Assembly: GCA_023384005.1 (NCBI GenBank)
Contig: JAHDXY010000001.1
Span: 20,042-84,041 of the forward strand
Origin: Burkholderiaceae bacterium
GTDB lineage: Bacteria > Pseudomonadota > Gammaproteobacteria > Burkholderiales > Burkholderiaceae_E
Direction: 5' to 3'
Length of the DNA stretch: 64,000 bases
Made by a program: the position numbers and the translations under genes
Shown here: positions 1 through 64,000 of the stretch, in pieces
Layout of the letters: every line of letters begins with the position of its first letter
How positions within the stretch are numbered: position 1 is the stretch's first letter
Notes under the pieces: model-generated
The model's input: only the letters and a program-made list of their open reading frames with translations
The model's database searches: none
What the model was told of the DNA's origin: nothing

Positions 1-52
1 CACTCAGTCACTCAGACTTGAACAAAACCTTGAAATCGTGCAGTAAGCAATT

Positions 53-676
53 GTGTTGCAGACACTATTCATACCGCCCTGCCTCCCCAGGTCTTCGTCC
101 AGCCTGCCTTCCGGGCCTGGCTGGCTGCACGAGCCTAAGATCGACGGCTGGCGTGTCCAGCTCATCAAGGCCGGCGGCGAGGTCTTTCTGTTCACCCGAG
201 GCGGACACGACATTGCCTCCCGCCTCACCAGGTTGCTCGAGGACCTGCGCGAGCTCCCGGTTGAATCATTCGTGATCGACGGCGAGCTCGTAGCCGACGA
301 GGCGGACAGGATCGGCAACGTCTTCTCGGTGCAGCGTGCGCTGGGTGCAGGCCGGCTCGACCAGATCGGCATCATGGCCTTCGACCTCCTCACCTGCGAG
401 GGCGAGGACGTGAGAACCATGCCGCTCATCGACCGCAAGGCGCTCCTCGACTCCTTCGTCGAACGAGCGTCCCTGCCGTGGCTGAGCTTTGTTGCCGGTC
501 ACCTCGACGGTGGAGCGCTCTTTGCCACCATGGACGGGCTTGGTCTCGAAGGCGTGGTCTCCAAGCGGATCAACTCGCCCTACCGCTCAGGCCGCCGCGA
601 CGAGTGGCGTAAGGTCAAGTGCCCGACCTGGCGTGAGCGTAACAAGGATCGGTGGCATATGTTCAGCAAAGGGTGA
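53..676 (+). CDS. ATP-dependent DNA ligase-like protein, adenylation domain only (short form)
   Basis: 207-aa ORF. KxDG motif in WLHEPKIDGWR, then FVIDGELV, LEGVVSKR and SPYRSGRRDEWRKVK, as in LigC/LigD-type ligases. Stops before a full OB domain. Confidence 0.7.
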   Translation: MLQTLFIPPCLPRSSSSLPSGPGWLHEPKIDGWRVQLIKAGGEVFLFTRGGHDIASRLTRLLEDLRELPVESFVIDGELVADEADRIGNVFSVQRALGAGRLDQIGIMAFDLLTCEGEDVRTMPLIDRKALLDSFVERASLPWLSFVAGHLDGGALFATMDGLGLEGVVSKRINSPYRSGRRDEWRKVKCPTWRERNKDRWHMFSKG

Positions 677-789
677 ATGTGCTGGTCTAGCTTAGGCTGG
701 TCTACCCACACCACCTTACTGCATCCCTGCGGCGGCCCGGTGCTGACACTAGGATCTGTGCTAAACACTCGCGCAACAGGCGGATCAAA

Positions 790-1473
790 TTGCGGGTAGG
801 GGGCAACTACATGACTGAGCTTCCGCTTTGGGCGCAGAACTTGGACCGTTGGCGGCTTCTGAGGGGAATGACAACCGAGGAGCTATCCGATGCGGCCGAT
901 GTCAACCTCAAGTCCCTCTACGGCTATCTCAAGGGTGAGGTCCATAATCCTCGCGGCGACACCTTGCAACGCTTGGCCGACGCACTCGGCACCACCGAAG
1001 AAGAGCTTCGGTTCGGCTCGCCCCAGCCTTCCGCACTCAAGCCCAACGGAATACACGCGGATAGCATTTCATCGGATGAGCGAGGCACGTCAGTAGGAGC
1101 GAGAATACACGCCGAGCGGAAGCGACTTGGGTTGAAGCAGGCTGAACTGGCGCGGCTTGTCGGAGTAACTCGACAATCAGTACACGCTTGGGAGAAGGGT
1201 ATGCAGATACCAGCGCGCACGTTGGTGTCGCTGCTATGTACGACACTCCAACTACCTCCATCCGCCCTGGACCCCTACTACGTCGCTATGGAGCAGGCGG
1301 AGGAGCGTAAGACCCTTCGGACTAACGAATGCGCATTAGAGCGTATCCAGGCGATCCTCGGGCTCTCCCCCTTGCACGACGTGGTAGAGTCGGTGCGTCT
1401 ACTTTATGAGCACGGCCGCGAAGCCTTCGAGGCGCAGCGCGGACCCAGATATCCGCACAACCCTACGAGATAG
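790..1473 (+). CDS. XRE-family regulator with two tandem HTH domains
   Basis: 227-aa ORF with two Cro/C1-type HTH segments: LRGMTTEELSDAADVNLKSLYGYLKG and RKRLGLKQAELARLVGVTRQSVHAWEKG. Confidence 0.7.
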   Translation: MRVGGNYMTELPLWAQNLDRWRLLRGMTTEELSDAADVNLKSLYGYLKGEVHNPRGDTLQRLADALGTTEEELRFGSPQPSALKPNGIHADSISSDERGTSVGARIHAERKRLGLKQAELARLVGVTRQSVHAWEKGMQIPARTLVSLLCTTLQLPPSALDPYYVAMEQAEERKTLRTNECALERIQAILGLSPLHDVVESVRLLYEHGREAFEAQRGPRYPHNPTR

Positions 1474-1477
1474 CGGC

Positions 1478-1537
1478 CAGTGCCCGACCTGGCGTGAGTG
1501 AAACAAGGATCGCTGGCGGGTTTTCGGCAAAGGCTGA
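1478..1537 (+). pseudogene. relic copy of the ligase 3' end with an in-frame TGA
   Basis: 60 nt align codon for codon with 617-676 (49/60 identical by hand). CPTWRE*NKDRWRVFGKG* versus CPTWRERNKDRWHMFSKG*. Confidence 0.6.
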
Positions 1538-1615
1538 ATCGGATCTAGCAGACGCAAATTGGTCTCGGCTACTCTGCTGGTTGTTCTGCCAACAGCGTGA
1601 AGCACTGGCTTAGCG

Positions 1616-2119
1616 TTATGTGCTGCGCGTGGTTGTCTGGAACGCAAAGCTGATCACTGCGAGCTCGGGTAGTTGCCGTGCATCCCAGTGCCACTCGGTC
1701 TGCTTGTATTCGGCACCCGCGACGGAGAGTTCGATCTCATTCGGCATTGGTGCACCGTTCCGATGACGTTGGAGAAGATCGTTGCGAATGTCGCTGCCGA
1801 CGTAAATGACGCAATCCATGCTGTCGTAGTCAGGAACGCAAGTTATTACACCGAGTGGTCGCGGGTCATGTTCCATCGGGCTGTTTGAAACTGGAGCGCT
1901 TATGGGATGACCTCCGATCATCAATTGCTTGGGCGTGGAATAGCTATCTTCCACGAACAAATTGATGAAAGGACCATTCAGCCGGTTTCCAGAAACTACG
2001 ATCGTCCCAGTATCACGGCTTGCTAGGCACGACGTGCTCAGTAAAAAAATCGGGGCATGGCCTACCTGTGCAGACGCACGTACGGTCCAACTCGTAGCGT
2101 GGAGTCTCAGTAGCAGCAC
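1616..2119 (-). CDS. hypothetical protein, possible GIY-YIG-like core
   Basis: 167-aa ORF in a lower-GC patch. GVITCVPDYDSMDCVIYVGSDIRNDLLQRHRNG loosely resembles the UvrC-type GIY..YxG..R..H motif. Its GTG start abuts the stop of 2120-2398. Confidence 0.4.
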   Translation of the reverse strand: MLLLRLHATSWTVRASAQVGHAPIFLLSTSCLASRDTGTIVVSGNRLNGPFINLFVEDSYSTPKQLMIGGHPISAPVSNSPMEHDPRPLGVITCVPDYDSMDCVIYVGSDIRNDLLQRHRNGAPMPNEIELSVAGAEYKQTEWHWDARQLPELAVISFAFQTTTRST

Positions 2120-2398
2120 TTACCAGCCTCCGCGACCTATGCTGAAGACGATGAACATGAAGGCTAGGAGAAGTATAAGAGCGAGAAGTGGCCAAATGGC
2201 TCCAGCGACAGCGGCAACAATCAGCGATGGGAGCCAGCCTAGCCCCACTCCGAGTAGAAATCCGTACGTCACAATACAGTAGATATAGCTAACGACAAAA
2301 GTCAGGGCTGCTGTGATCGCGAACCCGGTTGCATAAGAGTTTTCGTTTTTACTCAAACGCCTCGTTCCCCCAGATAGATCAGCTGAGTTAAAGGTCAA
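2120..2398 (-). CDS. small integral membrane protein
   Basis: 92-aa ORF with hydrophobic spans FAITAALTFVVSYIYCIVTYGFLLGVGLGWL and VAAVAGAIWPLLALILLLAFMFIVF. Lower GC than surroundings. Confidence 0.55.
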   Translation of the reverse strand: MTFNSADLSGGTRRLSKNENSYATGFAITAALTFVVSYIYCIVTYGFLLGVGLGWLPSLIVAAVAGAIWPLLALILLLAFMFIVFSIGRGGW

Positions 2399-2686
2399 TG
2401 CGCTTCGTTGGCAAGCGTGAAAGTGAGCCGTCTATGCACGCGGAAGCAGATGGGACACCCCGAACTGGCCCCCGCGCCCCCGCCCAGGCTCCACAATCGC
2501 CCTCCCCTGGTCTGACCCCTCGTGATCCGAAATGCCCCGGTCTCCTACTACGACGACGTGACCGACTCCGAACTGTCCCAACCACCTACGACTACAACGA
2601 CGGCGTGCAATGGGGCGGCCTTACATCGCCGGAGGCTTGGCAGGCGAGATTTGCGGCAGCCCAGGGCAGCGCGCTCGGAGCTACCG

Positions 2687-2700
2687 TGCAATTAACTGCA
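2687..2700. repeat. palindrome-family copy
   Basis: TGCAATTAACTGCA (1 mismatch). In the decayed left region, outside the contiguous gene block. Confidence 0.8.
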
Positions 2701-3263
2701 TCTCCTCATCTGCAGGCCGGTCTCCACCTTGGCGAACGAGCGTCTCCTAGCGACGCGCTGTCTAGGGGTTCGTCTTCGTCACCTGTCCCCCCACACATCA
2801 AGATGTGACCTCGAGGCTGCCGTGCGGCATTTTCCTAATCCGGGCCAGGAGCGGCAGTGCTCCCGCTTCGGCACGCTGCGACGCAGCGGCACGCCGAACT
2901 TCCCCTTCGGCTTTGCTATGCTCAGTTGACCGCACTCATCACGCCATCCGGCATGACGTTCATTGGCAGCGCAACGGGCCCGCGCTACCAAGCGACGCTC
3001 AATGGCGTGATCAGCGTCAATGGAGCCGGCGCGCGACCTACTTCCCAGGCGATAGCGGCGGCGTGCTGGCGAGCGGCGCTCAGTACAGCTAGCAGTCTGT
3101 CGACGACAGTCGAGTCAGATTGCTGTTGATACGTCAACGCCTTGCCTCGAATTTTGATCTTTGTCAACGCAGGGCGCTCACATGAGCTTAATGCGAAGCA
3201 CGCACAACTTACGGCAGTGCGGCCTTGTTTGCACGGTCTTCGGTGTAGTAGAGCCACTAGTAC

Positions 3264-3740
3264 TTGAGTAAGCAAGTTTCACACAAGGTCGCTCGCATGA
3301 TCGATCACCACGGACTGCAGCCCAAGAGTGCTTCGATCGATGCGCACGTAGGCCTTCGGGTGAAGCAGCGGCGTGTTGAACTCGGGATGAGCCAGGAAGA
3401 CCTTGCCCGAAAACTCGACACCACGTGGCAGCAGGTACTGAAGCACGAGACCGGCGACATCCGTCTCACGTGCGGGCGACTGTACGAACTGTCGCGAGTG
3501 CTGAAGGTGCCGATGGAGTGGTTCTTCATTGGCGCGCCCGGGGTAGATCTGACCCTTGATCACGAGCGACTTCGAGCCGATGCTGATGATGCGCTCATAG
3601 GCGAGCTCGTTGAAACCTTGCGCGAGATCCGCAGCCCCTCGGTAACAGCGAAGGCGATCAACATGATCAAGCTGCTGATCGACCTCCATCGAGAGAGCAG
3701 CCCAGCTCCAGACCACAGTCGGTCGGCAGAGTGCCCCTAG
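3264..3740 (+). CDS. XRE-family HTH regulator
   Basis: 158-aa ORF with HTH LGMSQEDLARKLDTTWQQVLKHETGD. The ATG at 3297 may be the true start. Confidence 0.7.
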   Translation: MSKQVSHKVARMIDHHGLQPKSASIDAHVGLRVKQRRVELGMSQEDLARKLDTTWQQVLKHETGDIRLTCGRLYELSRVLKVPMEWFFIGAPGVDLTLDHERLRADADDALIGELVETLREIRSPSVTAKAINMIKLLIDLHRESSPAPDHSRSAECP

Positions 3741-3941
3741 CCAGCCACGTGCTCGCCAGCCCATGGAGGACCCAGCGCCCCAGACAGACCTGCCATGATC
3801 GGACCGCATGCCTTTACTGAACGTTGTTTTTTCAACCCGTTGCTGATGTTGCTTCACGTTGGCCGCACAGTTGCCAATCCACCCAATCCGGCTAAACTTT
3901 GCACCGTCGGGAGCATTTTTGTGGCGTAGTGGCGGGGTTGG

Positions 3942-4352
3942 GTGCAAATGGGTGACAATGCTAACGCAGTCGAAGCTGAGCGGAGAGGGCTCGACGATCA
4001 GCCAGCAGATGCTCTGGGGAATGGAACGCTTGAGAAAGTTGAACTGATCGAGATCGGCGCAGAATTTCTAAGCCTGCAGCTTCGACTTGGAACGATGCTG
4101 GATACCCAGCAAAAGGCGTGGCCAGGTGCTGCGTGGACTGAGGAATTGGAGCAGCAGTGGGCTCGAAGAGTCACCCCCATCTATGATCGAATCGCGGAGC
4201 TGAGATGGGCGGCCGTCCGTTGCCCCGCGAACTCGCTCGCTGAGCTCAGGACCAAGGCAACTATCCTGATGGACGTCGTCGAGGACGACTCGGGTGACGT
4301 CACCTCTCAATTGACCATGTCCCTGTGCAGGGATCTTGTCGGGGCGGACTGA
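3942..4352 (+). CDS. hypothetical protein
   Basis: 136-aa ORF with balanced composition; no recognisable motif. Confidence 0.4.
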   Translation: MQMGDNANAVEAERRGLDDQPADALGNGTLEKVELIEIGAEFLSLQLRLGTMLDTQQKAWPGAAWTEELEQQWARRVTPIYDRIAELRWAAVRCPANSLAELRTKATILMDVVEDDSGDVTSQLTMSLCRDLVGAD

Positions 4353-4397
4353 CCGAAGTCGCGTCCCAGCCTGTGGAGCTGACGATCACCGCAGGAT

Positions 4398-4760
4398 CTA
4401 ATCTGCGCCCGCGCGACAGCGAGTGGGCGCTCTAGCCACAATTATCCGCTTGGCCCCCCCGATGTAGGGGTTGTCGACAGATGCGGGGCTGCCGGGCGCG
4501 CCGCAGTGCCGACAGTCCCTCTTGCCGGGCGAAACCGGCATCTCGCGCGCCATCCGGATCTCATGACGGGCGACATTCAGTGCCGTTCGCGCGACGGGAT
4601 TCAACCAGCGCTGATACCAGCGGCGCGCCTGATCGGCCTTGTCGGCAACCGCGAACCGCGCCAGCAGTTTGGGCATGGTGCGCTCGAGGCGGTGGGCCCT
4701 GCGTGCATAGTAGGCATAGCGGGCTTGGGCTACCCGCTGGTGTCTATAGGCTCGTCTCAT
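4398..4760 (-). CDS. hypothetical basic protein
   Basis: 120-aa ORF with AGGAGG about 8 nt upstream of the ATG. Arg-rich; no family recognised. Confidence 0.4.
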   Translation of the reverse strand: MRRAYRHQRVAQARYAYYARRAHRLERTMPKLLARFAVADKADQARRWYQRWLNPVARTALNVARHEIRMAREMPVSPGKRDCRHCGAPGSPASVDNPYIGGAKRIIVARAPTRCRAGAD

Positions 4761-4789
4761 GACTGCGTCCTCCTGTTGGGAAGGATTCG

Positions 4790-4882
4790 TCAGTTTAGCA
4801 AAACCGTCGTGCCCACATAGGCGAGGGCGAAAGCGATCATCCCAGCTACGATGTACAGCACTGCGTAGCGATACCTGAGCAT
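4790..4882 (-). CDS. candidate 30-aa single-pass membrane peptide
   Basis: Hand translation MLRYRYAVLYIVAGMIAFALAYVGTTVLLN, with GAGGG upstream. Below the ORF-track size cutoff. Confidence 0.2.
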   Translation of the reverse strand: MLRYRYAVLYIVAGMIAFALAYVGTTVLLN

Positions 4883-5046
4883 GTAACCCTCAAGACTTCT
4901 TGACTGGTGGAGCGCCCAGGACGCCCCGACCCCTATTTGAGGGGTAGCCCTACGAGCACCCAGACTGATTAGCTAGTTGACGATCCGACCAAGGACGGTA
5001 TGCTCACGGGCGGCTGATTTTCAGCCGTCTTAGAGTGAGGTCTGAT

Positions 5047-5187
5047 ATGCGTATATTCTTTGCGATTGCGCTAACTCTCGCGACTGTCTCAGGGGCGTTT
5101 GCCCATGGCGGTGGCTGCCGAAAGAGCTCGCCGCTAGGTCAGTGCTGCCACATGGACAACTCGACAGGGTCTGTTCACTGCCACTGA
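5047..5187 (+). CDS. candidate 46-aa secreted Cys/His-rich peptide
   Basis: Hand translation MRIFFAIALTLATVSGAFA/HGGGCRKSSPLGQCCHMDNSTGSVHCH. GAGG about 8 nt upstream; signal-peptide-like N-terminus with an AxA site. Confidence 0.4.
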   Translation: MRIFFAIALTLATVSGAFAHGGGCRKSSPLGQCCHMDNSTGSVHCH

Positions 5188-5216
5188 TCTGAGCCCCCAA
5201 ACTTGATGCCGGTAGC

Positions 5217-5384
5217 CTATGTGCGGCCGGCTTCTCCCGCGATGGTGGGCATCTGTAGGTTACTCCTGTCGTTCTGTTGCAATTGATTGCACGCACTTCT
5301 GATCTCCTGCTCGTTGAGGAACTGGCCGCATGGGCAGAGCAGCGTGTCGTAAAAGTAGCCGGCCGGGTGATACTGCCTGGTCAC
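5217..5384 (-). CDS. candidate 55-aa protein
   Basis: Hand translation from GTG: TRQYHPAGYFYDTLLCPCGQFLNEQEIRSACNQLQQNDRSNLQMPTIAGEAGRT. GGGAAG upstream. Starts 39 nt after motif copy 5424, like several other genes. Confidence 0.3.
   Translation of the reverse strand: MTRQYHPAGYFYDTLLCPCGQFLNEQEIRSACNQLQQNDRSNLQMPTIAGEAGRT
5278..5291. repeat. palindrome-family copy
   Basis: TGCAATTGATTGCA (1 mismatch). Inside candidate ORF 5217-5384. Confidence 0.8.
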
Positions 5385-5423
5385 ATCGGGCTTCCCGTGA
5401 CGCCGGCATTGCCCGCACTAAAT

Positions 5424-5437
5424 TGCAATTAACTGCA
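5424..5437. repeat. palindrome-family copy
   Basis: TGCAATTAACTGCA (1 mismatch). Between stop 5478 and candidate start 5384. Confidence 0.8.
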
Positions 5438-5477
5438 CGGACAGCTCGCGAACTTCCTGACCGGTTGACATCGGGGT

Positions 5478-5732
5478 CTATGCCTTTCCACCTGCAAGAG
5501 CCTCGTGGATGGCCGCGAGGAGCTTGTTCGAGGGGACCTTATGGGTATGGGAGCTTTGCAGCAGTTGGTCGCGGGCGGCCTTTGCCGTGGCTTTGTCGGG
5601 GTAGTCGAGCTTGATGATCCCCGAGGATGGCTGCAGCACCATGAAGCTGTGGCTGGGGACTTGCTCCCCAGCCTCTGCTGACGTGATCGGGCCGATGAAG
5701 GTCATCGGTGATGGCCTGGCCCGCCTGCTCAT
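5478..5732 (-). CDS. hypothetical protein
   Basis: ORF track 5478..5756. The internal ATG at 5732 has GGAGCGAGAGG upstream. Confidence 0.5.
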   Translation of the reverse strand: MSRRARPSPMTFIGPITSAEAGEQVPSHSFMVLQPSSGIIKLDYPDKATAKAARDQLLQSSHTHKVPSNKLLAAIHEALAGGKA

Positions 5733-5751
5733 GAAACCTCTCGCTCCAACA

Positions 5752-5765
5752 TGCAATTAATTGCG
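5752..5765. repeat. palindrome-family copy
   Basis: TGCAATTAATTGCG (1 mismatch). 19 nt upstream of the ATG at 5732. Confidence 0.8.
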
Positions 5766-5796
5766 TCTACACTGTTGCGAAAAGGACCATCGACCG

Positions 5797-6324
5797 TCAT
5801 GTGTTGTCCTTCTTCATCTTGAGGACGTATTTGACCATGTTCATGATCGCCTCTTCCTTGTTGACGATGCCCTTCCCCGACTTCTGCCCCTTGAACATCA
5901 GGAGCGCCTTCTCAAGCAGGGCGTAATCCTCCGGCGGGAAGTAGGCGAGGACGGCACGGGCGTTCGTCATCGGCTCCTCGCCCCTCAACAGCTGCTCCAG
6001 CTCCTTCGCCGTATAGTTCTCGGCATGTTTCAGGAGCTCGGCATAGTTCGTCTTGTTGATGTGCCGGGAGAGAATGTTCAGCTTCGTCCAGCCGATCCGC
6101 TTCAGGCGATCCTTCTTGACCGGGATCTTGCTGAACGTGCGGTCGATCGTGACGAGGTAGTACGCCTTTCGCTGGCCCAGCGCCGGACTCTGAACGGCCA
6201 AGCGGAACTTCTCGGGGTCAGTATCCTGAAGCTCGCGTAGCATCCTGCCGAGCTCGAGGAAGTTCTCGTCGACGGACTTCGAAAGACCTACAACTTGATG
6301 ATACAAATCTGGCACCTTGTCCAC
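5797..6324 (-). CDS. putative DNA-binding protein, paralog of the C-terminal half of 9539-10729
   Basis: ORF track 5797..6399. GTG at 6324 is preceded by AAGGAGGAG. Shares the block FLELG..L, R.AYY..I and RIGWTKL with 9539-10729. Confidence 0.5.
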   Translation of the reverse strand: MDKVPDLYHQVVGLSKSVDENFLELGRMLRELQDTDPEKFRLAVQSPALGQRKAYYLVTIDRTFSKIPVKKDRLKRIGWTKLNILSRHINKTNYAELLKHAENYTAKELEQLLRGEEPMTNARAVLAYFPPEDYALLEKALLMFKGQKSGKGIVNKEEAIMNMVKYVLKMKKDNT

Positions 6325-6456
6325 CTCACTCCTCCTTGAGTTATGTCTTGGTGCATGCCGATAGCTATAGTAGCGCTCTACAAAACGTCTTGTTCTCAAG
6401 ACAAGGAAAATCTCTGATTCTCTGACGGAAACTTACGATTCTCCTAAGCAGAACGC

Positions 6457-6810
6457 TCAGCGTTGATCGATTAATTCGCGGTGGCGCACCTCCGTGAAGT
6501 CTGGCACCAACAGGTCCAGGTCGACCTTGCTGGTGTAAGGGTTGACCTCACCTCCCTCTGCAATCTCGGTGCCGCGGAGGTACGTCCCAATGAATTGTGG
6601 GTAGGTCATGACGGTGAGTCCACGCTCTGTGGCTCGCGCCGCCTTGGCTGTGTCTATCCTGCTTGCAACGAGGACAGTCGTGTCTGCCCGGACACCACAG
6701 TGGACCTCCATGCCCGCTTGCTCGCATGCCTTGATCAGGTTGGCTCGCAGGATCGAGCGTCCATAGCCGTCAACTGCGGGTCCTGTAAAGACGATCCTCA
6801 TGTTACTCAC
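6457..6810 (-). CDS. BRCT-domain protein
   Basis: 117 aa. IVFTGPAVDGYGRSILRANLIKACEQAGMEV...TTVLVAS...KAARATERGLTVMTYPQF fits the BRCT pattern. Confidence 0.6.
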   Translation of the reverse strand: MSNMRIVFTGPAVDGYGRSILRANLIKACEQAGMEVHCGVRADTTVLVASRIDTAKAARATERGLTVMTYPQFIGTYLRGTEIAEGGEVNPYTSKVDLDLLVPDFTEVRHRELIDQR

Positions 6811-7046
6811 CTAGCCCTCCATAGCTTACATGGCATTAACTGCGCGCTTGCGGGTACGATGACCTTGCTGGGCTGCAGCCACTTAACTCTTTGATATTAC
6901 ACGTTATTTCGTGGCTCTCCAAGGGCCAGGCACAGATTATCGAACGGCAACCGAACAGATGGGTTCTGCCAGCCCTGGTAACGCCCTTGCCTCGGGGGGT
7001 GCAGAGGGGGCTGGTCATGCACGTCACCCCCTCGACCCTCACGGAA

Positions 7047-7436
7047 CTAGCCCTTCAACAACCCGAACTTGATGGCGGTCTTCTTGGCGAGGACCATGCG
7101 GAGCATGTTGTCCTTGATCTCGACGGAGATGGGATGGGACTTGTGGAGGAACTGGACTTCCCCGCCATCGAAGTACCACCACGACTTCGTCTGACGATTA
7201 AACGGGAACTCCAGGGTGACGGTGTCCTCGGCCTGGACATCCTTGGCGACCTTGGCGACCGGAGCCGGTATGGCAGGTGGCATGCCGCTCTTGCAGATGG
7301 TGACGGGCACGACCTGGAAGCCGGTGGTCACCTTGTAGACGGCGTATTTCGTATCCTTAGTCTGCATCAGCTTGTTCGCGATCTGATTCGCGATGCCTTC
7401 CTGCGGGTAGATCATCTTGGTGGTTTCGGTATGCAT
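7047..7436 (-). CDS. hypothetical protein
   Basis: 129-aa ORF; CCAGGAGGGAAAG immediately upstream of the ATG. Confidence 0.6.
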   Translation of the reverse strand: MHTETTKMIYPQEGIANQIANKLMQTKDTKYAVYKVTTGFQVVPVTICKSGMPPAIPAPVAKVAKDVQAEDTVTLEFPFNRQTKSWWYFDGGEVQFLHKSHPISVEIKDNMLRMVLAKKTAIKFGLLKG

Positions 7437-7477
7437 CTTTCCCTCCTGGACTAAGCGGTGGTTGCCTGTACTGTTCC

Positions 7478-7491
7478 TGCACTTAATTGCA
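7478..7491. repeat. palindrome-family copy
   Basis: TGCACTTAATTGCA (1 mismatch). The central TAA is the stop of 7483-7890. 41 nt before start 7436. Confidence 0.85.
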
Positions 7492-7890
7492 CGTCTCGAA
7501 GCGGGCCGCCCAGCTCAGCTTCACAGCCGACGCATCGGAATGCTTCACCGCGACGTATCCCCAACGGTTGGCCCGAGGCAGATGGCAGATCACTGTCACC
7601 TTCTGCCCGTTCCAGAGCTTCTGCACGACACGATCACGCGAGACCCGGTAAGACCGGCAGAGCTCATTGATTTGCTCTTCGATCTTCTTCTCCAGATTGC
7701 GGGCCGGGTCCATCACAACGGCCATCATGCGGAGCCCCTCGACCGTCCAGCCGCTCTCCTCCCACTTGCGGGCGAGCAGCTTCGGGTTCAGCTCGTACTC
7801 GGCTGCGATGCTGGCGAACAGAGCGTCGGTCAGCTCCTTGCCGCCGACCACTTCGTCTTTCACGTCTTTCAGTGCATCTGCGAGGCTCAT
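7483..7890 (-). CDS. hypothetical protein
   Basis: 135-aa ORF; GGAGGGAAGAG upstream of the ATG. Ends Cys-Asn-TAA inside a motif copy. Confidence 0.6.
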   Translation of the reverse strand: MSLADALKDVKDEVVGGKELTDALFASIAAEYELNPKLLARKWEESGWTVEGLRMMAVVMDPARNLEKKIEEQINELCRSYRVSRDRVVQKLWNGQKVTVICHLPRANRWGYVAVKHSDASAVKLSWAARFETCN

Positions 7891-7965
7891 CTCTTCCCTC
7901 CGTGGATTGGATGAATTTCGATGCTTCTACAATATCTTAGGTCGGCATCCCTGTATATTTGAAAA

Positions 7966-7979
7966 CGCAATTAATTGCA
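7966..7979. repeat. palindrome-family copy
   Basis: CGCAATTAATTGCA (1 mismatch). The central TAA is the stop of 7971-8273. Confidence 0.85.
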
Positions 7980-8273
7980 TCGCTCAATTGGCGACGCCTT
8001 GTTAGCTACCGCGAGCGCCTCGCCGTGCCTGTAGTGCCTGCGAGCATCCGTGAGGCGGGTAAACGTCTCCCAGAACCTTCGCTCGTGCTTCGCGAAATCG
8101 TAAGCCCTGACGTGGTACAGCCCGGCTCCGGGGGACGGCATATCCAGCGTGATCTGGACGGATCCGTGCTCCTTCCTCTCGATGTAGCCGCAGGCCAGTG
8201 CGTAGGGCGTCAGCCAGCCTTCCTTCGTGTAGAACTTCGGGTGCCGGATATGACGGGGGTCAGCCTTTGTCAT
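7971..8273 (-). CDS. hypothetical protein
   Basis: 100-aa ORF that overlaps the upstream gene by 14 nt. Ends Cys-Asn-TAA inside a motif copy. Confidence 0.55.
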   Translation of the reverse strand: MTKADPRHIRHPKFYTKEGWLTPYALACGYIERKEHGSVQITLDMPSPGAGLYHVRAYDFAKHERRFWETFTRLTDARRHYRHGEALAVANKASPIERCN

Positions 8274-8469
8274 TCCAGCTCCTGTTCATCTTGATCTGCT
8301 TCAAGACGTAGTAGGCAAACCTCTCGCATGGCGTCGGTTCCGCAAGGCCGGACGCCCACACAGGCACTTTGGAGAGCAGGTCATGTTCGACGCTCTTCAG
8401 GAATTCCTTGTCATAGTAGTCCCCGTTCACGCCCAAATACGGGTAAGGACTGCCCGCCTTGTCCGTCAT
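8260..8469 (-). CDS. hypothetical protein
   Basis: 69-aa ORF with GGGGGG upstream of the ATG. Confidence 0.5.
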   Translation of the reverse strand: MTDKAGSPYPYLGVNGDYYDKEFLKSVEHDLLSKVPVWASGLAEPTPCERFAYYVLKQIKMNRSWNDKG

Positions 8470-8510
8470 CTCACGCCCCCCTTTCTCTCATTATTCGACA
8501 TCACCCCACA

Positions 8511-8524
8511 TGCACTTAATTGCA
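8511..8524. repeat. palindrome-family copy
   Basis: TGCACTTAATTGCA (1 mismatch). The central TAA is the stop of 8516-9154. 41 nt before start 8469. Confidence 0.85.
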
Positions 8525-9154
8525 CGAACTGTTTTTGCCGCCCCAAGGCAGGCCGTAGCGATGGGCACAGACCTTGCCGTAGCCGACCGCCGTGCTCTTG
8601 GGATCGGTGAGCGGCAGGCTGCAGAAGCAGCACCGGCCGGTCAGTTTGCCGTACTCCGCAGCAGTCTCAGCGGGGTGGCGGGACATCTTCTTGAGCAGTG
8701 TTGCGAGCTCGGTCTTGAGCGGCTCCTTGACGTCCTTGGGGAAATACTGCCCGTCTGGGTCGACCTTGCCCGCATACCCGACCGAGGCCGGCACCTTGAC
8801 GTAGACGTAGCCTGAATTCTTGCTCTCCTTCCCTGCGCGAGACAAGCGGACCTCGTTGCCGTCAGGGAGCTGCAGGGCGATCGCCGGATACTTGAGCTTC
8901 TCGGCCGCCTTGTTGAACATGGCAATCAGGCCGGTGAGAGCGCCCACCGTGATCTTCTCGGGCTCGGGCTGCGTGAAGTCGGGGATGCCCTGGGCCATGT
9001 CGGCCAGCTTGTCGACCCAGAACCACTGCTTCTCGGAGAGCTGGCCCTTGCGCTCGAGCTGCTTGATGAGCGAGCTGGCGAAGTCGATCTTCGAATGGGG
9101 GAGCCCACTCAGGTGCTGCTTGAGGATTTGCGCTCTCTGGTGAAGTTCCGTCAT
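8516..9154 (-). CDS. hypothetical protein with C-terminal Cys-rich motif
   Basis: 212-aa ORF; GGAGGGAAGAG upstream. C-terminus GRCCFCSLPLTDPKSTAVGYGKVCAHRYGLPW. Confidence 0.6.
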   Translation of the reverse strand: MTELHQRAQILKQHLSGLPHSKIDFASSLIKQLERKGQLSEKQWFWVDKLADMAQGIPDFTQPEPEKITVGALTGLIAMFNKAAEKLKYPAIALQLPDGNEVRLSRAGKESKNSGYVYVKVPASVGYAGKVDPDGQYFPKDVKEPLKTELATLLKKMSRHPAETAAEYGKLTGRCCFCSLPLTDPKSTAVGYGKVCAHRYGLPWGGKNSSCN

Positions 9155-9184
9155 CTCTTCCCTCCTGGACTGGATAAACAGTTG

Positions 9185-9388
9185 TCAGACGCCGGCCAGG
9201 CGCTCGATCTGGCTGCGAACCGGCTTGACGATCTCTTGTGCCTCCTCCTGCAGCTCCGGGGGCAGCTTGGCGATCTCCCGTTCAGCAGCCTGTACCATTC
9301 CAGGGAGCCAGTCGTGCGGGGCAAACGCCCATCCCTTGACCGCCAATCGGACCTGAGTCAGGGCCTTCATCTTCTGGATTTTCCTCAT
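9185..9388 (-). CDS. hypothetical protein
   Basis: 67-aa ORF with TCCAGGAGGGAAGAG upstream of the ATG. Confidence 0.5.
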   Translation of the reverse strand: MRKIQKMKALTQVRLAVKGWAFAPHDWLPGMVQAAEREIAKLPPELQEEAQEIVKPVRSQIERLAGV

Positions 9389-9424
9389 CTCTTCCCTCCT
9401 GGACCGGATGAAATCTGTACTTTC

Positions 9425-9453
9425 TTTCTAACTTAAACCGCTTGCCCGCACAA
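9425..9453 (-). promoter_or_regulatory. sigma70-like promoter candidate
   Basis: Minus strand: motif, 7 nt, TTGTGC, 17 nt, TAGAAA. An SD-bearing leader runs to the ATG at 9388. Confidence 0.4.
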
Positions 9454-9460
9454 TAATATT

Positions 9461-9474
9461 TGCAATTGATTGCA
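9461..9474. repeat. palindrome-family copy
   Basis: TGCAATTGATTGCA (1 mismatch). Between hairpin 9476-9509 and the promoter candidate. Confidence 0.85.
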
Positions 9475-9475
9475 C

Positions 9476-9509
9476 GAAAAAGGCCCCCGGCAGAGCTGCC
9501 AAGGGCCTT
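9476..9509 (-). terminator. candidate intrinsic terminator after 9539-10729
   Basis: Minus strand: AAGGCCC-(16-nt structured loop)-GGGCCTT followed by TTTCG. Lies just upstream of motif copy 9461. Confidence 0.4.
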
Positions 9510-9538
9510 CACGACAACTGCCCAAACGGACAGCCGGT

Positions 9539-10729
9539 CTACTCGTCCGACTCTTCGATCTCGACGGAGATGTTGGTCGTCGGAAACGCCTTCTCCAGCG
9601 CCTCCAGGGCGGCTTCCAGGCCCATCTTCTGCAACCGCTGGGTCATCGTCTGGCCGCCGAGGAAGTCGAGGCAGACGAACTCCAGAGCCGCCGTGTCGAC
9701 CGACGTGCCGCTCTGCTCCTTGGCCTTGGCGATGGCGGCCTCGATCGTCGCCTTCTGGTCCTCGTGCACCTTGAAGGTCTTGGTCGTGACCGTCTTCGCA
9801 CTCTGATCCTCGAGGGCCTTCGGGGCGTCCTTGGCCTTATGCCCCTTGACGGTCTCGATCAACTGCAGGGTCGTCTGCGAGTTCGCAAGCGAGACCCACT
9901 CGTCGACGTTCTCGATCGTCAGGACCTCGGCGATCTCCTTGAGCTTGGTCCAGCCAAGGTCCTTGACCTTCTCCCAGGGCACCTTGCTTTCGGCGAGGTG
10001 ATTGTAGATCGACACCCAATAGGCCGCCCGGCGGTAGTGCATGCCGAGCTCCTTCTCGACATACTCGCGGAACGACGCATAGGGCTCGTACCAGCCGTTG
10101 GCCTGGATCACGGAGAGCACGCCGCCGAGCTTGAACAACGTCATCTCGGTTTCGTTGTTCAGGGCCGTGACGACCGCGCGGGCCTCGTTCTCCTTCATGT
10201 TCTCGATCTCATGCACGAGATCGGAGAGCACGTCATCGCCTGGCGTCTCGATCGTACCCGTCTTGGCAGTCTTGCCAGTCTTGGCCACCGCCTTGCCGGG
10301 TTTCTTGGACTTGGCCGGCTTCTCAGCCTTCGACACCAGTGCCTTCCCTGCTTGCTCTGGAGCCTTCATCTCCGGGGCAGGCTCCGGCTCCGCCGCCGTC
10401 GTGTCAGACGCGGCTTCCTCGGCTTGTTCAGGGGCCTGTTCAGTCTCGCCGTCGTCGGCCTCAGCGAACTGCTCATTGAGCCACGCCCGCTTTTCGTCGA
10501 CCTTCATCTTCGCCCAGCCTTCGGGCACCTCGATCTCGTGCTCCGCGACGAGAGCATCGAGCTCCTTGCTGGACATCTTGTCGACGTCGACCACGACGGC
10601 CTCACCGTCATCCTTCTCCGCGGCCGGCTGCTCAGCCACTTCCGCGGCATCGGGCTTCTTCTCCAATTCCTCTTCGAGAGCGGCTGTCTTGCCACCTTTG
10701 AGAAGAGAAAGACTTGCTGCGCTTGACAT
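9539..10729 (-). CDS. acidic protein with C-terminal DNA-binding-like domain (paralog of 5797-6324)
   Basis: 396-aa ORF with GGAGGG upstream. The N-terminal half is Glu/Asp/Ala/Lys-rich. The C-terminal block contains RRAAYWVSIY and DLGWTKLKEI. Confidence 0.65.
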   Translation of the reverse strand: MSSAASLSLLKGGKTAALEEELEKKPDAAEVAEQPAAEKDDGEAVVVDVDKMSSKELDALVAEHEIEVPEGWAKMKVDEKRAWLNEQFAEADDGETEQAPEQAEEAASDTTAAEPEPAPEMKAPEQAGKALVSKAEKPAKSKKPGKAVAKTGKTAKTGTIETPGDDVLSDLVHEIENMKENEARAVVTALNNETEMTLFKLGGVLSVIQANGWYEPYASFREYVEKELGMHYRRAAYWVSIYNHLAESKVPWEKVKDLGWTKLKEIAEVLTIENVDEWVSLANSQTTLQLIETVKGHKAKDAPKALEDQSAKTVTTKTFKVHEDQKATIEAAIAKAKEQSGTSVDTAALEFVCLDFLGGQTMTQRLQKMGLEAALEALEKAFPTTNISVEIEESDE

Positions 10730-10817
10730 TCGTTGACACCCTCCTGGTCTTGTGGGTCGGGATTTCCCGGCGAGACATGCCGGGCGGGCTTATGCTGAAA
10801 TACCAGTCTACCTTCTG

Positions 10818-10831
10818 TGCACTTAATTGCA
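10818..10831. repeat. palindrome-family copy
   Basis: TGCACTTAATTGCA (1 mismatch). Between stop 10844 and start 10729. Confidence 0.85.
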
Positions 10832-10843
10832 AATCTCTTTTCG

Positions 10844-11383
10844 TCAGTTTTTCCGCAAAGGCAACGAGCCTGCGATCTTCCGCATCTCCATCGTGATTCC
10901 AGGCAACCTGTTCGCCTGAGCCAACCCGAGAGCGGCCAGAGCGAAGGCATCGGCCGTGTTGTCCGACTTGCTCTCATGGCCCCAGCGCTTCAGCACGTGC
11001 ATCATCATCTGGGCCTTGGTTGTATTGCCCTTGCCGGTGGCGAACTTCTTCACCTCGGCTGCGCGAGGGTCGTACCAGGCAAACCCGTCGAGGTGCAGCA
11101 TGAAGCGCAGGAGACCGCCGACCTCGACAAGCGGGATGACGCTCGAAGCCTTCTTCATGTTGAGCGAGTAGCCCTCGATCATGATCTTGTCGGGCTTCCT
11201 GCCGTGGATCAGCTCCATGACGTGAGCGACGATGAATCTCGAACGCTCGACACCGGTCACCTTGTCGGGCTTGATCTCCTCTTCGTGCAGGAGATCGGGG
11301 CGCGGGGCACCATTCTCGCGCAGCAGCACCAGACCCGTGGCTGACGTCGACAGGTCGATACCCAGCGAGCTGATCGGGGTCAT
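10844..11383 (-). CDS. RuvC-like Holliday junction resolvase
   Basis: 179 aa. GIDLSTSATG, IEGYS and NTADAFALAALG match the RuvC-fold acidic motifs. Confidence 0.75.
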   Translation of the reverse strand: MTPISSLGIDLSTSATGLVLLRENGAPRPDLLHEEEIKPDKVTGVERSRFIVAHVMELIHGRKPDKIMIEGYSLNMKKASSVIPLVEVGGLLRFMLHLDGFAWYDPRAAEVKKFATGKGNTTKAQMMMHVLKRWGHESKSDNTADAFALAALGLAQANRLPGITMEMRKIAGSLPLRKN

Positions 11384-11601
11384 CCTTTGATACTCCCAAA
11401 CGTGATCTTGAACATCTCGTCCATCGTGTCGAGGTTGACGTCGATGTACGTGTGCAGCTCGTCGCGGAGCCTCGCTTTCTCAGCTTCGTCTCCAATGAAG
11501 CAGGCGGCGAGGTAACCGTTCGTGGCGGCCGTCACCTTGAACTCGAGGGATTTCATGCGGAGGGTCAGCTTCTTCACCCGATCGTCCTGGTCAGTCGCCA
11601 T
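11380..11601 (-). CDS. hypothetical protein
   Basis: 73-aa ORF with start/stop overlaps to both neighbours. Confidence 0.5.
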   Translation of the reverse strand: MATDQDDRVKKLTLRMKSLEFKVTAATNGYLAACFIGDEAEKARLRDELHTYIDVNLDTMDEMFKITFGSIKG

Positions 11602-12508
11602 CTTTCATCCAATCGTAGTTGGGAGGGTGGTCACCGGAAAAGCAGGCTGATTTCAGGGCGCACATCGAAGCGCGCTTTACCATGGCGGTGGGACAGATCC
11701 CGCAAGGCATGCCGACCTTGCCCTCCCTGAAGTCCTTGATCGCCTTCGCCCGCCTCGTGATGTCGTCGGTCTGGCTATCGTCCCGCTTGATCTCGAATTC
11801 CTTGAAGGGGCTGAATTGCTCGGTCAGGCCCCACTTCTTCAACTCGAGATCCTGGCAGCCGAAGCCGCCTTTGCTGACGTAGAGGACCGTCGCGACCTCT
11901 GTAGAGACCATGTTGGACCAGCTGTGATCGCTCTCTGCGATAAGGCGGAGGTAGAGGTTGGTCCGCCACCGATGCTCCGCAAGGGGGGCTTTGAGGGCTT
12001 TGAACTCGTCCTTGTCGATGGTTTTGAGCTCGATCGGACGCAGCTTCGTCTCGCCCACGGCCACCAGCATGTCGACGCCGCAGCTTGCGCCATTAACTGC
12101 ACTGACGAACCTGACTTCCTTCGGGTCGAACCGGCTGACACCGCATTGCTGGCATTTCAGCGGGCGGGTCTGAAACTCGTGCAGGGTGCCACAGGCAATG
12201 CACTTCCAGTGGCACACCGCCTTGCCCATGTCCGCAAACCAATTGACGACGTTCCACTCCAGATCGCGCCCCATCTGAAAGGTGACTGCGCTCGAGGTCG
12301 TCAGCCATTCGTCCTTCGACTTGATACCGGTGACGTCGTGCAGGGCATACATACGCGGGCACAGTCCCTCGGGCTTGGTCAGACTGGACGCATGGATCGT
12401 CTTCAGGGAGCGAGCCTTGTCATAACCGGACAAATGCCGGTGCAGCAGATACTTCACGCTCCGCTGCGGCATGTACTCCTTTGCTTTCTTGAGGAAGCTG
12501 ATTGCCAT
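11591..12508 (-). CDS. Cas4/RecB-like PD-(D/E)XK exonuclease
   Basis: 305 aa. N-terminal Cys (GLCPRMYAL), DMLVAVGE...IELKT (D..ExK) and a C-terminal Cys cluster CGICPTAMVKRASMCALKSAC. Confidence 0.7.
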   Translation of the reverse strand: MAISFLKKAKEYMPQRSVKYLLHRHLSGYDKARSLKTIHASSLTKPEGLCPRMYALHDVTGIKSKDEWLTTSSAVTFQMGRDLEWNVVNWFADMGKAVCHWKCIACGTLHEFQTRPLKCQQCGVSRFDPKEVRFVSAVNGASCGVDMLVAVGETKLRPIELKTIDKDEFKALKAPLAEHRWRTNLYLRLIAESDHSWSNMVSTEVATVLYVSKGGFGCQDLELKKWGLTEQFSPFKEFEIKRDDSQTDDITRRAKAIKDFREGKVGMPCGICPTAMVKRASMCALKSACFSGDHPPNYDWMKDGD

Positions 12509-12883
12509 CTACCAACCCTTGACTTTCGAGAAAAACCAATCGTTCAGGCTGGAGAGGACCTCCTTGCCAGTTTTCGACTCGATCAGGATCGTCATCGAAA
12601 GGTCGAACTCAATTGCCTCGTAACTGTAGCTTGTATTCTGGGTCAAGTTCTTGATCATGATGCCTTGGGCTGTCAGCGCCTCAAGTGCGAGCTTGACCGG
12701 AATATCCTTCGGCTCGGGAAGTGGTGGCGGTCCAGAATCTATGACGTCAATACAGGCTGTATCGGATATCAGCCCCAGCAATGCATTCTTATCGAGCGGG
12801 ATATCGCTAATCGCAAATTGACCTGGGGGATGGTGGCCTTCGATTTTTACGGGTGGATTCTTGACGAGCTTGAGCCATTTCAT
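12509..12883 (-). CDS. hypothetical protein (lower-GC gene)
   Basis: ORF track 12509..12916. The ATG at 12883 overlaps the methyltransferase stop (ATGA). Noticeably AT-richer than its neighbours. Confidence 0.5.
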   Translation of the reverse strand: MKWLKLVKNPPVKIEGHHPPGQFAISDIPLDKNALLGLISDTACIDVIDSGPPPLPEPKDIPVKLALEALTAQGIMIKNLTQNTSYSYEAIEFDLSMTILIESKTGKEVLSSLNDWFFSKVKGW

Positions 12884-13602
12884 GTCTGCACCGCCACATA
12901 CTTGCTGCCGTCCCACACCTTCTCGAATTTCACCGCTTCCGCGGGAGTTGGTTGGTCACCCGGAGAACCATCCGGCTTGGTGGATCCGTACAAGTACGTG
13001 ACGAAGGCGCTCTCGTTCTGAGGGTCTGATGCCCAATCCCAGACGAACCAGCTGTAGTTATGCCGGGGACCGCTATCGCCCTTCGATTTCTCGATCCACC
13101 GGGGGCGCTTGGTCAGCACATACTTGTCGGAGAACGGGTAGCCACCGAACAGATCGCGGCGGCCATTAGCGCAGTCGAATTCATTGCGCAGGAGCATGAT
13201 GACCTGGCCGTTGACAGGCTTCATGATCTCCAGAGCGCGGCGGACGAACTTCTCGGCCGTGATGGCGGGCACGCCCTCGACGCCTTCGATGTCGTATGGC
13301 GGGTTCGTCATGATCACGCGGACGCGGGGGTCGACCTCCTCGATCGAGAGGAAGTCCACCACACCTTGCATCTTCTCGTAGCCGTAATCCTTGATGTCGG
13401 TGGATAGAACGTTGAAGCCATGCTCCAGCAGCACGTCGCTGATCCATCCCGCACCACAAGCTGACTCCCAGATCACGTCGTCGTACCCGAGACCAGAAAG
13501 TGGCGTCGGCACGGCCAACAGCCACTCCGTCACCCACTTCTCGGTCCAGTACGCGTCGAGCTCCTTGCGCGCGTAGCCGCTCTCTCCGACGATCGTGTTC
13601 AA
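12880..13602 (-). CDS. N6-adenine DNA methyltransferase
   Basis: ORF track 12880..13644. SAM motif WESACGAGW and catalytic TNPPY. The TTG at 13602 overlaps the TGA of the upstream nuclease and follows AAGGAG. Confidence 0.8.
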   Translation of the reverse strand: MNTIVGESGYARKELDAYWTEKWVTEWLLAVPTPLSGLGYDDVIWESACGAGWISDVLLEHGFNVLSTDIKDYGYEKMQGVVDFLSIEEVDPRVRVIMTNPPYDIEGVEGVPAITAEKFVRRALEIMKPVNGQVIMLLRNEFDCANGRRDLFGGYPFSDKYVLTKRPRWIEKSKGDSGPRHNYSWFVWDWASDPQNESAFVTYLYGSTKPDGSPGDQPTPAEAVKFEKVWDGSKYVAVQT

Positions 13603-13955
13603 GGGAGCATCTCCTTGAACTTGTGGAGAGGCACCATCACCCATTCACCATCGAGGAGCGGGGTGCCGTCCGGCTTGACGAACGACACGGACAGAGCAGG
13701 CATCTTGCCTTCGGAGCGGGCCTCCTTGCTGATCTTGGCAAGCCAGTCGAGCTTCACCGCCATGCTGACCTGGGTCGTACTCTTGGCCTCGAGCAGGACA
13801 GTGCCGAGGTCCATATCGCCTTTCGCGCCCTCCATGGCACCCGATGCCGGCCGGGGCCTGGTGGCGAGCTGATGGGCGAGACGCCTCTCCGACTTTCTGC
13901 CGGACTTGCCGATGCGGTGCTGCGTGCGGCGCTTGACCCACGGGTTCTCAATCAT
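13599..13955 (-). CDS. small PD-(D/E)XK-type nuclease (possible junction resolvase)
   Basis: 118 aa. GDMDLGTVLLEAKST gives a D..ExK arrangement; basic N-terminus. Confidence 0.5.
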   Translation of the reverse strand: MIENPWVKRRTQHRIGKSGRKSERRLAHQLATRPRPASGAMEGAKGDMDLGTVLLEAKSTTQVSMAVKLDWLAKISKEARSEGKMPALSVSFVKPDGTPLLDGEWVMVPLHKFKEMLP

Positions 13956-15072
13956 GTGGCGACCCGCCTTCCTCGATCAGCTCTCCCTCCTTCATCAGGC
14001 GCTCGATGATGGCCTGCCGGATTTCGTTGCCGAACTTCTCGTCGGCGTAGAACTTGTCCTTGAACTCCTGCTGCGTGTCGTAGTGGTCACCGACGACGGT
14101 CCAGCCCTTGCCCTTCTCAGCCTTTTCGAACATGCCAAAGGTCTTGAGGTATTCCGCCACCGTGCCGACGTCATCGGACTGGCCGACCGTGAAGCCATCG
14201 TGCGGGTGCGTGACCATCGTGAACTTGCCGGAAGCAGAGAGGATCGGCACCTTCCACTTGTTCACGACGAAGGCCGTCTCCTTCCGCACCGGCATGACCG
14301 ACGACACCTTGTTGTCGATGATGTTCTTGCCGTAGACGCGGAGGCGGATGGCAGCCTGATAGTTCGGAGCATTGCCGCCCGGAGTCGTCTCCGGGTTGCC
14401 GAACATGACGCCGATCTTGTGCCTGATCTGGTTGACGTAGAACAGCGTCGGGAAGCGGCCCGCCTTTTCGGCCGCGCCCAGCGCCCTGGTGGTCTTGCGC
14501 ACGAGCTTCCCGGTGACGAGACCTGTGCCGCCCACATTCGCCTTCTCTGCGCTGCTATCGCTCTCCTGCGTGGTAACGAGCGCAGCGAGGCTGTCGATCA
14601 CAACGATTCCGCAGTCGTCAGTGTAAATCAGGCTCTCGGCCATATCGACGAGCTGCTCGGCATAGTCCGGGCGAATGACGATCAGCTTGGCAGTATCGAC
14701 GCCCATCTTCTCGGCCCAGCCAGGGTCGAAGCTGTTCTCCACGTCGAAGAACACATTCGTCTTGTCGGGCCAGAGCATCTGATGCTTGGCGATGGCGAGC
14801 AGGACGATGTTCGTCTTGCCCGAACTCTCAGGCCCGTAAATGATCGAACACTTCCCTCGCGGGAAGCCGCCGGCAAGAGCCAGGTCGAGCTCGAACATTC
14901 CGGTCGGGATACGGTCGGCATTGGCCAGTTGCCCACCGAATGAGCCGATGCTCTCCCCATACTCCTTCTGGAATCCAGCCAGGAGGTCCGCGGCGGACGT
15001 TGAAGCCGTCTTTGCTTTCTTAAGGCTGACTACCACATAACCCCCGTTGCCTACGCGGCGATCGTTGAACAC
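13948..15072 (-). CDS. RecA-family recombinase
   Basis: 374 aa. Walker A IIYGPESSGKTN and Walker B VVIDSLAALV. An in-frame GTG near 15036 with GGGGG upstream may be the true start. Confidence 0.8.
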   Translation of the reverse strand: MFNDRRVGNGGYVVVSLKKAKTASTSAADLLAGFQKEYGESIGSFGGQLANADRIPTGMFELDLALAGGFPRGKCSIIYGPESSGKTNIVLLAIAKHQMLWPDKTNVFFDVENSFDPGWAEKMGVDTAKLIVIRPDYAEQLVDMAESLIYTDDCGIVVIDSLAALVTTQESDSSAEKANVGGTGLVTGKLVRKTTRALGAAEKAGRFPTLFYVNQIRHKIGVMFGNPETTPGGNAPNYQAAIRLRVYGKNIIDNKVSSVMPVRKETAFVVNKWKVPILSASGKFTMVTHPHDGFTVGQSDDVGTVAEYLKTFGMFEKAEKGKGWTVVGDHYDTQQEFKDKFYADEKFGNEIRQAIIERLMKEGELIEEGGSPHD

Positions 15073-15083
15073 AGCACCACTTG

Positions 15084-15097
15084 TGCAGTTAATTTCA
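15084..15097. repeat. palindrome-family copy
   Basis: TGCAGTTAATTTCA (2 mismatches). Overlaps the stop of 15095-15412. Confidence 0.7.
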
Positions 15098-15412
15098 CTC
15101 CGACTGCAGCTCTTCGATCATGCTCTGCAGCTTCGTGTCGACCCATTCCTTCGAGTAGTCGAACACACTATCGATCTCGGAGTGCTGGCATGGCACCTTC
15201 AGGGAGATGCCGATCTTCGCGGACTGGTAGTTGCCGAGGTTGTGCGTGTAGCTCATGTCCACGCCGACTTCGCACCAGGGTCCGGAATGAGCCTTGGCGG
15301 CAGGTATATCGACCTTATCCTCGGTGGTCTCCTCGGCCACCACGGTGCCCTTGTCCTTGACCTGCATCATGGTCGATGCGGTGCCTGTCTTCTTCGCGAT
15401 CTTGAGAGCCAT
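15095..15412 (-). CDS. hypothetical acidic protein
   Basis: 105-aa ORF in an operon context. Confidence 0.55.
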   Translation of the reverse strand: MALKIAKKTGTASTMMQVKDKGTVVAEETTEDKVDIPAAKAHSGPWCEVGVDMSYTHNLGNYQSAKIGISLKVPCQHSEIDSVFDYSKEWVDTKLQSMIEELQSE

Positions 15413-15425
15413 TGATTTCTCCTAG

Positions 15426-16796
15426 CTAGTTCATCTCTTTGAGTTCACATCCGATTGACTTGTACCATTTTAGCCGAGAACCGGCGTAACCGGAAAAGAC
15501 CGGGCTGTCGTGGTCCTGCACGTCCATGACGACGGGCGTGCCTTTGTCAGGATACTCGCGCCGGATACGCCCTACGGGCTGCGTTACGTTCGCCCTCGGC
15601 ATTGCAAGAAGACAGGTGTCGATCCAGTCGATCGAGGTCCCTTCTCCCATCATCGTGTAAGTCGTAAACAGGATCGGCTTCACTTTCTCCCGCTCGCGCG
15701 CCTCTCTCTCGGCCTTCCCCTGAGCGCCGATGTAGAAGCCCATCTTGCGCCCTGAGATGCCGAACGTCTGATGGCAGGCCCGGTGCATCGCCCGCAGATG
15801 ATCATGGAGCGTCGAGAACACGACGAGCTGCCGGTTCTTCTCATAGGCGGCGTAGATCAGATCGGCGAGCAGATGGTTCCTGGCCGGATCGGCGGCGATG
15901 ATCTTCTCCAGGTGCGCCGTCTTACCGGGCTCGTGCGGCAGCCGTACCACACGGCGCTTTCCGCTCTCGGGATCAGAACGCAGCACGCGCGGGCATTCCC
16001 ATGCCGACCGAAAGAGCAGCACTTTCGGGACCATGAGCTGCGCTTCGGTCTTGGCGCGGATCGGGCCGATGTGCGCGAGCACCAGGAGCTCCTTGCCGTC
16101 AGAGCGCTCGGGCGTGGCGGACAGGCCAAGGCGCAGCTTCGCCGGAAACATGGTGACGACGTTGGAGAACTGGTCTGCCGGCACACGGTGGCACTCGTCG
16201 AAGATCACCAGGCCGAAGTCCTGGGCGATCCAGTCGGGATACTTGCCGTCCTTCGACAGCGAATGGATCATGGCAACGACGAACTTCGTCCCCACGACCT
16301 CGCACTTGTCGCCCCGGATCTCGCCGACCTCGTGCGGCTTGAGGCCGAGGAACTTGATGGCACCGTCGATCCACTGCTTGTAGATGTCATCCTTGGTCGT
16401 GATGACGATCGTCTTACGCCCCACTACGTAGGCGGCGTGATAGCCAAGGACCGTCTTCCCCCATCCGGTATAGGCACTGACGATGCCGGACAGCCCCTGC
16501 TTGAGAAACGAGACCGTCTCGTCGAACAGCTTGACCTGATGCGGGCGAGGCGTGGGATCATTCGGGTATTGTACGACCTCGCCATCCACCCGGTCATCGA
16601 CCGCGCCGACAGGGCACAAACCTCGAGGCAGGTGAATGAGACGCTTTTCATCGTCGACACTGTGCAGCAGCACTTCCTCACCGAAGCGCGACGTGAAGCG
16701 GTACTTGCTCTCCAAGCTCGGCTTGAACGCGTAAGTGGCCACCGCGTCAGTGCGGAGCGGTATGTCGTGCCTGATCAGCTCAGACAGAATGGCCAT
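15426..16796 (-). CDS. SF2 (DEAD/DEAH-like) helicase
   Basis: ORF track 15426..16925. Start taken at MAILSEL (16796). Motifs AYTGWGKT (motif I), IFDECH (motif II) and SATP. Confidence 0.8.
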   Translation of the reverse strand: MAILSELIRHDIPLRTDAVATYAFKPSLESKYRFTSRFGEEVLLHSVDDEKRLIHLPRGLCPVGAVDDRVDGEVVQYPNDPTPRPHQVKLFDETVSFLKQGLSGIVSAYTGWGKTVLGYHAAYVVGRKTIVITTKDDIYKQWIDGAIKFLGLKPHEVGEIRGDKCEVVGTKFVVAMIHSLSKDGKYPDWIAQDFGLVIFDECHRVPADQFSNVVTMFPAKLRLGLSATPERSDGKELLVLAHIGPIRAKTEAQLMVPKVLLFRSAWECPRVLRSDPESGKRRVVRLPHEPGKTAHLEKIIAADPARNHLLADLIYAAYEKNRQLVVFSTLHDHLRAMHRACHQTFGISGRKMGFYIGAQGKAEREAREREKVKPILFTTYTMMGEGTSIDWIDTCLLAMPRANVTQPVGRIRREYPDKGTPVVMDVQDHDSPVFSGYAGSRLKWYKSIGCELKEMN

Positions 16797-16920
16797 CGGT
16801 CCTCCATGACCAGGAAGTGTTGCGGGGGAAGGTCCATCGCTGAAGGGGGCCAGCGTAGGGGCATGGACCCTCCCCCGCATCCCGCCGCAAGATGCACTAC
16901 CGGACGTGCGGCGGAAGCCT

Positions 16921-16934
16921 TGCAATTAATTGCT
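16921..16934. repeat. palindrome-family copy
   Basis: TGCAATTAATTGCT (1 mismatch). 2 nt after stop 16937. Confidence 0.85.
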
Positions 16935-16936
16935 CG

Positions 16937-17761
16937 TCACAGCTCGTCTTTGACGTTCGAGGCTCCCTTCTCGAAGCCAGGGCCACCGAGTGCCTTTCCG
17001 ACGCCGAGCTCGATCAGCTCTTCGGGCGAGCGGAAGCGGATCTCCTCCGCATAATTGGCAGGATGCACATCCTCGACCTTCATTCCGTACTTCGCAGCGA
17101 TCTCCTCGTAGGAATCGAACTTCTGCACGAAGTCGTACTGGTTGCCGACACCGGGCTCCTTGTCTCCCGTACGGGAGACGTCGAAGGTGCATCCAGCTAA
17201 TCCGCCACGCTTGGCCGCGAGCTTGGTCAGATGCTTGATCGTACCCTGCTTGGCGACGAACAGCTTGCGCTGATTGGCGACCTTCTTGCCGGCGTTCGGC
17301 CCCTTCTTGATGACGTACTCGCTGTGATCGATGATCGTCATCACTCCGACGAAGCTGCTCCGCTCACCCTTCTCGCAGATCGGGCAAGGCTGGGTCTGGT
17401 CCACGTCCGAAGTGCAGACGAACTGTTGCCAGTCTCCGTTCACCCGCACGTTGTGCTCGTAGAACATGAAGATGTCGAGCATACCCTCGGCATCGAGCTC
17501 GCCGTCGAGGAACGTGATTTGACGGTCCTCGCCCTCCTTCAGATAGAAGCGCCACATCCTGCCCTGCTCCTGCTTGCGCAGCTCGGCCTGGGCTTCCTCG
17601 TGGGCGAGAGCTTTCTTCGCCGCTGCACCCTTCTTGAGAAAACTAGGTGCTCCCGAACTATGAGAAGCGAAGGATGACTTCGTGGGGGTCTGAGTCGACG
17701 GCGGTGCATTCGTCGTGGCCCCGCCCGGAGTAGCAGCTTTCTTTGCGAATTTCAGAGCCAT
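16937..17761 (-). CDS. putative ssDNA-binding protein with CxxC element
   Basis: 274 aa in the replication module. Contains PCPICEKG and an acidic C-terminus. The assignment rests mainly on position and overall pattern. Confidence 0.35.
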   Translation of the reverse strand: MALKFAKKAATPGGATTNAPPSTQTPTKSSFASHSSGAPSFLKKGAAAKKALAHEEAQAELRKQEQGRMWRFYLKEGEDRQITFLDGELDAEGMLDIFMFYEHNVRVNGDWQQFVCTSDVDQTQPCPICEKGERSSFVGVMTIIDHSEYVIKKGPNAGKKVANQRKLFVAKQGTIKHLTKLAAKRGGLAGCTFDVSRTGDKEPGVGNQYDFVQKFDSYEEIAAKYGMKVEDVHPANYAEEIRFRSPEELIELGVGKALGGPGFEKGASNVKDEL

Positions 17762-17775
17762 TTAGCTCTCCCAAT

Positions 17776-17793
17776 GTTTTCCCAAGTTTTCCC
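17776..17793. repeat. two GTTTTCCC units 10 nt apart in the leader of 16937-17761
   Basis: Plus strand GTTTTCCCAAGTTTTCCC. On the mRNA strand this reads GGGAAAACTTGGGAAAAC, followed by ATTGGGAGAG and the ATG. Confidence 0.6.
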
Positions 17794-17811
17794 GATCTTG
17801 CCGGCATGCCG

Positions 17812-17825
17812 TGCAATTAATTGCC
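17812..17825. repeat. palindrome-family copy
   Basis: TGCAATTAATTGCC (1 mismatch). 50 nt before start 17761. Confidence 0.85.
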
Positions 17826-17845
17826 AGTATGCCTTCCGGGCTGAA

Positions 17846-18856
17846 TTAGTCAAGCAGGAGATCATCGAGTTTTACAATTCCCGAGAGCAATTCCGCAATT
17901 TCCTCCGGAGAACAAACACCAGGGTCCTTTCGGCCCTTCGGCGGCTGCAAATGATGGATTACGTGATCTTCCTGCAGGAACTTGTCCACCTTTGATCGGC
18001 CGGCGTCACCGCCCTTTCCACGATCGAGGAATGTGATCCATTCCAAAGCATCGGCCATACGGCGCAGCTTCTCGAAACTCGGATTGGAGAACAAGGGGCT
18101 GACCACATTCCGGTAGACGCGATACGCCGAGGCAAGGTCGAACGGGCCTTCCACCACCAGGATCGGCTTCGTCAGGTCGACCCAGCTCTCTCCCAGCCAA
18201 TACAACGGGTTGTTCTTACCGGCCTGCGTGTACATGCGGTATCTGGGGTCGACCCCACTTTGGATCGCGCGACCGTGCAGTCCGACCAGGCGTTCATTGA
18301 AGTCGCGAACGGGGAAACAGACCCGCTTCTCCTTCGTGTCCGCATGTAAGTCGAGAGCGTTCGCTACGGCGGCGGGGACCTTGCGCTCGGCCAGATAGTC
18401 CACCGCCCAGCCAATCTCATGCCAGACCGGGAAGCTGTCGAGCCACCATTCGGGGAAGTAGTGCCGCCCTTCTTTAGGGCCGAACAGCATCTCCTCGATG
18501 CCGGGACTGTCGAAGTCGAACTCTATCGCCTTCTCGGCTTCGTCGACGAGCTCCAGCGCCTGGCCCCACTTCGCGTCGACATGGCAAGCCTGCTTGTTCA
18601 TGTGGCGCATGGCAATGATCAGGGAGCCCAAGGTGCCGTGCCAGCCGCACGCGAAGCAGTTCACTGCAGGGTCACCTGCCTCGATCCTGACGCCGAAGAC
18701 CTCGGGTCCGCTATGGCCGTTTTCATGCCGCCAATGCTCGAGAGGACAGCGGCTGATGACCCAGCCGGTTCGCTTGTGCGCCTGAATGTTCTGGGTCCCG
18801 AGCAGCTTGAGGCATTCCACGATCTTCTCGAGCTTCATGCGTAATCCTTGTGGCAC
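17846..18856 (-). CDS. DNA primase (zinc finger + Toprim)
   Basis: 336 aa. Zinc-finger-like CPLEHWRH...CFACGWHG; Toprim motifs VVEGPFD and FLDRGKGGDAG. Confidence 0.7.
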   Translation of the reverse strand: MPQGLRMKLEKIVECLKLLGTQNIQAHKRTGWVISRCPLEHWRHENGHSGPEVFGVRIEAGDPAVNCFACGWHGTLGSLIIAMRHMNKQACHVDAKWGQALELVDEAEKAIEFDFDSPGIEEMLFGPKEGRHYFPEWWLDSFPVWHEIGWAVDYLAERKVPAAVANALDLHADTKEKRVCFPVRDFNERLVGLHGRAIQSGVDPRYRMYTQAGKNNPLYWLGESWVDLTKPILVVEGPFDLASAYRVYRNVVSPLFSNPSFEKLRRMADALEWITFLDRGKGGDAGRSKVDKFLQEDHVIHHLQPPKGRKDPGVCSPEEIAELLSGIVKLDDLLLD

Positions 18857-19479
18857 GCCTCGTCGATATCGGTCCCTGCAAGGAAGTTCTTGTGCGCGTT
18901 GGTCATGGCGGCCGTGCAGAGCTTGTCCACGCGCTCATTCTGCGGATGGCCACTGTGCCCCTTGACGTGCTCGAACGTCACCGCGTGGAGCTGATAGAGT
19001 TGCAGCAGCGGCTCCCAGAGGTCCTTGTTGATGACCGGCTTGCCCTCGCGCGTCCTCCAGCCGTTGCGGACCCAATTGCGGCTCCACTGCGTGACCCCCT
19101 TGATCACGTACTCGCTGTCACTGAAGACCTTGACGGGTGGACCGAACTCCAGGCTTTCCAGCGCCTTGATCACCGCCATCAGCTCCATCCGGTTATTCGT
19201 GGTGCCGAGCATCGGCTCGCACTGCTCCACAACGTGACCGTCGGGGAACTCCGCCAGATAGGCCCAGGCACCGATGCCGTCCTTCCTCAAGTCACACCCG
19301 CCATCCGTGTAGACAGTGATGACCGACTGATCGGCAGCTTCGACAACGGGTCCTGCCGTGGCTTTGATGCCGTCCACGGCGAGAGAGCCGAGCATGGAGC
19401 TGACGATGTGCTTGCCGGCGACCTTGTCAGCCGCAAGGAAGGTCAGCGTAACCTGCAGCTTCTTGACGGTGCTCCTCAC
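18835..19479 (-). CDS. RNase HI with about 50-aa N-terminal extension
   Basis: 214 aa. VYTDGGC, TNNRMELMAVIKAL, FSDSEYV and KGHSGHPQNERVDKL are canonical RNase H1 motifs. Confidence 0.85.
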   Translation of the reverse strand: MRSTVKKLQVTLTFLAADKVAGKHIVSSMLGSLAVDGIKATAGPVVEAADQSVITVYTDGGCDLRKDGIGAWAYLAEFPDGHVVEQCEPMLGTTNNRMELMAVIKALESLEFGPPVKVFSDSEYVIKGVTQWSRNWVRNGWRTREGKPVINKDLWEPLLQLYQLHAVTFEHVKGHSGHPQNERVDKLCTAAMTNAHKNFLAGTDIDEACHKDYA

Positions 19480-19480
19480 G

Positions 19481-19960
19481 TCAGGCCCTCTCGACCACCT
19501 TGAAGCTGCGGGTTGTACGGTTCTCCTTGATGACCTCCCCGCGTTGCGGGAGCGTCAGGTAGGCGTCGATGTCCTTCAAGGCCACCTTGGCGCACTTGTA
19601 GAACAGGTCATTGCCCATGAGCTTCTGGACCTTCTTCAGGTCCTTGATCTCGCGGGACGTGCCCCTCTTGCCGATCTCCAGACGGAAGGATGCACCAAGC
19701 TCCTCGCGCTCCGCGTCGTCACCAGCCTCGATCTCCTCGATCTTGGCTTTCAGCTTCGCCACGGCGTCGTTGTACGGCTTCAGCTGCTCCTGGAGCGTCT
19801 TGATCTGTTTGTTGATCTTCTCGGCTTCCTGGCCGAGCGTTCCGACATTGTCGATCAGCTCTGCGAAGTCGCTCAACATCTCGTCGGGCTCGGGCTTGAC
19901 GAGTGTGGGCTTCTTTTTGGTCAGGACGATTGCCATGTCACCCTCCGTGGTTTCCGACAT
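19481..19960 (-). CDS. hypothetical coiled-coil protein
   Basis: 159-aa ORF. The alternative ATG at 19936 has GGAGGG upstream. Confidence 0.55.
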   Translation of the reverse strand: MSETTEGDMAIVLTKKKPTLVKPEPDEMLSDFAELIDNVGTLGQEAEKINKQIKTLQEQLKPYNDAVAKLKAKIEEIEAGDDAEREELGASFRLEIGKRGTSREIKDLKKVQKLMGNDLFYKCAKVALKDIDAYLTLPQRGEVIKENRTTRSFKVVERA

Positions 19961-19966
19961 ACTTTG

Positions 19967-19994
19967 AGGCTATCTGAATGCCGGTGAGTTGCAA
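19967..19994 (-). promoter_or_regulatory. sigma70-like promoter candidate
   Basis: Minus strand: motif, 7 nt, TTGCAA, 16 nt, TAGCCT. Confidence 0.4.
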
Positions 19995-20001
19995 GATGTT
20001 T

Positions 20002-20015
20002 TGCATTTAATTGCA
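20002..20015. repeat. palindrome-family copy
   Basis: TGCATTTAATTGCA (1 mismatch). 4 nt after the DnaB-like stop; a promoter candidate follows. Confidence 0.85.
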
Positions 20016-20019
20016 CGTC

Positions 20020-21306
20020 TTAGACGAATTGCAAATCAGCTACGCTCTCCTCCTCGACCTCCGAGAAGTCCATCGAGCCCCAACTCCATCTGGTCGTGAA
20101 TGAGCCCACTTCGCCGGCCCGTCCCTTGAGGATCTCGATCTTGCGATGCTTGAGGGTCTCGACGCTCTCGTCCTCGAACAGACCCAGCACGATCGAGGCG
20201 ACCTGGGCGATGGCGTCGGAGTAGCCGATGTCTTCGAGCCCGGCCTTTTCGCCCTTCTTGGTGTTCTTCTTGCTGGCTGAGCGGGCAAATTGCCAACTGC
20301 AGACGACGGGGGCAAGGGCGGAGAGCTCCGACTTGATCAGCTCGGCGTTCTCGGCCACCCGGCGATAGCGATCACGCTCGGTCGGGTGCTTCACGAGGTA
20401 GGCTCCGTCGAGGAAGATGGCGGCCGGCTTCAGCTGCCGGGCTATCATCCAGATGTCCTCCACCGTGGCCGCCAGATTGCCATCCACCACGTAGAACGGG
20501 AACGAGTAGCCCTTGATCTCGGTGAGCCCCTGCTTGAGCTTGGCGAGCCCTTTGGAGCTCAAGGCGGCGTGCTTGAGCTGCGAAGCGGAGACGTGGACCT
20601 GCATGGCAGCGAGCCGCTGCTGGATCGCAAGGACGTCCATCTCCATGGAGACAAACATGCGGGATTGGTCGTGCTCGGCCTTCTTACCGGTCGCGAGGGA
20701 TTCCTCACCGGCCTTGCGCCATCCGTGCAGTGCCCCGTAGAGCAGCATGAGGCTCTTGCCTGCCGCTGGGCGGCCGATCATGCTCAGCACGTCTCCGCGT
20801 TCCATACCGCCAGACATCCTGTCGAGGGTCGGCCATCCGAGCTGCAGCCCGTACTCGTCGACGGCGTTGAACTTCGAGGCATAGGTCGACATCAACGTGC
20901 CATAGGCTTCGCGGAAGTCGACGATCTGCTTGATGTGTCGCTGTGAAATTAATTGCATTGCCGTTTCAGTAATGACGCGCAGCGCTTCCTGCGGGTCCTT
21001 GTTCTCCGGCAGCAGCAGATCGCTCACCTGCTTCATGCCCTTCTTGAGCGATAGCTCGACGTGCCGGGCTTGCATCAGGTCGAAGTAGTAGCCTGACGGC
21101 TCCTTGTGTTGGACCAGCGTCTCCCCGGTGTGCTTCTCGATCGTTTCCTCGGACGGCAACGCCTGGTACTGCTTGGCGAAATCTCGGACGAACTCGTAGA
21201 GCTCAACCTCCGTCCCCTTGAACAGGTGGTCGATCTTTCCGTGCTGAAGGAGGTTCGCGACCGAGTTCTCAGCCAGGACAGCCGACACGAACATCTTGCC
21301 GATCAA
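20020..21306 (-). CDS. DnaB-like replicative helicase
   Basis: 428 aa. DnaB-type N-terminal domain, Walker A GRPAAGKSLM, and FVSMEM. Confidence 0.85.
   Translation of the reverse strand: MIGKMFVSAVLAENSVANLLQHGKIDHLFKGTEVELYEFVRDFAKQYQALPSEETIEKHTGETLVQHKEPSGYYFDLMQARHVELSLKKGMKQVSDLLLPENKDPQEALRVITETAMQLISQRHIKQIVDFREAYGTLMSTYASKFNAVDEYGLQLGWPTLDRMSGGMERGDVLSMIGRPAAGKSLMLLYGALHGWRKAGEESLATGKKAEHDQSRMFVSMEMDVLAIQQRLAAMQVHVSASQLKHAALSSKGLAKLKQGLTEIKGYSFPFYVVDGNLAATVEDIWMIARQLKPAAIFLDGAYLVKHPTERDRYRRVAENAELIKSELSALAPVVCSWQFARSASKKNTKKGEKAGLEDIGYSDAIAQVASIVLGLFEDESVETLKHRKIEILKGRAGEVGSFTTRWSWGSMDFSEVEEESVADLQFV
20944..20957. repeat. palindrome-family copy (intragenic)
   Basis: TGAAATTAATTGCA (1 mismatch). 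Inside the DnaB-like CDS, coding MQLISQ. Confidence 0.75.
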
Positions 21307-21878
21307 TGGGAGCCTCCCACCTTTACGAAGCTCTGATCAATCAGGTTCTTCATCGGCATGCCGTACTCCTTGCCGAGCGCTGCCAGGTCCGGCGCGTAGA
21401 CGATCGTTTGCTGGCCGGCGATCTGGCGGGACAGCAGCAGGTCGTAGAGGGCCGACACCTGCCAGGCAGCAATGTGTCCGCCGTCGCTGGCCGGGTGAAA
21501 GAAATTCGGGATCAGCAGGCAAGTCAGCTGGGGCATCGACTGCCCTGCTACCGTATCCAGCACCGACCCGAGCGTCATCACGCGAGCCCGGATGAAGTTG
21601 CGGACGAGACAGCCGGCGATAGCCGCCATTCGCTGGTCGATGGCGTCCACGCCGGACTTCTTCGTGTAGCAGAGGCCAGAGACCTTCCCGTGGCTGGCCA
21701 TATGCTGGCGGAACTTTCGGAGGTAGCCGATCTCGCTCTTCGTCACGTCAGGCGGCAGCGGAGAGCAAATCCAGTGCGGCTGCACGCCGGCATCACGGGC
21801 GAAATTGTCGATGTCGGCAACAAGGCGGTCGTGCACGTTCTTGTCGAGCACGCCGGAGGCGTAGGGGTCGAGAGGCAT
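21303..21878 (-). CDS. hypothetical protein (positional helicase-loader candidate)
   Basis: 191-aa ORF, translationally coupled between the initiator and DnaB. No P-loop seen. Confidence 0.45.
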   Translation of the reverse strand: MPLDPYASGVLDKNVHDRLVADIDNFARDAGVQPHWICSPLPPDVTKSEIGYLRKFRQHMASHGKVSGLCYTKKSGVDAIDQRMAAIAGCLVRNFIRARVMTLGSVLDTVAGQSMPQLTCLLIPNFFHPASDGGHIAAWQVSALYDLLLSRQIAGQQTIVYAPDLAALGKEYGMPMKNLIDQSFVKVGGSH

Positions 21879-22906
21879 CAGAATTTGTCCTCACCGAGAA
21901 TGTTCATCAGCTCCGCGTGGGTCTGAGGCACGTAGTCGTCATCACCGGGTTTCGGCTTCGGCTTCTGTGAAATTAATTGCACGGACTTGGCAACAACCTT
22001 TTTCGGCGACGACGCCTCCTGCGGAGCCTTCTTGGGTTGGGATGCGAGGAACAGATTTACAGCAATGCCGGCGTGTTTCAAGAGGAAATCTACATTAGGA
22101 TCCAACGGCGTCGTCTTGACCCCTGCAGCCGACTCCACCTCCTTCGTGAACTCCAACCAGTTCATCAGCACATGGCGGAGAACAGTCTCTGCCTTGCCTG
22201 CGGGACACTTGGCGCGGAACAGCTTCAGCTGGCCGTATTGCTTCGAGGTCAGCTGGGGAACGTACTTCTCGAGCTCCTGCGCTATCGTGGTCTTCCAGAC
22301 GTACTCCAGAGCCTTCACGGAGTCGGGCTGGTGTAGCTTCCCGCCAGCTTTGAATTTGTTCAGTGCATCCGCAACTGTCGCGGCGTTTTTCTCTTGGTCT
22401 TTGTTTACCATTCCCTCTTTCCCGCCTTCTTGTTTCTCCGCGGGAGACACACTGGCATGCGTCAGCATGCTAACTCCCTGTGATTCTCCCTGTGATTCTC
22501 CCTGCATATACGAAGTATATGAAGCCGTGCTTGGAGACACGCATTGGGCGGTGTCGTTTGACACCTCCTGCCCAGGGTCTTCTCCGTCTTCTCGAGCCGC
22601 CGTTTTCAGGGCTTCTGTGCACTTGTTCGTGACCAGGACGTGCATGACATTCTTGCCGTGGAACAGGTGCTGGCTTGTTTGAATCAGCCCCTGCTGCCGG
22701 AGCTTGGACAGCCCGTCCTTCACCTGTTGATGTGACAGCCCCGTCTCGAACTTGATCTCAGAGTAGGGCTTCGCGATCCAAAGGCGGCCGTTGAACTCTC
22801 GGGTCGGCTTCCAGAAGCTCAGCCTGTAGAGAATGATACCCGACACGGGCGATCCGGCGACGTGCACACACCGCCCGATGTGCGGGCGCTCCATCTTCTT
22901 TGACAC
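21878..22906 (-). CDS. putative replication initiator (winged-helix N-terminus)
   Basis: ORF track 21878..22969. GTG at 22906 follows GGAGG. wHTH-like LSHQQVKDGLSKLRQQGLIQT. Contains the iteron/AT-rich cluster at 22440-22570. Confidence 0.55.
   Translation of the reverse strand: MSKKMERPHIGRCVHVAGSPVSGIILYRLSFWKPTREFNGRLWIAKPYSEIKFETGLSHQQVKDGLSKLRQQGLIQTSQHLFHGKNVMHVLVTNKCTEALKTAAREDGEDPGQEVSNDTAQCVSPSTASYTSYMQGESQGESQGVSMLTHASVSPAEKQEGGKEGMVNKDQEKNAATVADALNKFKAGGKLHQPDSVKALEYVWKTTIAQELEKYVPQLTSKQYGQLKLFRAKCPAGKAETVLRHVLMNWLEFTKEVESAAGVKTTPLDPNVDFLLKHAGIAVNLFLASQPKKAPQEASSPKKVVAKSVQLISQKPKPKPGDDDYVPQTHAELMNILGEDKF
21968..21981. repeat. palindrome-family copy (intragenic)
   Basis: TGAAATTAATTGCA (1 mismatch). 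Inside the initiator CDS, coding VQLISQ. Confidence 0.75.
22475..22521. repeat. 2.5 x 12-bp direct repeats plus AT-rich inverted repeat (origin candidate core)
   Basis: TCCCTGTGATTC TCCCTGTGATTC TCCCTG, then CATATAC-GAA-GTATATG. Lies inside the initiator gene linker (codes GESQGESQG). Confidence 0.6.
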
Positions 22907-22925
22907 CGCAATAAGCCTCCGCAGC

Positions 22926-22952
22926 AGAAAAAGCACGGGCCGAAGCCCGTGC
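22926..22952 (-). terminator. rho-independent terminator after 22973-23683
   Basis: Minus strand: GCACGGGC-TTCG-GCCCGTGC followed by TTTTTCTGC. Confidence 0.75.
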
Positions 22953-22954
22953 CG

Positions 22955-22968
22955 TGCAATCAATTGCA
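22955..22968. repeat. palindrome-family copy
   Basis: TGCAATCAATTGCA (1 mismatch). 4 nt after stop 22973, then the terminator. Confidence 0.85.
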
Positions 22969-22972
22969 CCGA

Positions 22973-23683
22973 TCAGTCGTGATCGTCGGGATCGTCGTCG
23001 AACTCCTCCTCGTCGAGATCATCGGCTGCATCCGGATCCTCACTCTCGGCTTGGACCTCCTCGTACGCCTTCTTGAGGATCGCCGCCTGCATGCCGAAGT
23101 GACCGATGTTCGCCTCCATCTCCTTCTCGACGATCATTTTGGCCTTGAGGCTCTTCTCGATCTGGCCGGCGACCTTGCCGTAGACGTTCTCGGTGAGCCA
23201 CTTGGCGATCTCTGCCGGCGACAGGATCATGTGCTCGGGGCCGATGATCTCGTACAGGTAGTCAGCCATCTTGCTCGACAGTTTGCCGTCCTTCATCTCG
23301 GCGAGCAGGGCTTCGGCCTCGGTCCGCGTGCCGTCGAGGGAGCCCCGCAGCAGGACTCCGATCGTGGTCGAGGCTCGCATATTGTCCTGAAGCTCCCACA
23401 CGACGTTCGGCCAGGCGTCCCAAAAGTTCTCGGGCTTCTTCTCCAGCTTGACGACTTTGCTTTCCTCCACCTCCTCGAACATGCCCTGGGCGGAGGCCGA
23501 ACGGAGGCGGGTTCCGAACCAGACGGTGCCTGGGTGCCCGAAAGCCTTGCCGTTCATAATGCTGTTCGGCTTGATGCCGAGCGCGATGTCGCCCCGTCTG
23601 GCGATCACCAGATAGTCGTAGGCACCTCCGGTTCCGCGCATCATCTTCTGCCCGGTGGTCACTTTGTCAGCTGCTGCAGTCAT
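22973..23683 (-). CDS. hypothetical protein with strongly acidic C-terminal tail
   Basis: ORF track 22973..23962. Start taken at MTAAADKV. Ends DPDAADDLDEEEFDDDPDDHD and is followed by a strong terminator. Confidence 0.6.
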   Translation of the reverse strand: MTAAADKVTTGQKMMRGTGGAYDYLVIARRGDIALGIKPNSIMNGKAFGHPGTVWFGTRLRSASAQGMFEEVEESKVVKLEKKPENFWDAWPNVVWELQDNMRASTTIGVLLRGSLDGTRTEAEALLAEMKDGKLSSKMADYLYEIIGPEHMILSPAEIAKWLTENVYGKVAGQIEKSLKAKMIVEKEMEANIGHFGMQAAILKKAYEEVQAESEDPDAADDLDEEEFDDDPDDHD

Positions 23684-23721
23684 CTCACACTCCTTGTGAT
23701 GTTGCCTTCCTATCCTGCTTC

Positions 23722-24945
23722 CTAACCGCCCGAAGGCAAACTTTTGGCGGTCAGTCTCTTGACGAACGAGTAGACGCCCTTGGTCAGCGCTGCCTGCGAG
23801 ACGGTGGGCGGATTGGTCCCCTCGATGTTCGAAGTCGCCATGGCATCGGCGACGATCTTCTTGATGGCGGGATGGTTGTCCGGGAACGCCTCTGAATCGA
23901 AGGTCTTGAGCACCGAATGAACGAACGCCGGGGCCTGGCTCTCGTCGAGCCCTCCGAACCACATCACCTGATCGATGCGTCCCTCGCGATAGAGCTCCCT
24001 GGGCAGGCTTTTCGCCTTGTTGGTTGTCATGACCACGAGCACACGGGAACGCCTCTCAGCGAGCCACCAGAGCAGCTGGGACAGCATCGTGGACGTGGTC
24101 CCCGAGGTATCGTTCTGCGTGGTGGCGAATACCTTCTCGACCTCGTCCAGCAGCGCGATGCAGGGTTCCTCGTGGTCGAGGCGGGACAGGTTCGTCAGCA
24201 GGTTCTGCTCGGACTGGCCGACATACTTGTTCTTCGTCCCGCCGATGTCGACGCGGTAGAGCGGCACCCCGATCTGCTCGGCCATCCATTTCGAGGCGGC
24301 CGTCTTGCCGACGCCGGGCGGCCCGTCCAAGAGCAATCCTCTCGGGAGCAGTCGAGCGTCCTTGCCGGTCAGGAAGAACTGCTTCTCCTTCCCGACCCAC
24401 TTCACAAGGCTCGGAGGCGGCTGGTAGAAGCTCTGCTTCGTGTCGACCTGGGTCAGGCCGCTGGACGCCTGGAAGCTCGATTTGCGAGTCTCCATGAGGC
24501 CCTGCACGGTGAGGCTCTTGTCCCGTGCCATCGTCAGGCGAGCGAGCTCGGCGGCCTCCTTGATCGTGCATCCCCCGAGGCCGCGCAGCAGCTCCTCCGC
24601 CTTCTTCGCATCGTCCACGACCTCGGTCATGAACTTCATCATCAGGGATCGCGGGACCGGGACCTCGCCGGCATCGAACATCGGTTCGACCATGGCTGGC
24701 GGATTGACGACCACGAGGGTGCTCTCGTGCGACACCATTTTCTCGTAGAGCGGGAACAAGGGCAGCTCCACCTTCTTCGATGTGCATACGAAGGTGTAGA
24801 GCTGCTTCTTGGCCAAGGGCGTGTTCGGCTGCCACGCGATCGGCGTTCGCTTCGTGATCTCCTTCAGAACCTCGTGCAGGTTCATGCTGTCGCGCGTGGT
24901 GACCGCGACAACGGGCAACTGGGCTTGGATGGCGAGTTTTAGCAC
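23722..24945 (-). CDS. AAA+ ATPase (classical FtsH/Cdc48-type module)
   Basis: 407 aa. Walker A LLDGPPGVGKT, Walker B ALLDEVE, and the second region of homology MTTNKAKSLPRELYREGRID. Confidence 0.8.
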   Translation of the reverse strand: MLKLAIQAQLPVVAVTTRDSMNLHEVLKEITKRTPIAWQPNTPLAKKQLYTFVCTSKKVELPLFPLYEKMVSHESTLVVVNPPAMVEPMFDAGEVPVPRSLMMKFMTEVVDDAKKAEELLRGLGGCTIKEAAELARLTMARDKSLTVQGLMETRKSSFQASSGLTQVDTKQSFYQPPPSLVKWVGKEKQFFLTGKDARLLPRGLLLDGPPGVGKTAASKWMAEQIGVPLYRVDIGGTKNKYVGQSEQNLLTNLSRLDHEEPCIALLDEVEKVFATTQNDTSGTTSTMLSQLLWWLAERRSRVLVVMTTNKAKSLPRELYREGRIDQVMWFGGLDESQAPAFVHSVLKTFDSEAFPDNHPAIKKIVADAMATSNIEGTNPPTVSQAALTKGVYSFVKRLTAKSLPSGG

Positions 24946-24977
24946 GTCAGGTGTTCCCCTCCTGGGTTCGTCCTCTG

Positions 24978-25005
24978 ACTATGCCAGTGATACTTGCCGG
25001 ATCAA
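24978..25005 (-). promoter_or_regulatory. sigma70-like promoter candidate
   Basis: Minus strand: motif, 8 nt, TTGATC, 16 nt, CATAGT. Upstream of the AAA+ gene. Confidence 0.35.
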
Positions 25006-25013
25006 GAGGAATT

Positions 25014-25027
25014 TGCAATTAATTGCG
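25014..25027. repeat. palindrome-family copy
   Basis: TGCAATTAATTGCG (1 mismatch). 5 nt after stop 25033; a promoter candidate follows. Confidence 0.85.
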
Positions 25028-25032
25028 CGGCG

Positions 25033-25380
25033 CTAACGAAAGTGACTCAACAACGAATCCCACCAGGACGTGATGGCGACACCCAGCGCGCCGCCGCCCA
25101 TGCCGGCCATGGCAAGCGCGCCGATGCCACGCTGCTTCCATGCCTTCACCTCGTCGATGACGGGCATCACATCCTCACCGACATCCTTCTTCACGGAAGC
25201 TATGCCGAGCTCCACCTTTTCGGTGCGATGCGAGAGCTCGGCCAGTTTGGGTTCCAGAGATTCGAGTCGCTTCTCGATCTTGACATTCACCTGGGAGATG
25301 TCTTGCCGAAGATTCTTGACCTCCGCCTTGAGGCTCCCCAGCACTTCATAGATGTCATTCAGGTCACCGGCCATACCCAT
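25033..25380 (-). CDS. coiled-coil protein with C-terminal hydrophobic segment (lysis-region accessory)
   Basis: ORF track 25033..25605. Start taken at MGMAGDL. C-terminal GIGALAMAGMGGGALGVAI. Confidence 0.45.
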   Translation of the reverse strand: MGMAGDLNDIYEVLGSLKAEVKNLRQDISQVNVKIEKRLESLEPKLAELSHRTEKVELGIASVKKDVGEDVMPVIDEVKAWKQRGIGALAMAGMGGGALGVAITSWWDSLLSHFR

Positions 25381-25394
25381 CTCCGCTGTCTCGA

Positions 25395-25802
25395 TCACTT
25401 CCGCCGCGTGGCTATGATGCTCGCGATCTTCTCGATCGAGCGCCCGCCGACATAGGTCGTCACGATGACACCGGCCCACTCGGCGACGATGCCCCGAACC
25501 GGATCGGTCGTCCCCAGCCCGAGGACGATGTCCCAGACGATCACCTTCCAGAGATAGATGATGACTGGCAGAGCCAGCAGCGGCCGTATGATGGCCGTGT
25601 ACCATCGACCCTGCTCGGCAATCACGATGTCGCGCCCGGCCTGCTGGGCTGCCACCTCAGCCCTGATTGCTTCAATCGTGATCTGCGTACGCAGCTGTTC
25701 CCGCGCGGTCTGGTTATCCATGACTTTCGTCAGGATACCGAGAACCTTGTTGACGAAGCCTCCGGAGAGGAACGACAGGACCCAACCGACAACGCTGAGC
25801 AT
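25395..25802 (-). CDS. holin-like membrane protein
   Basis: 135 aa with hydrophobic segments, immediately downstream of the endolysin. Confidence 0.55.
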   Translation of the reverse strand: MLSVVGWVLSFLSGGFVNKVLGILTKVMDNQTAREQLRTQITIEAIRAEVAAQQAGRDIVIAEQGRWYTAIIRPLLALPVIIYLWKVIVWDIVLGLGTTDPVRGIVAEWAGVIVTTYVGGRSIEKIASIIATRRK

Positions 25803-25812
25803 CTGGCCCTCT

Positions 25813-26967
25813 CTATTGCGGGACGGGGGGTCGACGGGAGAAGAGCGATGAACCGAACTGACGCCATAGCCCGTAGATGATCAGCCCGGTTGAGACCACA
25901 GCGAGGATCGCCGCCCCGGTCTTGATAATCGGGATCACGTCAACATAAGGCGCGAGCTGATTGACCTGCTCCTGAATCGACTCGGCAGCCCTGTTCACCG
26001 TCTGGGAAACGACGTTGCCGCCAACGCCGACCGCCGTCGGTTTTGCACCATCGGGTACGCCATCCGCCGCGGTCTCGGGGGCCTCGGCATAAGCCGGAGC
26101 CGCGAGACGCACCTTGATTGCCTCGAGCGTGATCGGACCAGGAATGCCGTCCTTCACGAGCCCGTTGCGGGCCTGGAAATCGCGCACAGCGCCGGCGGTC
26201 TTCGGGCCGAAGCGGCCATCCACCTTGAGCTCATAACCGAGTTTGACCAGGTTGCGCTGCAGCGTCTTCGTGGCCGGGTCGACCTTCGCAGCCTTCCAGC
26301 TCTCAGCGGGCTTGCGCTTGTCGCGAAGCAAGGGCCAGAGTTTGTTGAACTGCGCCACGCGATCCTTGTACCCGTTATAGCCGCCGTTGATCGCCTTCGT
26401 GATGGCCCGGATGTCATTCCGATCGGCCATCGCGTTGCAGCCCGCTTCTTTCCACTCAGCGAGCGCGGGCAGAAGAGCGTACTTGAAGTACGTCACCCTG
26501 GTTGGATCCCGCTCGAACATATCGCCGAGACCGACACTCTTCCCGAGCCTCCGGTGAGCGCCGCGCCCCGTCGTTTGCATCAGGCCGTTGCCGCGATACT
26601 TCCACCCATCGCCAGGTCGCGTGTTCCCGAGCTCGCGGGCCTTGCGCGGATTACCGAGGCCATAGACGCGCTCGGCGAGCGATTCGGGTTTCCCGGCCAA
26701 CGCCTTGGCCTCGGCTTGTGTCACGCGCGCCGAGTGTCTGCCGACGCCGAAGATCTGCATCATCCGCGAGGTGCGATAGCGCATGTCCTCGCGGACAACC
26801 GTCAAACGTCCACTCTCGTGCATCACTTGCGCAAGGAAATGTGCGAGCCGAAGCGGGGTCGTTACGCCGTAGCGCTCGAAGAGCTCCTGGCCGTTCTCAA
26901 ACGCCTCTATGTATTCGGGACGCGCTCTAGGTGCGCAGCGGCGCACCACGTCAATGAGCTGAGTCAT
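25813..26967 (-). CDS. endolysin: GH19/chitinase-like domain + PG-binding domain + C-terminal TM segment
   Basis: ORF track 25813..27051. Start taken at MTQLIDVV. AHFLAQVMHESG and WKYRGNGLMQTTG (lysozyme/chitinase-like); LQRNLVKLGYELKVDGRFGPKTAGAVRDFQ (PG_binding_1-like); C-terminal AAILAVVSTGLIIYGLW. Confidence 0.75.
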   Translation of the reverse strand: MTQLIDVVRRCAPRARPEYIEAFENGQELFERYGVTTPLRLAHFLAQVMHESGRLTVVREDMRYRTSRMMQIFGVGRHSARVTQAEAKALAGKPESLAERVYGLGNPRKARELGNTRPGDGWKYRGNGLMQTTGRGAHRRLGKSVGLGDMFERDPTRVTYFKYALLPALAEWKEAGCNAMADRNDIRAITKAINGGYNGYKDRVAQFNKLWPLLRDKRKPAESWKAAKVDPATKTLQRNLVKLGYELKVDGRFGPKTAGAVRDFQARNGLVKDGIPGPITLEAIKVRLAAPAYAEAPETAADGVPDGAKPTAVGVGGNVVSQTVNRAAESIQEQVNQLAPYVDVIPIIKTGAAILAVVSTGLIIYGLWRQFGSSLFSRRPPVPQ

Positions 26968-26991
26968 GACTCGACTGGCCTCGGACAAGTC

Positions 26992-27005
26992 TGCAATTAA
27001 CTGCA
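26992..27005. repeat. palindrome-family copy
   Basis: TGCAATTAACTGCA (1 mismatch). 24 nt before the endolysin ATG at 26967. Confidence 0.85.
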
Positions 27006-27153
27006 TGACGAACAATAGTGCAAACGTCCCGCGGGAGCGACAGCAACTCACTCGGGTGGCCCAAGGCGTAATCCGGAGCGTCTAACAACTAGGCGATGAA
27101 GCCACCGCGGAAATGAGGGCCGGTGCCAGTATCAACCCAGCACCCCGCCGTCT

Positions 27154-27167
27154 TGCAGTTAACTGCA
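27154..27167. repeat. palindrome-family copy
   Basis: TGCAGTTAACTGCA (2 symmetric mismatches, still a perfect palindrome). The central TAA is the stop of 27159-27380. Confidence 0.8.
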
Positions 27168-27380
27168 CGTCACAGCTTCAGGTTTTGGTGGATCAGGCTC
27201 CTTGTATTTGACCTCCTGCTGCAACCTGGACAGCTCTTCATTCGCTTTCACGAGCTTGTCCTGGGCGTCCCTGAGAGCTCCTGCCAAACCAGCTGCCCGG
27301 TCGGACAGATCCGAAATCTGGGTCTTGTATTCCTCCAGCAGCCCTCGCAGGGCGGGAGATAGTTGTGACGTGTCAAGCAA
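27159..27380 (-). CDS. small coiled-coil protein
   Basis: 73-aa ORF overlapping the tail-fibre stop. Confidence 0.5.
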   Translation of the reverse strand: MLDTSQLSPALRGLLEEYKTQISDLSDRAAGLAGALRDAQDKLVKANEELSRLQQEVKYKEPDPPKPEAVTCS

Positions 27381-28701
27381 TGCGGCACCCCCAGAAGTAG
27401 TTTTCGTTGTCGAGAATGTAGCCGTCCTGCCCTGTGAAATGGGTCAGAACGTACACCTTGTCTCCTGTATTCAGCTTCAGAAGCCCTGTCAGCTGGAGGA
27501 CAGTCTGAGACGGGGCGAGGGCTGGATTGACATCAGCCATGTTATCCAGCGTAGGGACTCCGAAGTTTACCGACAACCCCATCTGGATACGGGTCGGGTC
27601 AGTTGTGTCAGACCGGAACCGGGCCTTGGCCCCGAACAGGTAGTAGCCGTCTGCCGGCGCAACGAACGCGTAATCTGCGCCATCATATGCGCTCTGGTCA
27701 TTGTGCCTGGTGTTGTTGAACCCGACCTTCGTCCAGCCATCCGCCCCGATGTACTGATCCGGGCCGTTCCAGAACATGTAGGCAGAGAACTTGCTGCCCT
27801 GCGGGAACGACACTTGTCCATTGTCCTTATTGATCACCATAGCGCTGTGGAAATTGGATGAATCCGGCGAGACCTTGAACGTGAAGTTGTCATCGCCCAG
27901 CAAGCCGATGAGCGCTCTGGCCGAGAAATTGGATTGGAACGTCAGGGCCGCATCATTGGAGGTTGCTCCCTTGTTGAAGACGAACCGCAGATCGCCGTTG
28001 TTCGTGAACAGCATATTCTCGCCGCTCACCAGCAGCTTGTTATTGGCGTCCGAGCCTGCACCGATAGCGATGTTGCCGGTGTCCTTATCAACGGTCAGGG
28101 CCTGGTGGAACGTCAAGCCATCGGGTGAGACTTTGATGCTGATGTCGTCATCCCCGAGCAGACCAAACAGAGCTCGCGTCGAGAACCCGTCCTGGAACGT
28201 GAACCCGGCATCCTTGGCAGCAGCGCTCTTGTTCAGTGTGACGCGCACGTCCCCCGTGCCGGGGGTCACGTCATCGTGGGAGAACAGTACGGCATCCGAT
28301 TTGACGGCCATCTTATTGGTCGCGTCAGCGGTCGTGTTGACACCGAGCAGTGCCAAGGTGGACGGGAGGGCGGACACCCACTCCGACCCGTCGAACCTGA
28401 GCAGCGTGGACGTCGCGTTGTTGAACGCGGTCCACCCCTGCTTGGGCATGTAGAACACCCACGCACCATTCTGAAAGGCAGCGATGTTCCCGGCCTGACC
28501 GGACCAATCGCCTGTCGCGCCTGACGGCACGATCCACCTCTGCCCGTCGGTCGGGGAAGCGGGCGGTGCTGTCACTGCTGCCGAGACGACACCGAGCTGA
28601 ACGATGGCGTCCAGAATATCCAGGGACTCGTTGACTGGCACATGCTTCTGAGACTGGGCAGCCTCAACGATGGACAGCCCGAGGTTCGTGGTCTGCGGCA
28701 T
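27373..28701 (-). CDS. tail fibre protein
   Basis: 442 aa. The N-terminus MPQTTNLGLSIVEAAQSQKHVPVNESLDILDA is of the type seen in GTA/alphaproteobacterial phage fibres (recalled as DUF2793). Repetitive beta-rich body. Confidence 0.65.
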   Translation of the reverse strand: MPQTTNLGLSIVEAAQSQKHVPVNESLDILDAIVQLGVVSAAVTAPPASPTDGQRWIVPSGATGDWSGQAGNIAAFQNGAWVFYMPKQGWTAFNNATSTLLRFDGSEWVSALPSTLALLGVNTTADATNKMAVKSDAVLFSHDDVTPGTGDVRVTLNKSAAAKDAGFTFQDGFSTRALFGLLGDDDISIKVSPDGLTFHQALTVDKDTGNIAIGAGSDANNKLLVSGENMLFTNNGDLRFVFNKGATSNDAALTFQSNFSARALIGLLGDDNFTFKVSPDSSNFHSAMVINKDNGQVSFPQGSKFSAYMFWNGPDQYIGADGWTKVGFNNTRHNDQSAYDGADYAFVAPADGYYLFGAKARFRSDTTDPTRIQMGLSVNFGVPTLDNMADVNPALAPSQTVLQLTGLLKLNTGDKVYVLTHFTGQDGYILDNENYFWGCRIA

Positions 28702-28711
28702 TACCGCCTCC

Positions 28712-31700
28712 TTAGAAGTTCAATACGCCGGTGCGCGGCGCACCTCGCCCGAATACCGTCGACATCTGATAGACCTTCACTGTGAGCGGACCCGAAACGG
28801 GACCGCCCCAGTCATCCGTCTGCATGGCTGTCGTGTAGACGGCGCTTTGCGTCGTTGTGTCTATCGTTCTCTTGACGGTGCTGCCGTCCATGACGTCCAA
28901 CTCGTAGCGCTCGTCGTCTTCGTTGAGAGGCACGTCGGGAAGGTCCCAGCGATCCCCGTCCCTCCTGGTTCTCCTGATCCAGTTGATCGTGATGTCGTCG
29001 GAGCTATCCTTCGACCCACGGACATGGCAGGGCGAATAGGGTCGATAACCAACACCGGAGAACGACTTGACGGTCTCCTGGTAGTTGGCGTCCGAAAGGT
29101 CGTAGTTGGACGGACCCCACCGCCAGTAGAAGTCCAGGTTCAGGTTGTTGGTCGAAAGCGTAGCCTGCAGAACGGAGGCCGCATCGAGAAGCACGACCCT
29201 GGCCCCGATATCGACAGGATCACGCATCTCGAGCTCCGTACCGGCCTGGCCACGAAGCAGCCGGCTCAGCTCATAGGTCCGGGTATCGACGAGCTCCGCA
29301 TTGGCAAACTGGAGCACCTCCCAACCGCCGTTTGCGTTCTCTACAAACAGGGTGTTCCCTCCATCCAGGACGAAGTCGTCATCCGCTGACAGAAGCTGGT
29401 CATCACCAAACATTTGGACCCGGAACCTGTTGGCCCGGTCCCATCGGTGAGTGACGCCTGAATAAAGCGGGTCGACCAGCACCCCCATTGCTGCCGGAGT
29501 GAGAATGGACGTGTTCAGCGAGTAGCCACTCCCGCTGGGCGACCTGTACAGCAGCTGAGCCGTCCAGGGCTTGGCATAGGCTGCAACGTGCGGGGCTGCC
29601 GGGTCTTCGTTACCCGTCAACAGCGGCAGGTCCATCATGGCCAGGGCGGACGGTCCAAAAACATTGGGCGTGCCCCCAGGACCAACCAGAGGCGGCGAGA
29701 GTGTACCATCCGAGGACTGTGGTGCCCCGGTGTACGACCGCACAGGGCCGGCGTGAATCTTATAGGCCGACCTGTCAGCGCGATGAGCATCGACCTCGCG
29801 AACATGAGCATCGGCCACGGACGCCAAGCGCAAGCGCCACTCCTTGTTGGCCAGCATGACGTCGATGATATCGCCTGGTTCGACGCCCAAAGCCGTAGGT
29901 GGCAGCACGAACTTCGCGCTTTCGCGCTTGCCCCATGTCTCGATCAGCGTTGCTTCGGCCAGGCCCACCGCTTCAGCCTGCTCCATCACGAACGGTGCTG
30001 TGATTGTCGCGTCCTTCTGCGAGGTGGTCGTCAGACGCTTGCTGGGCGCTGTCGCCGTCCTGTAATCGGCTGCGGAGTCGGTATAGGTCACCCTGACGGA
30101 ACGGGGCAACTCGCTCTCCTGCCCTCGCGTCAGCTCGAAGGGCGAGTTGTTTTCGCCGGCATTGTTCGGGACAATCAGATCGCTGTCAGAGATCGAGAAC
30201 ACGGACGGGCGGTCCCTGTGCCGGAAAACAATCTTCCCGTCGCTCTCCACCCCGTCGAAGAAGAAAACACCGCCCAGCGGCTCAATGGCTGCCCTGGCGC
30301 TCATTGGCTGATCGATCTTGTAACCGGCGACCAGGCCCTGGAGCTCGCTCACATCGTAGTCAGTGAACCCCTGGCGCTGCATGAGGTCCCTGATGACATG
30401 ATCGACCGAAACGAGTCCTGCCCGCCCATTTAGCCAATGGCCAAAGGTCCAGTTGTCAGCGTCCGACCATTTCGCAGCTGTCTTCGGGAAATACGGGAAC
30501 GGACGGGCATCCCAGCACCAGACGAGGATGTCGGCCTCGGAGACCATCCGGCCCGAATAAACCGTCGACGTCGGATTGTTGTTGCTGTCGTTCCAGAACT
30601 GCATATGCGCCTCGATAAAGGCGCGCTGTATCAGGTCGTCCCGCCAGCCATGCGAGAAATACGGTACGAAGCTCTCGGACGACTCCGGGTCGAAGAAGAC
30701 GTTCGGCTGGTTCGAGCCCTTGTCGATTGCAGGGCATCCGAGCTCGGTAAACCAGATGCGCTTGCTCTGCGGCGTCCAGTCGGTCTCGAGCCGAGGCGTC
30801 GTGATGCTCCCGGTGTCCGCTGTGGAGAAGGTCGGGTCGGCAACGCGGTTCGATCCGCCATTGATCGTCAGGGTAGGCACGCTCAGCTCGAATACGACCG
30901 AGCCGATGGTGCCTGGGCTGACGCGGACCGTCATAGCCCAGCTAGTCTTGGCTGTGCCGGGGGCATTGATCGTATGCGAGAGTGAGTGCGTCCCCTCTAC
31001 GTTCGTCGCAGTCGGGGGATTGACATAGCTGCCGCCGAGGTAGCCGTTGGAGGCGTCGAACTGCTCGATGGCCCAATACTCGTACGCTGCCCCGCCGCTC
31101 CGGGTGATCTTGCCGGTAAAAGAGGCGGTCACCGAGTCGCCGTCTGCCGCTGGCGTGCCCGGAACGGGGATGATGCGCAGAACGGCCTCGGCATCTGAGG
31201 CACCCGCAGTGTTGTCACAAGATGCCTCGATGCGGAGCCGCGTGTTGCCGTTCTCGTCGATGTACTTGTCCGTCACGACTAAGCTGGTGAAGTTATGGCT
31301 CAAGTCGGTCGGAAGCATACCGCCCTTCGTTCCACCGGGGCGGTCGACGTGCTTATTGCTCCACCAGTTGCGGAGGTCCTTCTGGCGGAACACCCAGTCA
31401 TCCCCATAGCCGCCGTCGACAATGGGGGTACGCACCTGGTTCTGGCGGTCGCTGTCGCTGGCGTAATACCAGTCGTAATACTCCCCGCCGAAGATGTTGG
31501 ACTGCAGATAGCCCTTATCGTAGATGCGGCGGCTTGGCTCGAAATCGAGGTGATCCTCTCCGTCACGCCAGTCGCTGATCGGCATGTAGTTATCAATGCC
31601 GATGAAATCGATTGCGGAGTGCGACCACAGGCGGTCCATGTTGAAGATCACGTCGCCCGATCCATCGCTGGGCCGGTGCGAGTGATATTCGTCCCAATTG

Positions 31701-33223
31701 GCCGCGTAACCAACCTTGCAGCTGCTGCCGACGATCCCCTTCACGGTGCTGGCAAGGGAGCGCAGCTTCTCCACGGCGGGATAAGGGCCTGTGCCTGGAC
31801 CGCTGCGTATCGTGGTCAGCCCGACGAGCTCGGATCCGATCAGGATGGCATCGACGCCACCGGCTTGAACCGCCAGGTTGGCATAGTGCCCGATGAACGG
31901 GATGTATTCGTTGTCAAAGAAGCCATTGACCTCAGTCCCCGCCGTCGCCGTTTTGTCAGAGGACCCAGCGTAGCCAGGAGCAACCGATGTCGTGATCCGG
32001 CCCCGCCAAGGGTGGATAGGCTGACCCATCTGGCTGGCATTAACCGAGTACGGATTCGGAAGCTCGTTGCCGCTGGGGACGTCCATGAAGACGAACGGGT
32101 ACAGGATCACCTTGTACCCGCGCGATTTGAGCCCCGCTATTGCCTGCTTCACGGCATTGTCTGACGGGGTGCCTCCGTAATTCACCCTGCCGTTCGTCTT
32201 GGAAATGAGGTGAGCGGAACTCCGGCTATACCCGGCCACGCTCCAGGACAGAGGCTTCGTGTCCCTCTTGCGCAGCTCTACGCCCGGCCTGATCAGGCAC
32301 TGATTGCACCTCAAGTCAGTCCCGAACCACCCAACAACCAGTGCTACCGTGCTGCACTCCGGGAGCAAGACCCCGAGCTGGTCCATCGACACGCTGAAGT
32401 CGACCCTCGGTTCCACCGTGGTCTTGTTGTCAGAAGAGGTTTCCTGAGCGTCCGAGGTGTAGGTCACCTTGTCGGTGGCATAGATGAATTCGCCAGAGCC
32501 GGGGATCATGCACACGCCTTTGACCAGGCGCTCCATGGAGTCCTCATAGTCGGACCCGAGGTTGCGGATGACCTCGAACTGAAGCTGGGGAATTCGGTTA
32601 CCGAACTGCTTCAGAGGCAAGTCCTCGAAAACGATGTAGGCAATGCCCCGATAGGCAGGGTTGTTGCCCGCGCCTTCCTTCGCCTCCATCAGCGGATCGA
32701 CGGGCTGGTCCTCGCTGCCGTAGTAGATGCGATACCGGATCGGCTCGCCATCCGTGTCGCCGCCACTGCTGAGGTCGAACAGATTGCCGTCTGCCCAGAG
32801 GCGCTCGATGCGGTGGATCGGGCCTTCGCAAATGGCGACAGCAAACGAGCACGAGTACAGGTATTCCGTCGTGGTGCCACTCCCACCGCCACCCAAGCCC
32901 TTCCCACCGCCTTGCTTCTTGGTGCTGACGGTTTCCTTGAACTTGGTCGCCCAGATCAGCTGCCCCGCTACCCGATGGCGTCCATAAAGACGCGGGATCG
33001 GAGCACCCTCGGTCGATTCCTGGATGTTGAACTCGAGGAGCCGTGGCCCCTTCTGATTGATGTCCTGGGCGAAGAGCTGGCTGTCGATGTACGAACCAAT
33101 CGTGGACCCGATCATGCCGCCAATGGTAGCGCCAGAGATCGTCGCCCCGAGCAGCGTGACGCCGGCAGGCAGCACAGCACTGCCGATAGCCGCACCTGCT
33201 ACACCAAGTACAAGAGAAGCCAT
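28712..33223 (-). CDS. host-specificity / RcGTA g15 (megatron)-like tail tip protein
   Basis: ORF track 28712..33271. ATG at 33223 follows GGAGG. Gly-rich N-terminus, then LEFNIQESTEGAPIPRLYGRHRVAGQLIWAT, typical of GTA g15-like proteins. Confidence 0.85.
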   Translation of the reverse strand: MASLVLGVAGAAIGSAVLPAGVTLLGATISGATIGGMIGSTIGSYIDSQLFAQDINQKGPRLLEFNIQESTEGAPIPRLYGRHRVAGQLIWATKFKETVSTKKQGGGKGLGGGGSGTTTEYLYSCSFAVAICEGPIHRIERLWADGNLFDLSSGGDTDGEPIRYRIYYGSEDQPVDPLMEAKEGAGNNPAYRGIAYIVFEDLPLKQFGNRIPQLQFEVIRNLGSDYEDSMERLVKGVCMIPGSGEFIYATDKVTYTSDAQETSSDNKTTVEPRVDFSVSMDQLGVLLPECSTVALVVGWFGTDLRCNQCLIRPGVELRKRDTKPLSWSVAGYSRSSAHLISKTNGRVNYGGTPSDNAVKQAIAGLKSRGYKVILYPFVFMDVPSGNELPNPYSVNASQMGQPIHPWRGRITTSVAPGYAGSSDKTATAGTEVNGFFDNEYIPFIGHYANLAVQAGGVDAILIGSELVGLTTIRSGPGTGPYPAVEKLRSLASTVKGIVGSSCKVGYAANWDEYHSHRPSDGSGDVIFNMDRLWSHSAIDFIGIDNYMPISDWRDGEDHLDFEPSRRIYDKGYLQSNIFGGEYYDWYYASDSDRQNQVRTPIVDGGYGDDWVFRQKDLRNWWSNKHVDRPGGTKGGMLPTDLSHNFTSLVVTDKYIDENGNTRLRIEASCDNTAGASDAEAVLRIIPVPGTPAADGDSVTASFTGKITRSGGAAYEYWAIEQFDASNGYLGGSYVNPPTATNVEGTHSLSHTINAPGTAKTSWAMTVRVSPGTIGSVVFELSVPTLTINGGSNRVADPTFSTADTGSITTPRLETDWTPQSKRIWFTELGCPAIDKGSNQPNVFFDPESSESFVPYFSHGWRDDLIQRAFIEAHMQFWNDSNNNPTSTVYSGRMVSEADILVWCWDARPFPYFPKTAAKWSDADNWTFGHWLNGRAGLVSVDHVIRDLMQRQGFTDYDVSELQGLVAGYKIDQPMSARAAIEPLGGVFFFDGVESDGKIVFRHRDRPSVFSISDSDLIVPNNAGENNSPFELTRGQESELPRSVRVTYTDSAADYRTATAPSKRLTTTSQKDATITAPFVMEQAEAVGLAEATLIETWGKRESAKFVLPPTALGVEPGDIIDVMLANKEWRLRLASVADAHVREVDAHRADRSAYKIHAGPVRSYTGAPQSSDGTLSPPLVGPGGTPNVFGPSALAMMDLPLLTGNEDPAAPHVAAYAKPWTAQLLYRSPSGSGYSLNTSILTPAAMGVLVDPLYSGVTHRWDRANRFRVQMFGDDQLLSADDDFVLDGGNTLFVENANGGWEVLQFANAELVDTRTYELSRLLRGQAGTELEMRDPVDIGARVVLLDAASVLQATLSTNNLNLDFYWRWGPSNYDLSDANYQETVKSFSGVGYRPYSPCHVRGSKDSSDDITINWIRRTRRDGDRWDLPDVPLNEDDERYELDVMDGSTVKRTIDTTTQSAVYTTAMQTDDWGGPVSGPLTVKVYQMSTVFGRGAPRTGVLNF

Positions 33224-33224
33224 A

Positions 33225-33743
33225 TCAAGCCTCCGCCATTGAGGTGACCGGCTGAGGCTTGGGTTCGACACCCGGCAACCGGAATGCGTAGGCCAGCCTC
33301 AAAGACCACGCGAAATCGAACGGCACCTCGGAAACGGGATAGCTGGTGGCGGCATGGATTAGCGTGCGCTCTCCGTTCTTGAACGCCACGAAACCACAGT
33401 GCTTAGCGATGCCGTTCTGCTTCATTCGGAACAGCACCACGTCCCCCTCCTGGCTTCGTGTGATCCGCTCGGAACGAATGGGGTGCGTCAGGTCCACTTC
33501 GAGCAGATACTTGGCAGCTCCCTCGTACAGGGTCTCACGGCTTCTGACCTCGCCCCAATCGGGCGAGTACGGCGGCAGCTTCTCATGATCCTCCCCTGTC
33601 ACCTCCCGCCACACACCGCGCACGAGCCCGAGGCAATCACAGCCTACGCCCTTCAGCGAAGCCTGATGATGGTATGGCGTCCCGATCCAGGAGCGGGCCA
33701 CCTCCACAATTTGATTTGCAATTACTTGCACGACCATGATCAC
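33225..33743 (-). CDS. NlpC/P60 cell-wall peptidase (RcGTA g14-like)
   Basis: 172 aa. Catalytic-Cys context GVGCDCLGLVRGVW, and His in HCGF. Confidence 0.8.
   Translation of the reverse strand: MIMVVQVIANQIVEVARSWIGTPYHHQASLKGVGCDCLGLVRGVWREVTGEDHEKLPPYSPDWGEVRSRETLYEGAAKYLLEVDLTHPIRSERITRSQEGDVVLFRMKQNGIAKHCGFVAFKNGERTLIHAATSYPVSEVPFDFAWSLRLAYAFRLPGVEPKPQPVTSMAEA
33717..33730. repeat. palindrome-family copy (intragenic)
   Basis: TGCAATTACTTGCA (1 mismatch). In the first codons of the NlpC/P60 gene (VQVIAN). Confidence 0.7.
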
Positions 33744-34639
33744 GAATTCCCGAACAGGCTCCCGCCGTCGTGGTTCACACCGCGACTCGGCGGTGCAATG
33801 ACCCTGTCATTTGACGGCATCCAGGGAAAGCCTCTGAAATTAATTGCATTATTGAAAACGTAACGGCAAGTTCCTAACTGCTTGTCGCAGCCTGCTGTCA
33901 CCTCGAACGTATCACCCACTTCGACTCTAGAGCCTGTGGGGACCCATAGCTCGATCTGCACACCCCCGGTGCGTCTCGCGTGCAGCCTGACCTCAGAGCT
34001 ATGACCCTCATTCGCCCCGCTTGTCCAGGTCAGCTTTCCTCCGGTGAACAGCTTTGCCCGGTAACTATCGAGACCAGTCACCTGGAACCACCGATCAGTT
34101 GAGAGCACCTGCAGGACCGCGCCAGAACCTTTCAGATTCGGGTCGTTCAGGTTCACCTTGCAGCGCCAATCCCCGAGATCGGCATCACACGAATAGCTGT
34201 AGAGGCGACCCATCTCCTGGTTGAGTTCGTGGGCAAGGCCACGCAGCTCGGCCATGAACGTGAAGTTGCCCCGGCGCACCTCGCCAACGGTCCCCTTGCG
34301 CATCAGGACGCGCTGACTGGTATCCTGCCAGTTGACCCGGTAGAGCTCGACGACGGCGTTGTCCCAGAGGCCGGCAGCCAGCTCCTCCTCGGTCAGCTGA
34401 TCCGATCTGAGGGCACCCTGCACGTCCATGTTCGGGACGTTGAGGCCGAGGTCGGTTTGCACTGCAGTGCCCGTGAAGCCGGTGACTGCTTCATAGGCTA
34501 CCCCATCGAACGTGACGGGCTCGTCGTGATCAGTGAACCCGAGTACGACGCCATCGGCTCTCACCAGCTTCCAGCACCAGCACAGCGTGGTGACACCGCT
34601 GTCGAGGTGTTCCTGTAGTCCGGGCGGCAAAGTTTTCAT
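33740..34639 (-). CDS. tail hub protein (RcGTA g13-like)
   Basis: 299 aa. The MKTLPPGLQEHLDSGVTTLCWCWKL N-terminus is typical of the DUF2163/BR0599 family, as I recall it. Confidence 0.75.
   Translation of the reverse strand: MKTLPPGLQEHLDSGVTTLCWCWKLVRADGVVLGFTDHDEPVTFDGVAYEAVTGFTGTAVQTDLGLNVPNMDVQGALRSDQLTEEELAAGLWDNAVVELYRVNWQDTSQRVLMRKGTVGEVRRGNFTFMAELRGLAHELNQEMGRLYSYSCDADLGDWRCKVNLNDPNLKGSGAVLQVLSTDRWFQVTGLDSYRAKLFTGGKLTWTSGANEGHSSEVRLHARRTGGVQIELWVPTGSRVEVGDTFEVTAGCDKQLGTCRYVFNNAINFRGFPWMPSNDRVIAPPSRGVNHDGGSLFGNS
33835..33848. repeat. palindrome-family copy (intragenic)
   Basis: TGAAATTAATTGCA (1 mismatch). Inside the hub CDS (NAINF). Confidence 0.75.
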
Positions 34640-34654
34640 CGCATGATCCTCGGT

Positions 34655-35281
34655 TCACACCCTGATCTCCACGAGAGGGATCGACGCCCACGTGTGGACG
34701 TTGAACTGCTCGATGGTGGTCAGGCACTTGTCGGTATCGAAACGCACGGGGACGTCGAATTCGTACCCAGCCGTGACCTCGAGGCCGTTAGCCGGTGCCA
34801 CGGTGAAGGTGACGATGCCTGTGGTCGTGTCGACCGACCAGCCGGACAGCGCCTCTACGCCAGCAACTGCGATCCTCACAGACCCAGAGACGGGCTTCTT
34901 GATCTCCCGCACATAGGACGTCGACCCGTTCGTGTAGGTCTTAGTGAGCTGAAACTGCCTCTTCACCCCGTCACCCACGGCAATGACCTGGTCCGTGGGG
35001 CTCAGCGCCTGAGTAGCGACACAGCTCCTGTAATCGGCCCAATCCCGGAATCTGAACCCGTACGCTCTGCCACGCCGCGCATAGAAAAACGCCAGCAATT
35101 GGTCGAGCTCTGCCTGGTTCTTGATGCCATGCGACACCTCATAGCGAGAACGCGGCGTCTCCCATTCGCTCTGGCGATCATCGAACCCTGACGCGCGGGA
35201 AAGCACCGAGGTCTTGAACCCAGGTCCTCCAACTGCGCCGTAGGAGATGCCGCGCGGAAAATGAACCTCATGGAAAGACAT
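34655..35281 (-). CDS. distal tail protein-like (RcGTA g12-like), copy B
   Basis: 208 aa; MSFHEVHFPRGISYGAVGGPGFKT. Tandem paralog of 35291-35917. Confidence 0.75.
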   Translation of the reverse strand: MSFHEVHFPRGISYGAVGGPGFKTSVLSRASGFDDRQSEWETPRSRYEVSHGIKNQAELDQLLAFFYARRGRAYGFRFRDWADYRSCVATQALSPTDQVIAVGDGVKRQFQLTKTYTNGSTSYVREIKKPVSGSVRIAVAGVEALSGWSVDTTTGIVTFTVAPANGLEVTAGYEFDVPVRFDTDKCLTTIEQFNVHTWASIPLVEIRV

Positions 35282-35290
35282 GCCGCTTCT

Positions 35291-35917
35291 CTACATCCGT
35301 ACTTCCACCAAGGGGATTTGCCCCCAGGTGTGGGCGTTGTAATCGTCGATCATCGTCATGCACTCGTCAGTGTCGAAACGTACCGGGACATCAAACTCGT
35401 AACCGGCAGTCAATACGGCACCCGAACCCGGCGCACTTGCAAACGTCACGACCCCAGTCGTGGTATCGGCCGACCAGCCATTTCCCTGTTCAGTGCCATT
35501 AATTGCAATGCGCACGGTGCCGGCGACCGGCTTTTTGATCTGGCGTACGAAATCCACGCCACCGCTCGAATACGCTTTCGTCAGCTGGAACGTGGTTTTC
35601 GTGCCGTCCCCGGTTCCGATGACCTGATCCGTGGCGGCAGGCTTCTTTGTGGCCGGGCAGCTTTTGTAGTCCGTCCAGTCCTTGAACCTGAACCCGTGCT
35701 TCCGCCCCAGGCGGGCGTAGAAGAATGCAAGGACCTGGTCCAGCTCCTTCTGGCTTTTGACGCCATAAGCCACATCGTACTCGTAGCGGGGCCGGGACCA
35801 TTCGATGTTGCGGTCCTCGGCACCATTAGCGCGCGTGTACACGGTCGTCTTGAAGGCAGGCCCTCCGACAGCACCGTAGGAAATCTTGGGCGGGAATTGC
35901 AGCTCGTGGAAATCCAT
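35291..35917 (-). CDS. distal tail protein-like (RcGTA g12-like), copy A
   Basis: 208 aa; MDFHELQFPPKISYGAVGGPAFKT. Same length as copy B and roughly 60 percent identical by eye. Confidence 0.75.
   Translation of the reverse strand: MDFHELQFPPKISYGAVGGPAFKTTVYTRANGAEDRNIEWSRPRYEYDVAYGVKSQKELDQVLAFFYARLGRKHGFRFKDWTDYKSCPATKKPAATDQVIGTGDGTKTTFQLTKAYSSGGVDFVRQIKKPVAGTVRIAINGTEQGNGWSADTTTGVVTFASAPGSGAVLTAGYEFDVPVRFDTDECMTMIDDYNAHTWGQIPLVEVRM
35494..35507. repeat. palindrome-family copy (intragenic)
   Basis: TGCCATTAATTGCA (1 mismatch). Inside Dit-like copy A (IAING); absent from copy B. Confidence 0.75.
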
Positions 35918-38900
35918 CAGCCATTCCTCGCCCTGGCCCGTGTCATGGCACCCTGCAACCTGGTCAGGATTTGGCTCTGCGAGCGCTGGAACGACGAGGC
36001 GTCCTGAACCCCATTGACGTTCATGATCACCGTGGGTGTATTGCCACCCCTACTGCCCTCGCGACTGCGGTCAGACTCGGCAATCGTTCTCAGGACGTTC
36101 TCGACACGCCTGTTGTCGTTCGCGGTCAGCACACGCTCGCCACGCTGCAGGATCGCCGGGAATTCGTCTCGCCTGAACAAGCCTTCGTGGAAGCGCGGAG
36201 CGCCTGCGAAGGCCGTGGCGGGAACACGACGGGTCGGGTTGCGTACCTTCCCAACCACGCCACCGGTATGGAACAGCATGCCCAGCATACCGCCCATGCC
36301 ACCCATGCCGTTGCCCATGCCTCCCATGAGCGACTGCAGGAGCTGCATGATCATGTTGGTGAACTGACCCATTCCGGGGATCGCCTGATTGAGCGGGCCG
36401 AGTAGGCCGCTGATGCCAGCTCCGAGGCCGCCCATGCCGGGTGTCGCCATGGAGGCTTGCTGCCCGGCCATGGATGCCTGTTGCCCGGCCTGCTGGATCG
36501 AGGTGCCGGCCTGCTGGAACTGCGGAGCCGCCGCTCCGGCTTGCGTACCGGCCTGCTGAATCTGGTTGCCGGCGTTCTGCGTTTGCCACGCATTGTTCTG
36601 GCTCGCAAAGCTCAGCTGATCCTTAGCAGCCTTCTCCTGCTGCGTGCTCATGATCGTCTGTTGAGACGACATCTTCTCGGCCTGCGCGGCCTGGTCTGTG
36701 GCCATCTTGGCCTGGTTTAGCGCCTGGCTCGCAGACTGGCCTGCCTGCCCGAGCTCGTTGAGCTTCTGCGTGGCGGCGTCGAGGCCCATCGACTGGTCCT
36801 GACGCCAGGGCTCGACGATGCCCGTACCCTCGTCACCCTGCTTGTGCGGGTTCACCTCGCCGTGACCAAAGACGTTCGTTCCGATACCGGGATACTTGGC
36901 CCGCATTTCCTCGATCCACTGCTTACCAGCAGCGATCTGGGCAGGCGTAAGATCCTGGTTGTTTCGGGCGATCACCTCCATGCCGATAGTGTTTGAATTT
37001 GACAGTCCCGCACCAACCCCCTGACCTGGCCTCATGTGAGACAAGCGGGCGTTGTCCGGTGCCATCTGGAAGATGTTGCCGTCGCGGTCCATTATGTAAT
37101 GGGCACCAAAGCCGCGCTTGTTCAGCACATCCGCCACGTCCGAGGGATCACCGCGGCCAGCCGTATGGTGCATGATCAGACCTTCGGTCGCCTCACGCAT
37201 TCGGCCGTCCAAATTGAGGCCCCCGAGCTTCTCGACATTACTCTGAAATTCGCTCACCGCTTCGTTGAAGCTCTGAGCTGTAGACGACGTGAGATTTTCA
37301 GTGGCGGCCGTCACGCTTTGTTCGAACTGGTTGCTCCAGGATTTGGCCCCCTGCTCGACGGCGCTCACCGTCAGCGCCTGAGAATCGCTCCACGCCTTTG
37401 CAGCGCTTGCCACGGCATCCACGCTGATCTTGCTGGCCTGGGTCGAAACGTCCTGCAAGGCACTCTGAACCGGAGCGGTGATGGCTTGCTCCACCACACT
37501 CTGGGTGGCGGCCGCCGCGGCAGCTCCCATCACGTTGTCATTGGCGGCCAAGGACGGCAAGCCGGGGATCGCGCCGCCAAGCGGTGTGCCATTAATTGCA
37601 ACGGACCCCGCATTGATGATCGCCTGCGGGGTGTTGATTCCTTTGACGCCGAGTTGCTCGACCTTGTTCAGCGCCTGGCTCGCCCGATCAAGAGCAGCCT
37701 GCCTCCTGTCGGGGAACATGCCCGATAGCAGGTCCTTCAGCATGTGATTGATGGCCAGCCTGACCATCTGCTTGCCGAGGTTGGCAGCCCACTGCTGCAT
37801 CGAGTTGCCGGTGCCTGTGAACAGATCGGCCAAGGCATCAGACAGGCCGCCGATCGCATCCTGTTCCAGCCGACGCAAGCCGTCCTCGAAGGTGCCGAGG
37901 CTGTCCATCCACGCATTGATGCCTGACCGGGACTCGGCGTTCACGTCGGCCATCGCCGTCGCATACTCACGCACAGCCGCGGCAAGTTTGCTGGTGATCA
38001 TCACGCCCTTTTCGCGCAGAGCGTTGATCTCCTGGAGAACCGTCTGCTCAATCTCCCGCTCGCGGCCGATGAGACCCTGCAAATGGAGCTCTTCACGGAG
38101 TTCGCGAACGCGATCCGCAACCGGGTTGCGCCCGGCAAGCGTCGACTGGTTGAGCTGCTCGAGGAGCTGCAGATAACGCTGGGCGTCGATCGCCCCGGAC
38201 TGGAAGGCCCGGCCGAGTGTCCGCACATCCTGCTCATAGGACCGGATCGCAGATCTGATCGGGTCCAGGCGACCCTCCAGATCCTTGAACAGCTCAAGTT
38301 GCTTGGTCTGCGCGATCAGGCGAGCGATCTCGGCTCGGCGCTGGGCCGTCAGCGTGCCAATCTCCCGTTCCGCGTCTGCCAGGCGGTTGGCAATCTCCAA
38401 TTCGACCTTGCGCTCTTCGGTCAGGGCACGGGCCTGCTCAAGCCCCCGGCGAAGCTCGCGCACCATCTCCTCGTAGGCGGTGGTCTTCTCGATCTCGTGG
38501 AGTGCGCGCATCCGGTCCTGGATGGCTCTGTTCTGCTCGTCAGTGAGCTTGCCGTGCTCCTCCTCGATCTCCCGGATGCGCTCACGGATTGCGAGCTCGT
38601 TCTCCTTTGCCTTAGTGAGTGCCCGTGCAGCCTCGATCTCGCGGTCGAGGCTCTTGACCTCAACCGAAATCGGATCGAGCTCCTGCTCGGCTTTGCGGAT
38701 CAGGGCCTTCAGCTTCTCGATGTCCTGCGGCAGGTATCCGGCATTGATGCGTGCTTCGGGGCTGAGAGACAGCAGTTCTTCGAGAGCCTTCTTCTGGGCC
38801 TCAATCTCCCGCCGATCGGCCTTCGGGTAATAGAACTCACGCAGCAGATCGGCTGACTTGCCGGACAGACCCTTACCGATGTTCGTGTTCTTCAGCTCGC

Positions 38901-40686
38901 CAATGATGCCGAAACCGCCTACCTTGGAAAGTCTCTCGGCTTCCTCCTTCGCTTTCCTGGCGGTATCTTCGAGCGCCTTATACTCGTCGCCGACGGCACT
39001 GCCCATCCAGGAGACGAACTGGGTCCATTTCTCGTACAGCCAGTTGAGCGCACGGCCGAATGCACCCGTCACCGCGTCCCAGATTTGCTGACCGATATCC
39101 GACCAGCTCTGCGAGAAGAACGCCGTGACCTTGTCCCAGTTGGCAATGATTGCCGCCGCGGCAGCGATCATCGCACCACTGATGAGAACCGGCCATCCAA
39201 GCAGACCCGCCATTGCTGTACTCACGGCCAGGACTGCAGCCCGGACGGCGGCGAACACGGCTCCGAGGCGGGCGAAGCCCATGAGCGCCGTCACGGCACG
39301 GACTGCCAAGCCGATCAGGCTCTTTGCCCAGCCCAGTATCGCGCCCATCGCACTGGTCACACCGACAGCCTTCAGGGCCTTGGACAGGATGGAGAATGCC
39401 GCGACTGCACCAGCGACTGCCGGAGCGAGCGTGACGACGAGAGCTATTATGCTCTGGATCGGACCCGGCAGAGCGCTGAGCGCCGCATTAGCGCCGTTGA
39501 CGAGCATGCGGAAGCCCGCAATTCCGACTTCCGCTATCGGGGCAAGAGTGCTTCCGATGGTCTTACCAAAAAGCGTCAGACTCGCTTTCAATCCCTCCCA
39601 TTGCGCCCACAGTGCTTGGACGGCCTGAGCGAACTCTTTGCTACGAGCGCTACCTTGCTCTTGCTCCCGCGAGGACTGAGCCAGCTTCTGGCGGAAAAGA
39701 TCCAGGTTCTGCGAGGACGCACCAAGGATCGACTGCATCTCGACGGCCTGGAGGTTGAAAGACTCCAGGAAGGTCGACAACGACTGGCCGTCGTCACGCA
39801 TCTCCTTTAGCACCTGCAGGAACACCAGCATGGCATTCTCTGGCTTGGTCTTAAGCATCTCCAGGAACTGGTCGCGCGACATTCCTGTCATCTCGGAGAG
39901 CCGGTGCATGCCTTCCGTGGCATTGATCGCCGCGTCGTTCAGCTCCTGGAACAGGCGACCCATGCTCGTGCCGAAAAGCTCAGGCCGGAAGTCGAGCTGA
40001 GCAGCTGCCGCCGACAATCCGAGAATGGCTGTCGAACCAAGTTTGAACTGGGCAGTCGCCTGCCCGACGCGGGAGGCCACTCGCAGGATCTCGCGCTCGG
40101 TGGCCGCCGTGGTGTTACCCAGATAGACGAGGACGTTTGTGAACTGGTCGGCGGCCTCGATGCCTTCCTTCGTAATGGTCAAGAGGCGGGCGATACTCTT
40201 GGCCCCCTGCTCACCCACAACGTCAGTCGCCAGGGCAAGCTCAGCCATGATACGAGAGAAGTCCTGGATCTCCTTGCCGCCAGAGATACCGAGCTGTCCG
40301 GCCGCAGCAGCAATCTCGAGCATGGAATCCACTGAGACGCCGTTCATGCTCATCATCATGCTATCGAACTGCGCCTGGAAGCTCTCCATCTCTCGTGAGG
40401 TCATGTTCGTGGTCTTCTGGACCATGATCATGCCACGCTCGTAATAGGCGAACGCGCCCAGGGTGCTGCGCAGCAAACGGGTGGATGCGAATGCGCCGGC
40501 CATAGCCGCGCCGGCTGCCTTGGCCGCCTTGGCGAGCGTATCCATGGCGCTGGCGGCCTTCTTGCCGTCGTCCGCCAAGCCTTTGGCGTCCTTACCGGCC
40601 TTCTTCAGGCCGACCCCGTGCTGACGAAGGATACGGGTCGCCTCGTCGCGCATGCGGAGAATGAACTGGAGCTCTTGCTGGTTCAT
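35917..40686 (-). CDS. tape measure protein with embedded amidase_2/PGRP-like domain
   Basis: 1589 aa. Long helical Ala/Leu/Gln-rich body. MHHTAGRGD...NSNTIGMEVIARN...GHGEVNP resembles N-acetylmuramoyl-L-alanine amidase. Gly/Met-rich C-terminal tract. Confidence 0.9.
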   Translation of the reverse strand: MNQQELQFILRMRDEATRILRQHGVGLKKAGKDAKGLADDGKKAASAMDTLAKAAKAAGAAMAGAFASTRLLRSTLGAFAYYERGMIMVQKTTNMTSREMESFQAQFDSMMMSMNGVSVDSMLEIAAAAGQLGISGGKEIQDFSRIMAELALATDVVGEQGAKSIARLLTITKEGIEAADQFTNVLVYLGNTTAATEREILRVASRVGQATAQFKLGSTAILGLSAAAAQLDFRPELFGTSMGRLFQELNDAAINATEGMHRLSEMTGMSRDQFLEMLKTKPENAMLVFLQVLKEMRDDGQSLSTFLESFNLQAVEMQSILGASSQNLDLFRQKLAQSSREQEQGSARSKEFAQAVQALWAQWEGLKASLTLFGKTIGSTLAPIAEVGIAGFRMLVNGANAALSALPGPIQSIIALVVTLAPAVAGAVAAFSILSKALKAVGVTSAMGAILGWAKSLIGLAVRAVTALMGFARLGAVFAAVRAAVLAVSTAMAGLLGWPVLISGAMIAAAAAIIANWDKVTAFFSQSWSDIGQQIWDAVTGAFGRALNWLYEKWTQFVSWMGSAVGDEYKALEDTARKAKEEAERLSKVGGFGIIGELKNTNIGKGLSGKSADLLREFYYPKADRREIEAQKKALEELLSLSPEARINAGYLPQDIEKLKALIRKAEQELDPISVEVKSLDREIEAARALTKAKENELAIRERIREIEEEHGKLTDEQNRAIQDRMRALHEIEKTTAYEEMVRELRRGLEQARALTEERKVELEIANRLADAEREIGTLTAQRRAEIARLIAQTKQLELFKDLEGRLDPIRSAIRSYEQDVRTLGRAFQSGAIDAQRYLQLLEQLNQSTLAGRNPVADRVRELREELHLQGLIGREREIEQTVLQEINALREKGVMITSKLAAAVREYATAMADVNAESRSGINAWMDSLGTFEDGLRRLEQDAIGGLSDALADLFTGTGNSMQQWAANLGKQMVRLAINHMLKDLLSGMFPDRRQAALDRASQALNKVEQLGVKGINTPQAIINAGSVAINGTPLGGAIPGLPSLAANDNVMGAAAAAATQSVVEQAITAPVQSALQDVSTQASKISVDAVASAAKAWSDSQALTVSAVEQGAKSWSNQFEQSVTAATENLTSSTAQSFNEAVSEFQSNVEKLGGLNLDGRMREATEGLIMHHTAGRGDPSDVADVLNKRGFGAHYIMDRDGNIFQMAPDNARLSHMRPGQGVGAGLSNSNTIGMEVIARNNQDLTPAQIAAGKQWIEEMRAKYPGIGTNVFGHGEVNPHKQGDEGTGIVEPWRQDQSMGLDAATQKLNELGQAGQSASQALNQAKMATDQAAQAEKMSSQQTIMSTQQEKAAKDQLSFASQNNAWQTQNAGNQIQQAGTQAGAAAPQFQQAGTSIQQAGQQASMAGQQASMATPGMGGLGAGISGLLGPLNQAIPGMGQFTNMIMQLLQSLMGGMGNGMGGMGGMLGMLFHTGGVVGKVRNPTRRVPATAFAGAPRFHEGLFRRDEFPAILQRGERVLTANDNRRVENVLRTIAESDRSREGSRGGNTPTVIMNVNGVQDASSFQRSQSQILTRLQGAMTRARARNG
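37587..37600. repeat. palindrome-family copy (intragenic)
   Basis: TGCCATTAATTGCA (1 mismatch). Inside the tape measure CDS (VAING). Confidence 0.75.
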
Positions 40687-41078
40687 CGCCTGCCTCGCCG
40701 AGGTGCCCTGCTCTCACGGTTCCGCCGTTGCTTCTCCCGTGTATTTTCTTCCCGCTCACACGCGTCGTTCGCGTCGTCGAGAATTCGGAAGATCTCTACG
40801 GCCTTATTCGACTGGTCGGCGATCGCCCCCGGATCGGGAAGGAAGCCCTTCCGGTACATCCCATAAAACTTCAGAAGCCTCGCCCAATAGAACGGGTTCT
40901 GACGGATGTGTTGCCGTGGGCAGGCCCACGTCTCCTCACCCAGCAAGGTGATGGGGAGGTTTGCCGGCTCTATCCATGCCTCGACCTCCTCCCCATCCTC
41001 AGTCACCTTCTTGTAAGGGCGGGCGTGGCAACCCCAGTCCTGCTGTCGCTTGCAGCCCTCACAAGATCGCTCAGGCAT
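40683..41078 (-). CDS. Cys-containing protein at the second chaperone position
   Basis: 131 aa. Its own ATG overlaps the upstream stop (ATGA). Assignment is positional, directly before the tape measure. Confidence 0.45.
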   Translation of the reverse strand: MPERSCEGCKRQQDWGCHARPYKKVTEDGEEVEAWIEPANLPITLLGEETWACPRQHIRQNPFYWARLLKFYGMYRKGFLPDPGAIADQSNKAVEIFRILDDANDACEREENTREKQRRNRESRAPRRGRR

Positions 41079-41593
41079 CAGCCGGATGGCGGCAACGCCT
41101 TTTCGGAGTTTTTTTCCTCGTCCTTGCTGACCTCGCTGACGTCCTTGATCTTCTGCGCCAGCTCAGCGATCAGCCTGACGCCGAACATGTTCATGATCTC
41201 GTCGCTCACAACCTGGTACTCGCGACCGTTGACGACCGCTTTCTGGGTCCTGTGCCGGATCTGGTTGCCGTGCTTGTCACAGAAGTTTCTGAAGCCGGCG
41301 AGCCCGTGCCTGACAGCGTCGATGTTCGTCTGGTTGACGCGGGTCTGGATCCCGACCATGTCGTCGCCCTGGCGGCCGCTCAGCACCGAAGCGTTGTCGT
41401 AGATGTAACCCATCAGGAACACGTCCAGCGGGCGAAGCAGGAAGACGGTCGCCCCCTCACCGATGTCGTCGGTGATGATCTCGCCCTTGGACGGGTCATT
41501 GGAGTCGAGGGGAACGGACTTCTGCCCCTTGGCGGGGTCAAGATCGGATACGTATTCGACCGTGTCGGACACGGTCAGCGCAACAAGTGCCAT
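41078..41593 (-). CDS. putative tail assembly chaperone
   Basis: ORF track 41078..41659. ATG at 41593 follows GGAGGCAGAAT. Acidic C-terminus; assignment is positional. Confidence 0.45.
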   Translation of the reverse strand: MALVALTVSDTVEYVSDLDPAKGQKSVPLDSNDPSKGEIITDDIGEGATVFLLRPLDVFLMGYIYDNASVLSGRQGDDMVGIQTRVNQTNIDAVRHGLAGFRNFCDKHGNQIRHRTQKAVVNGREYQVVSDEIMNMFGVRLIAELAQKIKDVSEVSKDEEKNSEKALPPSG

Positions 41594-41654
41594 ATTCTGC
41601 CTCCGGGCTGCATGGCGGTTCTCACGCCGCCAGATTACGCAGCCGGCGCTGAAT

Positions 41655-41668
41655 TGCAATTAATTGCA
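41655..41668. repeat. palindrome-family copy, perfect
   Basis: TGCAATTAATTGCA. 1 nt after stop 41670 and 61 nt before the ATG at 41593. Confidence 0.9.
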
Positions 41669-41669
41669 T

Positions 41670-41885
41670 CTATGCCTGGATCGCAGCATGTTCCGGACCG
41701 TTCAGGAACGGTGTCTTGTCTGCTACGACGCATGTCACCTTGGCGGGGGCATGGGCCTTGGCGATCTCATGTGCCGCCTGTTGAGTGAGCTTGACGGCCA
41801 GGACCTCTCCGTGCAGGCGACCCTTCCGATCGGCCTGTTGGACGATGTAGACCTTGCAGGTGAACCTGCTACCTGATGCGTGCAT
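41670..41885 (-). CDS. hypothetical protein
   Basis: ORF track 41670..42056. Start taken at MHASGSRF after terminator 41972-42000. Confidence 0.4.
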   Translation of the reverse strand: MHASGSRFTCKVYIVQQADRKGRLHGEVLAVKLTQQAAHEIAKAHAPAKVTCVVADKTPFLNGPEHAAIQA

Positions 41886-41971
41886 GCGAACACCGCCCAC
41901 CTTATGGCTCTGTGCAACTGATCGCACACGGACGTCGGATCGAGAAGCGGGGCGGGTCAGAGCACGAGCCA

Positions 41972-42000
41972 CAAAAAGAGCCGGTCCTTTCGGAACCGGC
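41972..42000 (-). terminator. rho-independent terminator after moron gene 42016-42429
   Basis: Minus strand: GCCGGTTCC-GAAA-GGACCGGC (one bulge) followed by TCTTTTTGTGG. Confidence 0.65.
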
Positions 42001-42015
42001 AGTCTTCGTGGGAGC

Positions 42016-42429
42016 TCACGTAGAAACATCGTAGAGCCGGTTTCCGCGAAGCACAATCCGATGTTTGCAACTGGAGCAGGAGCACGCGGTGTCCTCCTGA
42101 TTGGCTAGGCGGATTTTGCTACCACAATGCGGGCATGGCCCTTCCCGGAGGAAGTTTGGAACTCCGGCAACCACTATAAAGAGGGAGATTATTCCGCAGA
42201 GAATGACAACCCCTGCGGCAATCCAAGCGGAAACTTGCATGATCGTCTGGCCCGCAAGCGATCCAACAATCGCGAACACCATGAATGCGATAATCCCTAC
42301 GAACCACACTGTGAGGCTACCCGCTATCCGACCACCGCGCCTCCCAACGGTATCTGTTGATGGAAATTTGGATCGCCAATCGGGTATAAGTGAATCAATA
42401 CCGGTCATAGTCCGCCCCCTGTACAGCAA
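42016..42429 (-). CDS. membrane protein with C-terminal zinc ribbon (moron gene 2)
   Basis: 137 aa. Hydrophobic spans LTVWFVGIIAFMVFAIVGSL and WIAAGVVILCGIISLFIVVAGV, then CPHCGSKIRLANQEDTACSCSSCKH. Confidence 0.55.
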   Translation of the reverse strand: MLYRGRTMTGIDSLIPDWRSKFPSTDTVGRRGGRIAGSLTVWFVGIIAFMVFAIVGSLAGQTIMQVSAWIAAGVVILCGIISLFIVVAGVPNFLREGPCPHCGSKIRLANQEDTACSCSSCKHRIVLRGNRLYDVST

Positions 42430-42476
42430 CCGAAAACTACGCAGCGGGTTTCAATGAGGCGTTAACGTGAACGGGG

Positions 42477-42851
42477 CTAGTTGCAGCCCTCACCTTCGCA
42501 GCTGCCGTTGCGCATGAACTCGACGTAGGCGACCGGAATCAGGACGGGGTCCGGAAAGCCGTGTTTTCGGCCGCGATAGAAATTTTTCGAGTATCGCTCG
42601 ATGATGGTGATCTTGTCGTCGCGATCGATGAGAAGGCACCCGTTACCCATCATGCCACGCAGTAACATTATCCTGGCAGCAGTGTTATCCTTGTCCTCCA
42701 CAACAATCTGCCGGAACTGGGACACCTGACTCTCTGTTGTGCAGCCGTACATGAACTGATCGCTCTTGTTCGTTACCACCTCCCCAGCGAACGTTGCTCC
42801 GGTGGACAGCAGTCCAGATAGCAATGCAACAGCAATTCGCAACATCGCCAC
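42477..42851 (-). CDS. secreted protein (moron gene 1)
   Basis: 124 aa. Signal-peptide-like MAMLRIAVALLSGLLSTGATFAGE. Lower-GC DNA. Confidence 0.6.
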   Translation of the reverse strand: MAMLRIAVALLSGLLSTGATFAGEVVTNKSDQFMYGCTTESQVSQFRQIVVEDKDNTAARIMLLRGMMGNGCLLIDRDDKITIIERYSKNFYRGRKHGFPDPVLIPVAYVEFMRNGSCEGEGCN

Positions 42852-42874
42852 TCCCCTTTACGAACGGACATGAC

Positions 42875-42903
42875 CCGATACGCGACGGGCATAGGCGGGT
42901 CAA
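42875..42903 (-). promoter_or_regulatory. moron promoter candidate (no motif copy attached)
   Basis: Minus strand: TTGACC, 17 nt, TATCGG. The leader has AGGGGAG before the ATG at 42851. Lies between two terminators. Confidence 0.45.
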
Positions 42904-42956
42904 CTTGCATCGACCACCCCCTACCCTTTCATCCTGGCTGGAAGTCGAAGTAGGGC

Positions 42957-42984
42957 AAAAAAGAAAGCGGCCCCGAAGGGCCGC
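42957..42984 (-). terminator. rho-independent terminator after the major tail gene
   Basis: Minus strand: GCGGCCC-TTCG-GGGCCGC followed by TTTCTTTTTTG. Confidence 0.8.
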
Positions 42985-42993
42985 CCACCGTCA

Positions 42994-43007
42994 TGCAATT
43001 AATTGCG
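42994..43007. repeat. palindrome-family copy
   Basis: TGCAATTAATTGCG (1 mismatch). 5 nt after the major tail stop, then the terminator. Confidence 0.85.
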
Positions 43008-43012
43008 TCTCA

Positions 43013-44251
43013 TCAGCAAAGGAAGAAGCTGATCTCGTCGTCCGAGTCGTAGGCCGGGAACCGCAAGCCCGCGTCGTAGGCGAGGATGCCATCGCGGTCC
43101 TGGTAGGTCAGGCCGGTGTACTGCACACCCGGCGCGGTCATCCAGATGGTGTTGCCGGGCAAGTAGCCGACACGCATCTGGAACGGCATCCGATCGGCAT
43201 TGGCGAGCTGAGACCAGAAATCGTTGCTCGCCACCAGGTCTGCTTCCGGGTTGATCCCGCCTTCCGGGGCACGGGAAACGAGGCGGGTGCCGATGTAGCC
43301 TTCGTCCGAGGACACGTCGGGCCGGACCTGGATGTCGTTGGCCTGATCGAACGTGAACTCCTCCACGACAGCATAGAAGCCACCCACCCGAAGCCGAGCG
43401 AGCTCGACCTGCGCGGGAAGGGTGCGCTCATAGCTCGGTGTGGGCATGACCTCGTCGACGGGCTGCTGCCAGAGACCGGTGAACGTCCATGCGACCGTGG
43501 CAAACTCGCCAGCTGTCGCTGTGATCTCGAACGTACCGAAGCAACCCGGCATCACGTGCTTCACGCCGTCCTTGTACATCACGAGCGTGATGCTCTCGAA
43601 GTTGTCCGAGACGGGGTCCAGGCTGAGACCGGGCGGCATCAGCCAGACCACCCATTTCTGACCAACAGCAAGATCCCCTGTGAAGGTCGGGGTCAGAATC
43701 AGGCCGTGCGTACCGACGTCCAAAGCCATGTCGGTCGTGATGACCTGGGCAGCGGAGTTCTCCGATGGCGTATCGGAGGTGATGGTCACCTCGGCCATGC
43801 CGGAGGCCCCGGCCGTAGTCACCTCAATGTAGTAGCAGATAGCATCCGTGTTGTCGGCGGCAGTGACATCAGGCACCCAGGCAACCCGAGTGGCGTGGTC
43901 TCCGACATCGAACACGCCCTTCACGGACGGTTCGGCGTGCGGCGTCAGCTTGTACCCGCATGCCTGAAACAGGCGGGCAATGATGGGGGCATCCAGCGCA
44001 ACGCCCGAATTCTGTTTGCCGTTGCCGCGGAGCTCTGTCGTGAACTCCATGCTCGAGAGCTTCCGGCCGACAATGTGCGGCGTCTGCGAGAGGCTGTCCC
44101 GCGTGAAATTCCGCTCCAGAACATTCGGGTCGATGCTGTACGTGGGTTCGGAGACGAGAACGCCATCATCCGGCGTCATCGCCTCGGGGTCACCGTAAGT
44201 TGCTTCAATAGCCGCCTGGACGACGGCACGACGTGTGAGAAGAACGTTCAT
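43013..44251 (-). CDS. putative major tail protein
   Basis: 412 aa. Lies between the neck genes and the chaperones and is followed by the strongest terminator in the window. Confidence 0.55.
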   Translation of the reverse strand: MNVLLTRRAVVQAAIEATYGDPEAMTPDDGVLVSEPTYSIDPNVLERNFTRDSLSQTPHIVGRKLSSMEFTTELRGNGKQNSGVALDAPIIARLFQACGYKLTPHAEPSVKGVFDVGDHATRVAWVPDVTAADNTDAICYYIEVTTAGASGMAEVTITSDTPSENSAAQVITTDMALDVGTHGLILTPTFTGDLAVGQKWVVWLMPPGLSLDPVSDNFESITLVMYKDGVKHVMPGCFGTFEITATAGEFATVAWTFTGLWQQPVDEVMPTPSYERTLPAQVELARLRVGGFYAVVEEFTFDQANDIQVRPDVSSDEGYIGTRLVSRAPEGGINPEADLVASNDFWSQLANADRMPFQMRVGYLPGNTIWMTAPGVQYTGLTYQDRDGILAYDAGLRFPAYDSDDEISFFLC

Positions 44252-44287
44252 GACAAGCTCCTTCCTCCTAACTGCGGTGTGGGTCGA

Positions 44288-44497
44288 TTACGCGGCAGGA
44301 GGTGTCTTCAACGCCGTCAGAATCTCATTCAGCTTGGTTGCCACGTCCTCGGCAGATGCCGTGGCGGGGTCCGCAATCGGGGTGATCGTGTCGAAGGTTT
44401 CATGGTCGGGCTTGGTGTTGAGCACCTCAGCCAGGTTCTTTCCCTTCTCACCGAAGATCTTACCGAGACCCGAGAAGTGGTTGCGCTTGAGCTTCAT
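44288..44497 (-). CDS. hypothetical protein
   Basis: ORF track 44288..44563. Start taken at MKLKRNHF. Confidence 0.5.
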   Translation of the reverse strand: MKLKRNHFSGLGKIFGEKGKNLAEVLNTKPDHETFDTITPIADPATASAEDVATKLNEILTALKTPPAA

Positions 44498-44558
44498 TGG
44501 AGCACCTTTCCTGATGCGCCGGGAGCTAACCCGGCTCCAAGGTCTGGAATAGTAGTGC

Positions 44559-44572
44559 TGCAATTAATTGCA
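44559..44572. repeat. palindrome-family copy, perfect
   Basis: TGCAATTAATTGCA. 61 nt before the ATG at 44497. Confidence 0.9.
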
Positions 44573-44633
44573 TCGCGATGCCACAGGGTCAACGACGGAC
44601 ACCACCAGTGGATTACTTGCGAGCCCAGCTCAG

Positions 44634-45098
44634 CTAAGGACTAGGGTTCGGATTGTGTGGGTCTGCGTGGTGATGACGGTACTGCACCTCGACCCAAAGC
44701 ACGCCCACAACGGTGCGGTCCTCGTAGGTTGTCATGTCGGTCTCGTTGTTCTGCAATCCTGTGTCGATCGCCAACCCTCCCCATTTTGTGTTGGCAAGCA
44801 CGACATGCTCGATCACCGACAGCACCTGCTCAGCAAGGTTTCCCGGCGCAGGATCGCCACGATTGACTGTGACCCTGAACTCAATAGCGACCCGCAGGAA
44901 GCGGACGATGAGCGGGAAATTGTGCGCATAGCGTTCAGGCCCCGGCACGATGCCGATCGAGTAACGCTTGCGGTTGTCCTCAGCACCCAGCGGCCCGAGC
45001 TCGACCACCGAGAACTGGATCGGCCAGTCAGGAGGCTCGACCTGGCGGAACGTGTCGACCATCTGGGCGAGAATCTGGTGGCGAAGACTTTCCGGCAT
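44634..45098 (-). CDS. putative tail completion / neck protein
   Basis: ORF track 44634..45197. ATG at 45098 follows GAGGA. Assignment is positional. Confidence 0.45.
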   Translation of the reverse strand: MPESLRHQILAQMVDTFRQVEPPDWPIQFSVVELGPLGAEDNRKRYSIGIVPGPERYAHNFPLIVRFLRVAIEFRVTVNRGDPAPGNLAEQVLSVIEHVVLANTKWGGLAIDTGLQNNETDMTTYEDRTVVGVLWVEVQYRHHHADPHNPNPSP

Positions 45099-45108
45099 TC
45101 TGCTGTCC

Positions 45109-45759
45109 TCACTGCACCAGGATGTCCTTGACGAGCTGATCCATGACGCGATCGACGAAGTACGGCAACCCTGCCTGCAGGGTGGCGCGCATACCAAGCC
45201 GGGGCGGGATCGTCACGCTGCTCTTGAGCACGTAAAGCGGCACGATCTGAGAACCGCGGCGCTGGAAGATAAGGAGGTTCCCGGCCTTGCTACGGGCGAC
45301 GAATGTGTTGTTCCAGTCCCTGGCCTTCTTCTTGAGCGGCACTCCCTTTGAATCGAGCGCTGCAGGTAACGGGACTGTCAGAAACTTCGCAGTCCTTGGC
45401 TTTATGGTCGCTCCGAATTCATGCACGATGCCAGGGAAGGCGGCGCTGATGTAGCCTGTCAGATTATCGAACGTCCCGCCCTTCACCCGCACGCTCTTTT
45501 CGATCGAGGCGACCAGCTCGCCAGAGCGTCGGGACAGGGTCTTCTCCCCGGTTCCTCCCGGCCAAGGGTTAGTGTGGCGGCGGGAGAGTGCGGTCGCTAC
45601 ACTGTTGAGAAAGCTGCGCAGCTCACGTCCCAGAACCTTGGCTGCCCCGTCCCAATCCTGCCGGACATGCCGGGCGAACGCCTCAAGACCCTTCTGGGCG
45701 TCCCTGTAGCGCTGGTTCCTGAACTCAAATTCGAGCGTGTACTGGGTCGACATGCTCAA
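45109..45759 (-). CDS. HK97 gp10-like head-tail adaptor
   Basis: 216 aa. GELVASIEKSV...AAFPGIVHEFG pattern, and position. Confidence 0.5.
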   Translation of the reverse strand: MSMSTQYTLEFEFRNQRYRDAQKGLEAFARHVRQDWDGAAKVLGRELRSFLNSVATALSRRHTNPWPGGTGEKTLSRRSGELVASIEKSVRVKGGTFDNLTGYISAAFPGIVHEFGATIKPRTAKFLTVPLPAALDSKGVPLKKKARDWNNTFVARSKAGNLLIFQRRGSQIVPLYVLKSSVTIPPRLGMRATLQAGLPYFVDRVMDQLVKDILVQ

Positions 45760-45760
45760 C

Positions 45761-46375
45761 TCACAATGGCAGCAGGGCCGTTGGCGCGTACCGGATGTGC
45801 TTGTTGATCAGTGCGGTGTACTGCGCTTCGAGAACCTTCTTGTCGAGATCGATCCCGGCCTCGGTGACTGACGGACTGCTCGCCATGTGCAGGAGGCATT
45901 TCAGCTTGGCGGCTTCCTGTAGCCATCTCGGCACCTGGTCGAGCTTGTAAGACTCAGCGTTGTCGGCGTCGGGCTCGAAACCGGCCGTGTACGAGAACGT
46001 GACGTACTGGCGATTGAAGACGGTCGACCAGTCCCTGGCGACACCCTTCTCCAGGTCGAACTTCATGTCCGCCGACAGATCGATCGAAGCGCTCGGGTTG
46101 ACGAGCGATACCCGTTCCGTTGCGGTGACCGACGGAGCCGAGGCAAGCAGACCCCGGCTCAGTCGAAATTCAGTCCTGACGTGCTCCATCTGGCTGAAGC
46201 CTGGCCGCTGGACCCAGAACACATCAGTCACGTCTCCCCGCTCAAAGCTCGTGTCGAGGAGGGCTGCAAGCTGCGGCTCAGCAGCGTGCAGCGCCATCTC
46301 TATGGCGGCATTGATGTCCGTCATATCGTCGAAGCCCAGCGCTTCGCGTATGCCTTGAACGGAAGCGAGAAGCAT
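45761..46375 (-). CDS. gp6-like head-tail connector
   Basis: ORF track 45761..46441. ATG at 46375 follows GGAGG. N-terminus MLLASVQGIREALGFDDMTDINAAIEMALHAAE. Confidence 0.55.
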   Translation of the reverse strand: MLLASVQGIREALGFDDMTDINAAIEMALHAAEPQLAALLDTSFERGDVTDVFWVQRPGFSQMEHVRTEFRLSRGLLASAPSVTATERVSLVNPSASIDLSADMKFDLEKGVARDWSTVFNRQYVTFSYTAGFEPDADNAESYKLDQVPRWLQEAAKLKCLLHMASSPSVTEAGIDLDKKVLEAQYTALINKHIRYAPTALLPL

Positions 46376-46376
46376 T

Positions 46377-46895
46377 TTAGACCTCCACGGCCCCAGAAGT
46401 GGTGGGGTCAGCGCCTGCCTCGGCCTTGGCGTCCTCGCCATCCGGTACGGCCGGCTTTTGACTGCTCACCTTCTTGATGACCACGCCGCCCTTCTTGCCG
46501 CCCTTGTCCTCGCCGGTATCGACCTGCCCCTTGGAGGCACCAGTCTTCAGGGCCTCGTCGCGCTCCTGGGCCGAAATGCCATAGCCGAGGATCTTCTCGA
46601 TAGCCTGCACCTGCGGCTTGCCGGTCGCCGTGAAGTTCGACTCGTCATCAACGTCGAGCTTATCGGAAGCCTCTCGAATGGCTGCATACAGCGCTCCCTT
46701 GGAGCTCGGCCGATCGTTGCTGTTCTCGGAGCCTTTAGGGATGGTCTCCAGCCCCAGTCCTCGCACCTCGAAGCGCGGGTCAGCGTCAAGTTTGCGGGCG
46801 GTATCGGCGTCGACATCCTCCACCACGACTCCGCGTTCCCAGATGCGACCCAGGGTGCTCAAGCGGGCGGGCTTCAACAGTTTGACTGTAGGCAT
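46377..46895 (-). CDS. hypothetical head-module protein
   Basis: 172-aa ORF with AGGAGAG upstream, directly downstream of the capsid gene. Confidence 0.55.
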   Translation of the reverse strand: MPTVKLLKPARLSTLGRIWERGVVVEDVDADTARKLDADPRFEVRGLGLETIPKGSENSNDRPSSKGALYAAIREASDKLDVDDESNFTATGKPQVQAIEKILGYGISAQERDEALKTGASKGQVDTGEDKGGKKGGVVIKKVSSQKPAVPDGEDAKAEAGADPTTSGAVEV

Positions 46896-46915
46896 TGCGC
46901 TCTCCTAGCGTCCTT

Positions 46916-46951
46916 CAACAAAAACAGGGCCAGAGTATTTCATCCGGCCCC
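46916..46951 (-). terminator. weak terminator-like hairpin after the major capsid gene
   Basis: Minus strand: GGGCC-(14-nt loop)-GGCCC followed by TGTTTTTGTTG. Confidence 0.35.
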
Positions 46952-46955
46952 GTCA

Positions 46956-46969
46956 TGCAATTAATTGCA
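46956..46969. repeat. palindrome-family copy, perfect
   Basis: ATGCAATTAATTGCAT (16-bp palindrome). 8 nt after the capsid stop, then a hairpin and T-run. Confidence 0.9.
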
Positions 46970-46977
46970 TCTCACGC

Positions 46978-47955
46978 TTACGCGGTGCCGATGTTCTCGT
47001 AGACCACCAGCGCCTCGGGCTCCTCGATCTGGAAGTCGATGCGGGCCGTCAGCACGATGATGTACACGCGTGCCGTGATGTCCTTGTCGAACTCCATCGA
47101 GACCTGGCGCTGGATACCGAAGATGAGGTTCAGCGCGTCGGTGTAGAGGCCACTGTCCTCGGGCATCAGGGCGACACCCTGAACCGGCGATCCGTACGCA
47201 AACGCCGGGCTCTGACCCTGGGTCATCTGGTCACCAAGGGCCGTACCGCGATCAGACAGCGTGTCACGGTACTCGGTCTCGTTGTTCACCGAGACGTAGT
47301 GGGTCAGCGCCGCCTTGTTGCGCTGATACTGCGACGGCATCGTCTTCAGGCCGTTCTTGAACACGTCCTTGGAGATTGTCGCATTGGCTGCGTCGTGGAC
47401 GTTACCATCTTCCGTGCCACGCTTCAGCCAGCCGTCCAGCTGCGAGAGGTAAGCCTCGTCATCCGCATCGCCGGCATTGACGTAATCAACATCGGCCAGC
47501 AGAGCGAGCTCTTCCATGTCGAGAGCGGCACGCTCGGCGATGAGGTCGATGATGGTCTGCCGCAGGCCGCCCGGACCCGCGTTGGCCGCCTCGTTGTTCG
47601 CCGCCGTCGCCCGCTCGATGTTGTCCTCGAGCACATCGTACGGAAGGCGGATCTCAGCGATCTGCTCTTTGGTGTCGAGCTCGATCTGCTCAGTCGTGGG
47701 CTTGGAACGCTGGGCCTCGGTCAGAGCCGTGCCCGACGTCGCCTTGCGCAGGATACGCGAGCCGAAGCCGATCTTGTTGATCTTGCGCTTCGGGGCCGTC
47801 ATCTCCACAACGCGGCACTGACGGATCAGCGTCGGCTGCTTGATGAGCTTGCGGATGAACGCCGCGCCCTGCTCGGGCGAGAGCTCGCCGCCGTTGGCTT
47901 GAAGGTCCGCAATCGCGATATCGGCCTTGCGGAGTAGGCTGCTGTTCGTAGTCAT
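46978..47955 (-). CDS. major capsid protein (HK97 fold)
   Basis: ORF track 46978..48078. Start taken at MTTNSSLL. Sequence pattern and position after the scaffold. Confidence 0.8.
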   Translation of the reverse strand: MTTNSSLLRKADIAIADLQANGGELSPEQGAAFIRKLIKQPTLIRQCRVVEMTAPKRKINKIGFGSRILRKATSGTALTEAQRSKPTTEQIELDTKEQIAEIRLPYDVLEDNIERATAANNEAANAGPGGLRQTIIDLIAERAALDMEELALLADVDYVNAGDADDEAYLSQLDGWLKRGTEDGNVHDAANATISKDVFKNGLKTMPSQYQRNKAALTHYVSVNNETEYRDTLSDRGTALGDQMTQGQSPAFAYGSPVQGVALMPEDSGLYTDALNLIFGIQRQVSMEFDKDITARVYIIVLTARIDFQIEEPEALVVYENIGTA

Positions 47956-48001
47956 TGCTTCAGTTCCTTCTCGGTTCAGAATAGTGGTCTGATCTCCGCA
48001 C

Positions 48002-49561
48002 TCACGCGACTGCGCGTCGGGAGTAGGCGGTGTCCAGGAGGGGCGGGGTGGACGATTCGGTCTTCTTGACCGAAGCACCGTCGCCGCCCGCGTCGTTGAA
48101 CACGGTTCCGTTCAGCGCTTCGTCGGCCTTGCGGACCAAAGTGTCCACCCGGTCGACCCGCTCACTGAGCGCACCCACCTCCTTCTTCACCTCAAGGACA
48201 GCTCCCTCGAATGATTTCTGGAGAGCTGCAATCGCGGTCACGACGTCCGAGTAGTCTGTCTTGGTCACATCCTTGAGGTCCTTCTCCTGCCCGGCAGCCT
48301 GTTGGGCTCCCGCGCCGGATTGGTTGTCGGGCAGCTTGTTGCCCTTACCCTTCTTGCCGACGTCGCCGTCACCTTCCTTACGAACGCCGCCGAGTTGGCC
48401 GAGGCCGGAATCACCGTCGGGAATGGAGCTTCCCGTAGTGCCACCGTTCTGCGTGGAGTTCGCGGCATCATCTGCCGAAGCACGGGCTGTCGCCTGCTGG
48501 CTGTCGGTCGGTGCAGCTGCGAAGCCATCTCCGTCACCAGGCTCGAAGCCATCCGGGTCAGGCAGGCCGGCGACCGCCTCCTTGCGAGCCTCGACCGGGC
48601 CTTCGCTCGGATTGCCTGTCGTAGACTCTCCGGGCACGGCATTGACGGCGGTGTTCGCCAAGTCGTCAGCGGTCGCCCTCGGATCGGTCCCGGTGCCATC
48701 GCCGAGCTCGAACCCAGCACCGGTGCCGTTCTTGCCGGCGTCAGCCTTCTGGGTCTCGGTGACAGGCGGCTCGTCACCGGGCGGTGTCGGAGCAGCTTCG
48801 GACGTGGCCTCATCCTTCGCAGACCGGGCCTTACCCTTCCCGGCCTCCTTATCGTCCTCCTCGTCCATTTCCTTCTCCGAGGCACCCGCCTTGCCCTTGG
48901 AGCCCGTCGCGGCCTTTTCGACGCCCTGGGCGACAGCGATGTCTGCCTTGAACGCCTGCACCGGCACGGAGCCGAGCAGCATGGTCATGTAATCCTTGAA
49001 GGCATCGATTGCGGAGGCAACCTGCTGGGACGCTTCAGCGGGGGACGCTGCCTTGTAGAGGATGTTCCCGATGGTCGTGCCGAGCGCCTCCTTGGCGACG
49101 CACATGGACGGGTAGACGCCCTCGGTGGCCATCACCACGCTGAAGTCCGTCGAGCTGTAGGCGTAGCTATCGAAGGTCTTCTTGAGATGGCTGATGACCA
49201 GGCCCACCTCGTCGGAAACCTTGAAGACAACCGTGTCCTCGGCCTTCTCGGCATCTGCCTTGGCAACCGTGACGATCCCGTCCTTCTCGGACTTGACGAA
49301 TTCCTTCGGCTCGAGACCTGCCGACTTGAAGATCGCGGCGACCTGATTGAGATCGGCTCCCTTCTTGATGACGGCAGCGACGATTGCAGGCTTGGGGTCG
49401 GTCTTCTTGAAGAGAGTCCGGCCAATCTTGTGCAGGTCCAGCATTGGTTCATCCTCTTTCGTGATCCGAAACGGGATACGGTTCGCCCCCCGCTTGACCA
49501 GCGAGACAAAATTCACGTCCGTGTTGACCAGCTCGGTTGCCTTAATTTGCAATTTGGGCAC
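48002..49561 (-). CDS. scaffold-like protein
   Basis: ORF track 48002..49603. GTG at 49561 follows GAGGGAG. N-terminal VSLVKRGANRIPF, then a long Ala/Gly/Asp/Glu/Lys-rich region. Confidence 0.6.
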   Translation of the reverse strand: MPKLQIKATELVNTDVNFVSLVKRGANRIPFRITKEDEPMLDLHKIGRTLFKKTDPKPAIVAAVIKKGADLNQVAAIFKSAGLEPKEFVKSEKDGIVTVAKADAEKAEDTVVFKVSDEVGLVISHLKKTFDSYAYSSTDFSVVMATEGVYPSMCVAKEALGTTIGNILYKAASPAEASQQVASAIDAFKDYMTMLLGSVPVQAFKADIAVAQGVEKAATGSKGKAGASEKEMDEEDDKEAGKGKARSAKDEATSEAAPTPPGDEPPVTETQKADAGKNGTGAGFELGDGTGTDPRATADDLANTAVNAVPGESTTGNPSEGPVEARKEAVAGLPDPDGFEPGDGDGFAAAPTDSQQATARASADDAANSTQNGGTTGSSIPDGDSGLGQLGGVRKEGDGDVGKKGKGNKLPDNQSGAGAQQAAGQEKDLKDVTKTDYSDVVTAIAALQKSFEGAVLEVKKEVGALSERVDRVDTLVRKADEALNGTVFNDAGGDGASVKKTESSTPPLLDTAYSRRAVA

Positions 49562-50246
49562 TGAGCACTCCCTCGACGAACGAGAAGCGATGCGCATGGT
49601 CATCGGTCACTTCGGTGACTGTCCCACGCAGTATCTTGTGAACATGCCCGTCAGGACCCGGACCCGTCAGACCACCCAGAAACCGCCCGTCCTCGTCATA
49701 CTTGACGTAGAACGTATGCTTGTGGCCGCCGACCTCATCGGTCTCCCCATCGATAGCTTGCGGCAGATCGATCTCGATCACTTTCTCGACGCGAACACCG
49801 ATGCCATCGAAGGAGAAACCGTTGAGCTCTCCCGTCTTCACCAACTCCCACGTGACGAGATCCGGTACTTTCACACCGAGGACCCAGCTACCTGGGATGA
49901 AGATCGAGTCGTCATCACGAGCGATGAAGCTCTCGACGACGTAGCAACCAGATACCTCCTGCGAATGGTTCAGGTCGATCTTGTCAACCAGGCCCTTGCG
50001 CATGAACGCGTAGGCCATCTCCTGGATGGACTCTCGCGTCATGAAGTCTCCCTGGCTGTCAGGGAAACCGGGAGCATAAACCTCGCCGAAGACAAGCTGC
50101 TGTTCGTCGTCGGTCTTCTTGATCGAGACGCTGTGGGGATCGTTGGAGACAACCGACGCAGCGAAGGGATCGGAAGCGAAAGCCTCCGTCACTGCACCAC
50201 CGCCTGTTGCTTCCCTGAACACCGCTCCGCCTCGATCTGAACGCAC
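49542..50246 (-). CDS. XkdF-like prohead protease
   Basis: 234 aa. QQLVFGEVYAPGFPDSQGDFMTRESIQEMAYAFMRKG...DLNHS. The C-terminus carries three HxH motifs. Confidence 0.6.
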   Translation of the reverse strand: MRSDRGGAVFREATGGGAVTEAFASDPFAASVVSNDPHSVSIKKTDDEQQLVFGEVYAPGFPDSQGDFMTRESIQEMAYAFMRKGLVDKIDLNHSQEVSGCYVVESFIARDDDSIFIPGSWVLGVKVPDLVTWELVKTGELNGFSFDGIGVRVEKVIEIDLPQAIDGETDEVGGHKHTFYVKYDEDGRFLGGLTGPGPDGHVHKILRGTVTEVTDDHAHRFSFVEGVLSAQIAN

Positions 50247-50260
50247 ATGTCACGAGGCGG

Positions 50261-50288
50261 AGAATACAAATTCAGAAGGCTACATCAA
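50261..50288 (-). promoter_or_regulatory. sigma70-like promoter candidate
   Basis: Minus strand: motif, 8 nt, TTGATG, 16 nt, TATTCT. Confidence 0.4.
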
Positions 50289-50296
50289 TCGGTTTG

Positions 50297-50310
50297 TGCA
50301 ATTAACTGCA
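50297..50310. repeat. palindrome-family copy
   Basis: TGCAATTAACTGCA (1 mismatch). Between stop 50346 and start 50246; a promoter candidate follows. Confidence 0.85.
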
Positions 50311-50345
50311 CAGCACGGGCTAGAAATTGCTCCAGATGCCTGAGC

Positions 50346-51443
50346 TTACTCGTCCGTGACCCCTGCCTGCGCGAGAATCGCGAGAACCTCCTGGATGTCG
50401 TCAGCCGCGTATGCCTGCAGAGCACGTTGCTGCAAGGCAAGATCGTCGAGCAAGGAAATCCTGTCACGCAGGGCTGTGTTCCCGACGATATCGATCGTAA
50501 GCAGTGTCTCGTAGGCAGGAGCGGCAGGAGCAGCAGGAGCGGCAGGAGCTTGCGGCTGCTTGGGAATGACCATTCCACCGAGAGGAATTTCCTCGGTCAC
50601 GCTCCCGACAAGCATCAGTACGCCGCGACAAAGCGGGTGAAACGGCGGCGATCCAAACCCTGAGTTCTGCAGCTCATCCCTGCTCATGCCATTGAGCGTC
50701 TGCAGCCCGGCCCTCGATTGACTCGGCCACGGCGCGATGCTCTTGAGCTCCTTCGGGTCCATGGTGCCCAGCGCCATCAGGACGCGGCTGTACTCCTTGT
50801 GCACATCAAAGGTCTTGCCGTGCATGTACCGGCAGACGGCACAGGTCCGGCCATCAAGCACCTCGCTGATCTGGTACACCTCGATCTTCTTGTGGATCGC
50901 TTCAGAAAGGAACCCGAGCGTGACCAGCCGGCTGGTGGTGAGATTGGCGGCGATGTCAATGGCTACCTTGCCGTTGCCAAGAACCGCGGCGTTCAGGCGA
51001 TCGGCGAGATCCATGTCAGCCTTCATGACCTCTGCCTTCGTGATCCGCAGCTCCTCCTGGCGGATCATGTCGTGCAATTGATTGCGCACAAAGTCCGCCC
51101 CGCTGTTCTCCACGCTGTCGGTCAACTGGGTCAGCGCCTGCTGCAGAGCATAAGGCAACGTCTGCCGCCCCTCGACGAACGAGGTACTACCGACATTTCC
51201 GGTGACATTATGCGCACCGAAAAGCAGGGAGCCGACAGCCAGCTCCTCCAGCCTCTTACGGTTGGCCTCGACGACGCCGTTCAGCGTAAGCCGGTTCGCG
51301 ATGTCGTGCGCGTCGTCCCAGCGCCCCTTCTCAAGCAGAGGGAGCACCTGTTCCATCAACTTGCGGGCGACCCTTACCCAAGCCGCCTGCATGGTTCTGG
51401 AGATGGACTTCTCCAGGCTGAGGAACGCCTGCACCTTGGCCAT
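50346..51443 (-). CDS. head morphogenesis protein (Mu F / SPP1 gp7-like)
   Basis: 365 aa. DGRTCAVCRYMHGKTF and FGSPPFHPLCRG are typical of this family. Follows the portal. Confidence 0.75.
   Translation of the reverse strand: MAKVQAFLSLEKSISRTMQAAWVRVARKLMEQVLPLLEKGRWDDAHDIANRLTLNGVVEANRKRLEELAVGSLLFGAHNVTGNVGSTSFVEGRQTLPYALQQALTQLTDSVENSGADFVRNQLHDMIRQEELRITKAEVMKADMDLADRLNAAVLGNGKVAIDIAANLTTSRLVTLGFLSEAIHKKIEVYQISEVLDGRTCAVCRYMHGKTFDVHKEYSRVLMALGTMDPKELKSIAPWPSQSRAGLQTLNGMSRDELQNSGFGSPPFHPLCRGVLMLVGSVTEEIPLGGMVIPKQPQAPAAPAAPAAPAYETLLTIDIVGNTALRDRISLLDDLALQQRALQAYAADDIQEVLAILAQAGVTDE
51073..51086. repeat. palindrome-family copy (intragenic)
   Basis: TGCAATTGATTGCG (2 mismatches). Inside the head morphogenesis CDS (RNQLH). 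Confidence 0.65.
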
Positions 51444-51453
51444 GGCGTCCTCC

Positions 51454-53328
51454 TTAATGGGCGTGGTGGTGGCCGTGGTGGTAGTCGCCCTGCATCACGG
51501 CGATGGTGCAGCCCATCAGCTCGCCAAGCCCTTCATGATCATGCGACGGGTCTACGAACTGGAGCGTGGCACACGCCTTCTGGAACTCCTTCCGTCCGTG
51601 GTCATCGAGCGTTGCAATCAATTGCACGTTTCTGCTCAGATCGGTGAAGTTGCGCTCCCGCAAGGCGATCAGGGTATCCTGGGCGAGAGCCAGCACCCCC
51701 TGAGTTGCCCCTTTGTGGATCTTCTGCGCCTTGGACGGTGTCGTCGGCTCCGTCGGGGTGCTTTCTGTATCGCCCGGAGCCTGGCCGCCCTTGTTCCCTT
51801 GAGCAAGCGGAACGACGTTGCCGTTCAAATCCACCGTCATCGTAGCTTCAGGTACTTCCTCGGAGACCTTGATGTTCGTTCCGCAGGCTTCGTTGATCTC
51901 GTAGAGGATGTCTTCCATTTCGACACGATTGGTGCTGATCGCCAATTCGATGCCCTGGAGCTTGAGTTGTGTATCCTCGATCGTAAGAGGCTTCGAGGCG
52001 AGCTTGTACTCGCGGTAGCCCATCGCTGCCAGGAGCTTCATCGTGATGACTTCATCGAACTCGTCACGCTCTGGCTTGAAGATCTGGGCTTCGGCCACGT
52101 TGTAGGACACGTAGGCCGTCGCGAACGAGTAATCGTCAGCCTTTCCGACGAAGATCGGGGGCAGCCGGAACGCGCGTCGAACTCGCTGCTCACACTTGTC
52201 GTCGTATTTCTCGAACATGGAGTCGTTCGTGCGTTCGCCGCCGAAGCGCTCCACCGTGACTCGAGCCTGGGTCGGGTTGTCCATCGAGCCACCTGTCGGC
52301 TCGACCTCCAGGATCTGGACGCGGTTCTTCGAGGCAGCGGTTCCGAGGCCCACCTTCTCCTCGAGAGCCTTGCGGGTCTCCGTCTGCAGCATTCCGCCCT
52401 GCAGTAGGATCAGCACGGGCGGGACGCCACCATTGTCGAAGAACTCCATGTTGAACTCCTCTGCCTTGCGGGAGCCCAGCACGGAGGGCAGCTGACTGAT
52501 CCAACGAGGCACGCCGTAGGGCGTATGCGCGTCGGGCAGGCATCTGAAGTGTATGATCTCGGTCGCACGGTCCTTCGCCGGCAGCCTCATACCTTTGGGT
52601 GCCCACACCGCCGTCGTCTTGTGCAGGTCCCTCTCGACGCCGAAGTCCTTGAAATAAACGAGGCTGACACCGTTCACGAGCTGGCAATAGCGGCGCTGCC
52701 GCTCCATGACCGTGATCTTCACCTCTTTGCCTCTCCGGCGAATGATCTTCTCGACCGGAATGGCATCGTCGAGCTTGACCAGCCGCATCATCTTTGCATC
52801 GACGGGCCGGATGAAGACGACCTCGTCCTGGGCATTGCGCAGAACCTCGAGGTAGGCGTTACCTGTACGCTCCAGATCACGGCGCAGCTTCTGACGGATC
52901 GTGACGAAGGATTCACCGGGCCAAGGCTCGTCGAAGAAGTCCCGGAGCTGCTCGATGTTCTTATCGTCCGCAGCGTCCTCTACCTCCTCATCCTCGCTCG
53001 TGAAGTCGTAGCCGGTCCCGTCGATATTGGTGACCATCGCCTCGATACAGGGCGAGAGCGCGTTGTTCTCCTGGGAAAGGCGGTCGAGCGTACGCAAGCT
53101 GTAGGGCGGCTCCAGGATGCCCTGGTCGCGCTGCGCGCCGAGATAGAGATCCTGGTACTCGTCCTCCGGCTCGAAGGCGTTGCCTCGAACCACATTCTCA
53201 GGAGCGTCGATCCCCTGCCGTCGTAGAAACTTCTGAACAGGCTCTTTGCCGGACCCGGCCGAAACCAGTCGGTACACCTGAGCGGTCGGCTTGCCCGAAT
53301 TCTCGGATTCGTCGACTCCATCCGCCAT
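51454..53328 (-). CDS. portal protein
   Basis: 624 aa. ILEPPYSLRTLDRLSQENNALSPCIEAMVTNIDGTGY resembles PBSX-type portals. Position also fits. Confidence 0.85.
   Translation of the reverse strand: MADGVDESENSGKPTAQVYRLVSAGSGKEPVQKFLRRQGIDAPENVVRGNAFEPEDEYQDLYLGAQRDQGILEPPYSLRTLDRLSQENNALSPCIEAMVTNIDGTGYDFTSEDEEVEDAADDKNIEQLRDFFDEPWPGESFVTIRQKLRRDLERTGNAYLEVLRNAQDEVVFIRPVDAKMMRLVKLDDAIPVEKIIRRRGKEVKITVMERQRRYCQLVNGVSLVYFKDFGVERDLHKTTAVWAPKGMRLPAKDRATEIIHFRCLPDAHTPYGVPRWISQLPSVLGSRKAEEFNMEFFDNGGVPPVLILLQGGMLQTETRKALEEKVGLGTAASKNRVQILEVEPTGGSMDNPTQARVTVERFGGERTNDSMFEKYDDKCEQRVRRAFRLPPIFVGKADDYSFATAYVSYNVAEAQIFKPERDEFDEVITMKLLAAMGYREYKLASKPLTIEDTQLKLQGIELAISTNRVEMEDILYEINEACGTNIKVSEEVPEATMTVDLNGNVVPLAQGNKGGQAPGDTESTPTEPTTPSKAQKIHKGATQGVLALAQDTLIALRERNFTDLSRNVQLIATLDDHGRKEFQKACATLQFVDPSHDHEGLGELMGCTIAVMQGDYHHGHHHAH
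51613..51626. repeat. palindrome-family copy (intragenic)
   Basis: TGCAATCAATTGCA (1 mismatch). Inside the portal CDS near its C-terminus (VQLIAT). Confidence 0.75.
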
Positions 53329-53368
53329 GATGGTCTCCTGTCCGCCTCCGCATCAAGCGCCCCACTGC

Positions 53369-53382
53369 TGCAATTAATTGCA
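53369..53382. repeat. palindrome-family copy, perfect
   Basis: TGCAATTAATTGCA. 8 nt after the polymerase stop and 40 nt before the portal ATG. Confidence 0.9.
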
Positions 53383-53390
53383 TCTTGTGG

Positions 53391-55784
53391 CTACGCGACG
53401 AGCTTCAGCTTCTTGAGTTCTGCGAGGTTCAGCCCGGCTTCCGCGTCCGCAGGGAATCGCAGCTGCGGCTTCCAGCCCACCTCGTGTAGGGGGAGATTTG
53501 ACATAATCTCTTGCGCCCGACCAGCCCACAGGGCTGCGTCTTGTTCCGGCACGTAGGCGATCAGGGCGTCGTGGATCATACCCACCACTTCGATTTCCCC
53601 GTTCGGGTAGGAGGCATCGATCAGGGCAATGGCCCACAGCATCATGTCCGACAGGCACGACTGGATCGGGCTGTTGATGGCCTGGCGCTCCGCTTTCGAG
53701 CGGATGGCCCGATCCCAGCTGCGGATCATCGGCAGGTGCCGGATGCGGCCGAGCGGCGAGCGGACCATCTCGGAGAACCGGACGATCTCACGCTGCTTCT
53801 CGTGGTAATCTGTCAGGCCGCTGTACAGCGTGAAGAAGTCGTTTCTTATCTTCTCGGCCTCCGCATAGCTGAGCTTCAGGCCATAATTCGCCCAGGCGTA
53901 AGCCATGAAGCCTTCGACACCCATGCCGTAGAGCAGGCCGAAGTTGCCCGCCTTCGCCTGCTGGCGCAGGTCCTCGAACATCTTGGCGAACTTGGCATCC
54001 TCGGTTTCCTTCCACGAGACGAACTCGTCGTAGGGCACCCCGCCGAGCTGAGCCCCGGTCACCGCATGCAGGTCCAGACCCTGCTCGTAGGCGGCGATCA
54101 TATTCTTCTCGTTCGCCACGCAGGCGACCACGCGGAGCTCCCCCTGACTGTAGTCGAGGGAGATCACGACCTTGCCGGGCGGGGCCGGGAAACAGGCCCT
54201 GATCTTCTTCGCCCACTTCGTCTTCTTCGGAAGGATCTGGAACGCCGGGTCCTTGGCCGACAGACGTCCGGTGACGGTGCCAGACTGGTCGTCCTCCTCG
54301 TCGTACAACCCGCCGTGAAAGAGCATGTATGTCGGATGCAGCCGGCCGTCAGGGCGCAAGTGATTGAGGAAGCCTACGATGAACGTCGACAGCGTCTTGG
54401 ACGCCGTGTCCATTTCGGTCAGGGCTTCGACCATGGCCATGGCTTCCGGCACATCAGCAAACTGGAGCAGATGGGATTTGGCCATCGAGGGTTCCCCCGT
54501 TTTGGCCGTGAGCTCTCTTGGTTTCAGGCTTAGACCGTGGGGGGTGAAGAAGTATTCCTTGAGAATTGAGGGCAGTAGAGGGCTTTTCCCGGCCTTTAGC
54601 TGGCTCTCGATCCGCTCCCGGTACTTGATGCGCATCTTGTTCGGGAGAAGGCTCATCGCCTTGTCCTGGCTCTCCTGGATGACGCCCCGAACCTCATCGG
54701 CCAGCTGCTCGTATTTCTCCTTGTCGACGAGGACGCCCCGCCGCTCGATCTTCTCGAACGCGCGAGCGGCCGGATGCAGGATCTTGATGTAGAAGGTCGC
54801 CAGCTTCGGGTCCTCGGCGAGCTCGTCGCGCATGATGTCAGCCACCTGCTGGCAGGCGTCCGTGTCGCCACCCGCGTAAGTCAGAAAATCTTCGGGCGGG
54901 ATCTTCTCCATCGCGCTCTTGTCGTAAGTCGCGTTCAGGTAGTCGTCATAGCCGCCGATCGGCGTGAAAATCTTGGCATGCAGGTTCAGGCTGTTCGAGC
55001 GGTTCTCGTTCAGGAGCGTGCCGACCAGCATGGTGTCGAACTTGAAGTTCGTGCACTCGATACCCCACTTCACCGCAATCCAGATCAGGTCGTATTTCAG
55101 GTTCGCGCCGCGCAGCTTGACCTTGGGAGAGGTCAGGAGCCACTTGATCTGGTCGAACAAAGGGACGGAGGGATTGAAGGGGACGGGCGGCTTGTGCGGG
55201 CCTAGATAGAGCACTTCCGCAGTATTGGGGCGGGCAGTGAAGCTGATCGAGACAATGTCGCGATCGGGATACCACGGATAGAACGTCATCGTCTCCGTAT
55301 CCATCGACACGTCGACGGGCTTGCCGGTCTTGGCGTAGCGTTCCTCGATCCAGTCGATCATCGGCTGGTAGTCATTGACGTAGCGATAGTCTCCGATCTC
55401 CGGCTCCAGTGATCCGGTGCGCATCAACCGGACGGCCAGGCGGACGTCCCAATCAATGATCTCCGACTTGTCCGGTTCACTGCTCGTCAACGTAGGGTCG
55501 AACGTGACGAGGTAGTAGCCACCGTGGCTGCTCTTGATCGGCTTCTCTCGCAGAGACGTGACGGTTCTGTTCTTCGGTGCGAGGCCAGCGCGGCGCAGCA
55601 CGTCCAGGGGCTTGTTGCCGCAAACGAGAACGATTTCACCCGCTTCAGCTTCCGGGGGCGGGTTGTCGTCAATCAGCGGCAGGAATTGATGAGGCGGGAT
55701 GTCAGGCCGGTGGTTCTTGAGCGATACCCCGAACGTCTTCTTGATCAACGGCGCATCGGCCGTGGTCCAAATCTTCAAGGTCAT
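53391..55784 (-). CDS. family A DNA polymerase with 3'-5' exonuclease domain and N-terminal extension
   Basis: 797 aa. Exo I MDTET; TVTGRLSAKDPAFQILPK; motif A LDYSQGELRV; motif B RQQAKAGNFGLLYGMG; motif C MIHDA. Confidence 0.9.
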   Translation of the reverse strand: MTLKIWTTADAPLIKKTFGVSLKNHRPDIPPHQFLPLIDDNPPPEAEAGEIVLVCGNKPLDVLRRAGLAPKNRTVTSLREKPIKSSHGGYYLVTFDPTLTSSEPDKSEIIDWDVRLAVRLMRTGSLEPEIGDYRYVNDYQPMIDWIEERYAKTGKPVDVSMDTETMTFYPWYPDRDIVSISFTARPNTAEVLYLGPHKPPVPFNPSVPLFDQIKWLLTSPKVKLRGANLKYDLIWIAVKWGIECTNFKFDTMLVGTLLNENRSNSLNLHAKIFTPIGGYDDYLNATYDKSAMEKIPPEDFLTYAGGDTDACQQVADIMRDELAEDPKLATFYIKILHPAARAFEKIERRGVLVDKEKYEQLADEVRGVIQESQDKAMSLLPNKMRIKYRERIESQLKAGKSPLLPSILKEYFFTPHGLSLKPRELTAKTGEPSMAKSHLLQFADVPEAMAMVEALTEMDTASKTLSTFIVGFLNHLRPDGRLHPTYMLFHGGLYDEEDDQSGTVTGRLSAKDPAFQILPKKTKWAKKIRACFPAPPGKVVISLDYSQGELRVVACVANEKNMIAAYEQGLDLHAVTGAQLGGVPYDEFVSWKETEDAKFAKMFEDLRQQAKAGNFGLLYGMGVEGFMAYAWANYGLKLSYAEAEKIRNDFFTLYSGLTDYHEKQREIVRFSEMVRSPLGRIRHLPMIRSWDRAIRSKAERQAINSPIQSCLSDMMLWAIALIDASYPNGEIEVVGMIHDALIAYVPEQDAALWAGRAQEIMSNLPLHEVGWKPQLRFPADAEAGLNLAELKKLKLVA

Positions 55785-55802
55785 GCGGCCAACCTACCTG
55801 TC

Positions 55803-56222
55803 TCACGCTGCAGCGGTCCATTTCGCCTTCCCCCGCCGGTCAAAAGATTTCACGATCGCCTTGTCCAGAAGAGACCGTGCACCTGCCGAGGTCGCCGACT
55901 GGTTTCTCTCCAGCCAACCCTTGACCTGCCCCATTTTTGCGAGGTTAAGGACATGCACCTCGATCTGAGTCTTGAGGTTCCTGTCGTTGCCGGCAATCAT
56001 CAGCAAGGCTAGGTTTCCCATCACCTTGACGATGATCATGTGATTTGAATTGTTCAGGAGGGCGCTGACGATCTTCACCTTGATCGGAACTGAAAGACCA
56101 CCGATCTCGAGATTGAATTGCTTCTCGCCCCGCAGCTGCGGCTCCGCACTCTGCAATTCGATCTTCATGTTGAGGCTGTCGGCCAGGGCGTAGACCAGCG
56201 ACTCTCTCACTCCGTTTCCCAC
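55803..56222 (-). CDS. hypothetical protein
   Basis: 139-aa ORF overlapping the upstream gene by 16 nt. Confidence 0.5.
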   Translation of the reverse strand: MGNGVRESLVYALADSLNMKIELQSAEPQLRGEKQFNLEIGGLSVPIKVKIVSALLNNSNHMIIVKVMGNLALLMIAGNDRNLKTQIEVHVLNLAKMGQVKGWLERNQSATSAGARSLLDKAIVKSFDRRGKAKWTAAA

Positions 56223-56431
56223 ACCAGCTCTCCATTCTTACGTGTGCAGGCCCATCTCCCGAGCGTCACGCCGAAATATGTGACGACGAACTCCAGCCGG
56301 TCAGTCTTCTCGTCGCGCACGACGGTGTGCAGAACGACCGTCTCGTCGGACAAGGCACAGAAGACCGGAGAGGTCTCGATCAGATCGCCGACCTCGAGTG
56401 CTTCGAATTGCTCGACTGTCAGCATCGTCAT
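56207..56431 (-). CDS. hypothetical protein
   Basis: 74-aa ORF with ATGA overlap to the upstream gene. Confidence 0.45.
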   Translation of the reverse strand: MTMLTVEQFEALEVGDLIETSPVFCALSDETVVLHTVVRDEKTDRLEFVVTYFGVTLGRWACTRKNGELVWETE

Positions 56432-57252
56432 GACTTGATCACCTTCATCTCGGGGAGAGGCGTTTCGAGCGGGACCCCGAGGCCCATCAGGATCGCACCC
56501 ATCGTCTTGCTGGCAACGACCATGTCATGGCCGACGTCGAGGTGCAGGCTCGCGTAATCCATGGCCTTGTCGACGTTACCGAACCCGCATGACGCGATGT
56601 TCTCCGTGTAATTCTGCCACGATGGGCCTTCGATCCTGACCGATAGCTTTCCGTTTTGGAAACGAGCCGCGATCCGGACGTCCTTGTTCGCCCCAACGAC
56701 GAAGTAGCGCGATCCTACCGACGTACCTTGCACCGGCTGATACATCATGCTCGCATCACGGAGCTTGACCGGTGCGGCCGACTTCAACTGGGTCAGATCG
56801 AACATGGGCCAGAGCCCCTGCGGCTTGGGCTTCTCAGGTGCCGACTTGATCGGCGGCAGCTTGTTCAGTGCGCTCAGCTGCTGTTCCCATTGCCCCGGCG
56901 TATACATGCTCGCTTCAACGGCGCTGGTCAGCTTCTCGGCCGTCTTGTCCTCGAGCTTGGCTCCGTAAGCCGCTATGAGACCGGAGATTGTGCTACCCAG
57001 GGCGTGGCGTAGGGCCGTCTTCTGAGTTGGAGGAAGCGTCCCAGCATTCAGCTTCTGCAGCTGATCCAGCGTGACTGGCACCTCATGTTGGACAGGCTCA
57101 CCAACGAGCTCGGCGGGGATCGAGAACGTGAACTTGGTCGCCCCCAGCGAGACTTGCACGGGCTTGGACTTCAGCCAGTCATAGAGATCCTGCGGAATGC
57201 CGATCTTCTTGAGGGCTGCCAGCCCGTTCATCGATTTGATGCTAATAGCCAC
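56428..57252 (-). CDS. hypothetical protein
   Basis: ORF track 56428..57270. GTG at 57252 is preceded by AGGAGG. Confidence 0.55.
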   Translation of the reverse strand: MAISIKSMNGLAALKKIGIPQDLYDWLKSKPVQVSLGATKFTFSIPAELVGEPVQHEVPVTLDQLQKLNAGTLPPTQKTALRHALGSTISGLIAAYGAKLEDKTAEKLTSAVEASMYTPGQWEQQLSALNKLPPIKSAPEKPKPQGLWPMFDLTQLKSAAPVKLRDASMMYQPVQGTSVGSRYFVVGANKDVRIAARFQNGKLSVRIEGPSWQNYTENIASCGFGNVDKAMDYASLHLDVGHDMVVASKTMGAILMGLGVPLETPLPEMKVIKS

Positions 57253-57284
57253 TCTATCCTCCTGATCCAAATGGCCTTATCGAC

Positions 57285-57312
57285 ATTCTAACTTGGCCCG
57301 CCGTGAAGACAA
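57285..57312 (-). promoter_or_regulatory. sigma70-like promoter candidate
   Basis: Minus strand: motif, 9 nt, TTGTCT, 16 nt, TAGAAT. The leader has AGGAGG before the GTG at 57252. Confidence 0.45.
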
Positions 57313-57321
57313 GATGAATTA

Positions 57322-57335
57322 TGCACTTAATTGCA
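57322..57335. repeat. palindrome-family copy
   Basis: TGCACTTAATTGCA (1 mismatch). The central TAA is the stop of 57327-57611; a promoter candidate follows. Confidence 0.85.
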
Positions 57336-57611
57336 CTGACACGACCGTAGGGCAAGCTGTCTGCACTCAATCCGTCGTCGCTCGGATCGCATAAAGCTCT
57401 CCTGCAAGGTTCGCGGCGGATCGCACTCGAACAGGTACGTATGCAGGGCAAATTCAATCCCATCGTAGGCGTCGGCGTTGCGGCGGCCGTACCAAGCCTC
57501 CAGACAACACTCTTTGCAGAGCTTGTAGCGCTCATCGTCCGTCCGCTTATTGGGATAGAACTCCTCAAGCGGTTTTGACTTTGCGCAGCGACCGCACGTC
57601 TTCATCCCCAT
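57327..57611 (-). CDS. zinc-ribbon protein
   Basis: 94 aa with CGRC...CKEC pairs. Ends Cys-Asn-TAA inside a motif copy. Confidence 0.5.
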   Translation of the reverse strand: MGMKTCGRCAKSKPLEEFYPNKRTDDERYKLCKECCLEAWYGRRNADAYDGIEFALHTYLFECDPPRTLQESFMRSERRRIECRQLALRSCQCN

Positions 57612-58303
57612 ATACTCCCCTCATTCGGTAGAGGATAGAACACCTTGGTTCGTTTGCTCGAGGATGAGCTCAACCCACCGGTGACACTCGTATACGACTC
57701 CTTCGTCGGCTTGGAGCTGCTGATCCCGAAGTGCGCCATCAGGAACTTGACCTGTTCGGAACTTTCCACGGCCTTCTGGCAATAGTGCTGGCGGACATAC
57801 GATATTGCGTCCTTCTCCCCGAACTCGGATACGAGGGCAGCGAGGAAGGTTCCCGTCCGCCCATGGCCGCCAATGCACCCGCAGTGCACCTTCATCCCGG
57901 ATTCGAGCTGCTTGCGCGTCCACGCGATCAGCTTCTTGAACTCCTCCGGCTTGTCCGGGGCTCGCATATCCGTGATCTTGAAGAAAACCTCCGTGCCCTT
58001 CTTCCAGGGCCAGCTCCTCTCCGAAAAGCGCATTCCCGAGTCGAAGCCGATGTAGACGTCGGCATCGAGCACAACGGGGGACGAGCAGGAGCCTCCATAG
58101 ATCACCAGATCGGTGCCAGGCAACTTCAGGGGAGGGTGCTTCTCATAGCAGCGAACGTACGAGCTCCCCGTCGACTTGTAGCTGGAGGAGCCATAATCAT
58201 AATCAGGCTTCGAACTCCCAAACGTCTTAGTGTTCTTCTGATTGCCCCTGACCTGGGCGCGGTCACCGTGAATCACGTCGTTCAAGTTCTTTCTTTTGGA
58301 CAT
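57602..58303 (-). CDS. dual-specificity (CX5R) phosphatase-like protein, paralog 2
   Basis: ORF track 57602..58504. ATG at 58303 follows GGAGGGAG. ITDMRAP (Asp loop), HCGCIGGHGRTG (P-loop) and AVESSEQVKF (Q motif). Confidence 0.7.
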   Translation of the reverse strand: MSKRKNLNDVIHGDRAQVRGNQKNTKTFGSSKPDYDYGSSSYKSTGSSYVRCYEKHPPLKLPGTDLVIYGGSCSSPVVLDADVYIGFDSGMRFSERSWPWKKGTEVFFKITDMRAPDKPEEFKKLIAWTRKQLESGMKVHCGCIGGHGRTGTFLAALVSEFGEKDAISYVRQHYCQKAVESSEQVKFLMAHFGISSSKPTKESYTSVTGGLSSSSSKRTKVFYPLPNEGSIWG

Positions 58304-58323
58304 CCGCCTTCTCCCTCCTGGAT

Positions 58324-59418
58324 TTACGCGGCTTCGCTGCGGATAATTTGGATCTTCTTCACTTCCAGGCCCGGCATGACCTGGAACCAATTCTTGGCGT
58401 GCTCCTCGGCGGCCTTCTTGGCGGCCTCCTCCTGGGCTTTCTTCTTCGCCTCGGCGGCTTTCAAAGCAGCCTGGGCAGCCGGCGACATGCCGTGCTTGCT
58501 CCATTGCTGCTGCTTATCCTGCTGGTACTTCTTGACAGAGCCCAGCGCCTCGACGACCTCCCAATCCACATAGTCGCCAATCTTATCCGGGAAGCGGTCC
58601 TTGACTTGCTGCATCCAAGCAACTAGCTCCGGGTTGATGTATTTCTTGACGATGCCGTCAAATAATACGGCCTGCGGTATCTGTCCCGAGCGCTGGATAT
58701 CGAGTATTCTTATAATCGCAGCATGGTTATACATGCCGTAAAACAGCGATTTGTTAAATATGGGGCCATTATTGTGGCTCAAAGTCCACACTGTATCAAG
58801 CATCATCTCCGCTGAATACTCTCCCTTAACAAACCGGACCAAGCAATCGGCAATGGAGCCCCACGCGGGTCCGCCGTAGCCGCCAGCCCATTTCGAATTG
58901 TAGAACTGCCACTGCATGCACTCGCAATAGGCCCCGATCGAAGCGTCGGGCGGGTTCTTCAGGAACTCCTGGTGGATGCTGGCTTCACCCCCCTTGATCA
59001 TCTTGAAGAAGTCGGCCACCGGCGTCCCGAACTTCTCCACCATCTTCGCATAGTTGGCCGACAAAGACTTATTGTGCCGGGCCTCGCGGGTGCAGATCAG
59101 CAGGAGATAGTAGAACGCCCTAATGGCCCGTGGAGCGAGCTCCTTGTGATACGCCTCAACGAACTCCAGCTCCCAATCATTGAGCGGCTCCAGAGGATCA
59201 CGCTGGCTGCCAATTAGCGCCATCCCGTGGTTCATCCCATAGAACCAAAGGGCTTGCGTCTCCGGAACGCTGTAGCCGTCGCTGGCGTTGTTGGCTTGCT
59301 GGTAGATAGCCACCCGATCCGCGACGCTCTTGCAAAGCACCGCGCTCATATCGCGCTTGGCGCACAGCACCCGCGACGAGTGATAAGCCAACGTGTCCTG
59401 GGGATCGGTCAAGGCCAT
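58324..59418 (-). CDS. conserved-looking hypothetical protein with Lys/Ala/Glu-rich C-terminal tail
   Basis: 364 aa. Blocks CTREARHNK and WAGGYGGPAWGS. Tail AAQAALKAAEAKKKAQEEAAKKAAEEHAK. No family recognised. Confidence 0.6.
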   Translation of the reverse strand: MALTDPQDTLAYHSSRVLCAKRDMSAVLCKSVADRVAIYQQANNASDGYSVPETQALWFYGMNHGMALIGSQRDPLEPLNDWELEFVEAYHKELAPRAIRAFYYLLLICTREARHNKSLSANYAKMVEKFGTPVADFFKMIKGGEASIHQEFLKNPPDASIGAYCECMQWQFYNSKWAGGYGGPAWGSIADCLVRFVKGEYSAEMMLDTVWTLSHNNGPIFNKSLFYGMYNHAAIIRILDIQRSGQIPQAVLFDGIVKKYINPELVAWMQQVKDRFPDKIGDYVDWEVVEALGSVKKYQQDKQQQWSKHGMSPAAQAALKAAEAKKKAQEEAAKKAAEEHAKNWFQVMPGLEVKKIQIIRSEAA

Positions 59419-59468
59419 CTAACACCCTCCATGGTTTCCAAATGGCGTTGTACTCATACTAATAAATT

Positions 59469-59499
59469 GACGTGTGCAATCAATGAGATAACACACGTC
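59469..59499. repeat. 8-bp inverted repeat in the AT-rich leader of 58324-59418
   Basis: GACGTGTG-(15 nt)-CACACGTC. The loop contains a motif half-site. Confidence 0.6.
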
Positions 59500-59502
59500 T
59501 CC

Positions 59503-59516
59503 TGCATTTAATTGCA
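59503..59516. repeat. palindrome-family copy
   Basis: TGCATTTAATTGCA (1 mismatch). 6 nt after stop 59523. A half-site TGCAATCAAT lies at 59475. Confidence 0.85.
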
Positions 59517-59522
59517 CGTCAA

Positions 59523-60035
59523 TCAGCTGTAAATCATCCTGAGAAACGGCACCCGCTGCGTCCAGGCGAAGAGATGCAGCCACTTCTGCAGTTCTCGGGC
59601 ATCGAAACTCTCCACGAAGCGGGCTTGAGGCTTCGTCTCGACCGCCCGAGGATGGTAATACTCGCGCACATAATCGACCGGGTCGGTTACACCTGCGGTC
59701 TTCGCGAGCAGGGCAAGGAACAAGCCTGTGCGCCCCCATCCGCCCATGCAACCGACGTAGACGTCCCTGCCTCGGATCGCCGCCCGGAACGTATCCCGGA
59801 TCGCCATGTCCAACGCCAGCCGATCATTTGGAATGCTGAAGTCGTGGATCGGAACATGAGCATCGAAACCGCCCTCCGGGACGCGCTCGGCTCGCACGCA
59901 AACCCCGAACGCCTGATCCCGGCCGGGGAAGTTGTCGTAGGGTCCACCCGCGATCGACAAGGTGTAGAAGCCACCGCGCCAGCCCAGATCGAGCGGTAGG
60001 TAGCCATTCGGCTCGAGTTGATGTTGGGTATCCAT
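59523..60035 (-). CDS. dual-specificity (CX5R) phosphatase-like protein, paralog 1
   Basis: 170 aa. IHDFSIP (Asp loop), VGCMGGWGRTG (P-loop) and AVETKPQARF (Q motif). Confidence 0.75.
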   Translation of the reverse strand: MDTQHQLEPNGYLPLDLGWRGGFYTLSIAGGPYDNFPGRDQAFGVCVRAERVPEGGFDAHVPIHDFSIPNDRLALDMAIRDTFRAAIRGRDVYVGCMGGWGRTGLFLALLAKTAGVTDPVDYVREYYHPRAVETKPQARFVESFDARELQKWLHLFAWTQRVPFLRMIYS

Positions 60036-60076
60036 GCTTTATCGACCCTCCTTGGTCATCCGTTTGCAGTCGGTTG

Positions 60077-60301
60077 TCAGGATAGTTTGATGCGGCTCAC
60101 GTCAAGAACTCGGCCGTCCTCGATCAGCAGAATGAAATCGTTGAACCTCCAGTTGCCTCGCTCGTGGGTGATGGGTGCAGACCGTCGCGCCATCCTGGCT
60201 ATCCGCTTGACCGTGTCGCCGTACAGGCCCGCGTAGCGAGCCTTCTGCACAGCCTCTTCCGTCACCTGGAACTCCCGGAACCTCGTCCCTTTGCCACTCA
60301 T
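60077..60301 (-). CDS. hypothetical protein
   Basis: 74-aa ORF with ATGA-type overlap to the upstream gene. Confidence 0.45.
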   Translation of the reverse strand: MSGKGTRFREFQVTEEAVQKARYAGLYGDTVKRIARMARRSAPITHERGNWRFNDFILLIEDGRVLDVSRIKLS

Positions 60302-60585
60302 GGGCCACTCTTGCTCCGTTTTCGGTAACGATCTCCACGAAGGATTTCGATCTCTTGCGGCGCTTCGATCGCAATACGTATCGCCCCGTATTTGTAGAAG
60401 TCGCCGGCAGATACGAAAACGTCGTCCATGATCTCCTTCGCTTCCGTATCGGTTATCTCAATCTCCTTCTGCTCTCCGGCAAGCCGGACCCAGAACCTCG
60501 CACCGGATTCGATCCTCGTGATGACCACCTGGCGATCCTCCACCCAGAAGTCATCACTCTCCTTCATGCTCAGTACCAAAGGCAT
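60298..60585 (-). CDS. CsrA-like RNA-binding protein with internal insertion/duplication
   Basis: 95 aa. MPLVLSMKESDDFWVEDRQVVITRI and IRIAIEAPQEIEILRGDRY parallel E. coli CsrA [23 protein letters not shown] and VRIGVNAPKEVSVHREEIY. About 35 extra residues lie between them. Confidence 0.5.
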   Translation of the reverse strand: MPLVLSMKESDDFWVEDRQVVITRIESGARFWVRLAGEQKEIEITDTEAKEIMDDVFVSAGDFYKYGAIRIAIEAPQEIEILRGDRYRKRSKSGP

Positions 60586-60596
60586 CTCCGCCTCCT

Positions 60597-60610
60597 TGCA
60601 ACTGGTTGCA
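60597..60610. repeat. palindrome-family variant with GC centre
   Basis: TGCAACTGGTTGCA. The outer arms are kept and the TTAA core is replaced. Between stop 60621 and start 60585. Confidence 0.5.
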
Positions 60611-60620
60611 TCTCATTACC

Positions 60621-62582
60621 TCAATCGGTGAGAACGGAGAAGGCTGCGTAGTCAGCCGGGACGATGACCGGGTCTTCGCTAGAGCCAGTCTCGTGGACCA
60701 CCTTCAACCCCTTCAGCTCCGGCATTTGTGACGCGCGGTCCAGCAGCACCGACACAAAGTTGTCGGGCTCCGTCCCGAAGGCATCGATCAGGTCCAGATC
60801 GGCATCCCGGCACAGGCTAAGCGGAGAACGAATGTCCAGGATCACGTGCTCCAGGCTGGGCAGCGCAGCCAACCCGTTCAGAACCGTCCCCAGCACTTCC
60901 TCAGACCCCCACCAGTAGGCGGCCTGGACCGCGTGCCGCCGATGATCCGCTCCGAGGTCTACGGGGGACGACTCATAAGCCTGCATCTTGTCCAGGCACC
61001 AGCCCACCACCTTCTTGACCTCGGGGCTGCCAGAGCTGTCGATCACCGGCACATCGATCTCGAACCAGACGTTCCCCGTGTTGCCGTCGATCGTAACCTT
61101 CTTGCACTTCTTGGCGGCTTCCATGTCGAGCGCAGTGCAGCCGACCACGCAGGTCTTGTCCATCGCTCGCGCGACTACGGCGGCGTGGCTGGTCGCCCCG
61201 CCTGTCTGGGTCAGGATGCCGATCGCCGCGTTCATGCCGGCGATGTCATCGGGCGTCGTTTCGTGCGTGACGAGGATGCAGGGCTCCATGCAATTAATTG
61301 CGTCGCCCGACGAAAACACCGGCTTCCCGGTCACCACGCCGGGGCTCGCCGGGAGCCCGACCACCTTCGGGTCCGCCTTGAACGACGGATCCAGCATCGG
61401 CCGGCGCACGGCCTTGAACTGCGCCTTAGTCAGCCTCTTGAGCGCCGTTTCCCGGTCAATCACATCTCCCCACACGAGGTCGATTGCGATCTTGAAGGCA
61501 GCCCGGGCCGAACGCTTGCCTACCCGGCTCTGCAGGATGAACAGCTGGCCCTGCTGCACGGTGAACTCCACATCCACCATGTCCTTGTACATATCCTCCA
61601 GTTTGTGGCAGGTCTGAATGATCTCGTCGGCCATCTTCGGCCACTCGCCACCGAGAGACTGCATCTCCTTGAGCGGGCGGGGCGTCCTGATCCCAGCCAC
61701 CACGTCCTCCCCCTGGGCGTTCTGCAGGAACTCGCCCATGATCGAGTCATTGCCTGTCGACGGGTCTCGCGTGAACAGCACGCCCGTCCCCGAGTCGTCG
61801 CCCATGTTGCCGAACACCATGGCCTGCACGTTCACGGCGGTGCCCATGCCCTCGTCGATCTTGTTCAGCTTGCGGTACTCGATTGCCCGAGGATTCATCC
61901 AGCTGTCGAACACCGCCCTGATCGCGGCGCGGAGCTGCTCCTGGGCATCGTTGTCGGGGAACGGGAAGCCCTTGTTCTCCTTGAACGCCTTCCGGTAACG
62001 AGCCACCAGCGAAGACAGGTCTATGAAATCGAGTTCCGTATCATCGACCTTCCCAAGCTCCTTCTTTAGCTTGGCCAGCTGGAACTCGAACACCGCGTGC
62101 GGGACGCCGTAGGCCGTGGAGCCCAGCATCTGGATCAGACGACGCTGGCTGTCCATTGCAGCCCGCTGACCGATGCGATCAGCCCACGCACCGAAGTTGT
62201 CCTCGGTCAGGCCGACATTCAGGATCGTGTCCATCATGCCGGGCATCGAGACCGGAGCGCCCGAGCGAACCGAGACGAGCGGCGTGTACCCGAACTGCTT
62301 GGTCAGCCACTGCATGCCCGCGAAGGCATCGCCCACCACGTCCTTGATGAACTCGTCGCGCTCCTTGCCTTCCAGCTGCATGTAAGCGAGACACAGGTCA
62401 GTCGGAATCGTGAAGCCGGGCGGGACGGGCATGCCGGCCTGGGCCATCATGACGAGAGCCGCGCCTTTGCCTCCCAGATGCTTCTTGGCGAGCTTCTGGT
62501 CAGTTTCTGTCCAATCACAATGACCGGCAGAGAACCTGTAGATCTTGCTTCCCACGTTACCCTCCATGGTTTCTGTGGACAC
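60621..62582 (-). CDS. pyruvate phosphate dikinase-like phosphotransferase lacking the PEP/pyruvate domain
   Basis: 653 aa. PPDK N-terminal ATP-grasp blocks (LGGKGAAL, PLVSVRSGAPVSMPGMMDTILNVGL, NAQGEDVVAGIRTP) and the phosphohistidine domain GGATSHAAVVARAMDKTCVVGC. These are followed by only about 150-170 unrelated residues. Confidence 0.85.
   Translation of the reverse strand: MSTETMEGNVGSKIYRFSAGHCDWTETDQKLAKKHLGGKGAALVMMAQAGMPVPPGFTIPTDLCLAYMQLEGKERDEFIKDVVGDAFAGMQWLTKQFGYTPLVSVRSGAPVSMPGMMDTILNVGLTEDNFGAWADRIGQRAAMDSQRRLIQMLGSTAYGVPHAVFEFQLAKLKKELGKVDDTELDFIDLSSLVARYRKAFKENKGFPFPDNDAQEQLRAAIRAVFDSWMNPRAIEYRKLNKIDEGMGTAVNVQAMVFGNMGDDSGTGVLFTRDPSTGNDSIMGEFLQNAQGEDVVAGIRTPRPLKEMQSLGGEWPKMADEIIQTCHKLEDMYKDMVDVEFTVQQGQLFILQSRVGKRSARAAFKIAIDLVWGDVIDRETALKRLTKAQFKAVRRPMLDPSFKADPKVVGLPASPGVVTGKPVFSSGDAINCMEPCILVTHETTPDDIAGMNAAIGILTQTGGATSHAAVVARAMDKTCVVGCTALDMEAAKKCKKVTIDGNTGNVWFEIDVPVIDSSGSPEVKKVVGWCLDKMQAYESSPVDLGADHRRHAVQAAYWWGSEEVLGTVLNGLAALPSLEHVILDIRSPLSLCRDADLDLIDAFGTEPDNFVSVLLDRASQMPELKGLKVVHETGSSEDPVIVPADYAAFSVLTD
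61289..61302. repeat. palindrome-family copy (intragenic)
   Basis: TGCAATTAATTGCG (1 mismatch). Inside the PPDK-like CDS (DAINC). Confidence 0.75.
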
Positions 62583-62587
62583 GATTC

Positions 62588-62615
62588 ATTCTAGCTTTGG
62601 ACCCGTGAGGCGCAA
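62588..62615 (-). promoter_or_regulatory. sigma70-like promoter candidate
   Basis: Minus strand: motif, 8 nt, TTGCGC, 16 nt, TAGAAT. The GTG at 62582 is only 5 nt past the -10, so the mRNA could be leaderless or use a later start. Confidence 0.45.
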
Positions 62616-62623
62616 GAAGTTTT

Positions 62624-62637
62624 TGCAATTAATTTCG
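62624..62637. repeat. palindrome-family copy
   Basis: TGCAATTAATTTCG (2 mismatches). The central TAA is the stop of 62629-63138; a promoter candidate follows. Confidence 0.75.
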
Positions 62638-63138
62638 CATTGAGCTCGTGTAGAAGCCTAGCGTCATCGCCCTGCGGAGGATTTTCCTTGCCGCCTTCTG
62701 CCATTTCCGCTCCTCCAGACGCCAGACCGCCCCCTCACCTTTCACGTCCTTACGATCATCCTTGACGTCATCCATGAGCAGGAGAGCGACGAGCACCGCC
62801 TGGTTGCGGGCATCCAGCCACCGGCCTTCATCGACAAGCGTCAGGATGAACTGCGCACAGCAATAGAGCCCGTGGCGGGGGTCGTCCGGCGACAGGTCGC
62901 GCAAGAGTGCCGTGGCGGCCTCATCGACCCTTTTCGAGAGCCTTGCGATGCTCAGCATATCGATCTGCGATAGGGGTGCGACTGCCGCGAGGTTTAGATG
63001 GTGCATCACGTCGGCCCGGAGCTCGAACCCCGCTTTCTTGCACTCCTCCATCATCAGGAAGAGCATGTGCGCGGGAAGACACTGCTCGATGATCGTCAAA
63101 TCCCGCGCCAACAAGTCCACTTGTGCCAGTGCCTTCAT
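62629..63138 (-). CDS. hypothetical helical protein
   Basis: 169-aa ORF with GGAGG 10 nt upstream of the ATG and an in-frame TGA three codons upstream. Confidence 0.55.
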   Translation of the reverse strand: MKALAQVDLLARDLTIIEQCLPAHMLFLMMEECKKAGFELRADVMHHLNLAAVAPLSQIDMLSIARLSKRVDEAATALLRDLSPDDPRHGLYCCAQFILTLVDEGRWLDARNQAVLVALLLMDDVKDDRKDVKGEGAVWRLEERKWQKAARKILRRAMTLGFYTSSMRN

Positions 63139-63212
63139 CGTCCTTCAGCCTCCGTGCACCCCACATACGGGCGAGCTCGTCCAAGATCGGGTCTTCGCGG
63201 TCAACAACAACA

Positions 63213-64000
63213 TCATAGCGCTCGATGCGAGCTGGCAGTCCTTGCTCGACCAGAGCCTGCTCGAAGCCCTGCTGGTTCGTGTCGCTGTAAACCCGAAACC
63301 GTGGCATGCCGATGCTCCTTTCCATGCTCCCCCTGGGTGCGTTCAATATGAGTTAGGCTGTGCTTGCTCTGCGGCTTGGCTTCGATCAGCGAGCGCGGCA
63401 TGCGATGGGTCGGAATCTGATGACGAGACCAGATTTCACGCCTCAAGGTCAGCCCGAAAACGACACCCGCCATACTGTCAGAGACGTCTTTCGATCCGTG
63501 CGGCGGGTGATCGATCTTGTTCTTCTTCGTGTCGATCTCGAGAGTCCGCATCTCCTGCATCGCCTTGGCATGCGTGGGCGCAAGGATGCGGCCATCGTAG
63601 AATGCCTGCTTCGTCACGTCATAGGCATAGGTGTCCGTGTCCATGGATTGGTAGCCGGTCATGAAGCCTTGCCGGTGCATGATCTGAATCGAGTCTTTGG
63701 ATTGGAAGCTGTCGAAGCTCACCCATTTGACCGGCAGATTCATCGTATCGCGGAGCGTGTAGATCAGCTTGCGAATGTTCTCAAACTCGATCTCCCCGCC
63801 TCGCGGCGGCCGGATCTCGAGGATCATGTCGAACTGAATCACCGGCATCGTCTCAATAAAGTCACCCCGACTGACGGCGACAAAATTCGGCACATGCCCT
63901 ATGCTGACGCCTGCGCTGTCTTTCGAGATCGCAAGATCTATGTGCACGAACCGAGGCTCGTTCGGGTTCACGATGCGCTTCGGGTACAGCTGCAGCTTCG
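63213..64000 (-). CDS. terminase large subunit, C-terminal (nuclease) part; 5' end outside window
   Basis: The reading frame stays open to the window edge. FVHIDLAISKDSAG and IDHPPHGSKDVSDSMAG resemble terminase RNase-H-fold nuclease motifs. The last 40-50 residues look low quality. Confidence 0.7.
   Translation of the reverse strand, partial: KLQLYPKRIVNPNEPRFVHIDLAISKDSAGVSIGHVPNFVAVSRGDFIETMPVIQFDMILEIRPPRGGEIEFENIRKLIYTLRDTMNLPVKWVSFDSFQSKDSIQIMHRQGFMTGYQSMDTDTYAYDVTKQAFYDGRILAPTHAKAMQEMRTLEIDTKKNKIDHPPHGSKDVSDSMAGVVFGLTLRREIWSRHQIPTHRMPRSLIEAKPQSKHSLTHIERTQGEHGKEHRHATVSGLQRHEPAGLRAGSGRARTASSHRAL

Follow-up and report, generated by a model that had tools for sequence, protein, structure and literature searches.

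Known systems of a kind comparable to the one described here are the stoperators, as in mycobacteriophage L5, the conserved inverted repeats of phiC31, and the operator sites of KorB, as on plasmid RK2. The stretch of DNA that we analyzed (the window, 64,000 nucleotides) belongs to a phage of roughly 96 kb, in which a 14-base near-palindrome, TGCAATTAATTGCA, is found at the head of almost every inter-gene gap; we found no mention of this motif in the literature searched. We hold with moderate confidence that it is a genome-wide operator, recognized in double-stranded form by a conserved, sequence-specific DNA-binding protein that the phage itself encodes.

The first-pass annotation of the window had listed 35 sites with at most 2 mismatches to the motif and judged them far above chance. 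Our rescan returned exactly 35, at identical coordinates and with the same composition (4 perfect, 27 with one mismatch and 4 with two; Table 1), against 0.04 expected, this being the mean over shuffles of the window that preserve dinucleotides, none of which gave more than 1 site. Allowing 3 mismatches raised the count to 39, against 1.0 expected, by adding 5414, 12088, 41913 and 60597; of five weaker sites proposed earlier, 12088 and 60597 are thus recovered, while 6831, 49537 and 59475 lie beyond this threshold. As a control, 879 kb of cellular DNA, made up of loci chosen for one exact motif copy each, contained just 19 further sites with at most 2 mismatches.

Table 1. Copies of the motif in the window (at most 2 mismatches) and the gp66-like gene. 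Distances are in nt, along the direction of the genes; promoter-like elements are given as -35, spacer length, -10. L numbers denote related genomes.
Coordinates	Strand	Mismatches	Position relative to genes	Promoter-like element	Conserved in
2687-2700	(-)	1	sense TGCAGTTAATTGCA; poorly coding region 1-5400		
5278-5291	(-)	1	sense TGCAATCAATTGCA; intergenic, then AGGAG and ATG		
5424-5437	(-)	1	40 after stop of 5478-5705		
5752-5765	(-)	1	31 after stop of 5797-6324; next start 46 on		
7478-7491	(-)	1	central TAA is stop of 7483-7890; next start 41 on		
7966-7979	(-)	1	central TAA is stop of 7971-8273	TTCAAA-18-TAAGAT, 2 after motif	
8511-8524	(-)	1	central TAA is stop of 8516-9154; next start 41 on		
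9461-9474	(-)	1	after terminator-like hairpin 9496-9483, which follows gp66-like gene	TTGTGC-17-TAGAAA, 7 after motif (by eye)	
9539-10729	(-)		gp66-like gene, 396 aa; presumed candidate binder		
10818-10831	(-)	1	12 after RuvC-like stop; gp66-like start 88 on	left half plus preceding T is -35-like: TTGCAA-16-TAGACT	L036, L034
15084-15097	(-)	2	first three bases TGA are stop of 15095-15412; RecA-like start 11 on		L036, L034
16921-16934	(-)	1	2 after stop of SSB-like gene 16937-17761		
17812-17825	(-)	1	covers predicted start site, since the element ends 1 upstream	TTGACT-16-CATACT (17853-17826)	
20002-20015	(-)	1	4 after DnaB-like stop	TTGCAA-16-TAGCCT, 7 after motif	L034
20944-20957	(-)	1	within DnaB-like gene 20020-21306		L014
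21968-21981	(-)	1	within initiator-like gene 21878-22906		L014
22955-22968	(-)	1	4 after a stop; intrinsic terminator 22953-22932 directly after		L014
25014-25027	(-)	1	5 after a stop; AAA-ATPase start 68 on	TTGATC-16-CATAGT, 8 after motif	
26992-27005	(-)	1	24 ahead of start of 25813-26967 (product with peptidoglycan-binding domain)		
27154-27167	(-)	2	mirror-position mismatches, TGCAGTTAACTGCA; 405-nt gap, no called gene		
33717-33730	(-)	1	junction: 9 after stop of 33740-34639, in first codons of 33225-33737		
33835-33848	(-)	1	within 33740-34639		
35494-35507	(-)	1	within 35291-35917		
37587-37600	(-)	1	within tape-measure gene 35917-40686		
41655-41668	(-)	0	1 after a stop	right half is -35-like: TTGCAA-16-TAATCT	
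42994-43007	(-)	1	5 after stop of 43013-44251; then terminator 42986-42965		
44559-44572	(-)	0	middle of 136-nt gap		L064
46956-46969	(-)	0	8 after major capsid stop; then terminator 46954-46923 (stem covaries among relatives)		L064, L018
50297-50310	(-)	1	protease start 74 on	TTGATG-16-TATTCT, 8 after motif	L064, L080 (motif and promoter)
51073-51086	(-)	2	within Mu-F-like gene 50346-51443		L064 (identical)
51613-51626	(-)	1	within portal gene 51454-53328		L064, L080
53369-53382	(-)	0	8 after DNA polymerase stop; portal start 40 on		L064, L080, L018
57322-57335	(-)	1	central TAA is stop of 57327-57611	TTGTCT-16-TAGAAT (57312-57285), 9 after motif	L080, L083
59503-59516	(-)	1	6 after a stop	TTGATT-16-TAGTAT, 19 after motif	L080, L083, L108
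61289-61302	(-)	1	within PPDK-like gene 60621-62555, over codons Ala-Ile-Asn-Cys		L080, L083, L108; homologous codons of DLP5
62624-62637	(-)	2	central TAA is stop of 62629-63138; PPDK-like start 68 on	TTGCGC-17-TAGAAT, 8 after motif (by eye)	

By our own gene calls, 9 of the 35 sites lie wholly within genes and 26 do not. Past position 5400, positions that are not fully coding make up 7.6% of the total and hold 24 of 33 sites (binomial p = 2.5e-20), in agreement with the gene-boundary concentration claimed at first pass. When the site list is read against the gene list, some 24 of the roughly 28 gaps that measure at least 45 nt have a copy at their upstream end, and some sites directly precede a ribosome-binding site or a terminator. 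The motif is also polar and co-oriented with the genes: a purine immediately precedes it on the gene-sense strand at 31 of 35 sites, and has no mirror partner, so that the simple dyad described earlier does not hold. All genes are on one strand, and hence a polarity of the motif relative to transcription is inseparable from one relative to replication or packaging.

Site positions are kept in eight relatives of 70 to 75% nucleotide identity (L064, L080, L083, L108, L034, L036, L014 and L018). In 21 pairings of window sites with the corresponding sites of relatives, identity is 92.5% in the motif versus 37% in the flanking 20 nt on either side. Excess over shuffled sequence and conservation of position together bear out the initial claim on the very points at which the first-pass annotation had said that it could fail. 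Beyond these relatives, six cultured phages have 24 to 49 copies each of the architecture TGCAA-N4-TTGCA. Sites with no more than 1 outer mismatch number 26 in RcZahn, 24 in RHph_TM16 (TM16), 41 in DLP5 and 26 in SIO-2 (1 to 3 expected), and the counts for RcTiptonus and PA_L9 are 49 and 34. The N4 center is clade-specific (TTAA, TCAA, TCGA, CATA or RCGY). Phages of Vibrio, Pseudomonas, Stenotrophomonas, Rhizobium and Rhodobacter, all distant relatives, thus have versions of the motif, which argues that a conserved phage transcription regulator most likely binds there.

A near-palindrome could also act as an RNA hairpin, an option raised at first pass on the basis of an extended 18-bp form, GATGCAATTAATTGCATC, with a 7-bp stem. 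None of the 35 sites carries both flanks of this form, the extension toward it being one-sided. The hairpin is disfavored because covariation is absent and the predicted fold amounts to only -2.5 kcal/mol; pairing in the sense RNA is retained at just 11 of 82 single-mismatch sites. Indeed, the half-sites take single mismatches independently, with no compensatory pattern, as is typical of sites bound by a protein.

Relative to sigma-70-like promoters, the motif occupies a small number of fixed positions. Promoter-like elements accompany it at 13 sites of the window in the sense orientation versus 4 in antisense; a first scan, restricted to the region downstream of the motif, gave 7 versus 0, with a background of 3.3% at random positions. 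Most commonly the -35 starts 7 to 9 bp after the motif, and the gap between the two clusters at 7 to 9 nt in the window, 8 to 9 in TM16, 9 to 10 in SIO-2 and 17 to 18 in RcZahn; complete motif-plus-promoter cassettes are conserved among relatives. This arrangement places the motif at roughly -58 to -45, ahead of the -35, and such a location is more typical of an activator site or an UP element than of a repressor. In other arrangements the motif shares bases with the -35, the -10 or the start site, and in RcTiptonus it overlaps the -35, spacer, -10 or start site of good predicted promoters, which are classical positions of repressor operators. Many sites have no recognizable promoter adjacent; examples are the copies 40 to 46 nt ahead of a start codon, the copies that precede terminators and the 9 within genes.

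The stoperator-like reading proposed at first pass stands insofar as a set of protein-binding operators remains the best reading. Its classical form, in which the sites would be stoperators of an immunity repressor, fits poorly: across phages from three classes of bacteria the TGCAA half-site is invariant, and the motif-bearing phages have no repressor-type protein in common. Some of these phages are moreover described as lytic, Samunavirus UF_RH6 among the family members, which speaks against a role confined to silencing in lysogeny.

From these sequence patterns we infer that a protein binds the motif and that the phage encodes it, and the leading candidate for this binder is the gp66-like protein. 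Among the proteins that all seven motif-bearing genomes share, it alone has neither an enzymatic nor a structural assignment, and its gene always directly follows a RuvC-like gene. Six of the seven have a motif copy shortly ahead of this gene (window, 10818; RcZahn, 58281; DLP5, 47683; TM16, 29046; RcTiptonus, 67935; PA_L9, 70140), SIO-2 having no site with at most 1 mismatch directly upstream of its homologue; the RcZahn and DLP5 copies match the TTAA type perfectly, and a promoter comes after each. The protein contains Lys/Ala/Pro-rich, histone-H1-like stretches and is acidic overall (pI 4.5 to 5.5). Pfam and PHROG scans (50 window ORFs, 10 relatives' proteins, 31 gp66 homologues) and PDB profile searches assigned gp66 to no DNA-binding family and identified no binding protein by sequence. 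With an AlphaFold2 model of pLDDT 86, Foldseek gave weak matches to DUF3102 and Spo0J/ParB-like viral proteins (E 0.015 to 0.4), and a PDB fold search nothing significant.

Under the operator reading, the binder would attach as a dimer or a two-domain unit to an operator used about 35 times in the window and 24 to 49 times per genome in relatives, such that nearly every gap between genes begins with one copy, just past the preceding stop. Once bound, it would affect the host sigma-70 RNA polymerase by several routes: at promoters that begin 7 to 9 bp downstream, or roughly a helical turn further on, it may contact or hinder polymerase; where the motif overlaps a -35, -10 or start site, it may occlude that promoter; and at promoterless junctions it may form a roadblock against read-through. 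The net outcome, which we liken to control by KorB on RK2 and by the stoperator system of L5, would be a coordinated control of most transcription units of the phage, as silencing or as a temporal switch.

The window contains 35 sites within 2 mismatches of TGCAATTAATTGCA, exactly those listed in the first-pass annotation, and they fall into the same mismatch classes (4 perfect, 27 with one mismatch and 4 with two). Dinucleotide-preserving shuffles contain 0.04 such sites on average, which places the observed number far above chance, as had been estimated; allowing 3 mismatches raises the count to 39, where 1.0 is expected. This looser threshold recovers two of the five weaker sites that had also been proposed (12088 and 60597) and none of the other three. 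The suggestion of a longer, symmetric 18-bp palindrome, GATGCAATTAATTGCATC, did not hold up, both of its flanks being present at 0 of the 35 sites. G+C content is 57-62% across the entire window. The cellular control consisted of 879 kb of bacterial and archaeal DNA (at least 120 single-copy loci among the matches listed), and in it the density is low, with only 19 further sites within 2 mismatches. The motif is real, strongly non-random, polar and under purifying selection.

The window consists of phage DNA and, read as its reverse complement, is collinear with the first ~65 kb of the Rhodobacter phage RcZahn. Gene calling gave 71 genes, almost all on the minus strand beyond 5.4 kb, and on the sense strand their order is terminase (within which the window begins), PPDK-like, DNA polymerase, portal, capsid and tail genes, followed by replication and recombination genes. 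The sites had been described as lying mostly at gene boundaries, and this concentration was found again: 26 of the 35 are not fully inside genes and 9 are. Beyond position 5400, only 7.6% of positions are not fully coding, yet they contain 24 of 33 sites (p = 2.5e-20), and when the sites are read against the gene list about 24 of about 28 gaps of at least 45 nt carry a copy. The copy lies at the upstream end of the gap, usually 1-12 nt past the preceding stop codon, and the start codon of the next gene follows 40-90 nt beyond it. At five sites the stop codon is the central TAA of the motif itself; there the motif, read as TGC AAT TAA, supplies Cys, Asn and the stop at the end of five predicted genes. 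Coordinates of these and other features are collected in the table. The source contig was deposited as a 'Burkholderiaceae bacterium' MAG and the closest cultured relatives of the window infect Rhodobacter and Rhizobium, so that the host assignment from binning may be wrong.

Coordinates of motif sites and associated features in the window, in related viral contigs (L014, L080, L083 and L108) and in cultured phages; window sites are on the minus strand and are named by their first coordinate
Feature	Sequence	Position	Remarks
Poorly coding region	window	1-5400	by the gene caller used
Plus-strand genes	window	53-676 (+), 808-1473 (+)	only clear plus-strand genes, convergent on the long minus-strand array; the product of one has an ATP-dependent DNA ligase domain, that of 808-1473 two tandem Xre-type HTH_3 domains
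Sites whose central TAA is a stop codon	window	7478, 7966, 8511, 57322, 62624	
Site between a terminator and the next promoter	window	9461	
gp66-like gene	window	9539-10729 (-)	396 aa; candidate motif binder
gp66 homologue	RcTiptonus	68031-69326	
gp66 homologue	PA_L9	70269-71570	
Site just upstream of gp66-like gene	window	10818	
Site just upstream of gp66-like gene	RcZahn	58281	perfect TTAA-type, then a promoter
Site just upstream of gp66-like gene	DLP5	47683	perfect TTAA-type, then a promoter; only TTAA site of the genome
Site just upstream of gp66-like gene	TM16	29046	
Site just upstream of gp66-like gene	RcTiptonus	67935	
Site just upstream of gp66-like gene	PA_L9	70140	
Gene of gp59-like small core protein	window	15095-15412	
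Long gap without called gene	window	27006-27372	motif copies at its edge (26992) and within it (27154)
Long gap without called gene	window	41901-42476	strong terminator-like hairpin (42000-41980) and a 3-mismatch copy at 41913
Sites with a half-site doubling as -35	window	10818, 41655, 46956	
Motif-promoter cassettes	window	20002, 50297, 57322, 62624	
Stop codon-motif-terminator cassettes	window	22955, 46956	
Intrinsic terminator	window	46923-46954	after the major capsid gene; 16-nt loop GGATGAAATACTCTGG, the same in the window and L064, holds a -10-like TACTCT 17 nt past the TTGCAT of the motif
Gene block	window	56428-62555	PPDK-like gene (PPDK_N and PEP-utilising mobile domain), two tyrosine-phosphatase-like genes, gp10-like and gp12-like unknowns; common to RcZahn, TM16, DLP5 and SIO-2, absent from RcTiptonus and PA_L9
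Sites retained in L080, L083 and L108	window	50297, 53369, 59503, 61289	
Sites retained in L014	window	20944, 21968, 22955	
HNH/NUMOD4-like ORF (EGFYEVSSLGRVRSLDR...)	L080	4247-4870	between DNA polymerase and portal genes (relative of window 53369); bracketed by two perfect motif copies
Motif-bracketed extra gene	L083	4825/5255	
Motif-bracketed extra gene	L108	6859/7294	
Copy in NAD-dependent epimerase gene	DLP5	65549	codons Ala-Ile-Asn/Ser-Cys-Asn
Copy in NAD-dependent epimerase gene	RcZahn	97710	same codons
Copy in NAD-dependent epimerase gene	TM16	72121	same codons

Oriented with the genes, the 35 sites give a profile with an upstream extension, K-M-S-R, in which position 0 is a purine at 31/35 sites, compared with a pyrimidine at the mirror position at 18/35 (Fisher p = 0.0014). 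Of the earlier description as a plain dyad, the near-palindrome stands, but the motif is polar and follows the genes. Polarity relative to the genes also appears in other phages that bear the motif: the RcZahn centre reads TCAA 12 times and TTGA 0 times (p = 0.0005), the DLP5 centre is oriented 21 versus 9 (p = 0.04), and RcTiptonus has 15 sites of the form TACAAT... and 3 of the form ...ATTGTA (p = 0.008). As all genes lie on one strand, a polarity of transcription is inseparable from one of replication or packaging.

Viral contigs scanned for exact matches yielded many loci whose G+C content is 56-61% and which have 0.4-0.9 sites/kb, a density equal to that of the window. Eight of them align to the window at ~70-75% nucleotide identity, and motif sites lie at homologous positions in the aligned loci. 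Locus L064 retains 6 of 7 window sites, and further retained sites are listed in the table. In a motif-anchored comparison, 21 intergenic pairs are 92.5% identical over the 14 bases as against 37% in the ±20-nt flanks; for intragenic pairs, the motif is 90% and the flanks 65% identical. Two arrangements are kept between relatives. One consists of the motif, 5-9 nt, CTTGNN, ~17 nt and TAnnnT (four window sites), and the other of a stop codon, the motif and an intrinsic terminator (two sites); at 46956, the stem of the terminator covaries in the aligned gaps of the window, L064 and L018. Moreover, where relatives have extra genes in homologous gaps, these carry their own motif copy and promoter.

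Cultured phages were scanned for TGCAA-N4-TTGCA, one mismatch being allowed over the ten outer bases. Where 1-3 sites are expected, RcZahn has 26, the Rhizobium phage RHph_TM16 (TM16) 24, the Stenotrophomonas phage DLP5 41 and the Vibrio phage SIO-2, which has 45% G+C, 26; there are also 49 sites in the Rhodobacter phage RcTiptonus and 34 in the Pseudomonas phage PA_L9, a Samunavirus. The half-site is constant among motif-bearing phages and the centre is clade-specific: TTAA in the window, TCAA in RcZahn and DLP5, TCGA in RcTiptonus, CATA or CAAA in TM16, and RCGY in PA_L9. Some intragenic copies occupy the same codons across genera, in an epimerase gene of DLP5, RcZahn and TM16, in a ParB-like gene of DLP5 and TM16, and in the PPDK-like gene of DLP5 and the window. 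In the epimerase genes, the centre is the same as, or one base off, the usual variant of each phage, and such sharing of codons with a phage-specific centre suggests selection at the DNA level inside coding sequence. Judged from these genome comparisons, the motif is common to a broad, previously unconnected set of phage genera. No description of it was found in the papers searched on these phages (non-subscription papers in the case of SIO-2 and VHS1), nor any variant of it in a phage context in the literature searched.

A generic scan for sigma-70 promoters and terminators gave fewer promoter matches in the real sequence than in shuffles and was therefore replaced by a motif-anchored scan. 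In the latter, promoter-like pairs follow 7 of 34 window sites in the sense direction and none in the antisense direction, with a random-position background of 3.3%. The distance from motif to -35 clusters at 7-9 nt in the window, 8-9 in TM16, 9-10 in SIO-2 and 17-18 in RcZahn. If overlaps are allowed, the -35 is made at some sites of TGCAA with the preceding T, and at others of the right half, TTGCAn; the left half is itself the -10 where it reads TACAAT, and the motif also fills the promoter spacer or covers the start site. In addition, many copies in RcZahn and DLP5 lie 2-5 nt ahead of a ribosome-binding site. The motif thus marks the heads of transcription or translation units, though its geometry with respect to RNA polymerase takes several forms.

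The first-pass annotation had also considered an RNA hairpin. A small hairpin with a 5-bp stem and a 4-nt loop, present in polycistronic transcripts, would then act between cistrons as a signal for processing, stabilisation or nut/boxB-like antitermination. Its orientation with transcription, the clade-specific centre (the 'loop') and the location just past stop codons, sometimes just ahead of terminators, are in keeping with this proposal, the placement being that of nutR in lambda; so are the RcZahn and DLP5 copies directly 5' of ribosome-binding sites. Against it, the predicted stability of the perfect 14-mer is low, at -2.5 kcal/mol. Single-mismatch sites from five genomes, 82 in all, keep the pairing through G.U in the sense RNA in 11 cases, would keep it only in the antisense RNA in 25, and lose it in both in 46. 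In TGCAATCAACTGCA, the commonest RcZahn variant, the closing pair is an A.C mismatch; some copies (one in the window, and cassettes of SIO-2) follow a terminator and precede the next promoter; and an Rfam scan of the window matched no family. On the folding energy, the covariation counts in five genomes and the Rfam scan, we rejected the hairpin as the main explanation and consider it very improbable. Mismatches in the half-sites are independent and uncompensated, as in protein sites on duplex DNA, which favours a site that acts at the DNA level.

A DNA element could be read by the host RNA polymerase directly, with no dedicated regulator. The TTGCA half-sites would then be -35-like hexamers and the AT core a UP-like element, the whole forming a promoter module that travels with each gene cassette, and the polymerase might be modified by a sigma-like or appropriator protein of the phage. 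Indeed, either half-site doubles as the -35 of promoter-like sequences at three window sites and at several RcTiptonus sites, the TACAAT variant of RcTiptonus doubles as a -10, and the core AATTAATT falls in UP-element territory, at about -55 to -48 relative to downstream promoters. The extra genes of relatives, which come with motif and promoter, agree with such a module, and the top PDB fold matches of the gp66-like protein, a candidate reader of the motif discussed below, are sigma factors, at non-significant scores (E > 1). The 35-site profile, however, holds no -10-like element conserved at a fixed distance, and many copies leave no room for a promoter, either 2-5 nt before a ribosome-binding site (RcZahn, DLP5) or between a stop codon and a terminator. 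UP elements are A/T-rich tracts at -40 to -60 of a promoter, without conserved G/C flanks. Here, the position fits at a subset of sites only, most copies have no promoter at UP-element distance in the motif-anchored scan, and the GC-containing TGCA flanks are at least as conserved as the AT core, contrary to a plain UP element. The conserved intragenic copies also count against direct reading by the polymerase, which we hold to be unlikely.

The half-site being the same in phages of Alpha- and Gammaproteobacteria, its reader should be common to all of them, or else be a very conserved host component. Fifteen proteins are common to the seven genomes (the window and the six cultured phages): large terminase, DNA polymerase, portal, protease, major capsid protein, AAA ATPase, DnaB, primase, SSB, helicase, RecA, resolvase, Cas4-type exonuclease, RuvC and a gp66-like protein, the sole one without an assigned role. 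The gp66-like gene always directly follows the RuvC-like gene, and six of the seven genomes have a motif copy just upstream; in SIO-2, no copy within 1 mismatch was found at this place. The protein is acidic (pI 4.5-5.5) and carries Lys/Ala/Pro-rich stretches that resemble histone H1; the family combines an acidic N-terminal region, these stretches and a conserved helical core, and one homologue matches Pfam HC2. The 254 homologues found include some encoded in the chromosomes of Nitratireductor and Sinorhizobium fredii, and another on a Brucella intermedia contig of 104 kb, which suggests both integrated and episomal prophage forms.

The AlphaFold2 model of the 236 conserved residues of gp66 (pLDDT 86) is all-helical, with two domains. 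It gave nothing significant against PDB folds, and against viral models (Foldseek) it gave, beyond its homologues, weak DUF3102 and Spo0J/ParB-like matches (E 0.015-0.4). Sequence and profile searches against PDB, Pfam and PHROG returned nothing significant, with no match to Pfam ParBc or HTH_ParB, and a profile search of a large protein collection returned no annotated relatives. We regard the gp66-like protein as a lead to the reader of the motif, not as a demonstration.

Other candidates were set aside. The only regulator that Pfam and PHROG scans detected among 50 window ORFs is the tandem Xre-HTH protein (808-1473, plus strand); it has no homologue in RcZahn, DLP5 or SIO-2, so it is an unlikely reader of a family-wide site. 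A ParB-like protein, gp1, with a GGHHR motif, is encoded beside the terminase gene, outside the window; it has no Pfam domain match and is absent from SIO-2. The regulators DLP05_060 of DLP5 and VPEG_80 of SIO-2 are homologous to each other and absent from RcZahn, TM16 and the window, and the gp59-like small core protein shows no domain and no DNA-binding features. Among host proteins, IHF, Fis, CRP/FNR, sigma-54, NtrC, NrdR and CtrA have consensus sequences that appear to match neither the spacing nor the half-site.

Alternatively, the motif could be a DNA signal unrelated to transcription: a ParB/Noc/KorB-like loading site for partition or condensation of an episomal prophage, a strand-specific nick site of the T5/tf type, or a preferred site of resolution or recombination at which gene cassettes would also be exchanged. 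As a set of dispersed 14-bp palindromes in dozens of copies, the motif is similar to the Noc NBS, parS and KorB OB sites, gp66 may, from its model, share weak structural similarity with Spo0J/ParB and DUF3102 helical domains, and the ParB-like gene of DLP5 and TM16 has copies within it. Relatives occur both as ~100-kb contigs in isolate genomes and integrated in chromosomes. As to exchange, copies bracket indels between relatives in L080, L083 and L108; RuvC prefers to cleave at ATT↓G, which the motif offers on both strands, and a RuvC-like gene is universal among the seven genomes. In T5, tf and phiKMV, one strand of the virion DNA is interrupted at a consensus sequence, and of the features of the motif only its polarity is compatible with such one-strand nicking. 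On the other side, sites of partition, nicking or resolution would not be expected to show the strong intergenic bias and fixed promoter distance seen here, a search of gp66 and RcZahn gp1 with Pfam gave no ParB N-terminal domain, the gp1-type ParB-like protein is missing from SIO-2, and a 5-bp stem is too short to extrude a stable cruciform. We consider a signal of this kind rather unlikely.

By way of working, the closest known cases appear to be the stoperators of mycobacteriophage L5, the conserved inverted repeats (CIRs) of phiC31 and the KorB operators of plasmid RK2. Each consists of many copies of a site for one regulator, distributed over a whole replicon both at promoters and in the gaps between genes. 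The data do not support placing the motif in any of these families: it is a near-palindrome of unrelated sequence, and no shared protein of repressor or ParB type was found. Stoperators, bound by gp71 in cluster A mycobacteriophages, number ~25-35 copies per genome and, like the motif, lie in short intergenic gaps or overlap start or stop codons, keep one orientation relative to transcription, occur at promoters too, and are shared across a whole phage cluster. Repressor bound at a stoperator blocks transcription in a manner that depends on orientation. The window has 35 polar copies, mostly in gaps and with five stop codons inside the motif. Stoperators, however, are 13-bp asymmetric sites of a monomeric immunity repressor of temperate phages, whereas the 14-bp motif spans phages of three bacterial classes, some of them described as lytic. 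A comparison of the proteins shared among the motif-bearing phages revealed none of repressor type common to them.

KorB OB sites are likewise palindromes (13 bp, as against 14 bp) dispersed in many copies, some just upstream of a -35 and others far from promoters, and binders of the KorB/ParB/Noc type generally act on such dispersed palindromes of 13-16 bp. KorB is an acidic global regulator, and the gp66 candidate is acidic as well and may weakly resemble ParB-like proteins in a helical domain. RK2, in contrast, has 12 OB sites, compared with 24-49 motif sites per genome, and OB sites are not polar. The ParB family, to which binders of this type belong, has an N-terminal ParB/Srx (CTPase) domain followed by an HTH; KorB has this domain and works with KorA, whereas no such domain was detected in gp66 or RcZahn gp1. 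The phiC31 CIRs resemble the motif in being intergenic inverted repeats present in many copies genome-wide, often between a terminator and the next promoter; they are 17 bp long, specific to phiC31 and its relatives, without sequence similarity to the motif, and are bound by isoforms of the phage repressor c; no homologous protein was found for the motif.

LacI/GalR operators (TGnAAnCGnTTnCA; PurR, MalR, CcpA cre, CytR) are likewise palindromes, 14-16 bp long in this class, and at 14 bp have the half-sites TG.AA/TT.CA in common with the motif. Their architecture, with its central CG, is matched by TGCAAACGCTTGCA of PA_L9 and by TGCAATCGATTGCA of RcTiptonus, and the string GCAAACGCTTGC was matched in a paper on MalR. 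Other centres differ from the central CpG of LacI/GalR sites (TA in the window, CA in DLP5, AT in TM16). Binders of this family have a LacI-type N-terminal HTH and a hinge helix; no such HTH (PF00356) was found by Pfam among the proteins scanned, namely 40 of ~70 window ORFs (from 64 kb of a ~96-kb phage genome) and 10 proteins of relatives, and no LacI/GalR-family host regulator is known to be common to these hosts. As short regulatory modules repeated between small genes, the PeSL (promoter-early stem-loop) cassettes of T4-type phages are also comparable; like the motif, they bracket indels and plausibly promote the shuffling of gene cassettes. They differ in being ~50 bp long, with an early promoter and a terminator-like stem-loop, and in occurring only in hyperplastic regions, whereas the motif is a 14-bp palindrome of the protein-binding type.

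On balance, the most likely role of the motif, and one we think somewhat better than evenly supported, is that of an operator used throughout the genome, bound by a conserved DNA-binding protein of the phage that acts on host RNA polymerase. More tentatively, that protein could be gp66 itself, a possibility that we would put clearly below the operator role as such. The motif would then be the specific site of a universally conserved, chromatin-type family of regulators, acidic proteins with histone-H1-like Lys/Ala/Pro stretches and a ParB/DUF3102-like helical domain, which would organise and switch the transcription of entire 80-110-kb siphovirus genomes in a KorB-like manner. Such a system would span Samunavirus, Delepquintavirus and the SIO-2/VHS1-like, RcF and RcZahn/TM16-like phages of Alpha- and Gammaproteobacteria, with the half-site fixed and the central 4 bp co-evolving with the protein.

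If one protein reads the sites, a single short sequence sets how regulation is laid out in a large, widespread group of 80-110-kb phages, which includes Pseudomonas and Stenotrophomonas phages under development for therapy. The motif would then provide an immediate map of transcription units for these phages and a handle for engineering, each cassette being composed of motif, promoter and gene. A fixed half-site with a clade-specific centre would, if this is true, be a clean natural system for the co-evolution of a protein with its DNA site, and the motif-bracketed insertions hint at how new genes enter these genomes.

Follow-up and report, generated by a model that had tools for sequence, protein, structure and literature searches.

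The 64,000-nucleotide stretch analysed here (the window) belongs to a siphovirus whose relatives include Rhodobacter phage RcZahn and Rhizobium phage RHph_TM16, and a 14-base palindrome is dispersed in many copies across the phage genome. The question raised by this locus is why some of these copies stand at a set distance from promoter-like sequences, and what the palindrome does there and elsewhere.

Occurrence of the Palindrome

Within the 64,000-nt window, 39 copies are found at a cut-off of up to three mismatches, against 1.0 expected. The non-coding share of the window is only 9%, and 27 of the 39 copies are intergenic or overlap a stop codon; the intergenic ones mostly begin 1–12 nt past the upstream stop codon or include it. 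About one third of the copies are intragenic or adjoin a ribosome-binding site with no room for a promoter. The arms are mirror-symmetric and almost invariant, the invariant bases being G2, C3, A4, and their mirror positions, and not the A/T centre, which is AATTAATT.

Promoter Candidates Linked to the Palindrome

According to the original prediction, six minus-strand sites share one architecture, consisting of the palindrome, 7–9 nt, TTGnnn, 16–17 nt, and a TAnnnT-like hexamer. This is exactly what is found (Table 1), and the layout greatly exceeds what chance would produce. Palindrome end and -10 start are separated by 29–31 nt at 6/6 sites, the start codon of a minus-strand ORF lies 31–39 nt past each -10 (6/6), and a GGAGG-type ribosome-binding site precedes the start codon at each of the five sites inspected for one (all but 50297). 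The bases just 3' of the palindrome are A-rich at the six sites (TGCAAA, TGCAAAA, TGCACAA, or TGCATAA). The scores in Table 1 come from a position-weight scan in which the 99.9th percentile over all minus-strand positions is 7.3 bits, and the sites are, as had been predicted, good candidates for sigma-70-type promoters preceded at a fixed distance by the palindrome. Assuming a start site 7 nt past the -10, the palindrome extends from about -56 to -43 with its centre at about -49.5, which corrects the earlier placement at -59 to -44 with a centre at -52. The sequence TCAC(G/C)G, reported directly past the -35 at three sites, is present at 20002, 57322, and 62624; it is not conserved at the orthologous promoters and is probably not a functional element.

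Table 1. Palindrome copies, promoter candidates, and genes behind them (positions in the window; gap, distance from palindrome to -35)
Feature	Position	Strand	Details
Palindrome copy TGCAATCAATTGCA	9461..9474	-	
Promoter candidate	9425..9453	-	TTGTGC, 17-nt spacer, TAGAAA; gap 7; 5.6 bits, weakest of six
Gene behind 9461 promoter	9185-9388	-	ORF
Palindrome copy TGCAATTAAATGCA	20002..20015	-	4 nt past stop of DnaB-like gene
Promoter candidate	19967..19994	-	TTGCAA, 16-nt spacer, TAGCCT; gap 7; 8.0 bits
Genes behind 20002 promoter	19481-19936	-	ORF; then RNase H gene, primase gene
Palindrome copy CGCAATTAATTGCA	25014..25027	-	5 nt past stop of ORF 25033-25374
Promoter candidate	24978..25005	-	TTGATC, 16-nt spacer, CATAGT; gap 8; 9.6 bits
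Gene behind 25014 promoter	23722-24945	-	AAA-ATPase
Palindrome copy TGCAGTTAATTGCA	50297..50310	-	5' of prohead protease operon
Promoter candidate	50261..50288	-	TTGATG, 16-nt spacer, TATTCT; gap 8; 11.6 bits
Genes behind 50297 promoter	49542-50222, 48002-49561, 46978-47955	-	protease, ORF, major capsid gene
Palindrome copy TGCAATTAAGTGCA	57322..57335	-	central TAA = stop codon of ORF 57327-57611
Promoter candidate	57285..57312	-	TTGTCT, 16-nt spacer, TAGAAT; gap 9; 13.4 bits
Genes behind 57322 promoter	56428-57252, 56207-56431, 55803-56222	-	ORFs; also DNA polymerase gene
Palindrome copy CGAAATTAATTGCA	62624..62637	-	central TAA = stop codon of upstream ORF 62629-63138
Promoter candidate	62588..62615	-	TTGCGC (62615-62610), 16-nt spacer, TAGAAT (62593-62588); gap 8; 10.5 bits
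Gene behind 62624 promoter	60621-62555	-	pyruvate-phosphate-dikinase-like
Further linked promoter, one helical turn out	59456..59516	-	palindrome 59503-59516, 19 nt, TTGATT, 16-nt spacer, TAGTAT
Palindrome right arm as -35	41632..41668	-	palindrome 41655-41668; TTGCAA, 16-nt spacer, TAATCT
Palindrome 3' of major capsid gene	46923..46969	-	palindrome 46956-46969, directly 3' of the gene; TTGCAT 17 nt before TACTCT
Promoter candidate before palindrome	17812..17853	-	TTGACT, 16-nt spacer, CATACT, palindrome (17825-17812) immediately after; upstream of SSB-like gene
Palindrome left arm as -35	10805..10832 (copy 10818)	-	TTGCAA, remainder of palindrome in 16-nt spacer before TAGACT
Palindrome centre as -10	44563..44592	-	TTGACC 18 nt ahead of A/T centre of palindrome 44559-44572

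With a looser score cut-off of at least 5.5 bits, a promoter match at gap 7–9 accompanies 7/39 window copies (the six sites and 7966), where 0.32 would be expected by the genome-wide rate (P = 5e-8) and 0.84 by the intergenic rate (P = 3e-5); the antisense control at the same gap gave 0/39. Of the four sites covered by a stricter consensus scanner, just the 57322 promoter was listed, and the scanner found no overall excess of promoter-like strings; the evidence is therefore positional and not one of absolute promoter strength. Across the family (313 unique palindrome sites in 1.07 Mb), promoter-like matches numbered 31 sense vs 1 antisense at gap 6–9, 10 vs 0 at gap 16–19, 11 vs 0 at gap 38–42, and 35 vs 37 at all other offsets. 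The gap profile has a sharp peak at 7–9, is nearly empty at 10–16, and peaks again at 17–19. The register peaks are separated by about 10 and 32 bp, close to one and three helical turns, and additional peaks one and three turns upstream are what a helix-face-dependent contact would predict.

Other Registers of the Palindrome

Most other copies had been described as having no promoter behind them. This holds for the 7–9 register, in which approximately 30 copies lack one; however, several of them use other registers. The 19-nt gap of the 59503 site is also present in its orthologues L055:6927 and L057:5191. The right arm serves as a -35, as at 41655, in 30 sense vs 6 antisense cases in the family. 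At the 46956 site, where the palindrome also supplies the -35, an intrinsic-terminator hairpin (46954-46923) carries TACTCT in its large loop; relatives show co-variation in the hairpin stems and retain TAnnCT or a similar hexamer in the loop. The palindrome that abuts the -10 of the 17812 promoter therefore covers the predicted start site, and the same layout at L042:1697 and L046:7038 indicates that this placement over +1 recurs at the SSB-gene promoter. The layout at 10818 is repeated at L041:6066, RcZahn 58281 having the 8-nt-gap layout instead. At 44559, the distance between TTGACC and the A/T centre implies that the palindrome covers the -10; across the family, the centre occupies the -10 in 9 sense vs 0 antisense cases. 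Positions overlapping the core promoter elements or the start site are of the repressor type, so a purely activating role is too narrow a reading. The proposal that the palindrome is employed in more than one context is supported.

Conservation in Related Phages

The core TGCAA-N4-TTGCA is common to RcZahn, RHph_TM16, and approximately 30 metagenomic relatives, one with 44% G+C, and more distant relatives are without it; this clade-limited distribution fits a factor inherited along with the phage. One relative is embedded in a Hyphomicrobium MAG contig of 310 kb. For every one of the six sites, the spacing is preserved in one or more orthologues, although the bases in gap and spacer have changed. 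The 50297 layout is kept in RcZahn 15303 and at least ten metagenomic relatives, and the 57322 site has seven orthologous sites of diverged sequence with gaps of 6–9 nt and a 16-nt spacer. The layout is identical at L057:1550, orthologous to 62624, and orthologues of 25014 and 20002 are found at L044:201 and L046:4702, respectively. A probable orthologue of 9461, at L046:14619, combines TTGCAT and TACGTT across a 16-nt spacer with a gap of 7 nt. In RcZahn, some orthologous sites have an altered palindrome–promoter distance (4175, 49725), the palindrome at 49725, the counterpart of 20002, being 17 nt from the -35. Strong intergenic promoter candidates without the palindrome are also present in RcZahn, from which initial expression of an activator would be possible.

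Possible Functions of the Palindrome

Since the same layout is kept in related phages, the palindrome is most likely the docking site of a regulator whose effect is set by position relative to the promoter. In a more specific form, to which we give about an even chance, it would be the operator of a dimeric, probably phage-encoded regulator exerting position-dependent activation or repression. We infer that a sequence-specific, two-fold-symmetric protein common to the phage clade binds TGCAA-N4-TTGCA, an operator that occupies a small number of fixed registers within sigma-70-type promoters. Bound at the six sites, this protein would be next to the alpha C-terminal domain or sigma region 4 on one helix face and would most likely aid RNA polymerase in a class-I-like activation. 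Elsewhere, with the operator forming the -35 or lying over the -10 or +1, the same protein would block RNA polymerase. The palindrome would thus be a position-dependent switch co-ordinating many transcription units of a ~100-kb phage. In favour of this are the abundance, two-fold symmetry, and clade-limited distribution of the palindrome, the stem-breaking changes in its variant copies, the sense-specific registers in window and family, their retention at orthologous promoters, and the promoter candidates without the palindrome in RcZahn. Nevertheless, the centre at about -49.5 matches neither the canonical class I (-61.5) nor the class II (-41.5) position, and the -10 hexamers of the six promoters are already fairly good, so that an activator may not be needed. 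The copies inside genes or at ribosome-binding sites, the shifted RcZahn sites, and the lack of a binder among the proteins scanned also count against this explanation. Moreover, operators over the -35, -10, or +1, paired palindromes, and temperate relatives fit a pure repressor equally well.

Such a repressor, acting in immunity or shut-off and silencing every lytic unit as at P1 C1 operators and Cluster A stoperators, is possible, albeit doubtful. Copies at -49.5 would displace the alpha C-terminal domain or hold RNA polymerase at the promoter, and gene-end and intragenic copies would be roadblocks. This agrees with the many copies overlapping core promoter positions, the copies all through operons, intragenic ones included, the decent -10 boxes at the six sites, and the protease promoter of L019, L022, and L035, which lies between two palindromes 59 bp apart. 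DLP5 and DLP3, which are more distant relatives, are temperate, DLP5 being carried as a phagemid (PMC5834331, PMC7326821), and the relative inside the Hyphomicrobium contig points the same way. However, it is not evident why a pure repressor would require the tight 7–9 bp register or the additional peaks at one and three turns. The two members of the 59-bp pair do not share a helical phase, which makes looping less likely, and neither a repressor nor an integrase was identified among the proteins scanned. In addition, no lifestyle is assigned to RcZahn, the closest cultured relative (PMC8601537).

It is improbable that the palindrome marks gene ends, as a roadblock, insulator, or recombination boundary, with its closeness to promoters resulting from genome compaction and steric packing. 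The location of most intergenic copies at or just past a stop codon, the many promoter-less copies directly before a ribosome-binding site, and the asymmetric 5' flank of the palindrome would suit such a marker, but packing predicts a lower limit and a tail instead of two peaks with a nearly empty interval between them, and palindromes acting as -35 or -10 would be left unexplained. The upstream position had also been called activator or UP-element territory, and a protein bound there could indeed touch RNA polymerase; a plain UP element is unlikely, because the invariant bases are those of the G/C-containing arms and because about 30 copies have no promoter in register. A UP-like element, in which host alpha C-terminal domains would read the A/T centre (AATTAATT) and the A-rich gap with no dedicated regulator, accords with the placement at about -56 to -43 and with the A-rich bases after the palindrome at the six window sites. 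It is nonetheless very unlikely, given that the TGCA arms are the best conserved part, that the centre becomes CATA or CAAA in RHph_TM16 while the arms stay, that the gap sequence is not conserved among orthologues, and that the majority of copies are outside the 7–9 register. Finally, a small hairpin at the 3' or 5' end of the message could serve processing, stability, or translational control, as the copies flanked by a stop codon and a following ribosome-binding site and about ten RcZahn copies 2–5 nt ahead of GGAG(G) might suggest. Variant copies carry 24 one-sided, stem-breaking changes vs 1 compensatory change and the hairpin reaches -2.5 kcal/mol at most, which indicates DNA recognition by a dimer and not RNA structure; an Rfam search gave no match, and at the six sites the palindrome is upstream of the predicted start and hence outside the downstream transcript. 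An RNA-level role is, thus, highly improbable.

Candidate Binding Proteins and Comparison with Known Systems

A Pfam scan of about 50 window proteins found no DNA-binding domain apart from two Xre-type proteins, which are encoded on the opposite strand and have no RcZahn homologue. Neither an activator nor a CRP/FNR-family protein was found among the proteins scanned. The window showed no Ogr/Delta homologue, and in RcZahn the protein carrying an Ogr/Delta-like annotation was found to match an NrdR-type zinc ribbon.

Class I activators of the CRP/FNR type bind at -61.5, -71.5, and so on, the permitted positions differing by helical turns, and can repress when their sites overlap the core promoter. 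The palindrome resembles these systems in being a dimer site upstream of the -35 at positions related by helical turns and in having the 5-N4-5 geometry of FNR-type sites. Unlike in those systems, the centres fall at about -49.5, -59.5, and -81.5, away from the canonical -41.5 and -61.5; the half-site TGCAA differs from those of CRP and FNR; and the copy number is about 40 per 64 kb, with many copies promoter-less. The late promoters regulated by P2 Ogr and P4 Delta carry a dyad, TGT-N12-ACA, centred near -55, from which a small phage activator contacts the alpha subunit. In these sigma-70 promoters, too, a phage-wide dyad stands at a constant distance upstream of the -35, but dyad sequence and length differ and the centre is about half a turn away.

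In the temperate phage P1, the C1 operators represent one repressor site dispersed across all its transcription units. C1 sites and stoperators share with the palindrome the many dispersed copies; however, they are asymmetric, stoperators being oriented with transcription, whereas the site here is a true palindrome, and we know of no fixed upstream register near -50 for either. In Cluster A phages, which are temperate, stoperators constitute one repressor site in many copies at promoters and within operons (PMC4351075). The same source describes, in Cluster O mycobacteriophages, more than 30 copies of a 17-bp dyad repeat (TGTTCGG-N3-CCGAACA, a perfect palindrome), mostly intergenic and about one third intragenic as here, and ParB-like domain proteins in these phages; neither these repeats, as described there, nor the palindrome here has an assigned binder or function (PMC4351075). 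Sequence and host phylum differ, and a term search of that source returned no mention of a fixed register with predicted SigA promoters (PMC4351075). For the palindrome here, such a register is the principal feature.

AphA of Vibrio cholerae, a PadR-family regulator acting mostly as a repressor, recognises ATGCAA-N4-TTGCAT, with a half-site TGCAA and a 4-bp spacing identical to those of the palindrome (PMC6855506). However, AphA is a gammaproteobacterial host regulator, and scans of ~50 proteins from the window and 10 from relatives revealed no PadR domain; the similarity should be taken as a lead only. KorB of RK2, a ParB-family global repressor, binds OB operators, a repeated palindrome at promoter-proximal and distal positions, the proximal ones being immediately upstream of the -35. 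A short palindrome repeated around the replicon is common to both systems; in contrast, KorB is a repressor, and its proximal operators abut the -35, which is 8 bp away here. A ParB-like gene adjoining the terminase gene is conserved in this phage clade (also PMC7326821), and the RcZahn ParB-like protein has no Pfam match.

Genome Context and Distribution of the Palindrome

The window (G+C ~60%) represents a large siphovirus genome; read in reverse, it is syntenic with Rhodobacter phage RcZahn over about 2.8-65 kb. Almost every gene between 4.4 and 64 kb is on its minus strand. The gene order runs from the terminase, a pyruvate-phosphate-dikinase-like gene, and the DNA polymerase through the portal, protease, and major capsid protein to the tail genes, the lysis genes, and then a replication/recombination block. 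The window's major capsid protein shares 77% identity with the RcZahn protein, 65% with that of Rhizobium phage RHph_TM16 (TM16), and about 55% with those of Stenotrophomonas DLP5-like phages; by this protein, metagenomic viral contigs and a Hyphomicrobium MAG are nearer still, at up to 90% identity. Neither tRNA genes nor Rfam families were found in the window. The left end (1-4400) carries plus-strand genes with a weaker codon bias than the remainder, including one for a protein with an ATP-dependent DNA ligase domain (53-676) and two for Xre-type HTH proteins (790-1473, which has two HTH domains, and 3264-3740); RcZahn has a homologue of none of them. A single palindrome copy, at 2687, lies inside this region, which could be a lysogeny or accessory module.

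The 14-bp palindrome TGCAATTAATTGCA, whose copies are named here by window coordinate, occurs 39 times in the window at no more than three mismatches, against 1.0 expected. Heuristic gene calls place 21 copies between genes, 6 across a stop codon, and 12 inside genes, with only 9% of the window being non-coding. Intergenic copies usually start 1-12 nt past the upstream stop, and in five of the six stop-overlapping copies the central TAA is the actual stop codon of the upstream gene (7478, 7966, 8511, 57322, and 62624). The same is probably true at 27154: there the palindrome's TAA seems to close an unannotated coiled-coil ORF that lies within a 400-bp gap (26968-27372).

The two arms of the palindrome mirror each other and hardly vary, G2, C3, A4, and their mirror being the invariant positions. 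Asymmetry is confined to the 5' flank, read with transcription, where four bases are biased to G-A-S-R (e.g., gacgTGCA, gagaTGCA) and the downstream mirror positions are unbiased; GA directly precedes TGCA in all four perfect copies (41655, 44559, 46956, and 53369). As RNA, the palindrome folds into a hairpin of only -2.5 kcal/mol, and its variants comprise 24 one-sided, stem-breaking changes versus 1 compensatory change, so that the compensated stem of a stable RNA hairpin or intrinsic terminator is not seen. Thus, with symmetric arms, a weak hairpin, and uncompensated variants, the palindrome seems to be a target on DNA for binding by a symmetric dimer rather than an RNA structure.

Predicted Promoters at a Fixed Distance from the Palindrome

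According to the original prediction, six minus-strand copies share one layout, in which the palindrome is followed, after a short gap, by a sigma70-like -35/-10 pair, and all six read as claimed. Each predicted promoter combines TTGnnn with a TAnnnT-like box 16-17 nt further on, inside the 16-18 nt range of sigma-70-type promoters, and has a gene downstream, the distance from the palindrome end to the -10 being 29-31 nt at every site, and two of the -10 boxes are imperfect (TAGAAA and CATAGT). The fixed upstream position therefore stands, whereas the proposed centre near -52 is better given as about -49.5, with the palindrome spanning about -56 to -43 if the start site is assumed to lie 7 nt after the -10.

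A position-weight scan gave the six sites 5.6-13.4 bits, where 7.3 bits marks the 99.9th percentile over all positions. A promoter match with a gap of 7-9 nt is found at 7 of the 39 copies (the six sites and 7966), versus 0.32 expected from the genome rate (P = 5e-8) or 0.84 from the intergenic rate (P = 3e-5), and at 0 of 39 in the opposite-strand control. A stricter consensus scan of 44-64 kb recognised only the 57322 promoter, of four sites in range, and revealed no excess of consensus promoter-like strings there; thus, the case rests on position relative to the motif and not on promoter strength. The TCAC(G/C)G noticed after the -35 of three window promoters is indeed found in three, is not kept at the orthologous promoters in relatives, and is treated as shared ancestry or coincidence. 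Promoters 62588-62615 and 57285-57312 share the spacer sequence TCACGG ... CCAA(A)G(N)TAGAATG outside the core elements, which suggests that one may have arisen by copying the other.

Conservation of the Upstream Register in Related Phages

RcZahn contains 27 copies of TGCAATYAAYTGCA, RHph_TM16 has the variant palindrome GTGCAACATATTGCAC, and the metagenomic relatives mostly carry 4-6 copies per 10 kb, including a contig with just 44% G+C; the motif is absent from the more distant relatives examined. The conserved core is TGCAA-N4-TTGCA, with a centre that differs between clades (TTAA, TCAA, CATA), CTAG being a further centre variant, and the motif-bearing clade spans Rhodobacter, Rhizobium, and Hyphomicrobium hosts as well as a low-G+C host. 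The layout is conserved in the cultured phages and about 30 metagenomic relatives, each of the six sites having at least one orthologue with it, and at orthologous sites the layout is kept while the gap and spacer sequences are unrelated. Counted together, a dozen or more independent genomic positions have this upstream register.

Promoters were also scored relative to the motif end across the family (1.07 Mb pooled, 313 unique sites), and the sense matches peak in three ranges of gap (Table). The peaks are separated by about 10 and 32 bp, or close to one and three turns of the helix, with hardly any match in the gap range 10-16. The matches at gaps of 7-9, 17-19, and 38-42 nt may mark helical-turn positions of the kind used by a class I activator. 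Their inferred centres would be -49.5, -59.5, and -81.5, which are non-canonical and depend on the assumed start site.

Table. Positions of the palindrome relative to predicted promoters. Gap, nucleotides between palindrome end and -35; spacer, nucleotides between -35 and -10; L0nn:position, metagenomic relative contig and coordinate.
Feature	Window copy	Gap (nt)	Spacer (nt)	Sense matches	Antisense matches	Relatives
Upstream site	9461	7	17			L046:14619
Upstream site	20002	7	16			L046:4702
Upstream site	25014	8	16			L044:201
Upstream site, protease promoter	50297	8	16			RcZahn and at least 10 contigs (gap 7-8, TTGnnn, spacer 16-18, TAnnnT-like -10)
Upstream site, gp12-like gene promoter	57322	9	16			7 contigs
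Upstream site	62624	8	16			L057:1550
Upstream site, one turn further out	59503	19				orthologues
Family count		6-9		31	1	
Family count		16-19		10	0	
Family count		38-42		11	0	
Family count, all remaining offsets				35	37	
Right arm TTGCAn as -35	41655, 46956			30	6	
Left arm as -35, remaining motif inside spacer	10818					L041:6066
A/T centre beneath -10, behind conserved TTGACC	44559			9	0	orthologues
Palindrome over start site, beginning directly after -10 (SSB-gene promoter)	17812					L042:1697, L046:7038
Paired copies exactly 59 bp apart, flanking protease promoter						L019:256/315, L022:7595/7654, L035:7423/7482

Further Registers of the Palindrome

Most other copies had been described as having no promoter behind them, and this holds for some, which fit no register; copies 11-40 nt ahead of a start codon, or intragenic, cannot be part of a promoter. 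However, the palindrome is promoter-linked in further registers too, in the direction of transcription only, where it supplies or covers core elements or overlies the start site (Table). In each of the 59-bp pairs, one copy is 8 nt upstream of the -35 and the other just after the -10. An intrinsic hairpin terminator (within 46923-46969, minus strand) accompanies the copy at 46956, directly after the major capsid gene. Its loop is unusually large and contains the -10-like hexamer TACTCT, located exactly 17 nt past the TTGCAT of this copy. The same terminator layout recurs in motif-bearing relatives, with co-varying stems and a TAnnCT-like hexamer in the loop, whereas motif-free relatives have ordinary small loops. 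Judged by these sequence features, 46923-46969 may be a terminator with a built-in re-start promoter.

A Proposed Position-Dependent Regulator and Its Alternatives

A dimeric regulator is proposed because the motif is symmetric and arm-dominated, is inherited within a clade, and occurs in few, sharp, sense-only registers; a dimeric DNA-binding protein would recognise the palindrome and work on RNA polymerase. An operator over the -35, -10, or +1 occupies the classical position for repression, and upstream registers that differ by helical turns are the hallmark of a regulator that touches RNA polymerase from one face of the helix, classically with an activating effect. Since repression-type registers coexist here with helically spaced upstream registers, the favoured reading is that the palindrome would be read by a position-dependent regulator. 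CRP/FNR-type factors, lambda CI, and phi29 p4 are regulators of this kind, and the protein proposed here would be like them. At the six sites, we infer, it would help RNA polymerase.

The main rival is a pure global repressor bound at the palindrome, which would suit the temperate lifestyle of DLP5 and DLP3, the former carried as a phagemid (PMC5834331, PMC7326821), and the location of one relative within a 310-kb bacterial contig (the Hyphomicrobium MAG). It also agrees with the reasonable -10 boxes of the six promoters and with operators within operons, which recall stoperators. The other alternatives fit less well. The original interpretation, sound as to promoter candidates and their fixed upstream position, fails where it allowed for a plain UP element, in which an A/T tract between -40 and -60 carries the function, because conservation lies in the arms (G2, C3, A4, and their mirror) and the centre varies by clade. 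A promoter simply packed against a gene-end marker would accord with the copies at gene ends, but fails because the 10-16 range of gaps is almost empty. An RNA hairpin, which the dyad could in principle form, fails because of its energy and covariation results, and an Rfam match is absent.

Search for the Binding Protein

Pfam and PHROGs scans of about 50 window proteins returned, as candidates, only the two plus-strand Xre-type HTH proteins of the left end. Both are unlikely readers of the motif, because RcZahn and RHph_TM16 share the motif but contain homologues of neither. The ORF at 21878-22906, whose RcZahn orthologue is annotated HTH, resembles a lambda-O/DnaD-type replication initiator, and for the "Ogr/Delta-like" protein of RcZahn the match is to an NrdR-type zinc ribbon. 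A small Xre protein encoded after a GNAT gene (RcZahn gp135, TM16 gp118, and contig L037) was seen in a single additional viral contig, which is TM16-like, and its distribution differs from that of the motif. A class I activator would bind such a site and contact the alpha C-terminal domain of RNA polymerase; no binder was identified among the proteins scanned.

Next to the terminase gene, a little beyond the window, sits a ParB-like gene whose conservation extends to RcZahn, TM16, DLP3 (PMC7326821), and a close relative. Its product is a candidate binder. The two ParB-like proteins scanned in relatives gave no significant Pfam match. Operators of the ParB/KorB type are palindromes of 13-16 bp to which a ParB-family HTH protein of the same replicon binds. 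It is conceivable, if rather improbable, that the palindrome serves the terminase-adjacent protein as a site of the parS or OB type and that this protein acts in the manner of KorB, as a global regulator in contact with RNA polymerase at phased positions. If so, a ParB-like protein loaded at 40-60 sites per genome would tie the transcription of a phagemid-type temperate phage to partition or packaging, and a ParB-family transcription switch would be built into promoters, its site doubling as -35 or -10.

Comparison with Known Systems

To our knowledge, the boxes of CtrA, alphaproteobacterial LexA, IHF, FixK/FNR, sigma-54 (-24/-12), and Fur/Mur do not match the palindrome in half-site or spacing. 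The stoperators of Cluster A mycobacteriophages are asymmetric, oriented sites of 13-14 bp, whereas the core of the palindrome is mirror-symmetric and only its 5' flank asymmetric, and it is thus no stoperator in that sense. Stoperators are also bound by the phage immunity repressor, and no repressor was identified here. The P2 Ogr/Delta late promoters have a TGT-N12-ACA dyad near -55, which differs from TGCAA-N4-TTGCA at about -49.5. The consensus of AphA, a member of the PadR family, is ATGCAA-N4-TTGCAT (PMC6855506), equal to the palindrome in half-site and spacing and of the same inverted-repeat type. This likeness to a PadR/AphA-type operator is no more than a lead, since scans of window and relative proteins showed no PadR domain, about 35 kb of the phage lying outside the window. 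An exact-string literature search for the motif returned nothing relevant except the AphA consensus, and the passages of the RcZahn and DLP3 papers reached by a term search do not mention such repeats in the former or palindromes or promoters in the latter. The closest described analogue is the 17-bp palindrome of Cluster O mycobacteriophages, which is likewise unexplained (PMC4351075).

We know of no described transcription programme for the ~100-kb phages of alphaproteobacteria (the RcZahn, RHph_TM16, and DLP5-like lineages), and the motif gives a concrete, testable map of one, in which no fewer than a dozen independent positions carry predicted promoters in four or five set registers relative to the operator. 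Both dispersed phage operators and phased activator sites have ample precedent; a site that may double as a core promoter element and also occupies a conserved upstream register near -50 is uncommon. Once found, the binder would reveal which protein is the clade's master regulator and whether a single protein both activates and represses depending on position; the 14-bp operator would then be at hand as a transferable control element, position-dependent in its effect, for hosts among the alphaproteobacteria. Moreover, the favoured reading offers a functional hypothesis for similar unexplained phage palindromes, such as those of the Cluster O mycobacteriophages.

Additional Observations

In a close relative (L044, IMGVR_UViG_3300025572_000001), about ten perfect palindromes are clustered within 1.7 kb (19098-20769), interleaved with CATGTTAAC-like word repeats and five tandem GGAGAGTCTCGG units, together with several gap-8/9 promoters for tiny ORFs; this stretch looks like an early control region or origin. 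In the window, a 95-aa ORF (60298-60585, minus strand), kept in RcZahn as gp7, matches the CsrA family below the threshold (24 bits, cut-off 27; E = 3e-5). An extended ribosome-binding-site context, (A)CCA(N)GGAGGG, is common to 5' UTRs of the window (e.g., 62560-62580 and 19940-19960) and RcZahn, and ACCAAGGAGGGT ranks among the most frequent 12-mers of RcZahn.
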